Shown: piece after piece, positions 1-64,000 of the stretch
How the letters are laid out: every line of letters starts with the position of its first letter
Position numbering within the stretch: position 1 is the first letter of the stretch
DNA from: Chiloscyllium plagiosum
Taxonomy: Eukaryota
Assembly (NCBI RefSeq): GCF_004010195.1
Contig: NC_057754.1
Span: 5,038,220 to 5,102,219 of the forward strand
Direction: 5' to 3'
DNA: 64,000 nt
The notes under the pieces: model-generated
Told to the model about the DNA's origin: nothing
Seen by the model: only the letters and a program-made list of their open reading frames with translations
Databases searched by the model: none
Made by a program: the position numbers and the translations under genes

Positions 1-410
1 CTGGAATGGCCTCTCCCCTCGTCGGCCTGTCAACGTACTGAGTTAGGAAACCCTCCTGAACACACCTTGCAAAAACAGCTCCATTCAAATCTTCTGCTCG
101 AAGGAGGTTCCAATCAATATTGGGAAAGTTAAAGTCACCCATTACAACAACCCTACTCCGTCCACACTTTTCCAATATCTGCCGACCTATGCTTTCTTCA
201 ATCTCCCTGCTGCTATTGGGAGGCCTGTAGTAAACCCCTAACGAGGTGACTGCTCCCTTGCTGTTCCTAATTTCCACCCATACTGACTCGGTAGGCAGAT
301 CTTCCTCGACAATGGAAGCTTCTGTAGTTGTGATACCCTCTCTGATTAGTAGTGCTACACCTTCTCCTCTTTTTTTCCCCCCCCCTCCCTATTCTTTTTA
401 AATGCTCTAT
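1..410 (-). mobile_element. CR1-like LINE ORF2 fragment, APE endonuclease domain (runs off window start)
   Basis: Minus strand reads GEGVALLIREG...SVWVEIRN...LGVYYRPPNS...VVVMGDFNFPNIDW...FLTQYVDRPTRG, typical CR1 endonuclease motifs; frameshift in the homopolymer near 370-385. Confidence 0.85.
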
Positions 411-954
411 GATCAGATCCATGGTCAAGCCAATTGCATTTGAGGTTGGATTTAGAGAAATCTACTGTTATTGATAACGGTGAGGGTTGAGTAGTGGGAT
501 CTTGAGAACAGCAGGTCAAGGATAACAAATCATTACAGTTGATTTAATGCCGGACGTAAAGTTGAATTGGTTCTCGCTTGATTTATCAATGTTTTAAAAG
601 TGTTTTAACACAAGAAATAAAACATCAGTTGACCTCATAAGAATGCAACTTTTTCATCCTTGCATGAAACAGATTCTCTGAAAGGTTAATTTCTATCATC
701 CAAATGGAGCTATGAAATCCTTTTATGTATCTTACTTTCTCTTAAAATGTTTGAACCTTTCACCTCTTTCAGTCTTTCTCTCCTTTTACAATCCACCAGC
801 TTTCAAAGCCCAGACTTGGCATCACCGTAGCTCTACTTCCTGATTTACTCAGGCATCTGTTCAGCTTTTCAATCTTGATTTCTGATCATCATCTAAAAGC
901 TCAGACCTCCACTTTTTACAATTTAAAAAAAAAAGTATTATAGTGTTTTAAGCA

Positions 955-2325
955 CGAAAAGTCCCCTCATTTCAAGTCGTCCGTGCCGACCAGATATCTG
1001 AACTTAATCTAGTCCCATTTGACAGCATTTGGCCCATATCCCTCTAAACCCTTCCTGTTTATGTACCCCATCCAGATGTGTTTTAAATGTTGTCATTGTA
1101 CCAGCCTCCACCACTTCCTCTGGCAGCTCGTTCCAGACACGCACCATGAAAAAGTTGCCCCTTAGGGCCTTTTAAATCTTTCCCCTCTTACCTTAAACCT
1201 ATGCCCTCTAGTTCTGGACTCCTCCACCCCAGGGAAAAGACCTTGGCTATTCATCCTATCCGTGCCCCTCATGATTTTATAAACCTCTATAAGATCACCC
1301 CTCAACCTCTGACACTCCAGGGAAAACAGCCCCAGCCTGTTCAGCCTCTCCTTATAGCTCAAACCCTCCAACCCTGGCAACATCCTTGTAAATCTTTTTT
1401 TGAAGCCTCTCAAGTTTCACAACATTTTTCCTATAGCAGGGAGACCAGAATTGAATGCAGTATTTCAAAAGTGGTCTAACCAATGTCCTGTACAGCCACA
1501 ACAGGACCTCCCAACTCCTGTACTCAATGCTCTGACCAATAAAGGAAAGCATACCAAATGCCTTCTTCACTATCCTATCTACCTGCAACTCCACTTTCAA
1601 GGAGCTATGAACCTGCAGTCGAAGGTCTCTTTGTTCAGCAACATTTAGTGTATAAGTCCTGCACAGATTTGCTTTTCCAAAATGCAGCATCTCACATTTA
1701 CCTAATTTAAATTCCATCTGCCACTTCTCAGCCTATTGGCCCATCTGATCAAGATTCTGTTGTTCTCTGAGGTAACCTTCTTTGATGTCCACTACACCTC
1801 CAATTTTGGTGTCATCTGCCAACTTACTAATCACACGTCTTATAAATGGTTTGGATGTGAATATATAAATGATGAAAAGCAGTGGACTCAGCTCCGATCC
1901 TTGTGGCACACCACTGGTCACAGGCCTCGAGTCTGAAGAGCACCCTTCCATCACCACTCTCTTCTACCTTTGAGTCTGTTCTGTATCCAAATGGCTAGTT
2001 TTCCCTGAATCCTATGTGATCTAACCTCGATAACCAATCTACCATGAGAAACCTTGTCGAATGCCTTACTGAAGTCCACATTGATCACGTCCACCACTCT
2101 GCCATCATCAATCCTCTTTGTTACTTCTTCAAAAAAACTCAAGTTAGTGACACAGGATTTCCCACGCACAAAGCCATGTTGACTATCCCTAATCATTCCT
2201 TGCCTTTCCAAATACATGTACATCCTGTCCCTCAGGATTCCCTCCAACAACTTGCCCACCACTGATCAGGCTCACCGGTCTAATGTTACCTGGCTTTTTC
2301 TTCCCACCTTTCTTAAATAGTGGCT
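955..2325 (-). mobile_element. CR1/HER1-like LINE, 5'-truncated RT and 3' end, frameshifted
   Basis: ORF fragments SQHGFVRGKSC, DFSKAFDKV, SGVPQGS, LADDTKIGG, RLRGDLIEVYKI. Confidence 0.9.
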
Positions 2326-2784
2326 TACCATGATTAGCAAATAAATTACAGCCCTGGGAGGAATCTAATACAGACGAGAGCCAGAGATTGAGAGATGCAA
2401 GGAGAGTCAGTTCTTGGGAACTACGTAATGCATAACTGAGACTGTTATTAATCACATAAAGAACAGAAACAAAATCTGAACAATAAATTGCAGACACCCA
2501 ACATGGAGACTGTGAGATTTAAGTCGTCATCATCATTAATATTACACAGTCAAACCTGTAATATATTTATTCACTGATTAACGAGCATGCACAAACATTT
2601 GGCAAATGCATTGCAGTAATTTAGAAGGACCAAGGTTTTTTCAAATCAGTGCCAGCTGGCAGGATTGGAGTCCCTTTCTTTACCTGAAAAGAAATGACGG
2701 TGGAACATTGTCAATTCAGATACTGCTGGCCATTAATGTTTGTCACAAAATTAGCTCCAAGGGGATGGTTGTATTGTCCTATAG

Positions 2785-3425
2785 CAGTCATGAAGGCTTA
2801 TACCATGGGAACAGGCCCTTCAGCCCAAATTGTCCAAAGCCACCCAGTTTTCACAATTAGTCTAGTCCATTTGCCTGCATTTGGTCTATTTCCCTCCATA
2901 CCTATCCCATCCATGTACTGGTCCAAACGTTTCTTAAATGACAAAACTGTACTCGTCTCCACTACTACCTCTGTCAGCTCGTTCCAGACACTCACCACCC
3001 TCTGTGTGAAACAAGTGCCCTCTGGACCCATTTGTATCTCTCCCCTCTCACCTTAAACCGACACCCTCTAGTTTTAGACTCCTCTATCATGGGGAAAAGC
3101 TATTGGCTACCTACCTTGTCTATGCCCTTCATAATTTTATATACCTCTATAAGGTCACCTCTCAGTCTCCTACACTCCAGAGAAAAAAGTCCCAGCCTTT
3201 CCTTATAACTCAAACCTTCCAGTCCAGGTACCATCCTAATAAACCTTTTCTGTATTTTTTCTATTCTAACTATATCATTTCTATCGTAGGACAATCAGAA
3301 CTGTACGCACTATTCCAAATGTGGCCTTACCAATGTCTTGTACAGCTGCAATAAGACGTCCCAACTCAATGCTCTGACCAATGAAAGCAGTCATACAGAA
3401 AGCCTTCTTCATCACCCTGTCTATT
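2785..3425 (-). mobile_element. CR1-like LINE 3' fragment
   Basis: RRLRGDLIEVYKIMKG and FTQRVVSVWNEL motifs followed by a CR1-type 3' UTR. Confidence 0.85.
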
Positions 3426-3930
3426 TGTGTACACAGTGTCCAATGAGGTGACACTTGCTAATGCACCACTATGAGCAATTAGAGGTGACCTGTACAATTT
3501 AAGATTCCTGTTCTCACTTGGATTTAGTAGCACAAAGAGAAGGAACAGGAATCGGCTTCCAAATGATAACCCTGAGATAGAAGATAGTAGCCAAATCTGT
3601 AGTGGACTGGATAATCTTCTCTGAAATGGGTAGGTCCAAAGAACTGCCAACCAGCTCATTCATGAATGCTGAACTTCCCAATGGTTTAACTCCAGAAGTA
3701 CCCCTACTGCACAGTTGGAGGGGTAAGGATATCCTTAAGCTTTGAAAGACGTTTATTCCTAGGTGTATCTGGACTTTGAGTAAATTAGCAATATATCTCT
3801 GAGAACACTGCTCCAGAGAATGGTGACCGACTGGGAAATGCTGATATACAAAGGGACCTGACTATCCTTGAACACCAGTCACTATGCAGTAATGAACGCA
3901 AATGATATGTTGGCCTTCTTTGCAAGAGAT

Positions 3931-4250
3931 TGGGCAGCACGGTGGCTGAGTGGTTAGCACTGCTGCGTTACAGTGCCATGGACTCAGGTTCGATTCCAGC
4001 TTCGGTGACTGTCTGTGTGAAGGTTGCACATCCTCCCTTGTGTCTGTGTGGGTTTTCTCCGGGTACTCTGGCTTCCTACCACAGTCCAACTGTGTGCAGG
4101 TTGGTGTAGATTGACCATGCTAGGTTGCCCATACTGACCAGGAATGTGCAGGCTAGGTGGATTAGGCAAGATAAATGCAGGGTTACAGGGATGGGGTGGA
4201 TCTGGAGGGTCGCTGTGGACTCAGTGGATCCCACTGTAGGGATTTTATGA
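3931..4250 (+). mobile_element. HE1-like tRNA-derived SINE nested in an old CR1 fragment
   Basis: A box TGGCTGAGTGG, B box GGTTCGATTCC, V-SINE-like core, LINE-like tail; CR1-like sequence on both sides. Confidence 0.85.
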
Positions 4251-4529
4251 AGAGCAAAGACACTACAGCTATACAGAGCCTTCATGAGACTATACCTTGA
4301 GTATTTTATGTAGCTTTGCTCTCTTTACCTAAGATACACTAAGAGGATCAGTCATGATCATGTTGAACGGTAGAGCTGGCTTAATGGCCGAGTACTGCGC
4401 TCCATTCCATCTTGTGCTTGTACTAACAGAAATTTCCCTTGTGTGAAGTGGAGGCAGAGTCATGAATTTGTGATTCCTGTGGAGAGTGACGGCAGGGGGG
4501 GAAGGGCTGGTCTCAGCCTCACAGTCTGA

Positions 4530-5612
4530 CAGACTTGATTAAATTATTGTCACATGTACCTCAATACAATGAAAAGTTTTATTGTACGTGCAGTACAGGC
4601 AGATCATACCATACAAGGTGCATCAGGGTAATAGAACAGAGTGACAAATACAATGTTACCGCTGCAAAGAAGGTGCATTAAAAATAAGGTCAACATTAGA
4701 TTTGAAATTTGAGATGTCCATTCAGAAGTCTGATAACAGCAAGGAAGAAACTGTTGTTGAACCTATTGGTACGTGTGTTCAAGCTTTTCTATCTTCTCCC
4801 TGATGGAAGAGGTTATAAGAAGAGGTTAGTGGGTGGCACAGTGGTTAGCACTGCTGCCTCACAGCGCCAGAGACCCGGGTTCAATTCCCGCCTCAGGCGA
4901 CTGACTGTGTGGAGTTTGCACGTTCTCCTCGTGTCTGAGTGGGTTTCCTCCGGGTGCTCCGGTTTCCTCCCACAGTCCAAAGATGTGCAGGTCAGGTGAA
5001 TTGGCCATGCTAAATTGCCCGTAGTGTTAGGTAAGGGGTAAATGTAGGGGTATGGGTGGGTTGCGCTTCGGCGGGGCGGTGTGGACTTGTTGGGCCGAAG
5101 GGCCCGTTTCCACACTGTAAGTAATCTAATCTAATCTAATCTAAAAAAGAAATTATAACCGGGGTGGGAGGGGTCTTTGATGTTGGCTGCCTTCCCGAGA
5201 CAGTGGGAAGTGTAGGTGGAGTCAATGGATGGAAGGCTGAGTTTTGTGTTGGACTGGGCTGTGTTCATAACTCCGTAGTTTCTTAATCCTGGGCAGGGCA
5301 GTTGCCATACCAACCCATGATGGATGCAGAGAGAATGCTTCTATAAAAGTTGGTGAGGCTCCTTATAGACATGCCAAACTTCCTTATCCTCCTGATGAAG
5401 AGGTGTTGGTGTGCCTTCTTGACTGTCGCATCAATGTGCGTGGACCAGGACACACTGTTGGTGATCGTCACACCTGGAAAGTTGATGTTCTTCTCCCTCT
5501 CCACCTCAGCTGCATTGATATGCCCTTCTCCTTGATTCCTGAAGTCAATGATCAGCTCTTTGGTTTTGCTGGCATTGAGGGACAGGTTGTTATATTTGCA
5601 CCACGTCACTAA
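4530..5612 (-). mobile_element. Rex1/Babar-like LINE 3' fragment (interrupted by a SINE)
   Basis: WCKYNNLSLNASKTKELIIDFR...VKKAHQHL...LTNFYR...WYGNC matches the Rex1/Babar RT C-terminus. Confidence 0.75.
4830..5144 (+). mobile_element. Young HE1-like SINE with (TCTAA)n tail
   Basis: B box GGTTCAATTCC, CpGs retained, tail GGGCCGAAGGGCCCGTTTCCACACTGTAAG(TAATC)n. Confidence 0.9.
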
Positions 5613-6209
5613 GCATTTCCTTGTATTTTCTGAAGAGTTCCTACACTAAGCACCACAAAGACATAGTACCCCAGCAAGCGATGGGAAGAAAATAAAAAGG
5701 GCAACTTCTTGAGAGGGAGTCGAGTGGAAATAATGTTTGAATCATATTACTAAAAGACTGTGTGAAACAGAATAGCAGTAATGAAATGTCATTTACATTA
5801 TGATTTATAGTATTGAGGAAAAGGCCAAACTTCTGTTTCATCAATTAAGCTGTCTCACGTATGACAAATTGACAACTCCCCTATGAATAATTTAAAATGA
5901 CCTGTAATGAACATTTTGGACAACATTAACAATGACAGCAGGAGACATGAGGCTAATTAATAATGGTGTGATGTTACTGACGTATACAATACAAACAACA
6001 ACACCTCATGTTTACATAGCATCTAAAAGGTGCCATCAGATAAAAGCCGAGTCAGAGAAGGGGCAGCGGATGTTTTTAACTTAAAAATTTTTGTGGTACT
6101 CCATGAAATTATGCCAAACTCTTCAGGCAAGATGCGAAAACTTTAAAAGTTTGGAGAAAAGACTTGTTAAAATGGTTCCAGGAATAAGGGACTACACTTA
6201 ACACGGATC

Positions 6210-6492
6210 TTGGAATCCCTACAGTGCAGAAAGAGGCCATTTGGCCCATTGGGGCTACACCAACCCTCCAAAAAGCTCCCAACCAGACCCCCCACCCCCC
6301 ACAATTCCCATGGCTAACCCACACATCCTTGGACAGTATGGGACAATTTAGCATGGCCAATCCACCCTAATCTGCACATCATTGATTGTGGGAGGAAACC
6401 GGAGCACCCGGAGGAAACCCCACGCAGACATCCGAGGGTGGAATTGGACCTGGGTCCCTGGTGCTGTGAGGCAGCAGTGCTAACCACCATGC
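6210..6492 (-). mobile_element. HE1-like SINE
   Basis: Reverse complement of the 4830-5144 family. Confidence 0.8.
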
Positions 6493-6796
6493 ATTCCCTA
6501 TACTTCTGGCTTTAGCTGAAATCTTACCAATTTAAGGAGGTAGACAGGGATTTAGTGCTATCTGTGAGAAGGCAATTTCTGGGACAATCAACTCACAACC
6601 CGCACCACTAAGAAAGCTTGCCAAGCACCAGGAGCCTTGACTCAGAAGTTCAATCAGAAACTGGCAAACATTGGGAGCTGGATGCACTGGTGAGCAGGTA
6701 ATTATTTTGGCAGCAATTGCAAGTTGAGGTCAGAGGCAAAGGACTTGGGTGTAGCTTCCTGCAGACCCCTCCTTGCACTCTGACCTTGCTCCAGAT

Positions 6797-7340
6797 TAGA
6801 ACATAAGAACTAGGAGCAGGAGTAGGCCGTCTGGCCCTTCGAGCCTGCTCTGCCACTCAATAAGATCATGGCTGATCTTTTTATGGACTCAGCTCCACTT
6901 AACCCGAATTTTCACCATATCGCTTAATTAATTTTTTTTCAAAAAGATATCTACCTTAGATTTAAAAGCAACTACTGAAGTAGTGTCAACTACATCCCTA
7001 GGCAACAAATTCCATAGGTTAACAACCCTTTGGGTGAAGAAGTTCATTCTCAATTCAGTTCTAAACCTGCTTCCTCTAATCTTGAGGCCATACCCTCTTG
7101 TCCTTGTCTCACCTACCAGTGGAAACATCCTATTTCTACTTTATCGATTCCCTTTATATGTTTCTATAAGATTCCGCCCCTCTTCTGAATTCCAATGGAT
7201 ACAATCCCAATCTACTCAGCCTCTCCTCAGAAGCCGACCCCCTCGACTCCAGAATCAACCTAGTGAAGCTCCTCTGCACCCCCTCCAGTGCCAGTACATT
7301 CTTTCTGAAGTAAAGAGACCAAATCTGCACACAGTAATCC
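6797..7340 (-). mobile_element. CR1-like LINE 3' end
   Basis: FPLVGETRTRG...FFTQRVVNLWN motif and CTCCTAGTTCTTATGTTCT terminus. Confidence 0.85.
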
Positions 7341-8129
7341 AGGGCAAATTGGATTGCCTTGGTTTACCAGTTGGGAAGTCAGCCACTTTTCATCTTTCCT
7401 GTAAAGGCAGGCAATTGGGCCAGTGGCAAGTTGAGGTCCTTAAGTGACCATTGGTTGACCAGTTAAGGACCTTGGGTAGCACATTATGATGTTCGCACGT
7501 GGACCTTCTTGTGCAGGGTTTAATTTCTGAAGTGGCAAGAAAGGAACGAGTATCCCCTTGCCCCCATGGACAGCTCGCTGAATTATTGCCCTTTGCACCA
7601 CCTCCAGGAAGGGGAGAGTCGCTCTCTAACTGCTTTCTGAAAGTAACTCCCTTAGTAATCAAAGGCAAAAAGTTAATATCAAATATATGAATAATGAACA
7701 CATCTAATAAGGGATTCTAACAGTGTGATCAAAAACTTGGTTGGGATGCATTTTTAGGAGGAAAGGGATATGGAGTATTTGGGACAGAAATACCCAAACA
7801 TGATGCATCAATGGCCAAAGACTTGACCATGGATGATGAGACAATGGGATTCACCGTCCACAAGAGAATCTGACGAATAGGGCATTCTGGATCAATGGGG
7901 AGGAGGTTCATAAGGCTGCATTAGGTTAACATCGGTACGCAGTGAGGTCAGAGGTCTACTTGGCAATAACAGATTCCAAATTGATGCACTGCAGATCTTG
8001 ATTTCATTGTAGCTCATTAAAGACAGAAGTGATAAGTTGCAGTGAAAGGCACGCCTTGAGCTTGTGCCACGTTACCTGGATCCTTTATGAATTCCATAAT
8101 GGGGGTGGGTGGAAGAATTTTGGTGCTTT

Positions 8130-8800
8130 TGTAGACAAGAAAACAGAAAGGGTCCATAGCTCCCTGGAAGTGACCACACAAGTAGATAAGGTGGTCAAAA
8201 AGGCATATGGCATGTTTGCCTTTCTTGGTCAAGGCACGAAGTACAAGAGTCAGGAAGTGAAGTTGCAGCTTTATAAGACTTTGGCTCAATTCTGGTCACC
8301 ACACTACAGGAAGAATGTGAAGGCTTCAGAGTAGGTACAGAAGTATAAAAGGCTGCTGCCTGGATTACAGGATATGAACTATGAAGGAGAGGCTGGACAA
8401 ACGAGGGTTGTTTTCTGCGGAGGCTGAGGGAAGACCTGATAGAAGTCAATAAAATTAAGAGAGTCACAGATAGGGTTGAGTCAGAATCTTCTGCCCCAGA
8501 GTTGAAATGTTTAAAACTCAGAGGCATGCATTTAAGGCTAGAGGGGGAAATTCGAAGGAGTTATGAGGGGGCAAGTTTTTTTTACACAGAGAGTGGTAGG
8601 AGTGTGGAACGTGCTGCCAGGGGTAGTGGTGGGTCAGATATGATTAGGGGTGTTTAAGGAGTTTTTAGATAAACATATGAATATGCAAGGAATGAAGGGA
8701 TATGGATCATGGACAGGCAGATAGGATAAATTAATTTGGGGTCATGTTCAGCACAATATCGTGGGCCAAAGGGTCTGTTCCTGTGCTGTACTGTTTGATG
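8130..8800 (+). mobile_element. CR1-like LINE 3' fragment
   Basis: QVDKVVKKAYGMFAF...QFWSPHYRK, followed by a CR1 3' UTR. Confidence 0.85.
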
Positions 8801-9824
8801 TACCACTTACATCTATCTATCTTGAGAATGAGACTGTCACCTTATAACCAATGTCAATTAGCGTGTCCTCAAATTCCTATCATTTGTGCTCTGATGAAGC
8901 GTGTTTACTTCTTTTTCTTACTGTTCACTGCTAAACAACATTACTGTATTCATTACCAACTTACACCTGCCAAACCTCCTCATTGCTGCAGGCTTAACAG
9001 CAGAGAGAAAGAGAGAGAGGGGTGGGGGGAACCGTTCAGGCTATCCATGATTGAAATGATAGTCCAGACACTAGCCAATATCCATCTCATTGCTCTACCA
9101 TCTGATCCTTTTACAAACTTTCTTTTTAAAACGATCATTCAAAACAAAAATTTGACAATTAAACTCCATTAACAAATGAAACATTTAATGGGATCGACAT
9201 AACAGCCGTGAGCATTAGTCAATTTCTGCAACGTGTTTGAAAACAAGACATATTTGTTAGGTCCCCGGTTAAGGGGAGGGGTGAGTGTTGGATAGCAAGG
9301 CGACTGCAAAGTAATTTACTGTGGCTTGTGGGCATTTTTATAATTTCTCTACATATTTTCAGTGTTATTCTTAATGAACTTCTTCAGGGTTGCTATTTAG
9401 CTGAAACTGCCGTTGACTCCGTGGATGTTCTGATTAAATTCAACTGCTTAAAATTAGGGCTGTGATGGATACAGTGATGCAGAAGGAATAAAAATTCCAC
9501 TTGACCCTGAGCACAATCAAATGAGCATTAATTGCAAATATGTTTTATGCAGTCATCTTTGCATTTTTATATTTCTTTGCCTGGCCATGTGAGAGGTTCC
9601 ATCCACTACCCCCTACCTCCTTAACCTTCCTCCCCCGTTAATGCCTTATATTTGACAGTCTGGTTTTATGAACAATCATCTTTGTAAGTAACAGTCTTGC
9701 TTTTTTATCTGCATTATATGATTGGTCTGTGGATGCATTTTCTAGCCATTCTAGACATTAAGACAGAGTCTTTGACGGAGATTAGGTTTTTACAGAGCAA
9801 GCTGATTTGTCTGGATACTGAAAG

Positions 9825-9935
9825 AGGTTTGAAGATGTTACATTGGCCTCGAAACGCTAACTCTGTTTCTCTGTCCAAGTGTGCTGCCCGGCCTGCTGAG
9901 CTTCTCCAGCATTTTCTATGTTTATTCTGGATATT
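9825..9935 (+). mobile_element. Degenerate Penelope-like 3' terminus with decayed hammerhead core
   Basis: TTGAAGA...CGAAACGCTAACTC...TGCTGCCCGGCCTGCTGAG resembles the other PLE termini in the window. Confidence 0.5.
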
Positions 9936-11194
9936 ACAGAACTTGGTTTGACCTTCTTTAAAAAGCTCCATTTTTAATCTCCTGTGGTGTTTTGCTAGCA
10001 GGATTATAGCATATTTCTCTAAGGCCAGTTCGATTCTTAACAGAATTGCCTCTTACATCCTACTTCAGTCAAGCTCCTTTCCAGTTCAGACATGGCCAAC
10101 AGTGATGACCTCAGCTAATACTTCCCATGATTTTCCAACCACAACATTATCCACTTGGCTTCCTATAGCTCAACTTTCTTTCATGTGGGAGTTTCTGGAA
10201 GGAAGTATCCTAATCAGGGATTCACAGGCAGAAAAATTCAATCCCGATGCAATTTTTATTGCAGTTCCCGAGCTGAATCATGGCCACTGCACAGCTGCTC
10301 TGCATTCAGTGTAGAGCAACAATCAATTCAAGCCAATCAGTTTAGTGAGACAGCAACATTTCAGAAATCAGATTACTTCTGTTGGGCATGCTTAAGTGTT
10401 GTTTTGTTTTTGCATCTTTGAAATTGAGTTATTGGAGGGATGGGTAAACGGATTTGAGAGAAAAGATTTACCAATTGACTGTGTCATTTGTAATTTTGAG
10501 AAGCTAAGGACAGTGTTATTATGATTAATGTTCCCTTCTGTCAATGTTCTCTGACACAACCTATTTGTAAAAGGTCTCATGCTTAAAAGAGCATACTTCA
10601 TCAACATCGTAAACATTTATTGGGAAGAGACTGATAAAAGCTGATATCAAAGTAGATTTATTGAGAATAATGTTCTTCTAATTGCTTGCCTGTGGTAAAT
10701 GTGGAGATAGTGGTTCAACACTCTGGTTTGTCAAGCAGAGCTCTGCTTTGAGAAGCACTCTGCAATGCTGGAGATCTGGATAATAGGCCAGTGATTCTCC
10801 ACATGCTGAGCAAACTATTGCTGTACACAGTTCTCTCAGTTCTGCTTTTACAGAGCTGAATATGTGCCTCCTTTGGGACCAGTAAAATGTTCTATCGCCA
10901 AGCCAGACATGGTGGACACCAGGGGATTCATGAAGTTATAAAATTTCTACGTTTGCTCACCTAATAGTCATCATTATTTCTTCCCTTTCTTCTACAATAA
11001 AAGCACTATTTTCCTGAGTTGCTCACACTTAACAACATAAGAAATAGGAGCAGGAATAGGCTATCTGGCCCTTTCAGCCTGTTCTGCTGATCTTTTCATG
11101 GCCTCAGCTCCACTTACCCACCCTCTCACCATAACCTTTAATTACTTTACTGTTCAAAAACTTATCTCGCTTAGCTTTGGACTGTAAATACACA

Positions 11195-11520
11195 TACTGT
11201 ATGAGGATGTCAGTGGCTAGGCCAGCACTTATAGCCCATCCCTAATTGCCAAGAGGGCAGTTCAGAATCAACCACTTTGCAGTGTGTCTAGAGTCACATG
11301 TAGACCAGACCGGTAAGGACAGCAGAGTTCCTACTAAAGGATAGTAGTGAACCAGATGGTTTTTTCCAACCATCGACGGAAGGATTCCTGGTCATCCTGA
11401 ACTCTTAATTCCAGATTTTTTTATTGAATTCTGCCATGGCGGGATTTGAACACAGATCCCTGGAACATTACCTAGGTCTCTGATTTAATGGTCTAGTGAT
11501 AATACCATGAGGAGGTAAAG
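11195..11520 (-). mobile_element. tRNA-derived SINE, second family (tail shared with a CR1-type LINE)
   Basis: Similar to copies at 37815, 44685 and 60625; B-box remnant; GGGCAATTAGGGATGGGC tail. Confidence 0.7.
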
Positions 11521-11533
11521 CTGTGGTAACCAT

Positions 11534-11902
11534 CTTCCACCTCATCTTCCTCCTTGGAACCCTCCAACCACATGGGATCAATGTGATTTCACCAGTTTCT
11601 TCATTTCTTGCCTCCACCTTATGCCAGATCCAACTTTCCAACTCGACACCATCCTTTTGACCTGTCCTATCTGTCCATCTTTGTTCCCACCTATCTGTTC
11701 CACCCTCCACTCTGCCCTATCACCATCACCCACCTTTATCTACCTATCGCACTCTCAGCTGCCTTCCACCCCCTCCCATTTATCTCTCAGCCACCTTGGC
11801 CCACAAGCCATACTCCTGATGAAGGGCTTATGCCTGAAACGTCGATTCTCCTGCTCCTCGGATGCTGCCTGACCGACTGTGCTTTTCCAGCACCACACTC
11901 TC
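11534..11902 (+). mobile_element. Penelope-like element 3' fragment (family 1)
   Basis: HLIFLLGTLQPHGINV endonuclease C-terminal motif, 3' UTR with hammerhead; candidate TSD AACCAT at 11528 and 11903. Confidence 0.8.
11812..11848 (+). ncRNA. Minimal type I hammerhead ribozyme motif (best-preserved copy)
   Basis: CUGAUGA (11816-22), A, GGGC-UUAU-GCCU stem II, GAAAC GUC (11836-43); stem III replaced by the ACGU palindrome. Confidence 0.7.
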
Positions 11903-12319
11903 AACCATAATACCTTGAGGTTGTTGTCTAGGGGATACCCTTCCATGACAGTGTGTCAGTAACTTCAAAGTGTGTCAACAGCAATGATGCATTTGTCCAG
12001 CAGTACAAGAGGTCCCTCTGTTGCAGACTGTGCCTGACTATTCCTCATCTGTTCCCATTCTGCCTGAGTGCTCTCAGTAAGTGAGCTCATCCACTGAGTG
12101 CCAATGCTTGCTTTGATTCTCATGCAGCACTCAGGCTGATAAGTGTTCCATTCTATAGTTGGCTTCAGCATCCTGGTTTGGGATGTGAAAAATCGACCAG
12201 AGTTCCTGCTGCTGAGAAGCGTCTGTGGAGATGCAACCACTTCGACAAGTCCAGATGTGTTCAGTTAACTGATTGGTACTGGGCAGTTCACAGATGAAAT
12301 GAGATTGGAACAATAGCAT

Positions 12320-12622
12320 ACACTACTGTGTCAATCCCAGAAAGACCCCTCCTCCCCCAGTTATAATCTCTTCCAACCTCTTAATCACACATACCAACAG
12401 GTTCAAGAACATCTTCTTCCTTGCTGTTATTTGACTTCTGAATGGACCTCTCAAATTTCAGATCTAACGCTGATCTTGATTTTTGCACACCACCTGTGCA
12501 GCTGTAACCTTGAACACCTCACTCTGTTCAATCACCGTATGATCTGCCTGTACTGCTCACAAAATAAAACGTTTCACTTTTACTTAGGTACATGTGACAA
12601 CAATAAATCAAATCAATCAAAA
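12320..12622 (+). mobile_element. Rex1/Babar-like LINE 3' UTR
   Basis: Reverse complement of 4530-4810 and 5150-5220; ends CAATAAATCAAATCAATCAAA. Confidence 0.7.
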
Positions 12623-13911
12623 CACTGAAGAAGCTCCTGAACTTACCCATTGTGCATGTGTTAAACACTAAAACTGATTGGAGTTTGACCATAGACTTTG
12701 TACTTTTTGAAAGATCATTAGCACAGACCTCTCTGGTTTCAAAGTCAACTGTAATACGCCCCCCCCCGCCCCCCCAATGAATCCAGGTATTCATAGATTC
12801 TTAAAACACAGAAAGTAGCCTTCATAGCTTTTTGCAGTTTGTGAGGCTTTGAGATACGTGTATTCATGCACATACATGAAAAGCACATGGTCTGTAACAA
12901 TCTCACTCACTTGAGGCTGTATTAATAATCCTGCTGTTCATTGTAATGTCGATCTCAAACCAGAGTGGACATCTTCACATTATCCATGTTTGGCTCGCTG
13001 GACACACCTTTGGAGCCATCCTAGTTTTGCCTTCCTCTATCACCTGTGGTAACACAGAGCAGTATTCTGTCGTCTAACGGGTCTCTTCAGAATTCCATCC
13101 AGGAATCCATCTCAGGAGAGGTGTTTGAGCATCCTCCTCGTCCACAGATGTGTTTAAATCCTACATGGTCTGTATGAAAGAGGTGATACTTTCAATCCTT
13201 AAACCACATCAAGAATGGACTACTTTACACGTCTGTTAATCTATGAGGTGTGTCACAACTTGTGGATCAGCGCTTTGTTCATCAAAGTGAATTTTTAAAA
13301 ATTGTCTTAAACTGGTTTAAAGCTTCCAGCGTCTCTAAAAGCTTATTAATTGGTCGGGAAAATGCATCTTCACACAGCTGCCTCTGCTCCTGCTTCTATC
13401 ATCTCTTAGTTAAAAGCTCTGTTTAATCTCAAAGAGCTATTATGGCTTCAGATTGAAGAGAGTTACAATGACAGAACCTTAAGCCTGTACTCTCTTCAAA
13501 CAGTACCTTTCTTTTGATCTATCATTTTCTAAGTTTTATTTCTAAAAAGTATTTTCCAATATAGAATCTACTTAGAGAAGCTGTAAGGGGCAGCATTTTA
13601 TTTTCATTCCAGGGACAGTTTATTTCACTTTATCCAAAAATTGGTTTTGCTAATGGACGTTGTGGTGTAAATTCCTGTCGCTGTGAGTCACCTCTACCTG
13701 GTTAGCACCGGGACATCGCTCTGGAATTGGGCTCAGTACCTCTAGGCCAGGGTGGAACAATATCAGCCAAGGATTTGTACTCCTGATCGTCACCAAGTCA
13801 CTGCCGCCGGAGACAATTACAAATTGGAGGGGGGAGGGAGGGTTGTCGGATTGAGCTCAGCAGACACCTGGGAGGTCACTAGCTTTGACACAACTGTGGC
13901 CCCCAGCAAGG

Positions 13912-15150
13912 GTCACATAGTCATAGAGATGTACAGCACAGACATAGACCCTTCGGTCTAACTCGTCCATGCTAACCACATATCCTGAATTAATCTAGTG
14001 CCATTTCCCAGCACTTGGCCCATATCCCTCTAAACCCTTTCTATTCATATACCTATTTAGATGCTTTTTAAATGTTGTAATTATACTAGCCTCCACCATT
14101 TCCTCTGGCAGCTTATTCCACACAACCATCACCCTCTGTGAGAAAAAGTTGGCCCTTTTAAATCTTTCCCCTCTCGCTTTAAACCTATATCTTATCATTT
14201 TGGACTCGCCCACCCCAGGGAAAATACCTTATCTATTTATCCTATCCATGCCCCTCATGATTTTATAAACCTCTAAAAGGCCACCCATCAGCCTCCAACA
14301 CTCCAGGGAAAATAACCCCAGCCTAGTCAGTCTCTCCCTATAGCTCAAATCCTCCAACTCTGGCCAACAACCTCATAAATCTTTTTTGAACCCTTTCAAG
14401 TTTCACAATACCTTCCTATAGCAGGGAGACCAGAATTGCACACACTATTCCAAAGTGGCTTAACCAATGTCCCATACAACTGCAACATGACCTCCCAACT
14501 CCCATACACAATGCACTGACCAACAAAGGCATGCATACCAAATGCCTTCTTCACTCTCCTATCTACCTGCGACTCTACTTTCAAGGAATTATGAATCTGC
14601 ACTCCAAGGTCTCTTTGTACAGCAACACTTGCTAAGGTCCTACCATTAAGTGTATAAGACCTACTCTGATTTGCCTTTCTAAAATGCAGCACCTCACATT
14701 TATCTAAACTAAACTCCATCTGCCACTCCTCAGCCCATTGATCCATCTGATCAAGATGCCGTTGTACTCTGAGGTAACCTTCTTTGCTGTCCATTACACC
14801 TCCAATTTTAGATTAGATTGTCTACACGGCCCAACAAGTCCACAATGACCCTCCAAAGAGTAACCACCCAGACACATTTCCCTCCGAATAATGCAACTAA
14901 CACTATGGTCAATTTAGCATGGCCAATTCACCTGACCTGTCCATCTTTATTGCGGGAGGAAACCCACATGGACACAGGGAGAATATGCAAACTCCACACA
15001 GATAGTCACCCGAGTGTAGAATCAAACCCGGGTCCCTAGTGCTAAACACTGCCACCCCACGGTGGTTCAGCATCATTCTGGTGCCATCTGCAAACTTATT
15101 AACTATAACTCCTACGGTCACATTATTTAAATGACAAAAAGCAGTGAAGA
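13912..15150 (-). mobile_element. CR1/HER1-like LINE 3' part, split by a SINE at 14808-15065
   Basis: WAEEWQMEFSLDKCEVLHF and FFSQRVMVVWNKLP; NKFADGT continues after the SINE. Confidence 0.9.
14808..15065 (-). mobile_element. HE1-like SINE
   Basis: TTAGATTAGATT tail; GCAAACTCCACACAGA core. Confidence 0.8.
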
Positions 15151-15899
15151 GGAGGGGGAAAAGGATGGGTTGCTGCAAAGAAGATTGAGCTCATGGTGAT
15201 AAAGATTAATGTTAGGAACAGGAGTAGGCCATTCAGCCCCTTGAGTCTGTTCTGCCGTTTAACATGGCTGATCTGTGCTTTACTCCATATACCTGCCTTT
15301 GGCCCATATCCCTTAATACCTCTGTTTAACCATACACTAGCTCAGATTTAAACTGCCCAGAGGAGATTTCATTGAGGTGTATTAAATTCTGAGGGATGAC
15401 GTTTTGTCTTCACAGAGAGGTCAGCAACTGAGGAGGGCATAGATTTAGAGTGACAAATTTTAGCTTTTTATTGTCACGTATACTCAAGTATAGTAGTACA
15501 ATGAAAAGTGTATAATTTTGCCACACATCGCCATTTCAGGTTCCAAAGTGTCTACGTACAAAAAAAGCTTAGTTACAAAGTAGTAAGAGAAATGAGAGTT
15601 TAAAAAGTTAAGTATTACTTCATTGAATAGTGGAAAAATAAAGAAAAATGTTACAGGTTATATTCAAGTCTTTCATTGTTTGAACTAGGAAAATGAAGGA
15701 ATAAGCTAAAAGTTCAGTCCTCTGCTTATCTTGCTCTGCTGTCTGTTCTTGCAGCCACTGCTACAGATACCATTGCTGATGCTGAAACTGCCAACTCTCT
15801 GAGCTTCCCTGGTGCCTCGGAAACAGGCCCAGGCAGGATTCACTCACACGCCGACCCGAGAGACCGCCTCAAGCTGCGAAGAAACTGACTGACATATCA

Positions 15900-16680
15900 C
15901 CAAGAGACCAGGCCCAGGACTCGCCACGAGACGCTAAGAGACCAGGACCGGGACGAACCACGTGACACCGAGACACCAGGACCAGGACTCCCCACGAGAC
16001 GCCGAGAGACCAGGCCCGGGACTCATCACGAGATGCCGAGAAACCAGGACTGGGATGCACCACGAGACGTTGAGAGACCAGGCCCGGCACTCACCACGAG
16101 ACGCTGAGAGACCAGGCACAGGACCCACCAAGAGATGCTGAGAGACCAGGCCCAGGACTCACCATGAGACGCCGAGACACCAGGCCCGGGACTCACCATG
16201 AGACACCGAGAGACCAGGCCCGGGACTCACCATGAGACGCCGAGACACCAGGCCCGGGACTCACCATGAGACGCCGAGACACCAGGCCTGGGACTCACCA
16301 CGAGACGCCGAGACACCAGGCCCAGGACTCACCACGAGAGACCAGGCCCAGGACCCACCACGAGACGCTGAGAAACCAGGCGCAGGACTCACCATGAGAC
16401 GCCGAGACACCAGGCCCAGGACCCACCACAAGATGCTGAGAGACTAGGTCCAGGATCCACCATGAAACGCCAAGAGACCAGGCCCAGGACTCACCACGAG
16501 ATGCTGAGAGACCAGGCCCAGGACTCACCACAAAACGGCGAGAGACCAGGCCCGGGACTCACCACGAGACGCTGAGAGACCAGGCCCAGGACCCACCACA
16601 AGACGCTGAGAGACCCGGCCAGGATCCACCATAAAACGCCGGAAGATCAGACCCAGGACCCGCCATGAGCCTAGAACCTG
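15900..16680. repeat. GC-rich minisatellite A, 34-bp unit GAGACGCCGAGA(G/C)ACCAGGCCC(A/G)GGACTCACCA(C/T), about 20 or more copies
   Basis: Direct inspection; GAGAC recurs at 16166, 16200, 16234. Confidence 0.95.
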
Positions 16681-16714
16681 CCACGAGACGCCGAGAGACC
16701 AGGCTAGGACCTGC

Positions 16715-17036
16715 CACGAGCCAATGAGAAACCAGGCTGGGAGCCACCAGGAGCCAATGAGAGACCAGGCTGGGAGCCGCCAGGAGCCAATGAGCGACCA
16801 GGCCAGGACCTGCCACGAGTCAATGAGAGACCAGGCTGGGAGCCACCAGGAGCCAATGAGAGACCAGGCTGGGAGCCACCAGGAGCCAATGAGAGACCAG
16901 GCTAGGAGCCACCAGGAGCCAATGAGAGACCAGGCTGGGAGCCACCAGGAGCCAATGAGAGACCAGGCTGGGAGCCACCAGCAGCCAATGAGAAACCAGG
17001 CCAGGACCTGCTGGGAGCCAATGAGAGACCAGGCTG
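16715..17036. repeat. Minisatellite B, 33-bp unit GAGCCAATGAGAGACCAGGCTGGGAGCCACCAG, 10 copies
   Basis: CCAAT recurs at an exact 33-bp period from 16721 to 17018. Confidence 0.95.
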
Positions 17037-17238
17037 ACAGCTACTGTAGAAGGGAGTTGAGAATCTTTTCTATTCAGAAAGCAGGAGAATTCTGAAGCTA
17101 ATTTTCTGAAAAAAGTTGCACTTACTCATTGTATTTTAATAAATATTTGTGAGAAATAGAGATCGAGGGGAGATTTGACAGAGGTCTACAGGATTATGGG
17201 AACCATGGGTAGGTGGACAAAGAAATTCTGTTTCTGAT

Positions 17239-18204
17239 GGACTTCAGTAAGGCGCTCGACAAGGTTCCCCATGGGAGACTGATCAGCAAGGTTAGATCTC
17301 ATGGAATACAGGGAGAACTAGCCATTTGGATACAGACCAGGCTCAAAGAAGACAGAGGGTGGTGATGGAGGGTTGTTTTTCAGACTGGAGGCCTGTGACC
17401 AGTGGAGTGCCACAAGGATCGGTGCTGGGTCCTCTACTTTTTGTCATTTACATAAATGATTTGGATGCGAGCATAAGAGGTACAGTTAGTAAGTTTGCAG
17501 ATGACTTGGAGTGCAGGTTCATAGCTCCTTGAAAGTGGAGTCGCAGGTAGATAGGATAGTGAAGAAGGCGTTTGGTATGCTTTCTTTGATTTGGTCAGAG
17601 TATTGAGTACAGGAGTTGGGAGGTCATTTTGCGGCTGTACAAGACATTGGTTAGGCCACTGTTGGAATATTGCGTGCAATTCTGGTCTCCTTCCTATCAG
17701 AAAGATGTTGTGAAACTTGAAAGTGTTCAAAAAAGATTTACAAGGATGTTGCCAGGGTTGGAGGGTTTGAGCTACAGGGAGAGGCTGAACAGGCTGGAGC
17801 TGTTTTCCCTGGAGCATCGGAGGCTGAGGGGTGACCTTATAGAGGTTTACAAAATTATGAGGGGCATGGATAGGATAAATAGACCAAGTCTTTTCCCTGG
17901 AGTCGGGAAGTCCAGAACTAGAGGGCATAGGTTTAGGGTGAGAGGGGAAAGATATAAAAGAGATCTAAGGGGCAACTTTTTCACACAGAGGGTGGTACGA
18001 GTATGGAATGAGTTGCCAGAGAATGTGGTGAAGGCTGGTACAATTGCAACATTTAAGAGGCATTTGGATGGGTATACGAATAGGAAGGGTTTGGAAGGAT
18101 ATGGGCCAGGCGCTGGCAGGTGGGACTAGACTGGGTTGTGATATCTGGTCGGCATGGACGGGTTGGACCGAAGGGTCTGTTTCCATGCTGGACATCTCTA
18201 TAGC
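17239..18204 (+). mobile_element. Young CR1/HER1-like LINE, 5'-truncated with an internal deletion near 17505
   Basis: [27 protein letters not shown], intact 166-aa C-terminal frame; candidate TSD TCTGAT at 17233 and 18205. Confidence 0.92.
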
Positions 18205-18278
18205 TCTGATAGCAGAAGGTACAAGGACAGAGGACACCAGTTTAAGGTTTTAAGCAAGAGACGTATGGATAAGTTCTA

Positions 18279-18351
18279 GAGCGGCACTCCGAAAGCTAGT
18301 GCTTCCAATTAAACCTGTTGTACTATAACCTGGTGTTGTGTGATTTTTAAC
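18279..18351 (+). mobile_element. Penelope-like 3' terminus (family 3), starting inside hammerhead stem II
   Basis: GAGCGGCACTCC-GAAAGCTA-GTGCTTCCAATTAAACCTG; same family as 51910-52062. Confidence 0.6.
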
Positions 18352-18774
18352 TACGTTTGCAGGGGTGATGGTATATGGAGGAAGGACGCAGGCAATTGAC
18401 CTGACTGGACTGTTCTTTGCAGTACTAACAGGGATTTAGTACACCATAATGATCCCACGATGTATCTTGAGTGCTGTTAGATACAAGACTATAGGACCAA
18501 CAGCTAGAATCTAGTTTTACGAGGATAATTTTCCCACCAGGTTTGGATACTGTGGACCAAATAGCCTCCTCTTTATGCTTAAATTTCTGATAAGCAAGCA
18601 ACATGACAAATTTAATTAGATGGGCTCCTTTGTTGAAGTTTTCTGGTGAGAAAAGTGAGTTTGGTGGGAAATTAATGAGCAGAAATGTTGCCAATGCTCA
18701 CAAATATTTTAGAAGCATCATCTTACCAAACAGCACAGAGAAATATGGTTCCTCTTAGTTTACCAAGCCTGCAA

Positions 18775-19545
18775 GAATCACAGAATCCCTACAGTGTGGA
18801 AGCAAACCACTCAGCCCATCAAGTCTGCAAAGACCCTCTGAAGAGCATCCCACCCAGATCCACCCTATATTTCTCATGCCAATCCACCCTAACCTACACA
18901 TTCCCGGACACTACAGGGTAATTGAGCATGGCGGAGGTGGGTACTGCAGATGCTGGAGATTAGAGTCAAGATTAGAGTGGTGCTGGAAAAGCACAGCAGG
19001 TCAGGCAGCATCCGAGGAGCAGGAAAATTGACGTTTCGGGCAAAAGTCCTTCATCATTCCTGATGAAGGGCTTTTGCAGAAACATCGATTTTCCTACTCC
19101 TCAGTAATCCATCCTAACCCACACATCCCTGGACACTATGGGGCAATTTAGCACAGCCAATCCATCCTAACCTGCACATCCCTGGACACTATGGGACAAT
19201 TTAGTACAGCCAATCCACCCTAACCTACACATCCCTGGACACTATGGGCAATTTAGCACGGCCAATCCACTCTAACCTGCACATCCCTAGGCACTATGAA
19301 GCAATTTAGCATGGCCAATCCACCCTAACCTGCACATCCCTGGACACTATGGGACAATTCAGCATGGCCAATCCACCCTAACCTGCACATCTTTGGACTG
19401 TGGGAGGAAACTGGAGCACCTGGAGGAAACCCTATGCAGACACTGGGAGAATGTGCAAACTCCACACAGTCGCCCGAGGGTAGAAATAGAAACTAGGTCA
19501 CTCGTGCTGTGAGGCAGCAGTGCTAACCACTTAGTCACCATGTGT
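18775..19545 (-). mobile_element. HE1-like SINE with tandemly amplified 52-53-bp internal unit and a nested PLE
   Basis: tRNA head near 19480-19545; GGACACTA-type unit at 18906, 19131, 19184, 19237, 19289, 19342. Confidence 0.85.
18933..19103. mobile_element. Fold-back Penelope-derived mini-element (family 1)
   Basis: Inverted repeat centred on TTCATCA-TTCC-TGATGAA; hammerhead-like core on each strand. Confidence 0.8.
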
Positions 19546-19794
19546 GCTAATTACTATTACTTTTAAAGAAATTACTATTCATTCATGGTGAATGTATTAA
19601 AGATCCAATCACTGACTGGATGATACCCTCAATTGTCAATCATTAGCAATCTTGGGAGCATCCAAAGGAAGGGATATATTTATCATATCAGTAGGAGTTA
19701 GAGATGCACTTAGGTCTGGAGGTGAAAAGGCAGTGTTTTATTCCTGCATTACTCCCCCTTTTCCACTCATTACTCCTCCTTTCCAGTACATTTC

Positions 19795-20505
19795 AGTCAT
19801 AGAGTCATAGAGATGTACAGCATGGAAACAGACCCTTCGGTCCAACCCGTCCATGCCGACCAGATACCCCAACCCAATCTAGTTCCACCTGCCAGCACCC
19901 GGCCCATATCCCTCCAAATCCTTCCTATTCATATACCCATCCAAATGCCTCTTAAATGTTGCAATTGTACCAGCCTCCACCACNNNNNNNNNNNNNNNNN
20001 NNNNNNNNNNNNNNNNNNNNNNNNNNNNNNNNNNNNNNNNNNNNNNNNNNNNNNNNNNNNNNNNNNNNNNNNNNNNNNNNNNNNNNNNNNNNNNNNNNNN
20101 NNNNNNNNNNNNNNNNNNNNNNNNNNNNNNNNNNNNNNNNNNNNNNNNNNNNNNNNNNNNNNNNNNNNNNNNNNNNNNNNNNNNNNNNNNNNNNNNNNNN
20201 NNNNNNNNNNNNNNNNNNNNNNNNNNNNNNNNNNNNNNNNNNNNNNNNNNNNNNNNNNNNNNNNNNNNNNNNNNACTCTGACCAATAAAGGAAAGCATAC
20301 CAAACGCCTTCTTCACTATCCTATCTACCTGCAACTCCACTTTCAAGGAGCTATGAACCTGCACTCCAAGGTCTCTTTGTTCAGCAACACTCCCTAGGTC
20401 ATTACCATTAAGTGTATAAGTCCTGCTAAGATTTGCTTTCCCAAAATGCAGCACCTTGCATTTATCACATTTATCTGAATTAAACTCCATCTGCCACTTC
20501 TCAGT
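19795..20505 (-). mobile_element. Young CR1/HER1-like LINE spanning the assembly gap
   Basis: Both flanks of the gap match the 17239-18204 family. Confidence 0.9.
19984..20274. other. Assembly gap (291 N)
   Basis: Run of N. Confidence 1.
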
Positions 20506-20685
20506 CTATTTCTGCCTTTGAGTTCTAAGGGTCATTCAGCAGGTTTGCTAGTTTACATCTGACCTACATTCACATAAAAGCAACTGACATTCACACGAAA
20601 TTGTCCCATAATGTCCAGGGATGTATAGGTTAGGATAGATGAGAGATGCTTCTTTCTGACTGAAAATGCATATTTGTGGTGCAGA

Positions 20686-20827
20686 ACTCTGTATCTAACT
20701 CTGTGCTGTCCCTGTCCTGGGAGTGTTTGAGGGGGACATTGTAGAGAGAGCGTTACTCTGTATCTAACCTCATGCTGTCCCCTATCCTGAGAGTGTTTGA
20801 GGAGGCAGTGTTGAGAGAACTTTACTC
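20686..20827. repeat. Two diverged copies of a 69-bp satellite-like unit (ACTCTGTATCTAAC...GAGTGTTTGA...)
   Basis: ACTC unit starts at 20686, 20755 and 20824. Confidence 0.75.
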
Positions 20828-21104
20828 AGTACCTTACCTCAGAATGCCTGCTGCTGACTTTAGGTGTCAAGATGTAAACTGTTCCTTTTTCAGACACTTG
20901 ATTTATTTCACCTTGAAGAGAGAACAAATAATGAAAGAAAAAGTGGTTTACACAGCGTGTTAATCAATGAGGGTGGATTATGTAGAGATTCAGACTATAA
21001 TCTTGTCAACATTTTTTTGTACAGGCAACAATGAAAGCTAAGTTGGAAAAAAAATCAATGTTTGATATCTGATTAGACATTACAACAACAGTAATGAAGT
21101 GTTT

Positions 21105-22007
21105 AGAACAAACAGTCTTACTGCAAATTCAACCCAAACTCTGGGTCAGATATGTGGATGACACCTTTGTAATCATTAAAAACACAGAAATAGAGAACAC
21201 AGACCAGATCATCAACGCCACACTCACAGGAATCCGATTCACTAGAGAGGAAGAAAAGGACAACCAACTCCCATTCCTAGACGTGATGGTACAGAGAACA
21301 CCGAACGGAGAATTCACCACAAAGGTATACAGGAAAGCCACACACACAGACCAAGTCCTGAACTACGAAAGCAACCACCCCAACACACACAAAAGAAGTT
21401 GCATCAAGACACTGTTCAAAAGGGCCACAACACACTGCAGCACACCAGAACTGCAAAAAGAGGAAGAAGAACACCTATACAATGTATTCACCAAAAACAG
21501 ATGCCCGTGCAATTTCATCAACAGATGCCTAAGGGAAAGACAACAGAACGAGGACATGCCACAACCCAAAGGACTAGCCACATTACCATACATCAAGAGC
21601 ATTTCCGAACTGACAGCCAGACTACTGCGACCACTAAGGACTCATAACGGCACACAAACCAACAGCCATTCTCAGACAACAACTCACCAGAACGAAGGAC
21701 CCGATACCCAGAGAACAGCCAGGGATTTCCTAGAGGCATGGCACTCATCCACAGATTCAATCAATAAGCACATCGACCTGGACCCAATATACCGACCACT
21801 GCAACGGATAGCTGGAACTGACAACCGGAAGCGGCAGATTCAAACCACTACAAATGCCGGAGGAAAGATCACAGAAGCACTTCACAGGAGGCTCCCAAGC
21901 ACTGAGGATGTCACCTAGACAGGGGACGAAACATCTGCAACACAAATTCCCAGCTCGGCGAACAGAACCACAACGAGCACCCGAGCTACAAATCTTCTCC
22001 CAAACTT
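21105..22007 (+). mobile_element. Penelope-like element (family 2), RT core and thumb; GIY-YIG domain deleted
   Basis: LWVRYVDDTF, QLPFLDV, VYRKATHTDQVL, LPYIK, FLEAWHS; candidate TSD TGAAGTGTTT at 21095 and 22008. Confidence 0.9.
21899..21938 (+). ncRNA. Minimal hammerhead motif of PLE family 2 (stem III palindrome mutated ACGU>ACAU)
   Basis: GCA-CUGAGGA-U-GUCACCU AGAC AGGGGAC-GAAAC-AUC-UGC. Confidence 0.65.
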
Positions 22008-22449
22008 TGAAGTGTTTCAAAAAACAAACAAGGGGAAGTTATTTATCTTAAAACCTCCAGGTTGTTTCGGAGTCTTTTCACAACAATATTGCTTCAATTA
22101 ATTTTGACCTCTGCACAAAATATTCTGAGTGATGATGCACTTCAAGAAGTTACAAAACTGGACAGCAGTCAGAAACCTTATAGAAAGTGATCCCAGGCCA
22201 TTGGGCTTGGGATCCCCTAATTCAAGATTCTTCCACAAAAGGTAATATCTTCTCCACATCCACCTGGTCAAACCTCCTCAGGAACTCTGACTCTTAAACT
22301 CTGCAAGATACAGGTCTTGCCTGTAGAGCCTTTCCTAATAAGTTAATCCTTCATTCCAGGTATTATTGTGGTAAACCTTGTCTGAACTGCTTAACTGCTC
22401 TGAACTCACTCAAGCCCTGGCAATTTAGCTTAACATCAATTGTTAGTAT

Positions 22450-22975
22450 TTTTTATTTGTGGGATGTGGGCGTCACTGGCTGGGCCAGCATTTACTGCCC
22501 GTCCCTAGTGGTCCTTGAGAAAGTGGTGCTGAGCTGTCTCCTTGAACTGCTGCAGTCCACCTGCTGTGGGTTGACCCACAATGGCCTTAGGGAGAGAATT
22601 CCAGGATTTTGACCCAGCAACGGTGAGGGAACGGTGATACGTTTCCAAGTCAGGACGGTGAGTGGCCTGGGGGGGGGGGGGGGAGATCTTGAAGGTGACG
22701 GTCTTCCTGCATATCTGTTGCCCTTTATTCTTCAGATGTGCGCAGTATAGGTAAGGCCAGCGTTAATTACCCATCCCTGGTGGTGTACCACCTTCTTAAA
22801 CTGCCCTCTGCCCAATGCTACTGTTAGGGATGGAGTTTAAGATTTTGGATCAGGAAGACAGGTACATGTTCAAGTGAAGATTATTGGGTGAATTTGGAGG
22901 TGATAGCGTTCTCAAGTACCTGCTACACTTTTATTTATAAGCAGTGGAGTCTGTGGGTTTGGGAGGTGTTTCTAA
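22450..22975 (-). mobile_element. Two tandem 3' ends of a CR1-type LINE (second clade)
   Basis: Same family as 41380-41760 and 53075-53440. Confidence 0.7.
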
Positions 22976-24669
22976 ATTGAAAATGAAGCCTAACTTTAAT
23001 CAGAGAGCAGCTCCACAAGATGAAGGAGGTAAAGTTAGTAACACCTGGGACGTTGTTCTGAGATACTCCTGCAGTGGCGGTTTGCGAGCCGAGATGATGA
23101 GTCGCCAACGAGATGAAGGCTCACAATTTATTATTTGGAAATTTGGGTTCCAATATGGACAAAACCTGCACAGCTTTAAGTTTGATTTGCCTTTTTGTGT
23201 TGTGTGTGTGTCAAGAAGAGGAGACATAGAATCCAAAAATGCACTTAAATCTATGAATGGTAAAGTGTTGTCTAGAGAGTTGTATAAATGCACTTAGACA
23301 GGCTTCCTAAAAAAAACCCTTGAGGTGAATAGTTCAGTGATTTAGAAAACAAATAATAGAAGAGAGAAAAAAATTTGAGCTGTTGCCTAGTAACAAGGTG
23401 TCCTTTGCGTTATGGACTTGACCGGACCCCGTCAAAAATATTTAAGAAGGTAGAACACATCCTAATTTTTTCTGATTTTAAAGGTAAATGTGAAGTGCCT
23501 GTTCCAGATGCAATGTGGCTACTCGACATTAAACAAAACACGATTTATGTAAATACTGTAGTTAAAATACAACCAAAAAAAAGTGGAATTTAGAATAACT
23601 TAAAAGAATTTAAATAGATAGAGAATATCATATACAATAACTATTATTAATGGACTAATCCAATATTCCCTAAACACACCCCTTGGCAAAAAGGAAAATT
23701 CAGACTCAGATTCTCACATGCAGTTCTCCAATCCATGAGGAAAAAATCATCAAGAAAAGATTCAGAGATAGTAGCAGCCAGGAGACATTCACTGAAACTT
23801 CCAACTCTGTTGAGACCCCAATATCTTCTGATGTTACTGAAAAAACTGAAAGCCAGAAATCTGGATTTGAGAGAGCTGGCCACACCCATTCAGGCTGTTA
23901 AACAACACCAAAGGCCTCCCAAGCCTACAAGAGGTCATCAGTAGCTAGTTCAGTGCCTCCGCCTTACAACCTCTAAAGTGTACTTTATCAGTTTGAGCAG
24001 GAGTCATCCTGGGTAGTTTAAAACTCAGGAAGAGGATAGCTTTAGAAAGAAAAGGCTGGGCAAGTGGGATTTAAGGAGCCCATATTAAAACGATAAGTGA
24101 GCTGCGTTGGCAGTTTGCTTCAGGGTCTCAGGAACAAACATGAACTAAAGAAGGCAGCGCTGAGTAAATGAAGATGTTTGCCACGAAAGAAGCCAAGTAC
24201 TACAACAGGTCTCCCATTTAATGTCCAGCAGGTAGCTCTAGTATTGCATCTAGTAGAAGACTGGCTGCCTAGATTGACAAGAGACTTTGCATTAGCTTCC
24301 CACAGCCTGACAGAGAATGATGAACATTGCGCCATCTCATCCAGGCAGCCACATGCAGCATATCCTTGGGGATCCCAATGCGAATGATGAAGCGACATTA
24401 ATTTCACGAACTTGACATCCATCAAAAGTTTCACTTGTCAAGGTAGATGCAAGATTACCTGCATTTCAGAGGGAACAACTGTTTAATATTGTCTGAGAAA
24501 TAGGGTGCTGTCTAGTTGGAGAGTGCAGTGTGGTTGTTTCAAGGATTGCCAAGGGGAATGCATCAGGGAACAATGTCCCCCCCAAGGTTTTGTTCAGCTA
24601 TTCGGGGATCCTCTCCAGCAGCTGATGTTCCCTGCAAGGCTGCCAGTCCTTGCAGCGAGAGGTGACATG

Positions 24670-25230
24670 CCCTTCCTGCTGCAGTTATACAGGACCTTAG
24701 TGAGGTCACACCTTGAGTACTGTGTGCAGTTTTGGTCTCCTCGTCTGAGGAAGGACATTCTTGCTATTGAGAGAGCAGGCGAAGGTTCACCAGACTGATT
24801 CCTGGGACAGCATGACTGACATGAAAGAAGACTGGATCAACTGGGCTTGTATTCACTGGAATTTCGAAGAATGAGGGTTGATCTCATAGAAACATATCCT
24901 GATGGAACTGGACAGGCTAGACGCAGAACTAGGAGTCACAGTCAGATAATAAAGGGTAAGCCGTTCAGGACTGAGATAAGGAGGAATTTCTTCACTCAGA
25001 GAGCTGTGAACCTGTGGAACTCTCTCCCACAGGAAGCTGTTGGGGCCGGTTCTTTCGATATATTCAAGAGGGAGCTTGACATGGCCCTTGTGGATAAAGA
25101 GATCACCGGGTGCGGAGAGAAAGTGGGAGTGGGATACTGAAATTGCACGATCAGCCGCGATCATCGCGGATGGTGGTGCAGACCCGAAGGGCTGAATGGA
25201 CTACACCTGCACCTGTTTTCTATGTTTTAG
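24670..25230 (+). mobile_element. CR1-like LINE 3' fragment
   Basis: LYRTLVRSHLEYCVQFWSP and RRNFFTQRAVNLWNSLP. Confidence 0.85.
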
Positions 25231-25464
25231 AGCCTTTGCCAGCCCTCTCCCCTCATATCAATGAAGGGAGTCAAACTGCAGCACTCTGATAGTGTGTGAT
25301 AAATCCACTCTACCAGTGAGCTACCTCGAGAAGATGATCCAGGTTACTCACTATGGCTAGGCCAATCAGATCTCCTAAGTAAATGCACAACTGTTTAGTT
25401 TAGCTGATAGACAGCTGAACCCAGTCTAACCAGAGAGTTCTGAGACCAAACTTAGCATGTCACT

Positions 25465-25665
25465 CATATGGAATAAACTGCCAAAGAAAGTGGTGGATGC
25501 AGGCACAGTTACAACGTTTAAAAGACATTTGGATAAGGACATGAATAGGAAATGTTTGGAGGAATATGGGCCAAGTGCAGACAGGTGGGACTAGTTTAAT
25601 TTGGGATTATGTTGGCATAGACTGGTTAGATCAAAGGGTCTGTTTCCATGCTGTATGACTGTATA
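25465..25665 (+). mobile_element. CR1/HER1-like 3' tail
   Basis: TGGAATAAACTGCCA...GGGTCTGTTTCCATGCTGTATGAC. Confidence 0.8.
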
Positions 25666-26559
25666 AACCAAGATCTCCTCAGTAAATGCCATATCCTGGG
25701 TGTGTTACAAAAATATTATGCCCTTGCAATGTCCTGTTAGTTATCACTGCACTGTGGCAGACAGGGATACTACCTTTGGCTTCAGAAGTGTCCTGGCAAA
25801 GGAACATTTCTATTCCCACTCCTATTTCACCTGAAAAGGCCCAGGTATGAACATGTGTGTGTTGAGAGCATCAAAGGCACCATGAAGACAGGACAAGACA
25901 CAAAAGACCTGTCATTATGTTCAGAAATTTCAGTGTTCTTGAGCTCATTCTCCTCATTTAGATGTTTTCATTTCTTTTGACCTGTCAGTGTTGTGCAATG
26001 TACATCCTGATGATTAGAATTCCGGTTCACCCCTCTGAGCTTCAGTTTTCTTATATTGACGCACTGCACCTTGCAGTGACTGCTACTCTATTTGATATGT
26101 GTTCTGCAGTGTGCAGAGTCGGATACTGTTACACCGCCGGGTGCAGGCTCCTGCATAATTCACACTTTTTTTTTAAATGGTGTCTCCCATTCAAATTTTT
26201 GTTTTGTTTTGCTTTGACAGCATCACTGGTTCTATATCAACCAGAGGCATCCCCAGTCATATCACTGCAACCCCCCCTAAATTCCATATCTCCCCAGCCC
26301 CTTCTGATTCCACACCTCAGTTCCCCTACTCCCTAACTGCAGATTTTTACTCTCTGGTTTTGATGCCTACAAGATGCATTCACCTGGATATCAAGTGAGG
26401 ATGGATGTGATGACCTCCATTGGTGAGCAACCTACTTACACTCAGTGAGGCACAAAAAGGCCACTTGGTGTCTTTGGAATCACAGATGAACATGAGTGAG
26501 AACAGGAAAGAATCAGAGACTGCGCAGCAAGATAGAAGGGTAGCTCTCTTCCAGTTTAA

Positions 26560-26900
26560 CACACACCTCTCTCTGGCAAGTGGCCCTGAGTTGAAAGGTT
26601 GTGGTTTCATCTTCCAATCCAGAGAACGCAACATAATCTGGACTGACATTCCGGCAGAGTAGTGAGTGAGGGCAAAACTGGATACTGTCTTTTAGATGAG
26701 ACATTCAACTGAGGCACTATCGTCTTCTCAGGCTATCCTACATCACTACCGAGAAGATGCCAGGGAGTGTCCCAGTTGATATTTATCCTTCCGTCAACAT
26801 CACTTTGAACAGATTCATTATTTCCCTATTGTATAGAGAATGCTGCTGAGCACAAACTGGCTGCGGCATTGCCCACCTTAATGGCTTTTTACTTAATGGA
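26560..26900 (+). mobile_element. Ancient DeuSINE (SacSINE1/AmnSINE1-like) remnant
   Basis: GTCTTTTAGATGAGACATTCAACTGAGGC...ATATTTATCCTTC...AACATCACT resembles the Deu core as recalled. Confidence 0.55.
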
Positions 26901-27114
26901 ATGGTTGCATTCCCCTCCCCCGCACCCCAGTTCCACGTCACACCCCTCCCTCCAATCCTCCTACAGTAAATGACAGAACCCTTAGCAGCATCTGTAAATC
27001 TACAGTTTCCTGAACGTAGCAACACAAGTGGATAAGACAGTCATGGAAACAGACCTTTTGACCAGGCATCCCAACCTGACCCAGTCCCACTTGCCAGCAT
27101 TTGGCTTATATCCC

Positions 27115-27292
27115 CCTACTGGACTCTCAGCTACCTGCCCCCAGCTTCATCCCCCTCTCATTTATTTTCTCCACCCCCCTCAGCTCACAAGCCTCATTTC
27201 TGATGAAAGGCTCTTGCCCAAAACGTTGATTCTCCTGCTCCTGGGATGCTGCCTGACCTGCTGTGCTTTTCCAGCACCACACTCTCAATTCG
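27115..27292 (+). mobile_element. PLE family 1 3' fragment inserted in a CR1 tail (27040-27355, minus strand)
   Basis: TSD ATATCCC at 27108 and 27293; mutated hammerhead, CTGATGA at 27200. Confidence 0.8.
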
Positions 27293-27379
27293 ATATCCCT
27301 CCAGTTCCTTCCGACTCACATATTCATCCAGATGCCTTTTAAATGTTGTACTTGTATCTGCCTTCTGTGCTATATGACT

Positions 27380-27985
27380 CTAAGAAGGCGTATGTTATGC
27401 TTGCCTTCATCAGACAGTGCACAGAGCATAAAAATTGACCAGTTATATTGCAGCTGTATAGAACTTTCGTGAGACTACATTTGGAATATTGTGTACAGTT
27501 CTGGTCATCACGCTACCAGAAATGGTTTACCAGGATGTTGCCTGGTTTGTGGGGTGTTCACTATGAGGAGATTTTGGACAAACACGGTTTGTTTTCACTT
27601 AAATAACAAATGATGAGAGGCGAATGGACAGAAGTTTACAAAATGATGAGAGGCATAGATAGCTGGAATATTTTCCCAGAGTAGAAGTGTTAATTATTAA
27701 GGGACATAGGTTTAAGAGAAAAGGGGATAAGTTTAAAGATGCCAGAGACAAGCTTTTTTGCACAGAGGATGGTAAGTGTCTGGATGAATTGTCAGAGGAG
27801 ATAATGGAGGCAGATACAATAGCAACATTTAAGAGGCATCTTGTCAGATAAATAAATAGGCAAAGAATAGAGGAACATGGACCATATAGATGCAACAAGC
27901 TTTTAGTTTAAAAAGGCGTCATGTGTCAGTGCAGTCTTGGTGGGCCAAAGGGCCTGTTCCTGTGCTGTACTGTTCTTTGTTCTTT
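27380..27985 (+). mobile_element. CR1-like LINE 3' fragment
   Basis: TTGGAATATTGTGTACAGTTCTGGTC; terminus GGGCCTGTTCCTGTGCTGTACTGTTCT. Confidence 0.8.
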
Positions 27986-29088
27986 AATCAGAACAGTGTT
28001 TAACGTGTAAACTCAATTATAACACTCCTCCGCTGGTACATTGTTTTAAACTACTTAAATGGTTATCTAAAATGGAAAAGTTGACTAATTTCCTCCCACG
28101 ATTGAACTCAATTATAATAATTATACATTTTCACCCTACTAAACTGTCAGCCTAAATTAAGTGTCTTAAACAGAAACCGTGAGCATATTAAAACATGTAC
28201 TACACAGAACAGCCACTCAGAATACACACAGTACATGTACCATGGAGGGTCTAGGGATGTTATTGACCCAGAGTAGGACTCAACTCCTCAGATCAAGTCA
28301 AGGTCCTGGAATGCAGAAAATCTATTAATTTTATCAATATGATTAATTGATTGGCAGAGACAAGTTGGACTGAAAGGTGCTATATGACAGTATACATTTG
28401 GACAGGTTTAGAGGGATATGGGTCAGACACAGGCAAATGAGACTAGTTTCATTTGGGAAATGTGGTCAGTATGGATGAGTTGGATTGAAGGGTCTATTTC
28501 TGTGCTGAATGACTCTATAAACATTCTTGTGGAAAGTGAACCTGACAAAGCAGTATTGCTAACAGGCAAATTCAGACAGTTTTTTATCAGAACTCTGAAC
28601 TTGATGAGACAAGTGCTGTTTGTATAGAAATGGCAATGGGCAGATAACCAATAATGCTCTTGTGTTTAATGAGATACTTTACCCAGACAAATATATCAAA
28701 TATATCCTGCATATTGTCAAACAAAACTATTTCCAAAATCTCTCAGCAGAATACTATCCACAACCAAAATCCACTGAAACAGTAAGACAGCTCAAGTTAT
28801 AAAAAGTAGTTCAATATCTATTGAACTAAGGAGACTAAACTAATATACTAAAGAGAAAAAGAACACCAATAACTGCGGATTTGGAAATCAAAAACACAGC
28901 TTGCTGGAAAAGTTCAGCGGAACTGGGAGCAGGTATGGAGAGAAAGCAGAATTAACATTTTGGGTTCAGAACTGATTGTAGCAAGGGAAAAATTGATACG
29001 TGTGCTGAAGGTGGGAGAGGGGAGTAAAGGAACAGTAGAGATGGAACCCAGAGATAGACAGAGAGAGACAGTTGAGTAGACAAAGGAA

Positions 29089-29208
29089 GAAGGGCTTATG
29101 CCCGAAACGTCGATTCTCCTGTTCCTTGGATGCTGCCTGACCTGCTGCGCTTTTCCAGCAACACATTTTCAGCTCTGATCTCCAGCATCTGCAGTCCTCA
29201 CTTTCTCC
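29089..29208 (+). mobile_element. 120-bp PLE family 1 terminus with a perfect 12-bp TSD
   Basis: TAGACAAAGGAA at 29077-29088 and 29209-29220. Confidence 0.9.
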
Positions 29209-30574
29209 TAGACAAAGGAATGGGTAAAGGTCAGCCTTGGAGAAGCAATAGCTGCTAATGGAGACCAACAATGGGTTGGTTGTGGTCACAGCACATCACA
29301 GCAACCCATGTGATGACAAGGCCTGGCGTGTCAGGGTTGGGTAAGGACATAGGAGAAGGTGCTAAGGCCCTAACATGATTGAACTTGATGTTGAGTCCTG
29401 AAGGCTTCAGGATCCCCAAAAGGAAAATGAGTTACAGTTCTTTCAGCTGACGCTGGAGCACTTGCAGCATGCTCGAGCCAGAGATGTTGGCCAGAGAGCA
29501 CAGTGGTGCTTTGAAGTAGCAGGCAATAGGAAACTCGGGGTCATTTTTGCTGACAGAATGTAAGTGCCCTGCAAAGTGGTCACCCAGTTTGCCCAGTGCA
29601 GAGCAGACTACATTGTGAGCAATGAATAAGTAGACCAGGTTGAGTGGAGCACAGGAAAACTACTACATTACGTGGAAGCTGCATCAGGGGCCTTGAAGAG
29701 TGAGGATGAAGAAGGTAAATGAGTAGGTGTTACACCTTCTGCGATTGCATGGGAAGGCGCTTTGGCAGTGTGGGGAGTTGTTGGAAATAGAGAAGGACTG
29801 GGCCAAGGTGTTCCAGACGAAACAGTCACTGTGGAAGGCTGACAAGGGAGGGGAGCGGAATATGTGTCTGGTGATGGTATCCTGCTGGAAGTGACAACTA
29901 ATGATCCTATGGATGTGGATGCTGGTGGGAGAGTAGGTGAGGTTCAGGGGGACCCTACCATTGTAGTGGAAAGGAAGAGAAGGGATGAGGGGCAAAGTGC
30001 ATGAGATGGGTCAGACATGGCTGATGGCCCTGTCAACCATGGTGCTGGAGAATCTTCAGTTGAGGAAGAAAGTGGACATTTCGGAAGCCAGCGACATCGA
30101 ATAGATACAATAGAGAAACTAGGAGAATGGAACAGAGCCTTTATAGGAGGCAGGGTGCGAGGATACATAATCCAAGTAATTTTGGAAGTCAGTGGGTTTG
30201 CAGTGGATATTGGTGGCTAGCCTATCCCCAGAAATGGCAAAAGAGATGTTGAGGAAGGGAAGGGAGGAGTCAGAGATGGATCAGGTGAAGGTGAGAGCAG
30301 GATGGAAATTGGAAGCGAAATTGATAAAATTTTTCAATTTTGGACGAGAGAGGGAAACAGCACCGACTATGTCACTGATGGACTGGAGAAAGAGTGTGGG
30401 TGGGGTCCTGGGTAGGATTGGAACACAGAATTCAATATACCCCACAAAGAGACATAAATAACTGGGGCCCATGGCCACACCTTGGACCTGAGAGGTGTTA
30501 AAGAAGAAGTTGTTCAAAGTTAGGACAAGCTCGACCAGACGGAGGAGGGTGGTGGTGGATGGGACAGTTCAGGC

Positions 30575-30862
30575 CGAACCAGAGGACACAGCTTAAAAAT
30601 ACGGGGTAGACCATTTAGGACAGAGATGAGGAGAAACTTCTTCACCCAGAGAGTGGTGGCTGTGTGGAATGCTCTGCCCCAGAGGGCAGTGGAGGCCCAG
30701 TCTCTGGATTCATTTAAGAAAGAGTTGGATAGTGGAATGAAGGATTATGGAGATAAGGCAGGAACAGGATACTGATTAAGGATGATCAGCCATGATCATA
30801 TTGAATGGTGGTGCAAGCTCGAAGGGCAGAATGGCCTACTCCTGCACCTATTGTCTATTGTT
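30575..30862 (+). mobile_element. Young CR1 3' end inserted in the PLE RT
   Basis: AGAAACTTCTTCACCCAGAGAGTGGTG; CTATTGTCTATTG tail. Confidence 0.85.
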
Positions 30863-33800
30863 TTCAGACCATCCTGATGAGGGATGGACATGTGAAGGGA
30901 CTGCACATCCATGGTGACGTGGAGGCGGGTGGAGACCGCAAACTGGAAATTCTGAAACCGGTGTAAATTGAGAGAGGAATCACAGATGTAAATGGGAAGG
31001 GACTGGACAAGGGAAGGAAAAATAAAGTCAAGGTAGGGAAGAGATTAGTTCTATGGGACAGGAGCAGTCAGAAACAATGGGTCTGCCCGGGCAGTCCTGT
31101 TTGTGGATTTTGAGAAGGAGGTAGAAGCGAGCTGTGCGGGGTTGGGGGACTATGAGCCTGGAGGCTATTGGGGGATAGATGACAGATGAAATGAGATAGT
31201 GACCACAGTGGACACAACAGCCTGGTGTTTCATGGCTGGGTCATGGTCCAGGGGGAGATAGGAGGAGGTGTCTGAAAGCTGGCATTCAGTTACCACAATG
31301 TAGATCTTAGTTCGCACGACAACAGCACCATCCTTGTTGGCAGGCCTCATCACAAAGTTAGGGTTAGATCTGAGAGCAAGGAGTGCAGTCAGTTTAGAGG
31401 AAGATAGGTTGAAATGAGTAAGGGCGCAGAGAAATTGAGGTGACCAATATCACTTCGACAGTTCTTGATGAACAGGTCAAGTGCAGTTAAAAAAACCAGA
31501 GGGAGGTGAGGGCTGTGTGGGACAGGGAGGTGAGGGCTCTTGTCCAAACAAATAGGCATTGAAGCGAAGGGGATGGAAGAACTGTTCAACGTCATGTCAT
31601 GGCAAAATTCATTGAGATGGGGCCACAGAGATAAATCTCTTTAGTGAGTACAGAATGTTCAGCATCAGAAAGAGGAAGGTAGGAAGGACCAGGAGGAAGG
31701 GTTAGGAGAGGGGATGGAGTCAGATGGAAAGGGTCAGGAGAAGGACAGAGGCAGCAAAGACAACGGAGTTTTTAAAGGTAGAGATATAAAATGGATGTAA
31801 ATTAAGGTGAGAAAGGGAAAGAATGGATCCTCCCTACTAAATAACAAGTAAGCAAGACAAGCCTCTACATGTGTGTGTGGGGCAGGGGTGGGTGGAATGT
31901 GAGGAAAGTAGAGAACAGACAAAGTGGTCAGTTTCTGATGTTATTGAAGGCCTCAAGGTTGCAAAATGCCTACATGGAAACGAGATGAATTCCTTGACCT
32001 TGCATTGTGCTTCATTGAAACATGCTCGGGGTTTTGAGAAGGGTGGAACAAGACAGAGTTCCTCCTCCCCAATCACTCCTACTGGAAGCGTATGTGAGCG
32101 GGAATGCTATCAAGCTCCATGTGGCTGATGTCCTGTCTGTGCTCGGAACTTGTGCAGAGGGGTCACTTGGAAGAGTTGCTGGGGAACAGGCAGTAAACAT
32201 TTCCAGTCAATAACCTTTCAACAGCACTCCTAAGCTGAAGGCTAGCAAGCTAAGCCACCAACCACATCAGACATTTTCCCGGAACATCACATACGTCCCC
32301 TCCTTCCTGTGCCCATTGCCTTTTCCTCTTTTGCTGCTAGTGTAACCAGATGCCGGGCAGAGTGTACTGGATTGGTGCAATCAGAGGTGCTGCTGGGAGA
32401 CTGTTCATTGTTTACCTGTAACAACCAGGGAGTTTTTGTCTTCGATGCAAATAAGGATCATAAAAGGAATGTAAATTGGCTGCCAACATGCTGTTACCCA
32501 TTCTACTCAATTTCAAACTCTACCCCCGGTATTTGGGATTTACCTAGTAATATTTTATTGGCTTGGAAAACAACTAATGTAGTAGCTGACTTTAATTTTC
32601 TTTTGCTCATATCAAACTGCACGGTCCATGCTCAGTAATGAGAGTCTCACACTGATTTATGTGCTCTGCTTTAATTCACATCTTTGTTTGGAGACCCGCT
32701 GATGATTAGTCATCTCACACACGCTGGCTTTGTCGTATTTAAAGCCTCAGAGATCCCTCTTGCTGATTAAGTGGGCTTTCTGAAACAGAGAGAACCGAGT
32801 CCTTTAAAGTGCAACAGATACCCAGGGGAATGTTTGCGGGGTAATTTCTCTTGGTTTGCATTCTGTTGCTGTTTCAGAAATCAGAAACTCTAAAGCATTT
32901 AATTCTGCAGTCCACTTTAATTGATGTGCCAAAAAGAAGCAATTGCGGCTGCAAACAAGGTTCATCATTACATATGCAGCTATAAATACATAAAAATCAC
33001 TATTTATACAGTGCTTTTCAGTCTGGGACTTGATGCAAATGTTTTATTCAGGGTGCTAATAAAATACCATGGAGGAACTACATCTATATTGGGTAGTGCC
33101 TTCATTTCAGTCGCCCAAGTATTTACTGATTTAGAGAAAAGTAACTGCTTTGGAAAAGGTGCCTGAATGGAAGAGCTTCATGTTTTGATTGCTTTCATTC
33201 TGTTATCTTAAAATAAAGAAACAACACAGTTATCAAGTAATAGTCAAAACACCTAATCCCATTCTATTTAGCAACAAAACTAACTATGTCCAAGTGACCA
33301 ACACACGTCTTCAAGCAGAATTATACAGCTTTAGAACATAGAACAGTACAATACAGGCCCTTCGGCCCTTGATGTTGTGCCGACATTTTATCCTACTCTA
33401 AGATCAAACTAACCTACATACCCTTCATTATACTATCATCCATGTGCCCATGCAAGAGTCATTTAAATGTCCCTTTTGGCCCAACAATCTTATTTCAAAG
33501 CAGCTGTTTAAACAAGATCTCTCGCAGCAGTTAAATTAGCCACCAAACATTTACATTCTCACTAACAGCTGTTTCCCCACTTTGTAAATTTCTCTGGAGG
33601 GACAGGAATAAGCAAGTCCGATGATGCAATCCTACAAGTGAGGTGGAAAGGCCAGCAAAGGTACTGCAGCGTTGGTGATAGTCAGAATGGGGCAATCAAT
33701 TATTTAGAATTCCACTGTTCCAGGCAACCCTGTTCACTGCAAACCAGCCACAACCTCACCACTCCTAAGCCTTCCCATTTCTACCTTCCACCTCCCCCCA

Positions 33801-34304
33801 GAGATTGTTACATATTCCTGGCCAAACCAGTTTCATTTGGAATCCACTCCCTTACCTCATGATGCAGTATCTGCTGAGACACAGTTGCAACACTTTTCTC
33901 TCCCACCTTGGCAAATTCCCCCCCTTGTCTGACCCCAGAGCTTTTCACCTGGTGCCTCCAGCCCTTTCTCAAGCAGCAACCCAATCTATCACCACCAGTT
34001 TGGAGAGACAACAAACTACATACATTCTCTTCAGTGGGACTCCGCTATCAACTGATCCAGTATTATCCCTCCATGATCTCGTGTCACTCCCTACCTCTGT
34101 AAACCCTTATAACCTTGACTCCCAATTCTGGACTTGTGCACATTCCCAATTTTAATTGTGCTACCATTTAACATTCAATTTGAAACAACCTCTCTTACTC
34201 TAGGCAAATCCAAGGAAGGTGACAATGAATGGACCTTTGCTCTTTAGCACTGATCATGGGAATCCACCCTTAATTAGCATTTGACTTGACTTCTTGTAGA
34301 ATCC

Positions 34305-35148
34305 AGACCTTAATCAGATGGGCCAATGGACTGAGGAGTGGCAGATGGAGCTTAACTTAGATAAATGTTAGATGCTGCATTTTGGTAAGGCAAATCAAGG
34401 TAGGACTTACACACTTAATACTAGGGTTCTAGGGAGAGTTGCCAAACAAAGAGATGTTGGAGTGCAGGTTCACAGTTCCTTGAAAGCGGAGTCACAAGTA
34501 GACAGGGTGGTGAAGAAGGCATTTGGTAGACTTGCCTTTATTGGTCAGTGCATTGAATATAGGAATTGGGAGGTCATGTTGTGGCTGTATAGGACATTGG
34601 TTAATCCTCTTTTGGAATACTGCATTCAAATCGGGTTTCCCATGCTGTAGGAAAGATGTTGCGAAACGTGAAAGGGTGCAGAAAAGATTTACAAGCATGT
34701 TGCCAGAATTGGAGGGTTTGAGCCATAGAGATAGGCTGGGCTATTTTCCCTGGAGTATCAGAGATTATGGGGTGACTTTCTAGAGGCTTATAAAATCATG
34801 AGCGGCAATGGATAGGGTAAATAGCGAAGGTCTTTTTTCCCAGGGTAGAGGAGTCCAAAACGAGAGGGCACAGGTTTAAGGTGAGAGGGAAAAGATTTAA
34901 AAGGGACCGAAGGGCAACCTTTTGACACAGAGGGTGGTGCACATGTGGAACGAGGTGGTATGAAGGCTGGTACAATTTCCAAAATTTAAAATGTGCCTGA
35001 ATGGGCATATGAATAGGAAATGCTTAGTGGGATATGGGCCAAATGCTGGGAAAAATGGGACTAGATTAATTTAGAATACTGTATCTGGTTAGCATGGACA
35101 AGTTGGACTGAAGGGTCTGCTTCCGTGTTGCACACCTCTATGACTTTA
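34305..35148 (+). mobile_element. CR1/HER1-like LINE 3' fragment
   Basis: LHFGKANQGRTYTLN...QVDRVVKKAFG. Confidence 0.88.
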
Positions 35149-35944
35149 TGATGGATCTGGTAAGTATATTTGTGCTCACATGAGATCGACTGAGACTGAA
35201 TTAATTCATATTTGAACACAGCAATGTAGCCATGAATGAACACTTTCTGGCACCAGTACAATATGTTAGCCACAGATATCATTGTGAAGAACGCGGTTTA
35301 TTAAGAGACAGATCACGGCACTCTTCCCTCAAGCTGTACATTACTCAACATCGGCTCTGAATATAATGTAGTGCTTCAATCCACACCCGGTGAAGTCATG
35401 GTAAAGTTACAGACCTTGTATTCACTGGGGGGGGCAGGAGGATAATAATCACGGTGGGAGATTTTAAAAACTCGAGGCCATTTTCACAGCAGCAGAGAAT
35501 TTTCCAGGAATCTAAGGGAGGTGTTCAAAATGATGGAAGTATCGAGAGGTACTGAATTAATAATAGGGCCTGGGATTTATACTCAAAATATAATGAGTGG
35601 AGGAGGAAGATTTTCCATACAATGAAATATAAAACCCATTTGGGCATGGGCCTGTTAAAAACATGACAAATGCAATACTTCTGAGAAAAATGTAGAATAT
35701 TAAGGGAAATGGGATTACTAATATAAAGATACCACAGGCATACATAATGGTATAAAATCCCCTAAGATTCTGGTTTAAGAAAAGCCGATTGCATATTTCC
35801 TATTAGCCAATATGGCTCCTCTAGGCCATACCTGTTGGAATAGTTCCACAGAGGATGAGAAGACTCTAACAATTCACAGCTCCACGGACAGAACAATGGC
35901 ATATCCTGTGGAGAAAACAAAACTTATTCAGGTTTTTAAATGAT

Positions 35945-36262
35945 CATAAAATCACCAATGTGGAAGCAGGCCATTTGGCCCATCAAGTCCACATTGACTC
36001 TCTGAACAGGATTCTGCCCAGGCCCAACCCACCTACCCCATCCCTGTAGCCCTACATTTCCCATGGCTAATCCATCCAGCCTGCACATCCCAGGACACTA
36101 TGGTTAATTTAGTACGGTCAATCCACCCTAACCTACACGTTTTTTGTCTGTGGGAGGAAACCCATACAGACATGGGGAGAATGGGCAAACTCCACACAGT
36201 CACCTGAGGGTGGAATCGAACCCCTGGCATTGTGAGGCAGCAGTGCTAGCCACTGTGCCAAC
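35945..36262 (-). mobile_element. HE1-like SINE
   Basis: Core and head match the family. Confidence 0.8.
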
Positions 36263-36566
36263 AGCGTAGATGGATACAATGACACCGTCCCCAACCCTAA
36301 ACTTGCTTTTAATATTAAACATTAAACTTTGTGAATGAGACAATACTTTGACCTTCCTCTCTGACAAACCTTAACTGGAGGGTTAGAAGAGCTTCGAGAA
36401 AGAAGAGCTTGCATTTTGATTGATACAAAATTGAGAACTCGGATTGGGCAATAAATGCTGGCCAAGCCAGCAGTGCCTACATCCAGTGAACGAGTTGAAA
36501 GCATAAAGATCACCATCACCATAAAGAGCCCAGTAGCATTCGTGACAGAGCAGCAGTGTACATTTG

Positions 36567-36872
36567 TGGGCAGCATGGTGACTCAGTGGTTATCACTGCT
36601 GCCCCACAGCACTAGGGTCCCAGGTTCGATTCCAGCCTCGGACTGTCTGTGTGGAGTTTGAATGTTCTCCCCGTGTCTGCATGGGTTAACCCCCAGGTGC
36701 TCCGGTTTGCTCCCACAGTCCAAAGATGCAGGTCAGGTGAATTGGCCACGCTAAATTGCCCTTAGTGTTAGGTGCATTAGTCAGAGGGAAATGGGTCACT
36801 CTTCAGAGGGTTGGTGTGGACTTGTTGGGCCAAAGGGCCTGTTTCCACACTGTAGAGAATCTAATCTAATCA
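36567..36872 (+). mobile_element. HE1-like SINE
   Basis: B box GGTTCGATTCC, TCTAATCTAATC tail. Confidence 0.85.
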
Positions 36873-37129
36873 TGTTGACTTCAGACCTCCGGGAGTCACA
36901 AATCACCAATCATTATCGACTGAGTCTAAAGGTTCAAGACCCACTCCAGGACTTGAATCACAATTTCAGTGCAGCACTCATGGTTGTCATCTTGCAGGTG
37001 AGACACTGAATAAAGGTCTGCCTTTATGAGGGCAAAATAATCTCAGTCACACTCGCCTGAAAGTATGAACGGAAAGAGAACACAGGTGACAAAATATATA
37101 CAAGGCATGTTTTGAGGAGGAGTACTGAG

Positions 37130-37470
37130 TGTCCATTTGGCCCACTGTGTCTGCTCACCATTCAATGAGCTTAAGCAGGTCTGATACTCAACCCACACTT
37201 TGCTGCCTTTTCTCCTTAACCCTTGAGTCCTTTACTGATTAAAAATGTTCCACTCAGCCTTGACGACATTCAACGACCCAGCCTCAATAGCCCTCTGTGG
37301 TAAAACCAAGTTGACAGATTCACTATCCCTGTCAGAGAAGAGATTCCTCCTCATCTCTGTCTGAAATGAGGTACTCTGATATTTTGTCCTCTGGTCCTAG
37401 ACCCTCCCACAAGAGGAAACAAATCTCTAAGCCTACCCTGTCAAGTCTCTTAAAATTCCTATATGTTTCA
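37130..37470 (-). mobile_element. Old CR1 3' fragment
   Basis: Similar to 6797-7340. Confidence 0.6.
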
Positions 37471-37814
37471 ATAATGTCCCCTGGATCACCTTAGGCAACA
37501 AAATCGATGATGCTGTGTACAGTGGAAACCAAGACAGGGCCACAGAAGGTGGAGAAAGACTAAGGTAAGTTTTTTTTAAATTTAAGATGAAGACTGTGTT
37601 AAGATCATTCGGCTGAGGACAGGTGGATGATGGGCAGTTTGTAAAGTATTGAATAAGGTGGCCATGTCCTGGATGAGTGAATTCTGTACATGTTCAGATG
37701 TTTAACTAGAAGGAAATACTGAATATCAATCAGAGGTAGGAATGGAGGCCTAGCAGAGGGCAAAAATAGGCAGTGGGAACATCAGTCTCGGGTCAGGCAA
37801 CCAAGCATTTTTTA

Positions 37815-38215
37815 AAATTCATTTGTGGGATGTGGGCATTGCTGGCTGGCCAACATTTATTGCCTGTCCCGAGTTACCCTTGAAGAGACTTTGTCACGAT
37901 TGGTACAACTGAATGGTAATTTCAGAGGGCAAATGAAAGACAAACAGGTTGTACGAGTCTGGAGTCACATGTAGGCCAGACCAGGCGAGGATGGCAGATT
38001 TCCTTCCCTGAAGAACATTAGTGAACCAGATGGGTTTTTCCAACAACACAATGTTTTCATGATCATCAGTAGATTCTTAATTTCAGATTTTCTTTATTGA
38101 ATTCAAATTCCACCATCTGCTGTGGAGGGATTCGAACCCAGATCCCCTGAACATTAGCTGAGTTTCTGGATTAATAGTCTCACGATAATACCACAAGGCC
38201 ATCGTCTACCCATCA
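37815..38215 (-). mobile_element. tRNA-derived SINE, second family
   Basis: Minus-strand B box GGGTTCGAATCC near 38130. Confidence 0.8.
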
Positions 38216-38329
38216 CCTTTGGCGTATTGATCAGGGAAAAAAACACATCAGGTAAAGCCAGAACATGCATGCTTTTCAAGCGAGTAAACAAGCTTAATGA
38301 GTCCGAGGTTAGAAATTACAGAATTCAGT

Positions 38330-38652
38330 TAGAATCATAGAATCTGTACAGTGTGGAAGCTGGCCATTCGAGTCCACACCAACCCTCCCACTGAGACCCT
38401 ATCCCTATAAACCTGTGTTTCCCATGGCTAATCCACCTAGCCTGCACATAACTGGACACTGTGGGCAATTTAGCATGGCCAATCCACCTAACCTGCACAT
38501 TTTTGGACTGTGGGAGGAAACTGGAGCATCCAGAGGAAACCCACGCAGACACGGAGATAATGTGCAAACTCCACACAGACAGTTGCCTGGGGGGTGGAAT
38601 CGAACCCAGGTCCCTGGCTCTGTGAGGCAGCAGTGTTAACCACTGAGCCCAC
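38330..38652 (-). mobile_element. HE1-like SINE
   Basis: Full head, core and tail. Confidence 0.85.
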
Positions 38653-41379
38653 GAGCATATAACAATGGTATGAATTCTGGAGCCCCCGAATTGTCTTTAG
38701 GCAAACTGAAAGATGCAGGATCTCCCCTTTTTGAGAGATTGTGAACAATCTATATCCTTAGGATTTCTGTTTGGCTGATAACAGAACATAGAATAGCGCA
38801 GCAAAGGGAAAGATACCACATACAGACACACACCAAGAACTTGGGCGAGCCTCACCAAAGGATTTGCAGCATGACAACCATCCTTATTGGAACTCCGGAG
38901 AATTGAGTGCAAAAGCTCCCAGCACCCCATGACAGTCCAGCACCTCCATTAGGGTTTCGTCAGTAAGGCTGGATGGTTGTTCCGATCATGGTTAACGCCA
39001 CCTTGCAACTGTCCATTTTTCTGGCCATCTGCTTCATTGGGTTATTTGCTTGATGTCACTACCATCAGTGTTTCTGTGAAAAGGGTTTGTTCCTCTCATG
39101 ATCCAGATTACCCTTCTTTGCAAAGTCTCTTTCCTTCCAACTTTCATTGAAATTGGCACATTAATCTTCGCCCCAGACATTCTACATTCCACAAGATTTC
39201 CAAACCTAAGCTTGGGATCACCTGACTGTCACTCCTTGGTTTGACTCATTCCCTCTTCTATTTCCAGCCTTGGTAATGTCTCACACCATTTCAACTCAAT
39301 TAGCCCTTTGCATGATGATAGAGGCCCTTTAAGATGTTGTGCCTAAGTGGAATGCTGTCAGGAATAAATGATGAGTTGTGCTTTTGTGACACACTGTTAA
39401 ATTATATGAAGACCTTTGCGGTTCCTCAGGGAAAAGAAAAACCTTTTAGTTGCTAAGCATCTTAACCTTGGAAACCATACCATCTCCTCCCATCCTAAGG
39501 GGCTGCCTCACCATATTTATTACCCTCAGGATCCTTTAGTCACTTAACTATTTATGGTGGTGGGGGGGGCTTGATAGCTAGCTCCCCTTTTAATTTAGCT
39601 TGATTGAAAATGGGACTTCTCCTTTAAGACGACAGTCTGGATGGGAGATTCAGCTCCTCCTTGAGAACTAGTCAGGCAGACCCAGCTGCGTGTCAGTCAG
39701 TGAGTGAGCTGGCTACAAACCTAGCTGCAGAGACAAAATCTTCAGTACAGAGACGGCAGAGGACAGCATTCCACAGGCACAACCCCAGAGAAACGTGCAG
39801 CTTCTTTCTCAGAAATTAAAAATTCTGAAGCAGACGGGAGAGGACTGTCAGCACAAGTGGGAAATTTCTTCAGATATTTCCCCCCTGCCCCAACACCATC
39901 AGAAATATTTTGAGACAGAAGAACAGTATCAATGAGTCCACTCCGCATCCAGCATCTTGAAGAAAGACGCATGTCACACTTCTGGGCAGATCAGAAACAA
40001 TGGGCCACTAAACCCTGCTTGTTATGAGAAACTGTCGGAGGGTGAGATAAAACTGCTCCATTTTCTGCTGCTGATTTACAGAGACTTGATACACAGAGTC
40101 AGTTTTAGTCAACCAGAGTGAATATAAACAAAGCTATCGGGGACTGAAAATAATTTGAGTTACCTTCTGATAAATGAATTCAGTTCTATAGCTTTTTAGG
40201 GATGTGTGAACTACTGACTTCCAAGTCCAGCTTATTCTAACATCTGGAACAGCTTTTGTTCTTTTAGCTTCAAGTAGCTGAAAATATTAAGCATCATCCA
40301 GGTAAGATTTGAAAAACTTCAGTCCCTTGTCTCTAGAGACACTTTAAAATGAATTACGTTAAAAAAAAATGTTTTCATGATACGTTGCAAATGTCCTACT
40401 CTGTTTACAGGTGGTGAAGGTTTCAGAAAGCTTTGAATGTTTCACTGCAGCCAGTGGGTTTCGGTCTGGTGAGACCAACTGAGTTCAAGTAACTGCTGTC
40501 ACCTGGGCCCAGACCTACATTTAGGTTGGGACCTGGTCTGATCTGGATTCTGACCTTCCACCGACACACCCTCCCCTCCCCCAGTCTCCTATGCCGACAG
40601 TAACAGCCCTGCTCAGATCCGCGAGCTAACTCTAACCGGGGTTAAATCATGAATGTCTTTTTCCATGCAATGGAGTGTTGCACTGATTGGATTCAAGCAA
40701 AAAAAAATTTGCTTTTTATTTAGCAGCACTCACTGAACTACATCTGAGCCTTTGGTGGGACATATTAACAGTATATTTACTGTAACTATCCTAAAATAAT
40801 AACTGGCAGAGTCTACAGAGTCAAGCAGCATCCACCAACAGGAAAATCAGAGGACACAGGTTTAAGATAATTCGAATTACTTTAAGTAAAATGCCAAAGG
40901 GAAGGTGATCGAAAAAAAAGGACATGCAGCGAGTTGTTCTGGAATGATCTGGAACCTGCTATGGATAGCAGATGCAAAGTTGGTAGCAGCTTTACAAAGG
41001 GAATGTGGCATTATCATCAGGAAGAAAAGAAATGTCAGGACCGTGGGGTAAATGTAGAGGGAAGCGGGCAACTAATTAAATCACACTTTGAGAAAAAGCA
41101 TTGACATGATGAGTTTAATGACCTCCTTTCATGTCCTTTAATTTGATAAATTCAAAATCAGGTCATACAAAGACTGAACATTTCCCAAGCAAAAAGATGG
41201 AGTTTGCCTTACACAAGGGACAACTGGTTTAGCCGACAGTCTGATTAGACCTGTCTAAATAGAGTCACGTTAAATCGTTTGGGACAGGTTGCTGGTGGGC
41301 CACTAACTGGAGTAATGACAAGTTCAGCAGCAAACTCCTCTCACGTTTTCATACAAACACAGTCTGTTCTGAAACATCA

Positions 41380-41760
41380 TCCTACCTACAGCAGCATTTG
41401 TAGTGGCAGCACTGTGTACCAACTACGAAATGCACTGCAGGAATTCGCCGAAGATCCTCAGACCAGCACCTTCCAGACCCACAAACACTAACGTGTAGAT
41501 GGACAAGGGTAGCAGATACATGGGAACTCCATTCTTTGCAACCCCCCGTCTGAGCCACTCACCATCCTGACTTGGAAATATATCAGCCATTCCTTCAGTG
41601 TCACTGGGTCAAAATCCTGGATTCCCTCCCAAAGGGCATTGTGGGTCTACCTATAGCAGGTGACACAAGAAAGCAGCCCACCACCATCTTCTCAAGGGGC
41701 AACTAGGGACAGGCAATGAATGCTGGGGCCAGTCAGCAACGCCCCATGTCCCATAACTGA
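41380..41760 (+). mobile_element. CR1-type LINE (second clade) 3' end
   Basis: GGGTCAAAATCCTGGA...CAAGGGGCAACTAGGGAC. Confidence 0.75.
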
Positions 41761-42317
41761 CTATTTGTTGGCCAATTACTGAACAGGTCTTAAAATTGTG
41801 CGGGCAGTGTCAGAGTGGGAAGATGACTCAATTATCACCCGGAGGAGCATTAATACAATGAGGTGGCTACAGATCTCATTAGGCAGTGATCATACATCTT
41901 ATTGATGCCACATAGACAGGCTCCAGGTACAGGTTCTGGCTTATTCCCCAAAGGGCAGACAGAAATTTTGTAAGGGAAAACAATATCCATCTGTCCCTAA
42001 TCACTCTGGGACCAGTTGGTGTGCGTATTTGCAGTGAACCCGCTATATGCCCACATTCTGGGCTGACTGGTAGAGTGTGAGAGACAGTCAGTGAGTGCGC
42101 GCATGTCTGTGTGGGGGCACGCATGCTCTTGTCAGTATGTGTGTGTGAGATGAAAGAGAAAAGAACACAGAGAAAAATAGGAGCCTCTCTGCCAATAAAT
42201 ACTACTTCCCCTCTAAAAAGGGCCTGGAGGGTCACAAAGCATTTCTCATAAAGAATCCTCTGCTGGGTAATGCAAGCTCAGTTTACTACCCATTTTCTCA
42301 ACTCACTTGCTCATTCA

Positions 42318-42585
42318 TCGAATCCCTACAGTGTGAAAACTGGCCATTCAGCCCATCTAATCCACACTGACCCTCCAAACAGAATCTTACCCAGACCCAC
42401 ACCCCTAGACTATTCCTGTAACCCTGAATTTACCATGGCTAACCTGTACATCTTTGGATTCTGAGAGGAAACCTACTCAGGCACAGGGAGAACGTATAAA
42501 CTCCACACAGACAGTCATCCAAGCATGGGATCAAACCTGGGTCCCTGACACTGTGAGGCAGCAATACTAAGCACTGTGCCATTGT
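42318..42585 (-). mobile_element. HE1-like SINE
   Basis: Family core and head. Confidence 0.8.
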
Positions 42586-43490
42586 TTGGGGTGTTTCCAT
42601 GTAAAATGCCCACCAATCGAGACAATGGAAGAGTTTAAGTTATTGGATTGTGTGCAATCTCACACTCCCCACCTAGCACTAACAGTTGTATCTATCCCTG
42701 TGGGAATCAAAGAGTGACTCTTCTGAACCAGCACAATGGTGAAGCACTTTTGTCCCTGTCCTCACTGCAAACCACTCACTCACATTGCACAGTTCAAACC
42801 AAGTCTGAACTTGTGTGACTGAGAAAATATTCTAGTTTTAGCATGGGTCACGGGATAATGATCAGAACTAGTTGGTGACAACAGTGGTTTTCTTTAATGG
42901 TGGTGGTGGTGGGTGGGGGGAGACGCTGAATAAAAAAGCAACTGAACCACACAGAATTACAATATTGCACAGCACGGAAGGAGGCTAATCGGTCCATTAG
43001 GTTTGCGATGGCTCTCTGAAGGAGCAATTTACCTCACCCGTGCCTTCTCCACGCGGTCCCACATGTCCTTACTTTTCAGATATTGAACTAGTTGTTATCT
43101 TTCTTTCCCTCTGCAGCCATTCCCAGCGGAAGCTGAGAAAATGACCCTCTCTTACTGCTGCCTTTGACAGAAAGGAGTAAGCGCAACATGGATCGGAACT
43201 GAATTTGTTCCTTCACCTGACTCAAAACCCAGAGTCACAGGAGCAGTTTCGGTGTCATATTCCAACCGTCTATCAGAGCAATGCAGACAACGTTCTGATT
43301 CTCAGTGCCTAGCAAGCCGTGAAAGTTAAAATAAACTCGATCCAGATACAGCATCTGCAGAAGAAACTTTGCAATCAGACGATTTATCCTGCAGAAATTT
43401 ACGTGCAAGAAACACTAATGAACTCTTGACAGAAGAGGTCAGTTCAAACAAAGATTGGAGGTTTTTGGTGAAAACTGTAAAACTTCAGCC

Positions 43491-43945
43491 ATGGCAGATC
43501 ACTGTGCCAATGTGTCACAATGCAGTGACTTGAGTTTGACTGACCTTGGCTTGTCATGGAATCAGAGTTATGAGTATGAACAATACATGTCATTGCCAGA
43601 TATAAGAGGGCAGGAGGCTGCTGATAATACTTTCTACCAGGCCAGGATTGTGATAGGTGTGGCCTTTGTCTGCATAATGCTGGTCTGTGGCGTTGGCAAT
43701 TTCTTCTTCATTGTGACCCTGGCCAGATACAAGAATCTGAGGAACATCACCAATCTCCTGATAGTCAACCTGGCCATCTCTGATTTCATTGTGGCCATTG
43801 TGTGCTGTCCCTTCGAAATGGATTACTACGTGGTCAGAGGGCTGTCCTGGAGCTTTGGTCATGTTCTATGTTCCTCTGTGAACTACCTCAGAATGGTGTC
43901 CCTCTATGTCTCCACCAACGCGCTGCTGGTCATTGCCGTCGACAG
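43491..43945 (+). CDS. PROKR: Prokineticin receptor (class A GPCR), coding exon 1: N-terminus and TM1-TM3
   Basis: Kozak [56 protein letters not shown] are PROKR hallmarks; phase-2 donor AG|GTGTGT inside the R of DRY. Paralogue identity not resolved. Confidence 0.96.
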
Positions 43946-43979
43946 GTGTGTTACATTTGGAGTTCTTCTGCAAGTGCAC

Positions 43980-44292
43980 AGAATCATAGTATCCCTACAG
44001 TGTGGAAACAGGCCATTTGGCCCAACAAGTCCACATCGACCCTCCGATGAGTAATCCACCCAGACCCATCCCCCTCCCCTATTACTCTACATTTCCCCTG
44101 ACTAATTCACTTAACCTACACTTGCCTGAACACTATGTGCAATTTACCATGGCCAATCCACCTAACCTGCACATCTTTGGATCGTGAGAGGAAACCGGAG
44201 CCCCACGGAGGAAATCCATGTAAAAACGGATAGAATGTGCAAGTTCCAGACAGACAGTCCCTGGCACTGTAAGGCAGCAGTGCTAAGTCACT
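43980..44292 (-). mobile_element. HE1-like SINE in the PROKR intron, about 35 nt from the donor
   Basis: Family tail, core and head. Confidence 0.85.
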
Positions 44293-44459
44293 ACAAGTTG
44301 CCTTCAGCCATCAACCTGAACTCTGTTTCCTAGCCAGCAATTCCATCTCCTCTTTGGACATTAGTCTGGGTGACACCAAGCCAGACAGTAGGCAACCCTG
44401 CATCTTAGTTGGCCCTGAGTAGAGCTTCCAAACACAATCTCTGCTCCAAGAGAATATAC

Positions 44460-44680
44460 AAGGCAAAGTTGCCATAGTCCTACTGGACCATAGGTCTTCC
44501 ATTTCATTAGAGGTAGACAACTGATGGTGAATTAACCTGATGTCACCATGTCTCAGGTGAGGGGAGGGGTCGAGAAGGAGAATCCTGCATGGTGACCTCA
44601 GCCAGTACAGAAATTGAACCCACACTGTTAGCATCAACCTATCGCAAACTGGCTATCCAGCCAATTGAACTAACTGAGTC
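44460..44680 (-). mobile_element. tRNA-derived SINE, third family
   Basis: Minus-strand head AGTTAGTTCAATTGG...GGGTTCAATTTC. Confidence 0.55.
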
Positions 44681-44684
44681 CCTA

Positions 44685-45265
44685 TACACATACATTGATG
44701 GTATCTATGCCTCTGGACTGTTAATCCAGAACCCTAGGTTAGCATTCTGGGGATGTGGGTTCGAAACCCACAATGACAGAAGGTGAAAATTGAATTCAAT
44801 AAAATCTGGAATCAAAATCCAATTGAATAATGATGACTTAACCATTCTTGTTTAAAAAAAAAACCTACTTGGTTCACTAATATTCTCAAAGGGTTGGAAA
44901 TCTTCCGTCCTTACCTGGTCTGGCCTATAAGTAACCCCAGCAATGCGGTTGACTCTTAACTGCTGTCTGAAATGGCCAATCAGTCCTAGTTGAATTGAGA
45001 GTGTGGTGCTGGAAAAGCACAGCAGGTCTGGCAGCATTCGAGGAGCAGGAGAATTGATGTTTCGTGCATAAGCCCCACATCATGAATCCTGATGAGTAGC
45101 TTATGCCTGAAACATCGATTCTCCTGCTCCTCGGATGCTGCCTTACCTGCTGCGTTTTTCCAGCGCCACACTCTCGACTCTGATCTCCAGCACGTGCAGC
45201 CCTCACTTTCTTCTGGGCATGGGTAACAAATGGCAGTCTTGCCCTCAATGTTGATATCCCATGAA
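44685..45265 (+). mobile_element. tRNA-derived SINE, second family, hosting a fold-back PLE
   Basis: B box GGGTTCGAAACC near 44757; tail resumes after 45213. Confidence 0.75.
44997..45213. mobile_element. Fold-back PLE mini-element in the PROKR intron
   Basis: Arms of about 90 bp around CATCATGAATCCTGATG. Confidence 0.85.
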
Positions 45266-46788
45266 AGACTATACTGTTTACTTTGACACCTGCAGTATGA
45301 CCCTTCCTCACCCTGACTCAGCTATTTCCTGCTGAAATCACCATCCCATCTCATTCCCTCTCTAGTCTCAACTATTCCAATGCTCTTCCAGGGTTCCCCA
45401 TCTTCCACCCTCCTTAAAACACCCAGATTATCCAAACCTCTGTTAGCCCTTATCCTAAACCACACCAAATCTTCTTCACCCATCATCAATTAACTACACC
45501 GACGTCCATACTAGCAAAGTGACAAATTTTAAGTTGTTGTCCTTGCATTCAAATCCATGGCAATGTTGCTCCGTACTCAGTAAATTCCTCCAGCCTCATA
45601 ATCCTTAGCAAATTCTACATCAAATGTAACATCCTATGGATTCTTGATTTATTTTTGCCTAACTACAGGTGGCCATGCCTTTCAGTCCAGGCCTTAAACC
45701 TCATCCCGAAACCATCTTACCTCTTTTTCTCCTACTTTTAAGAAATTGCTTAAAAACAATTTGACCAATCTCTTCATAAACAAATACAGAAATTGCCACA
45801 AAGGCTCAGCAACAAAACTGTTCTGAGAAAGGATCAGCCAATCCGAAACACTCTTATCTTTTGATCATTTTCCCTCATATCTCCCTCGGTGTCTGATTGC
45901 CTTGAGCATTACCAATAAATTACTAACTACATTAGAAACGAGACAAATGCAAACTACTATTGTTTTAAAATGACACTGCAAAGTCACAACTATTTTCTGA
46001 GAAGTAAGATTTTCAGCAGTCATCAGCAATTCCTGCCCTTACTTCATCTATCCTTTGAGGGTAACTTTATTCTGATTTTGCCCCATTATCTGCAATTTGC
46101 AGCAAAACCAAACAGATATGGCCGCCTCAGCTTCAAACCTCAGTGCCATTGGAGTTAGCTACCTCCATCAGGCTGTGAGGTCAGGAGAGCTGAACAAATT
46201 GCTGGGTTAGGAAAGGGGCAAAACCTAGCTACTTACTCAGTGACCCTGCACACGTGGGTGATCATCAGGTGACGATTAGATCAAATCCACTGTGACAGCC
46301 ACAGGTAAATTAGTGAGTTGACCAGTGCCGTCAAGGCAAACACGTGCAGAGGGCTTGTTTGGACAAGGTCATTGCGGCCCTCGGTGTCCACAGATTTCAT
46401 TCATCATTAAACATTGCCATGGCAGCAAAATTAGAGAAGAATCCGACAGTAAAAGAATTGTGGCATGATGTAAAATTACAGTCATTCCTCTGTATCGGTG
46501 AAACTCTGTCCTTGAGAATCTTCACCAATGATGAAGTTCAGAAGTAGGGAGCTCATTAAAAATAGGCTATCGATTTTTGATGTGACATCTTTTGGCGTAG
46601 ATAGGCGAACTTGTGATTTCACGGATGCGGAGGATTTATTGGATTTTCTTTTCGGTAACAATCAAACTGGGTCTTCACAACCAGACGTTCAATGTCATAA
46701 TGTCTTTTGGACTAACCAAAATCTTCCAGTTACCTCAGACTCTCCTACTTATCCTTTCACCTTTGTTTCTCTCTTGTACCCATTGCAG

Positions 46789-47482
46789 GTATCTGGTCAT
46801 TGTGCACCCACTGAAACCTCGTATGAAGTTTCAGACGGCCTACTGTGTTCTGATTGCCGTATGGTTAGTCTCCCTGTTCATCTCCATCCCCTCAGCATAC
46901 TTTACAACTGAAACAACCTTCGACACTTTCCTGGGAAGCAACGGGAAAATATTCTGTGGGCAGATCTGGCCGGCAGACAAGAAACTCTTCTACAAGTCCT
47001 ATTTCTTGTTCCTCTTCATCCTGGAGTTTGTTGTGCCTGTGCTGACTATGTCCCTGTGCTACATGCAGATCTGCAGGGAGCTGTGGTTCAAAAGCATGCC
47101 AGGTGTGCAAACCTACCAAATTAAGAAGCGGCTTCGAGCACGGAGGAAGACCGTCCTGGTCCTTATGGGTATATTGACCGCCTACATCCTCTGCTGGGCT
47201 CCATATTATGGATACACCATCGTCCGAGATTTCTTTCCAAATGTGCTCCTCAGAGTAAAGCATTCCATCACGGTGTACTACATTGTAGAGTGCATTGCAG
47301 TGAGCAACAGCATGATAAACACGCTGTTCTTCGTTACAGTAAAAAACAACACTTGCAAGTATGTGAAGAAGAGCTTCCTTCAGCGCTGGAGGGCTGCCTA
47401 CATACCTGACAAAAGCACTGCCATGCAAGAGTGCCAAACATCAGTGCTGCCGGTGTCCGACGAACTGCCTCAGCAGCAATAG
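46789..47482 (+). CDS. PROKR: Prokineticin receptor, coding exon 2: ICL2 through TM7 and C-tail
   Basis: Strong pyrimidine tract with TTGCAG acceptor; phase matches exon 1 (455+694=1149 nt, 382 aa); [50 protein letters not shown]. Confidence 0.96.
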
Positions 47483-49107
47483 CCAACATGCATTGCCTGC
47501 ATCTAGGTGATACTATGCCAAGGCAATGTTAAACAAAGTGACTCTACTGGTGTAAACCAGCCTGGCTGATGCTGTGGGTGTTGGTGACTCAGCTGTGAAA
47601 CAAGGCAAAACATTAGTTTCCCGGAGACAATTGCTGTAGAATTATTTGGTGGCCATGTGGGATGGGAAGATGATAGTTAAGGTACACAAGGAGTTGCATC
47701 ATGCATGCAAGGAGCCATGTTGGTTTTCAGGTCACACTTCCAAAGGAGTTTCCAATACATCCTCAGGATTCCTTCCCTCCTCCATCCTACAGGCTAAAAG
47801 TCAACTCAAGCTCAGCAGATATCCCATTGCTAAGGCTTTGCTACTCTGCATTATTAATGGACTTCACCAGTGTTTTTCCCAAGACCAACTGTTGATATCA
47901 GTGGCACAAAACTCCCTGCTGACTCAAAAGTAATTCATGTATTGAACTTCATCAATGTTTTGCCTATTTCAGATAGTGAGACTTGTGAAAAGTTGTGCTG
48001 AGGGCCAATCAGAAAAGCTCCCAAATTGATGGGTGGCTCCATGCTGGAAGTATTGCTGCAATTTTATCTGCAACAGGAGTTTCTGCAAAGACTCCAGCTA
48101 TCTAGTGAACTATATTGCAAATCTGAGAGATTGTCTTATTGCCCTCAGCAGCAAAGGGTCAAAAACAGCAAGGTATGTGTAAGGTGATGGGAACAAGAAT
48201 GTTTTCTGAGATGCAAATTTTGTTGTTGATATGTGCCAAAGCTCCCAGGAATTAGCTATCATTTGCCCGTAAGGAAAGGATTAGCTGATCTGGTACTGGA
48301 TTGATACCTCATGTTGAAAGGCTTCAGCACTTCACTCTTGGGGTGCTGCTCTAGGTACAATTGCATACAAGGCCACATCTAATGGAAACTAGATCTTCCT
48401 AAGCAGGTTTACTGGTCTCAGAATCTGTCCAGGTGAACAGGATGCTTCTTATGAAGACTGTCAAACTGGGCTGTGGTATTCCACAAATGACATTTCATCG
48501 CAGAGTTCCTTCTCTGAAACCAATGTAATGAATAATGCATCTCATACCACCTCCAGCTACATGCGTGCGTGTGTGTATGGGGTATGGGGGCATTGGGCGA
48601 TATGCTATGATGAAAGAGAGACTACAATTCATGAAGTACCACTCCATGACTTTCAGAAATATCTCCAAAATATTTCACATTGGAGACATTATGCTGGACT
48701 CTGAACACAGAGCATGGAAACAGACCCTTTGGTCCAACGTGTCCATGGCAGCCCAATTTGTCAAACTAAACCAGTCCAACTGAGCCAGAACTGAAAAGGG
48801 GAAAAATGGAGAAACCAGAAAACATTGTTTGTAAATGAGAATGAATACTGTCGTTAAGAATTCCTTGTAAATAGCTTACAAAAGCATCACAGATCATTCC
48901 GGTTTCTGTTGTCACCCAAATTCAGATAGCATCCACTTGTTAAACCTTGAATCTCCGAAAGAGAGACAGCAAGGTTCTTACACTCTGGCTCTGTGTAAAG
49001 CAGGCTGATTCTTGTCTAGTCTTGCACTGTGTTATGTCAAAGGTTCTTCATTCAATCATAGATATCCTGTGTAATTGTTCATTGTCTCTGCAACGTCAAC
49101 AGTGTTG

Positions 49108-49148
49108 AATAAAATTCATGGAAGGAAAAGGTTTTGTTTCGTTTTATG
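49108..49148 (+). terminator. Probable PROKR polyadenylation signal (3' UTR about 1.65 kb)
   Basis: First AATAAA I found after the stop (49108-49113), followed by GU/U-rich GTTTTGTTTCGTTTT. Confidence 0.55.
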
Positions 49149-49415
49149 CAAAAGCTGCATTTATTCATAAGAGGCTAAATTTCACAAGAGGTCTTTTTTC
49201 TGTCCCATTATCTCTTTTTTTAAGTCACCTATACCCAAGAAGAGAGGGAGAGACTGGCCTTGCCGCTCAACTGTCCTGCATGAGCAACCTTGCTAGGTTC
49301 CATTATGGGAGTCTCCAGAAACAACTTTCTTACTATGCACTCATACATATGCACCAATAGAGAATGGTATCCATATTTACAGCCAGTGGTATTAATGAGA
49401 AATCACAATGAGGTA

Positions 49416-50048
49416 TGTTTAAGATGTATGTTTTGTCCTTTCTTTTGTGAAGAGAGATTTTAAGTCAGAGGTACTAAGCTTGCGAGTGAAGGCCCATAAA
49501 GTAAACAGCTTGGGAGGCCTTGGGCTTTTAAGTTAGGACAATAAAAGCAGCCTTGGTGGCTGTGGCCACATCTTACAGACCAGAATGTGTAGTTTTTGTT
49601 TAAGCTTTTAGATTCGGCAGTTGCCATGGGGTCTTGAAGAGGTGGAAATTATTTTATGGCCCCTCTTTCAATTACAACCAGAAGCTGGGGGCTGTCTTCC
49701 TAGGCTACTGGAATGAATGAGAGACAAAATATGTTTTCTGAATTTGGCTTTTGCCAAAGGATGGCTTATGGGATGTCACTATATTGGAACAGTTAATTAG
49801 CAATAGTTACTGTAGCTATTATTCTGTTAAGTTTTCCAATGGAGTTAAGTTATTCCAAGTTCTTCTTTCTTTTGTTGTATTTTAACTATAGTGTTTGAAT
49901 AAATTGTGTTTTGCTTAACATCCAGTAGTCTGACCAGTCAAATTACAACTGGAACATAGCACCTCACTTTACCTTTAAAGTAAGAAGATGTTAAGGTCTA
50001 GGCTGCCTTCTTAAAATATTCTGAGAAGGCCTTGTCTGGCCCAATACA
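49416..50048 (+). mobile_element. Probable solo LTR
   Basis: TG...CA ends, about 630 bp, internal AATAAA near 49898; no clear TSD. Confidence 0.45.
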
Positions 50049-50729
50049 GAAAAAGAGGAGAAAATTGACATGAATAAATGCTAAAGAACTTAACGACAAT
50101 GTGAAGCTTCTATTGTCTTAATTTGGGATAAAAGAAGTTGTGAAGGATGATAAGCTCAGTGCAGTGAACACTTGAGAATGACTTAAGGAGAAAATGTACA
50201 AATAGACCAAATCCCACTGAAATGAAAACCCATAAAAATACAAATGTAAGGGAACAACATTTAAATCCATCTGGTCTAACTTGATATACAGCTACACACT
50301 GCTGCTTCTCATACACACTGAATAGCGCCCAGAGTCTGTCTTGGCTGCAGTTCAATCGGTTATGAAAAGATGGTTTCTTTTCCCTTTGAAGCTTTTCATG
50401 GAACAAACAGCACTTGCAACATCTTTTGGGCCTCCCCTGCAGGTTATATGTTCCCTTTCTTTCTTGAGGATCTTGTCATCTGTGTGGTAGTCACCTTCCT
50501 GAGACTAAGTGTACTGGGCTTCACTGGCTTCAAGCTAATCCTGTCTTGTCAATACCGCCACCAATTTAATTAAACCCTATTTATTTTGTAAACATCGACC
50601 AGCAACTGGCTAAAAGAGATAGGAGGAAATAAAGCTGGATGGAGCAAAGAAAATAATGAAAAATATAAAGGATGAATTAAAGGAAATCGTTAAAAGGAAA
50701 ACAATGGAAATAAATGGCTGTATGGTTTC

Positions 50730-51638
50730 ATAGAGATATACAGCACAGGAACAGACCCTTCGATCCAACTAGTCCATGCCGACCAGACATCGTAAATTAA
50801 TCTAGTCCCATTTGCCAGGACTTGGCCCATATCTCTCTAAATTCTTCCTTTGTTCCTAACCCCATCCAGATGCCTTTTAAATGTTGTGATTATACCAGCC
50901 TTCACCACTTCCTCTGGCAGCTCATTCTATCCATGTAATACCCTCTGCATGAAAAGGTTGCCCCTTAGGTCCCTTTTAAACCTTTCCACTCTCACCTAAA
51001 ATCTATGTCATCTAGTTTTGGACTCCCCTACCCTGGGGTAAAATACCTTGGCTATTCATCCACTTCATGCCCCTCATGATTTTATAAACCTCTCTAAGAT
51101 CACCCGTCAGTATCCGACGCTCCAGGGAAAATAGCTGCAGCCTATTCAGCCTCTCCCTCTAGCTCAAATCCTCCAACCCCAGCAGCATCCTTGTATATGT
51201 TTCCTCACCGCTCTCAAGTTTCACAATATCTTTCCTATAACAGGGAGAACGGAATCGAAAATAGTATTCAAAAAGTGGCCCAATCAATGTCCTGTACAGC
51301 TGCGACATTGGATCCCAATTCTTATACTCAATGCACTGTCCAATAAAGGCAAGCATACCAAACATCATCATCTCTACCCTGTCTACCTGTGACTCCATTT
51401 CCAAGGAACTATGAACCTGCACCCCAAGGTTTCTTTGTTTGGTAACACTCCCCAGGTCCTTCCCATTAAGTGTGTAAGCCCTGCCCTGATTTGCCTTTCC
51501 AAAATGCAACATCTCACATTTATCCAAATTAAACTCCATTTGCCATTCCTCGACACATCTGTCCCTTTGTACTCTGAGATAACCTTCTTCACTGCCCACT
51601 AACTACCAATTTTAGTTCCAACTGTAAACTTACTAATT
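50730..51638 (-). mobile_element. CR1/HER1-like LINE 3' part flanked by ~150-bp direct repeats
   Basis: EEWQMEFNLDKCEMLHFGK ORF plus 3' UTR. Confidence 0.9.
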
Positions 51639-51909
51639 CAGACCTATTTATTTTTTAAATATCAACCAGCAACTGGCTAAAAGAGACAAGAGAAAATTAC
51701 ACTGCTCCAAGCAGAGTGGAAAATATAAAGGAGCAATTAAAGGTAATTGTCAAAATGAAAGGAAGGAAATAAATGGCTGCAAGTATGGTTTCGCCTGGTT
51801 ATAACAAATTGTCTAACCTTCCTGACATCCGATCACCATACAGCTGTACTCAATTCTTCCTAAAAACACACCAAATAGTCTCTCAACCCGAATTACATCA
51901 AAGTCTTGA

Positions 51910-52062
51910 TGTGGAGGATCTGGTGCTGGACTGTGGTGGATGAAGTTAAAACTCACACAGCACCAGGTTACAGTTCAATAGGTTTATTTGGAAGAACTAG
52001 CTTTCGGAGCCACCTAATGAAGGAGCAGCGGTCCAAATGCGAGTGCTTCCAAATAAACCTGT
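51910..52062. mobile_element. Fold-back PLE mini-element (family 3)
   Basis: AGGTTTATTTGGAAG / CTTCCAAATAAACCT arms around a decayed core CCTAATGAAGGAGCAGCGGTCC. Confidence 0.7.
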
Positions 52063-53074
52063 CGTGTGGTATTCCTGCCTATTTCCAGTAACCTTTCACC
52101 GTCTTGGTTATCAACAATCTACCTGCCTTAGAAATATTCAAAGCCTCCACTTCAGAAAAAGTGCTTCAAAAATTCATCTTTCCTCTGTGTTAAAATCTCT
52201 TTAATCTTATTTCTAAAACCATCTGTACTTTCCCAATTATTCAGTTTACTGGAACACTGGTGCCAATACGGTACAGTTCTAAATCATCCTAATGATACAG
52301 GCACCACTTTTGCCAGTACTGGTGTCAGTGCCCATAAGATTGGCTCAGTAGAAATGAATTTCAGTTTAAGTTACATATTAATTTTACTAAGCTTAGTTGC
52401 CCTAAATCAATCTGAGTGTGGCTCATGTAATAACCTGAAGAATGCCATCTTTAGGTTCTGCTTTTTAATTTGGTGCCTAGCTCCTCATTATGACTATTCA
52501 GAACTTCTTACTATGTCACTGGTACCTGCATGGACCATGATGACTGGATCCAGTCTTCCCATTGTTAAGTCCTTTTCCAGCTATGAGAATATGCCCAGAA
52601 TCCCAGCATTGGATAGGTAACACAGCCTTTGTTTTTGCTGCAGAGTACAATAGCAATGCCCATCACTACACCCAGACCAATCCCATCTGCTCTGCAGTTG
52701 TGTCACAATACATCTGAAGACTATGATTAAACAAGAAATCTATTTTCTGATATCACATTAAGACTGTTGAGTCAAGTTTCCATATGCTATTCTAGTAGGA
52801 GGCTCCTGTGGTGCAGCAGCAGTGTCCCTACCTCTGGACCAGAAGGCCTAGATTAAAGTCCCACCTGTTCCAGGGGTATATCATAACATGCCTGAATGGG
52901 TAGATGTAAAAATATTTACTTTGCTCCTTTTGCCACCACAATCCTTTCACTATCCCCATTTGAATAGCTTGCTGTACTGAAGTGCAATTAGATCCTCTAT
53001 CCTGCCGCTTTCACTCTCATCAACCAGTGGAAGTACCTCAAATCTATTGGATAATTACAGTTTTTAAAAATGTA

Positions 53075-53440
53075 TTCATTATTTTTGTGGGATGTGAGCA
53101 TCATTGGCTGGCCAGCATTTATTGCCCATCCCTAGTTATCCTAGAGAAGGTGATGGTGGTGATCTGCTTTCTTGAACTGCTGCAGTCCACCTGCTGTGGG
53201 TTGACCCACAATGCCATTAAAGAGGGAATTCCAGGATTTTGACCAAGCGACAGTGAAGGAACAGCTGATATATTTACAAGTCTGGATGGTGAGTGGCCTG
53301 GAGGAGAACTTGAAGGTGGTGGTGTTCCCATGTATCTGCTGCCCTTGTCCTTCTAGGTGGAAGTGGTCATGGATTTGGAAGGTGCTGTCTGAGGATCTTT
53401 GGTGAATTTCTGCGGTGCATCTTGGAGATACTACACACTG
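53075..53440 (-). mobile_element. CR1-type LINE (second clade) 3' end
   Basis: Matches the 22450 copy. Confidence 0.8.
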
Positions 53441-54930
53441 CTATTCTCCATTTACTGCTGTATACCGCTATTTAATATTCTTTGGTTGACAGAATTCCAA
53501 CTGGCTCTCCCTAACTGCATGGTTTTTAATTTGCTACCGCAAATGTGCACAATGACAATTCATCCCAAATCAATCAACTTGCAAAGACATGCCAAACTTG
53601 ACTGCTGCTCAAAGATTTTGGGAAATTGGGCATACATGACTTTGGACCAAGTTCTGGAAAATAGGCTGAGAATAGTTAGGTGGTAGTTATTGACCAGCAC
53701 AGACTCAATCTGCCTCTTCTTGTGCTGTAGACCTTTCCCAAGACATGGGTGCCACTGGTTAAGCCAACATTTACTGCCCATCCCTAATTTCTTCTTGGGG
53801 TGGGAGAAGTGGGGTAGATACCCCATAGCGCGACTGATACATTTCATCCTCACAAGATGTTTGAAACACTCATTTTCTTCAGTGTTTTACGCAACACTGA
53901 TTGCACAGGGAGAAGTGGAAGGAACAGAGTGCAAGGGGAAGCAGAGAGTTTCATCAGATTGATGTTGCTCAGTTTTACATTGAACGGTAATCTCAAAGAT
54001 CAAAGCAGAATAGAAGAAGTCTTTTCAGCAATTTAATGAGATAAGAAAATGATAATCCATTTGGCACGATCTCTAACAGCTGAAGGCTCTCTGAATAATG
54101 TCAGTTGAAGAGCTGGAATATTTTACAGTACAAAGACTTTCATCCTTACTGTAGATGAAAAGATATTTTAATTACAATGCAAATTGAAGCTGATGCTGAA
54201 CATTGACGCACTATAAGATATTAGGAGGGGAATAAGGAATGCTTCCATTTCCCCAATTTCCTCTCCATTGCATCCAAAATCTTGCACCATCACCAGGTAA
54301 GTTAGCAGGCACACTGTGGCTGAGTGCAGTTGTCCAGACAAAGAGCAGATCCTCATGGCACTCCACGTGTCTGATGACTTAGTGCCATTCTTCTGTCTTT
54401 CCCCCATATTCTTGCACATTATTTCTATTCAAATAATTATCTAATGCCTCCCTGAATGCCTCAATTGAACCTTGCCTCAAAACACTTCTGAGCAATTCGT
54501 TCCAGACCTGAACAACTCAGGTGAAACAGTCTTTTTCTCTTGCTACTTTTGCAAATTACTTTAAATTCATGCCCTCTTGATCCTGATCTTTTTTACAAGC
54601 AGGAACAGTTTCAGTCTACACCATCCAGGCATGATTTTGAGAACTTTAACAGATCTCCTCTTAGCCTTCTCTCCAAGGAGAAAAACCCCAAACTCTCCAA
54701 CAGACCTTCACAACTGAAGTTTCTGATTTCTGGAACCACTACTGTAAATCTCTTCTGCACTTTCTCCATTGCGTTCACAACTGGACTGCACCCAATACTC
54801 CAACTGAGGTCTAATAAATGTCTTTTCTGCTACTCAATGCCCTTTACACTGTATGTTTGGTTAATTGCTCTACCCAACTGTCCTGCCACATTCTACGACC
54901 TATGCACATCTTCACCCAACTCTGTTTGCT

Positions 54931-55150
54931 GAGGTGGAGGTGGGTGTTGCAGATGCTGGAGATTACAGTCAAGATTAGAGTGGTGCTGGAAAAGCAGAGC
55001 CGGTCAGGCAGCATCCGAGGAGCAGGAGAATAGATGTTTCGGGCTAAAGTATTCATCAGGAATGATGAAGGGCTTTAGCCCGAAACATCGATTTTCCTGC
55101 TTCTCGGATGCTGCCTGACCGGCTCTGCTTTTCCAGCACCACTCTAATCT
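54931..55150. mobile_element. Fold-back PLE mini-element (family 1)
   Basis: Arms around TTCATCAGGAATGATGAA. Confidence 0.85.
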
Positions 55151-55350
55151 CTCTGCTCTTGCACTTCCTAAATGATTGCATCCCTATTTTATGATATCTG
55201 TCCATGCTCTTTCTACCTATATACATCACCTTACACTTCTGTACGTTGAATTCCACCTGCCATCTATCTGCCCACTCCACCAACTTGTCCACATGCTTTT
55301 AAAATTCTACACCGCTCTCCTTACTAGTTACAATATGTCTATATTATATC

Positions 55351-55549
55351 GAAGAGTGTGGTGCTGGAAAAGCACAGCCGGTCAGGCAGCATCTGAGGAG
55401 CAGAAGAGTCGACGTTTCAGGCATAAGCCCTTTATCAGGAATGCCCGAAATGTCAACTCTCCTCCTCCTTGGATGCTGCCTGACCGGCTCTGCTTTTCCA
55501 CACTCTTCAACTCTGATCTCCAGCATCTGCAGTCCTCACCTTCTCCTCA
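55351..55549. mobile_element. Fold-back PLE mini-element (family 1) with TSD
   Basis: Arms around ATCAGGAATGCCCGAAA; TSD ATATTATATC at 55341 and 55553. Confidence 0.85.
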
Positions 55550-56692
55550 TCCATATTATATCATCCACCAATTTTCAAACTGCAGACTAAGATCTACAAC
55601 ATTTGCATGTTTCATGAAAAGCAAGGGCCCCAACATTGACCCTTGAGAAACACCGCTGCAAATCTTCTCTCCATCCTGAAAAATATCCACTGACCACCAT
55701 ACCTGGCTGAACAAATAACAAAACATTTTGTTACTTTGTTGTATCCCTATTATTCCATGGGCTATAAGTTTTCACAAAATAGCTTTGTGGCACTGAACTG
55801 GATGCCCTTCAAATGTCCATGCATACCACATTTGACTATTAACTAATTTGACTAATCCCAAATAATTGTTTCTAGAAGCTTCCCCATCACTGAAGATAAA
55901 CTGACAGGTTTACAATTGTCCTTAAAGTCTTTTCAGGACAAAGGTGTAGTGTCTACAATTCTCCAGTCCTTTGGCCCCACCTGAGTCTAGGAAAGATAAA
56001 GATGACCACCAGTGCCCCTGCAACTGCTACTCTCACTTCCTTTAACATCCCGAGATACATCACAGTTTATCTGCCTCTTTACTGATTTTGAATCCTTCCA
56101 GTGACAGAACTTCCTCCTCTCTCACCATGACCTGGGTGGCATCTACCACCTTGGTAAAGACAGATGCAAAGTATTCATTTAATACTTCATCCATACCGCT
56201 TGCCGCTATGTGCAAATCCCAGTTTTTGGTCCTTAATTGGCCCTACTCCCCCTTTACCACCCTTTTATGCTTGATGTACCTGTCAGGGATTATGTTGGCT
56301 GCCAAAATTTTCTCACAAATCCTCTTCAATTCTCTAACATGCTTCTTTTTAACCTTCCTCTGAACTTCTGTATTCCTCATATTGATCAAATGTATTTCTA
56401 CCCAACACCTTCATAGAAGAGAACTATGACCTACACACACTGACAAAGGAAAGCAGACAATTTCTCTGTGCGTAATTTAACCAAGCTAATGCTCTTTATC
56501 CCTCTCAGGTATCACAAGGCACTTGCATCGTGCATTGAGAAAACTCCTTGAAGTGTCCCAGGTCACAGGACTTAGGGGAGCAGGCAGATGCCTGGAGAAG
56601 TCAGACAAATTTGACAGGTCTTTTCAAAACAAGAGCTGGCAGGAGAACAATGGGCCTTCTGTGTTCCATTAAAGAATCTAATTTCACCAACA

Positions 56693-56903
56693 CACGTATG
56701 GAATGAGCTGCCAGAGGAAGTGGTGGAGGCTGGTACAATTGCTACATTTAAAAGGCATTTGAATGGGTATATGAACAGGAAGGGTTTGGAGGGATATAGG
56801 CCAGGTGGTGGCAGGTGGGACCAGATTGGGTTGGGACATCTGGTCAGCATGGGTGAGTTGGACCGAAGGGTCTGTTTCCGTGCTGTGCATCTCTATGACT
56901 CTA
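56693..56903 (+). mobile_element. Young CR1/HER1 3' tail
   Basis: VEAGTIATFKRHL...GPGGG-type C-terminus and CTCTATGACTCTA end. Confidence 0.88.
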
Positions 56904-57879
56904 GGTTTGTTCTTCTCTGCAAAGATCTTCTTAATGTCAATTCTCAGCTTGATGCTCCTCAGCTATGGAACCAGGCAACAAAATTCACTATTCTTTTCGA
57001 ATGTGGCACAGAGTGCAGCCAAGGCCAAGCTGATCCTTGCCTCATGTCCACTGGTTCAAGGCTCTATGAATAAGCCAGCAGCACAGATTAGGAGCCACAA
57101 CCCAGACCAAGGATCAATGGAGATTGATTCAATTCACTGGCTGGGCAATGAGAACGTACAAATTATCTTTTTATTTGCAGAGATGCTGTCTGCATTTGGC
57201 TTTCAACACCCAGCACGCACTGAGTGATGCATATGGCAGGATCAGATACATCAAGGTGATTTAATAGACTATAAGAGACCTTAAGGCATAGAACATAAAG
57301 GCTCCAGCAGTAAATGATCAGCTTTTCACAAAGACGCAGACATACTGTGAATCTTAAAAATCCAATAAAACTCCATCAGCAAATTAGATTGAGACATAAA
57401 GGCTAGGAGAGGTTTCAAACTGGATCAAAGACATGGCATGCTTTCACTGCAATTTATACCAATATATCTTTACGCAAAAGCCCCAAAAGTGTTTGGTGGA
57501 TGTGTGATTGAGTTGGGAAAGGGGGGGGGGGGTGGCTGAATTTTGTTTTCAGTGTATATATTTGATAATGGAATGTGGGAACGGGTGGTCACTGGTCAGC
57601 TCCAGCACAGCCTAATCCCCGGAAGTGGTGGGAAGCTGCTATCTTGAACTGCTGCATTTCTTGGGAACTGCTGAATTACTTGGGGCTTCAGTTTGGAACG
57701 CCAGGGAGTGAGTAGATGAGCAGTTAGTATGTTAGCCCTTTCTCTGTGTCTCAACTTGGGGATGCAAGACAGATTGTACCCTCATCATTCTGCAGCCCTG
57801 GTTGGACTCGGCTAAGTCGGCACACAGAACAAGGAGGTCTGTGTGGGTGATACAGTGCAGCATTACACTGTTCATTCAA

Positions 57880-58232
57880 AAGAACATAAGAAATAGGAGC
57901 AGGAGTAGGCCATCTCACCCATCGAGCATGCTCCACCGTTAAGATCGTGGCTTATCTTTTTGAGCACTCAGCTCCAATAACACCCCCACTCACCATAACT
58001 CTGAATTCCCTTACTGTTCAACAATCTATCTATCTCCACCTTACAAACATTCTTCAAGGTAGCCTCAACTTCTTCACTGAGCTGGGAATTCCAGATTCAC
58101 AGCTCCTTGGGTGAAGAAGTTCCTCCTCAGCTCAGCCCTAAAGCTGCTCCCCATTATTTTGAGGCTATACCTCCTAATTTTAATTTCATCCACCAGCAGA
58201 AACAACCTCCCTGCTTCTATCCTATCTATTCT
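57880..58232 (-). mobile_element. CR1 3' end
   Basis: Same family as 6797-7340. Confidence 0.75.
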
Positions 58233-59004
58233 TGCCCATCAGAATTCATGTTTTGTGGGATCTTGCTGATTCTGAGCTGGGTCAGGAGTAGGATCTCTGA
58301 AGCTCAAGGTAAGGTATGAAGAGTTCTGAAAATACTCCATCATGGTGACTGCACCTCATTGCCAGTCGGCACTTATGCTTCAAAGTACGTTTAAGGTGCA
58401 AACAGCAGATACGAACAGACCTGTCAGTGGTGACTTCCGCAATTGGAATAGGGTACTAACAGCCCAAATTATTGCTTACTGCCAATATTGCAAACTGTCC
58501 TGCAGGCTAATTACATCAACTTAATTAAAAAATCCCGCCAAGACAACAGTGGCTAAATAACACAAAATAGTCCATTAGCTGTAAAACACTGAGACAGGTG
58601 ATCGTGAAATGTCCATATATAAAAAGATAAATATTGTTCCCTCTACCAGCACACCGCCCATACTAAGATGATGAAAGTGAGGGGATAGGAGTCTTCCATC
58701 ATTTGCATTCAAGACTGCACAGTGGGAACTGGTGCAGTTTCTTTTTGAGCAGATTTGAGGTATTGTCATGAACATGTGAAAATGAATCCTCAAACAGAAT
58801 TGTAGAGTTGCTGGGCTGCTTACAACACGCTTCTACCCGGATTAATGACCAATACAGGATCCGACTGCACGCTCTAACTTCAGAACTCATCTATTTCCAT
58901 TGAGACAGCAAATGAAGGAGCAAAGTGGCAGACTGATTAAAGTAACAAATGCAGAAAGTTTTACATTTTTAAAGAAATGAAAATGCTGCCAATGTTCAAC
59001 AGGT

Positions 59005-59310
59005 CATAGAATCTCTACAGATGATGCAGAAAGAAACCATTTGGCCCACTGAGTCTGCACCGATCTCCCAAAGAGCATCCTACCCAGACCCACCCCCCCT
59101 TATCCTATCCCTGTGACCCTGCATTTCCCATGGCCAATCCACCTAACCTGCACATCTTTGGACTGTGGGAGGAAAGTACAGCAACTGGAGGAAACCCACA
59201 CAAACACGGGGAGAACATGCAAACTCCAAACAGTCACCCAAGGCTTGAATCAAACCCAGGTCCTCTGCACCAAGAGGCAGCAGTGATAACCATTACACCA
59301 TGGCGTCGCC
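59005..59310 (-). mobile_element. HE1-like SINE
   Basis: Family core and head. Confidence 0.8.
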
Positions 59311-60014
59311 CTGGTCAGGTGTGGAATGAAAGAGGCGGCAGCGACTGGAACATCTCAGGTTCAGCTTACAAGGATCAACAGAGCCAAGAAACAGCAGTTT
59401 TGAAGGCAAATAAAAGTCTGTGATTAGAAGAATTCAAAATGATTAAGTTTCAGTAACGATGCTGGCAACAGAGGTGACTTTGCGCAATAAAAGATGGAAC
59501 AGAGATCTAGGAAATGTGTAATCGGCAAAATGCAGAAATCATTCACCAGCTCTTAAAGGTTACCTCCATCTTACTCTCCCAACAAATGCTCCTCAAACTA
59601 TCGAACTCATCTCGTTGGTTTCAATCTTTCTAAAAAACTTACATTTACGTGGCAAGGCTCTTGTGGTAGCATCTCTACTGAGGTGTCCTACCTAAAGGTA
59701 AAGTTCCACCCAAAATTACTAACATTTTATTTTTTTAAACTACTAACCACCAGCAGTAACCATTACCTGTATACCAATTAAATATTTAATATTTAATATT
59801 TAAATATTTAACACGGATCCCATTATGGACAATGCGAACCATTAGAAGTGAGGAGGAGGTAGGGAGAGAGGGCAGGGAATTGAAGGAGGGAATAAAGCAC
59901 TGTTGCCCCCGCAGTGACCACATATTTCTCGAGGCATCAAAAGCATTGATAGACACTACATGCTCCCTGTAAATTCTTTTTTTTTTAAAAACCCAGAAGT
60001 ACTATTTCACACAA

Positions 60015-60195
60015 CTAAGGGTGGTGGTGGAAGACTGCTTTTCGGACGGGAGGCCTGTGACCAGCTGCATTCTGCAGGATTGGCACTGGGTCCACTGTTG
60101 TTTATCATTTACCTGAACGATTTGGATGAGAATATAAGAAGCATGGTTAGTAAATTTGCAGATGACACAGTGGATAGTGAGGAAATTTATCCAAG
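60015..60195 (+). mobile_element. CR1 RT internal fragment
   Basis: LGPLLFIIYLNDLDENIRSMVSKFADDT. Confidence 0.8.
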
Positions 60196-60624
60196 AGGAG
60201 GAAATAGAGCACTGTGTCTCTGCATTGCCACCTCTCACTCAGGGCCTCAACAGCATTGATGGTCATTGCATACTCCCTGGAGATGTCGCATTTGTAACAG
60301 CAGCCAGCTGTCCTTTCAGAAGGTAACAGATCACAAAAACAGGAGCAGATAATTCTGTCCCTTAAGCTTGCGTCGGTCCATTTAATTACATCCTAACTCT
60401 CTTTGTTCAAATAGTCAACACGGTTGTACATAAAATAAAAATATTGCTGTTGCAGTTTCATATCTTTCATGCAACGTACAAGTTACTGATCCCTTCTAGA
60501 CACTTCAGGTATTCCTGTGATGCTGTTCTGATCAGTGCAAGATGAGAAGCCATCGAAAGTGTGTATTTTTTTCAAAAATCATTCTGTCTGCTTTGAATAC
60601 ACTCTTGGCTGGATATATTTTTTA

Positions 60625-60985
60625 AATTCAATCATGGGAGGAGGGCATCACTGGCTAGGCCAGCACTTTATTGTTGATCTCTAATTGACCAGAGGGCAGT
60701 TACAAATCAAACCACGATGCTGTAGTTCTGCAGTCATGTGTAGGCCAAGACCGGGTAAGGATGGCAGTTTCCTTCCTTAAAGGACATTAGTGAACCAGAT
60801 GGTTTTTTCTGACAATTGACAATGGTTTCCTGGTCAATACTAGACTCTTAATTCCAGATTTATTTTTACTGAATTCAAATTCCACCATCTGCCATGGCAG
60901 GATTCAAAACGCAGGGCCCCAGAATGTTCCTTGGGTCTCTGGATTAATAGTTCAGTGATAATACCACTCAGCCATTGCCTCCCCA
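60625..60985 (-). mobile_element. tRNA-derived SINE, second family
   Basis: Minus-strand A box TGGCTGAGTGG; matches the 37815 copy. Confidence 0.8.
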
Positions 60986-62539
60986 AATAGGTTTGACCCA
61001 GTTGAGAGAGAAGAAACGGTGAGGCTTGGGATGAGACGTTTGATTTGGGACCACAGATGATTAGTACTTTGTACACCAGCAGCACAGTTAAATATTCTGC
61101 AATTAACCCTCGATGCTGCTTCAATAACACACTCTTGACTTCAGCCTCATATTTCACATTTTCCATGTTCAAAACACTTTTTAAAATCTTCATTTAATAC
61201 AATGATCTTCAGAATCTTTTAAAATGACTAACAGCTACCCCACATTTTCTTATTGACACAACCCAGGCACTGGTGGTCAACTGCTCAACCATGATAGGCA
61301 TCACAGCCAACCTTCAGTCCTGCTCGCTGAAGCACTGGCTCTCAAAGCCAACGCCAGGCACACACCACTGGAGATATGCAGGAATGATAAACCTGGGACC
61401 TTATTGATCCATGCAGTGCAGCTACAGACTGGATAAAATTTAAGTGCCTCGTGGTTTGCCTGCCTCGCCATCGATTCTGGGGCAGTAAGTCTACCTCTAT
61501 GGGTTCTATTTGGCTTTCTGCACCTTGCCCAAACTCGGCTTCCTTCATGTTTAAACCTGAACAGCAAGCATCATCAAGTTGTTCAAGTGTGGCAGAGCAC
61601 TGGAGAGTTGAGCCTAACTCTGGTCCCCCCCAAGATCAACACTTCCAAGGTACATGCAGTATTCAGACGTGATGAACTTGCATCTAAAAAGATGCGAGAG
61701 ATCAGACAGCTCTTAGTCTGTGACAGTATCACAGATGCTAGGAGTATCTAGTTCATTGTGATAGTTTAGAATGCAATGTAACTCCAAGATGGCTACGCAG
61801 TACCAGACAACACAAAACTCTCAGCAAACGACACATACAAATGGATATGAAAGCTTTTAAGATATCAGATTCTCTCTTCCAGCATCAATGCCTACAAACT
61901 GTCAGTCACCATCCCAATGACTCAGCTGTACAGGGGAGAGACTATACCAAGAGGTTTGCTGGTATTGATCTCGTCTAAACCAGGATATCTGATCTTTGTT
62001 CCAAGTAGCACCAAGGTATCGTTAGAAATAAAAGAAACAAACAGTCTCACTGCCAAGGAACCCTCTCATAATCCACTGACCCCTGCTAGAAAGTGACTTG
62101 TGGAAATCGAGTTTGGACTGAATTGCACTCAGCACTTTTGCCCTTCACTCCAAGACTGAACAACCTCACAGAATTGTTACAGTGCAAAAGGCGGCCATTC
62201 GGCCCACGGTGCTTGCACTCGTTCTTCAAATGAGCATCATCACCAGGTGTCAATCTCCTGCCTTTTCCCCACATCTCTGCACGCATCCAATGCCTTCCTG
62301 AATGCCTCAATTGAACCTTCCTCTACCACATTTGCAGGCAGGGGATTTTGTTTTTATGTTTACAACAATAGAAGGTTGTTACACAGTCACCACTTGGCTT
62401 GCTTTTCATTCTAGAATTAAAAAACTCAAATCTCACCGCCTATCAAAAATGGTACACGACGAAAATAACCAGAACATTCACGAGAATTTCTGGATTACTA
62501 GTCCAGGGGCAATACCATGACATCACCACCTCCCCAAAC

Positions 62540-64000
62540 TGGTGAAGCCACAACCTAAGGCTACTTACATACCAAGCAACATGCCATTACAACAGAGTGT
62601 GCTGGGTGATCCCACAACCAGTAGATCAGATCTATTCTCTGCAGTTCTCCCACGTCCAGTTGTGAAAGGTGCTCAGAAGTTAAGTAACAGGAGGGAGGAG
62701 GTGGCTCCCCAAATACCCCCCTCCTCAATGACGGCAGACCCCAGCAGATCAGTGTAAAAGATGAGGTTGAAGCATTTGCAACAATCTTCAGCCAGAAGTG
62801 CTCAGTGGACAAACCATCTCAGTCTTACGCAGAAACCTAGCACAGTTACAACCCTGGCACCTACCCAGCATTATGGATAATTAAGCAGGTTTGCCGTGTC
62901 AACAGAGAAGCTGGACAAATGCAATCCAGAAAATTATGGTGCCATCAGCCTACTCCCAATCAAAGTAAATGAGGTTGTCAACTGTCAGCACTTACTCAGC
63001 AATAAATGTTCAATAACACTCATTGTGGGTTCCACCTGGCTCACACAGTTCCTGACCTCATAACAACCTTTGTCCAAATATGGATAAGACAGCTGAACTC
63101 CTGAAGTGTGATCACAGCTTCTGCCCTTGACAACAATGTGACATTTTACTAAGTGTGGCTCCAAACAGCCCAAATAAAACTGGAGTCACTGAATCAAGGA
63201 GGGAACTCTCCATGGAGTTACACCCAGCACAAAGGTAGATAGCTGTGATTGTTGGAGGTCAATCATCTCAGCCACAGGATAGCATCGTAGTAGTTCTTTA
63301 GGGAAATGCCTTTGGTCCAACCATCTTCAGCTACTTTGTCAATGATTGTCACTCCATGATAAGGTCAAAGGCAGTGATGTTTGCTGATGAGTAGACGATA
63401 TTCACGAGCATTCATGACAACTCAAGCAATGCATATCCAAACACAGCTAGGCCCTGACAGCATCCAGGGTTAGACTGACAAGTGGCAAATAATATACATG
63501 TGCTATATGTGTGCGGGACAATGACCATTTCCAACAAGGGAGAGTCTAACCATTTTCCCTGGACATTCCATAGTACTAGCATTTCAGAATCCCCCATTAT
63601 CAGCATCATTGAACAGAAACTGAACAGAAAAATCTATGTAAAAATGATGGCTTCAAGTGCAGGTGACATGCTGGGAATTTTGCAGTGAATAATTCCATCC
63701 TGGGCCTTCAAGGTCTGTTCACCATCTATATGCCATGAGAGGTATGCTATACACTTCACTTGCTTGGAAGAAGACAGTCCTAACGACGCTCATGGAACTC
63801 AACATCATTCAGGAAAAAGCAGTGTGCTTGACTGGCATCTCATCTAACATCACTGACATTCACTTCATCCGCTATCAGTGCAGAGAGGCAGCAGCATGCA
63901 CTACAACAAGAGACACTGCAACAACTCACACAGGCTCTTTACAACACCACCTTCCCACCAGCAACATCTACTACCTAGGAGGCTGAAGGCAACAAGTCCA
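62540..64000 (+). mobile_element. Decayed CR1-type LINE (second clade) RT region, running off window end
   Basis: Remnants LGPTIFS, MFADE(YADD-like), NYGAISLL, IFSQKC; heavily frameshifted. Confidence 0.75.

Follow-up and report, generated by a model that had tools for sequence, protein, structure and literature searches.

Head-to-head copies of PLE 3′ ends with a sharp 5′ anchor beside the hammerhead motif in Chiloscyllium plagiosum

Endonuclease-bearing (EN+) Penelope-like elements (PLEs) insert as a unit comprising a pseudo-LTR (pLTR), an adjacent inverted 5′-truncated copy and a one-sided tail of 30–40 bp (Arkhipova et al. 2013, PMC3846280; Craig et al. 2021, PMC8557442). The transcription start of Penelope lies in the pLTR, and Naiads combine an inverted copy and a tail without canonical hammerheads (PLE literature). 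According to the accessible part of its description, the protein of Poseidon PAc from Anolis carolinensis nicks and extends both target strands and has two adjacent internal starts that define the tail, giving tailed and tailless ends about 90–125 nt downstream of the hammerhead; head-to-head products are not addressed in that part (Frangieh et al. 2024, PMC11167929). Hammerhead motifs also occur in Schistosoma as dual motifs on opposite strands, 100–700 bp apart (hammerhead literature), and in animal non-LTR retrozymes, which are short non-coding pLTR-derived units arranged in head-to-tail tandem arrays (bioRxiv 10.64898/2026.07.22.740005). MITEs are short inverted-repeat inserts too, with fixed TIRs and a fixed length of target-site duplication (TSD). 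In L1 twin priming, two primers at a staggered break produce a head-to-head junction with microhomology and a TSD, and the two arms derive from separate parts of a single RNA.

The window analysed here, a 64,000-nucleotide stretch of C. plagiosum contig NC_057754.1, contains five short inverted-repeat insertions (hairpins A to E; Table 1). Each consists of two copies of the same PLE 3′ end joined head to head, with both arms facing outward and a tail of ~35–40 nt on exactly one arm per locus (5/5). Both copies are cut to 50–135 nt with no ORF between them, and arm-to-arm identity was 38/44, 77/91, 81/87 and 58/67. An earlier note on this DNA had placed five such repeats at these positions and divided them between two PLE families, and both statements held: fold z-scores ranged from -4.7 to -22, none of 200 shuffled sequences matched the native stability of any of the five hairpins, and A, B, D and E belong to family 1 and C to family 2. 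Selection for an RNA hairpin on one strand left no signal in the mismatches (15 G-U versus 9 A-C on the + strand, p = 0.31), and the five Rfam matches all fell under gathering scores as generic hairpin-type chance hits. Hairpin B lies within an intron (43946–46788) of a + strand 7TM receptor gene. The short arm of hairpin A lies where a SINE ends in tandem repeats.

Table 1. Hairpin arms, duplicated target sites, predicted + strand RNA folds and non-inverted comparison copies in the window. Signed positions are relative to the C of CUGAUGA (position 0); those of hairpin C refer to family 2, for which the window offers no upstream reference.
Feature	Coordinates	Strand	Remarks
Hairpin A, tail-bearing family-1 arm	18931..19056	-	5′ start +1
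Hairpin A, short family-1 arm	19054..19104	+	-6 to about +46, without normal 3′ end
Hairpin A, fold	18931..19104	+	-80.7 kcal/mol, z -8.7
Hairpin B, tailless family-1 arm	44995..45087	-	5′ start -4
Hairpin B, tail-bearing family-1 arm	45087..45215	+	5′ start -2
Hairpin B, fold	44995..45215	+	-149 kcal/mol, z -19.7
Hairpin C, tail-bearing family-2 arm	51910..52010	-	5′ start +16
Hairpin C, short family-2 arm	52011..52062	+	from about -3, ends at about +47, before normal 3′ end; hammerhead core mutated
Hairpin C, fold	51910..52062	+	-57.1 kcal/mol, z -4.7
Hairpin D, tail-bearing family-1 arm	54930..55065	-	5′ start -6
Hairpin D, tailless family-1 arm	55063..55150	+	5′ start +1
Hairpin D, fold	54931..55150	+	-171.8 kcal/mol, z -22.3
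Hairpin E, tailless family-1 arm	55351..55443	-	5′ start -5
Hairpin E, tail-bearing family-1 arm	55441..55549	+	5′ start +14
Hairpin E, fold	55351..55549	+	-109 kcal/mol, z -11.2
Hairpin E, left TSD copy	55338..55350	+	10 bp exact (55341-55350), 13 bp with one mismatch
Hairpin E, right TSD copy	55550..55562	+	exact 10 bp is 55553-55562
Non-inverted long family-1 copy	11513..11907	+	carries about 300 nt before the core; TSD of 13 bp with a single mismatch
Non-inverted family-1 copy	27105..27290	+	extends to about -95
Non-inverted tailed family-1 copy	29089..29208	+	5′ start +5; exact 12-bp TSD
Non-inverted family-2 copy	18279..18352	+	5′ start about +9

The features of these loci support a PLE origin: a head-to-head inverted copy, a one-sided tail, a terminal-repeat hammerhead (intact at 11816 in the long linear copy, decayed in all arms) and a variable TSD. 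With published EN+ PLE units they share the inverted copy, the tail at one end, a junction with a short overlap or palindrome and, in some copies, a TSD of 8–10 bp; they differ in the shortness of the copies, the missing ORF and an arm that starts sharply beside the hammerhead, a feature for which we found no description in the accessible portions of PMC3846280 and PMC8557442. Like PAc, the hairpins have ends with and without a tail, consistent with extension of both target strands (PMC11167929, available portion). The motifs have the CUGAUGA, single unpaired base, helix II, GAAA and palindromic 15.2–16.2 segment (ACGU in family 1, AGCU in family 2) of minimal hammerhead ribozymes. In contrast to the spaced dual motifs of Schistosoma, those of the hairpins abut or overlap, and an intact minimal hammerhead (core, helix II and 15.2–16.2 pair) is found in none of the 10 arms. 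Thus, hammerhead-derived sequence is present on both strands, as the earlier note stated, but in no arm as an intact motif. Retrozymes differ in their tandem organisation, whereas the hairpins are single head-to-head units that are asymmetric and variable; head-to-tail joints do occur outside these loci, in contigs of related organisms. A MITE identity was rejected on anatomy, in line with the earlier note, given the asymmetric ends and TSDs of 10–13, 12 or 13 bp or none. The L1-type twin priming it had considered was likewise set aside, since the arms repeat one segment instead of representing non-overlapping parts of one RNA. The hairpins may also resemble the crocodilian 'Chompy' elements.

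A stretch of ~20 residues at 11537–11590 in family 1 may represent the end of a PLE ORF of the RT plus GIY-YIG type, and a search with it returned no valid match among 10 candidates. One further match, to a 6,462-aa repeat protein, had no significant single stretch and was rejected. No ORF starts at the hammerhead in the family-1 window copies, and family 2 has no upstream sequence within the window. The PLE-type ORF at 21073–21918 belongs to a third family; Pfam identified no family in its 21073–21915 fragment, and its homologues carry RT domains.

All 10 arms start at -6 to +16 relative to the core C, which bears out the claim that the inversion point lies within about 25 nt of the core. The further-reaching arm begins at -3 to -6 in every hairpin while the start of its partner varies, a pattern with a chance of 0.034 to 0.0001, depending on the null range, when A and D are counted once. 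In 7 of 9 family-1 and family-2 insertions the outermost 5′ end also falls inside one 23-nt window (p about 0.002 with geometric truncation as the null). Of the four solo copies, two start inside the core. None of 12 short ends fell 3 nt or less from the cleavage site, and a hinge defined by hammerhead cleavage was rejected.

We also found the anchor in contigs from three runs of three related organisms, mapped to the linear family-1 copy at 11513..11907. One family draws 67,000–100,000 contigs per run, so that a direct test of 5′ ends is possible. Summed contig depth at +19 was 58–78-fold that at -23, and between -23 and -118 the difference was only 1.0–2.9-fold; this depth is not copy number, and subfamilies that differ upstream would produce such a step too. 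Of 297 joints, the 15 listed include nine head-to-head (84/76/53 contigs) and four head-to-tail ones (44/43/25 contigs). All of these have their anchor at about -2 or slightly upstream, a position placed to a few bases given that private differences of the reference copy at -6, -5 and -3 pile alignment ends at -2. The joints listed have nine different partner positions, and head-to-head partners cluster at +31 to +36; none of the 15 is closer than 33 nt, and the tool may itself impose the edge at +31. Together, the depth step and the anchoring of both joint types at the motif indicate that the clustering is real and not specific to inversions. Breakpoints are therefore non-uniform along the 3′ UTR in both window insertions and contig joints, as the earlier note had expected. 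A metagenome scan with the family-1 pattern gave no matches. None of 8,328,510 reads of RNA run X22 matched, a result that carries no weight either way.

Because the junctions of the loci at 18933 and 54931 are reverse complements, the five loci hold four distinct junctions. The A and D junctions are the same 20 nt (at +19060 and -55059) read on opposite strands and form a 3-bp stem around a 4-nt loop. Arms overlap at the junction by 3 nt in A, D and E and by 1 nt in B. That the junctions differ between copies, as the earlier note had stated, was not confirmed, the first and third of those quoted being this single junction. Four junctions in five loci and nine partner positions among the contig joints listed support repeated de novo formation. 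The exact 10-bp TSD of hairpin E was confirmed (chance about 0.002 per random pair); hairpins A to D have no detectable TSD, and over nine insertions TSDs were found for E (10–13 bp) and two linear copies (12 and 13 bp) but not for the other six.

The hairpins are decayed head-to-head pairs of the same 90–130-base PLE 3′ end, and on balance we judge it probable that they formed by priming on both strands, a cDNA end at a fixed template 5′ boundary by the hammerhead, and joining by microhomology. Both nicked target strands would prime reverse transcription at insertion, and one cDNA would extend to the fixed boundary at the edge of helix I, most likely the point in the pseudo-LTR where the template RNA begins. 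The end of that cDNA could then anneal to the other wherever a short complement occurs, so that two short cDNAs would be joined end to end by 1–3 bases of microhomology into insertions that are presumably dead on arrival. Hammerhead cleavage would play no part; the motif sits at the hinge because it sits at the template boundary. Thus, the joint is likely at the hammerhead since the copied RNA starts there and not through a fold-back caused by the ribozyme. Some observations weigh against this reading: A and D have one junction in common, a TSD was found in only one of the five hairpins, and the listed partners at +31 to +36 lie at the point where reverse transcription would initially run into the hammerhead fold. 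Furthermore, in A and C the short arm ends before the normal 3′ end is reached, so independent priming on two strands needs a later deletion as well.

The position of these partners, at the 3′ base of the fold, suits a model in which the folded hammerhead stalls the reverse transcriptase and sets a template switch, perhaps with a dimer of RNA ends through the palindromic ACGU of helix III. Minimal hammerheads have been proposed to act as dimers (hammerhead literature), in both families the fixed end matches helix I at its 5′ edge, and partner ends (+1, +14, +16) lie within the core or within stem II. We nonetheless regard this model as unlikely. The fixed end is located past the entire fold and not at its 3′ base, the cluster at +31 may reflect the tool, head-to-tail joints have the same anchor and Naiads show inversions without canonical hammerheads. 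Catalytic mutants also leave PAc insertion unchanged in vitro, fold-disrupting mutants not being among those reported in the accessible part of that study (PMC11167929). With half of the solo copies starting in the core as well, the proposal that the ribozyme fold dictates the inversion is not supported. An extended version, in which the PLE minimal hammerhead is a structural device whose RNAs dimerise via helix III and are both reverse-transcribed at one double-strand break, with fold edges (about -5 and +31) setting the cDNA stops, appears quite improbable.

The mini-hairpin at the A/D junction recalls the self-priming proposed for palindromic PLE junctions in the available portion of Arkhipova et al. 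2013 (PMC3846280), where a cDNA at the 5′ boundary would fold back and copy itself. Both arms of B, D and E share one non-majority variant absent from other window copies, a pattern also expected if both arms derive from a single source element or if one arm converted the other. In D, the arm extending to -6 bears the tail, as self-priming allows, but in the other four loci the tail is on the 5′-shorter arm; a self-copy cannot gain a tail absent from its template arm unless the tail of the first arm was later removed, and we consider this route decidedly doubtful. Amplification of a hairpin-shaped, non-autonomous master (SINE- or MITE-like) as one unit would account for the common junction and subfamily marks of A and D and for the short arms of A and C, which resemble 5′-truncated copies of a hairpin RNA. 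Such a master is nevertheless very unlikely, as A and D carry their tails on opposite arms, the junctions and partner positions are diverse, and the ends and TSDs are unlike those of MITEs.

Inverted 5′-truncated copies with a tail on one side belong to the published anatomy of PLEs. The suggestion of an undescribed system was not borne out. As a system, the hairpins are ordinary PLE debris, with the sharp 5′ anchor beside helix I as a modest, testable detail. The literature searched, mainly openly accessible main texts, contained nothing direct on hammerhead-hinged inversion. The anchor bears on the origin of inverted PLE copies and on the role of the hammerhead, both called open in the available portions of PMC8557442 and PMC11167929. 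If the hammerhead were a structural device, head-to-head insertion of PLEs would be explained and the ribozyme would have a role, and it would mean that shark introns are seeded with tens of thousands of 50–90-bp dsRNA stems. Judging from sequence, formation of dsRNA from the intronic hairpin B is plausible, and intronic hairpins of this type could be candidate Alu-like dsRNA and editing substrates.

All five short inverted repeats described in the earlier note (hairpins A to E) are present and fold far more stably than shuffled sequences (RNA fold z of -8.7, -19.7, -4.7, -22.3, and -11.2, respectively). Their assignment to two families of Penelope-like elements (PLEs) also held, with A, B, D, and E in one repeat family (family 1) and C in another (family 2). 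The hammerhead motif in these repeats is the minimal type I form that PMC4209133 describes for metazoan PLEs. Each hairpin is the same 3' terminal segment represented twice, with the 5' ends meeting and the 3' ends facing outward, and exactly one arm at every locus carries an extra 35–40-nt tail. In A and C the short arm stops near +46, before the normal end (numbering from the C of the CUGAUGA core as 0; minus, upstream). The 10-bp target-site duplication (TSD) previously noticed at one hairpin is exact at E (13 bp with one mismatch). No TSD was detectable at hairpins A–D or at two linear copies, and two other linear copies have TSDs of 12 and 13 bp.

Hairpins, comparison copies, and the receptor gene in the window
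Feature	Coordinates	Arm 5' starts or other detail
Hairpin A, family 1	18931–19104	+1 (tail arm), -6
Hairpin B, family 1	44995–45215	-2 (tail arm), -4
Hairpin C, family 2	51910–52062	+16 (tail arm), about -3
Hairpin D, family 1	54931–55150	-6 (tail arm), +1
Hairpin E, family 1	55351–55549	+14 (tail arm), -5
Non-inverted copy, family 1	11513–11907	
Non-inverted copy, family 1	27105–27290	
Non-inverted copy, family 1	29089–29208	12-bp TSD
Non-inverted copy, family 2	18279–18352	
7TM receptor gene, two exons	43491–47482	Pfam 7tm_1; intron 43946–46788 contains hairpin B

Among the family-1 and family-2 copies of the 64-kb window, a single 23-nt interval takes in 12 of the 14 arm starts; counted by insertion, it takes in 7 of 9 (p about 0.002 against geometric truncation). 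These counts exclude weaker, older relatives (9848–9911 and 28901–28964) and a third-family element. The further-reaching arm begins at -3 to -6 in all five hairpins (treating A and D as one case, the chance probability is 0.034 to 0.0001), and all 12 short ends lie more than 3 nt from the cleavage site (+28). Assembled contigs of three runs, from three organisms, were aligned to the long linear family-1 copy at 80% likeness, placing 100,163, 83,135, and 66,826 contig records. Summed contig depth, which is not copy number, was 78, 73, and 58 times higher at +19 than at -23, and the ratios between -23 and -118 were 1.06, 2.87, and 0.97. The depth profile is a step, not a slope.

The 15 joints listed, of 297 in total, form no histogram; nine are head-to-head (84, 76, and 53 contigs in the three runs) and join an arm reaching about -2 to one whose start lies between +31 and +45. 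This geometry is fixed because the shorter-side lengths equal the distance to the 3' end. Four listed joints are head-to-tail at the same point, about -2 (44, 43, and 25 contigs), where differences private to the reference at -6, -5, and -3 heap the alignment ends; the other two are skips. Frequent junctions were probably lost from the contigs. Within the limits of these data breakpoints are not uniform, and the clustering is therefore real. It is not a property of inversions, because tandem joints and two of four solo copies have the same boundary. Rather, family-1 copies in general share this 5' boundary. Separately, a stretch of about 82 nt immediately upstream of the hammerhead (11723/11731 to 11814/11816) is skipped or replaced in 10, 8, and 4 contigs of the three organisms, perhaps reflecting a shorter 3' UTR in one subfamily.

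Junctions do differ between copies, but four are distinct rather than five, because A and D share one identical 20-nt sequence on opposite strands. Junction overlaps are 3 nt in A, D, and E and 1 nt in B. An intact minimal hammerhead was found in none of the 10 hairpin arms; in the long linear family-1 copy the minimal motif is intact (11816). The five hairpins look like neutrally decaying inserts, given their arm-to-arm identities (A 38/44, B 77/91, C 27/34, D 81/87, E 58/67) and arm mismatches without strand bias (15 G-U, 9 A-C, p 0.31).

The available text of published work describes how PLE insertions commonly bear, at their 5' end, a 5'-truncated copy in inverted orientation, together with a 30–40-bp tail on one side (PMC8557442). 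Rotifer Penelopes have inverted pseudo-LTRs (pLTRs) and 8–10-bp TSDs, and their junctions contain short overlaps or palindromes (PMC3846280). For an Anolis PLE, the protein both cuts the two target strands and extends them, and it uses two adjacent internal start sites, defining the tail (PMC11167929). The hairpins probably arose by two-strand priming, run-off at a fixed boundary, and microhomology joining. Short cDNAs would be primed from both strands, one per start site, and one would run off at the 5' edge of helix I. This boundary would most likely be the start of the template RNA; in Penelope, transcription starts in the pLTR (PMC8557442). The run-off end would then pair with the other cDNA through a 1–3-nt complement, and repair would complete the palindrome.

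That the hammerhead fold itself sets the stops and the hinge is unlikely, even with partner ends lying within the fold or at its 3' base. Naiads, which lack canonical hammerheads, have the same inverted copy and one-sided tail (PMC8557442), and catalytic hammerhead mutations do not affect the Anolis protein (PMC11167929). Simple self-priming, the interpretation given to the rotifer pLTRs (PMC3846280), is more doubtful still, the 5'-shorter arm bearing the tail in four of five loci. A hairpin master could account for the junction and subfamily common to A and D, but their tails are on opposite arms; it is the least credible of these origins.

The first ~25 nt of the long family-1 copy (11513–11537, left TSD to homology start) do not match family upstream sequence taken from contig loose ends, and may be filler or a small inverted piece. 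The solo copy at 29089–29208 is inserted beside, or within, an older PLE-like end on the opposite strand (28901–28964, weak profile match). Family 1 has a putative link to an RT-endonuclease ORF, suggested by architecture and by a short peptide that we take to resemble such an ORF; sequence searches for it produced no valid match. A copy of a third PLE family (21073–22012), 5'-truncated and non-inverted, has an ORF remnant as well as a hammerhead motif of its own (21902). The window is shark-type DNA, judging by a PLE-type ORF fragment (21073–21918) that matches bamboo-shark proteins at 83–93% identity. It also contains a tandem repeat whose two strands both give long, repetitive open frames (16525–17095), an assembly gap (N run) within a LINE fragment (19984–20274), and two inverted SINE copies ~300–800 nt apart (35956–36852), another potential long RNA stem. 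Hairpin B would be transcribed with the pre-mRNA of the 7TM receptor, presumably prokineticin-receptor-like, because it sits in its intron, and its RNA could pair within that pre-mRNA. Downstream of the family-1 hammerhead (11816 +50 to +80) is a splice-acceptor-like segment (branch-point-like CTGAC, pyrimidine run, CAG), which may be relevant where a copy lies in an intron, as B does.

The earlier note had proposed a candidate for an undescribed system, but the hairpins, though real, are of a known kind, the inverted copy with a one-sided tail being already published. Dual hammerheads on opposite strands, 100–700 bp apart, were also reported in 2014 (PMC4209133, available text). In the literature covered, which included the available text of PMC8969392, PMC6431247, PMC6155905, and bioRxiv 10.64898/2026.07.22.740005, with supplements and older subscription papers outside the search, we came across no account of an inversion hinged on the hammerhead or of this 5' anchor. 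The 5' anchor offers one testable refinement to the known PLE pattern.
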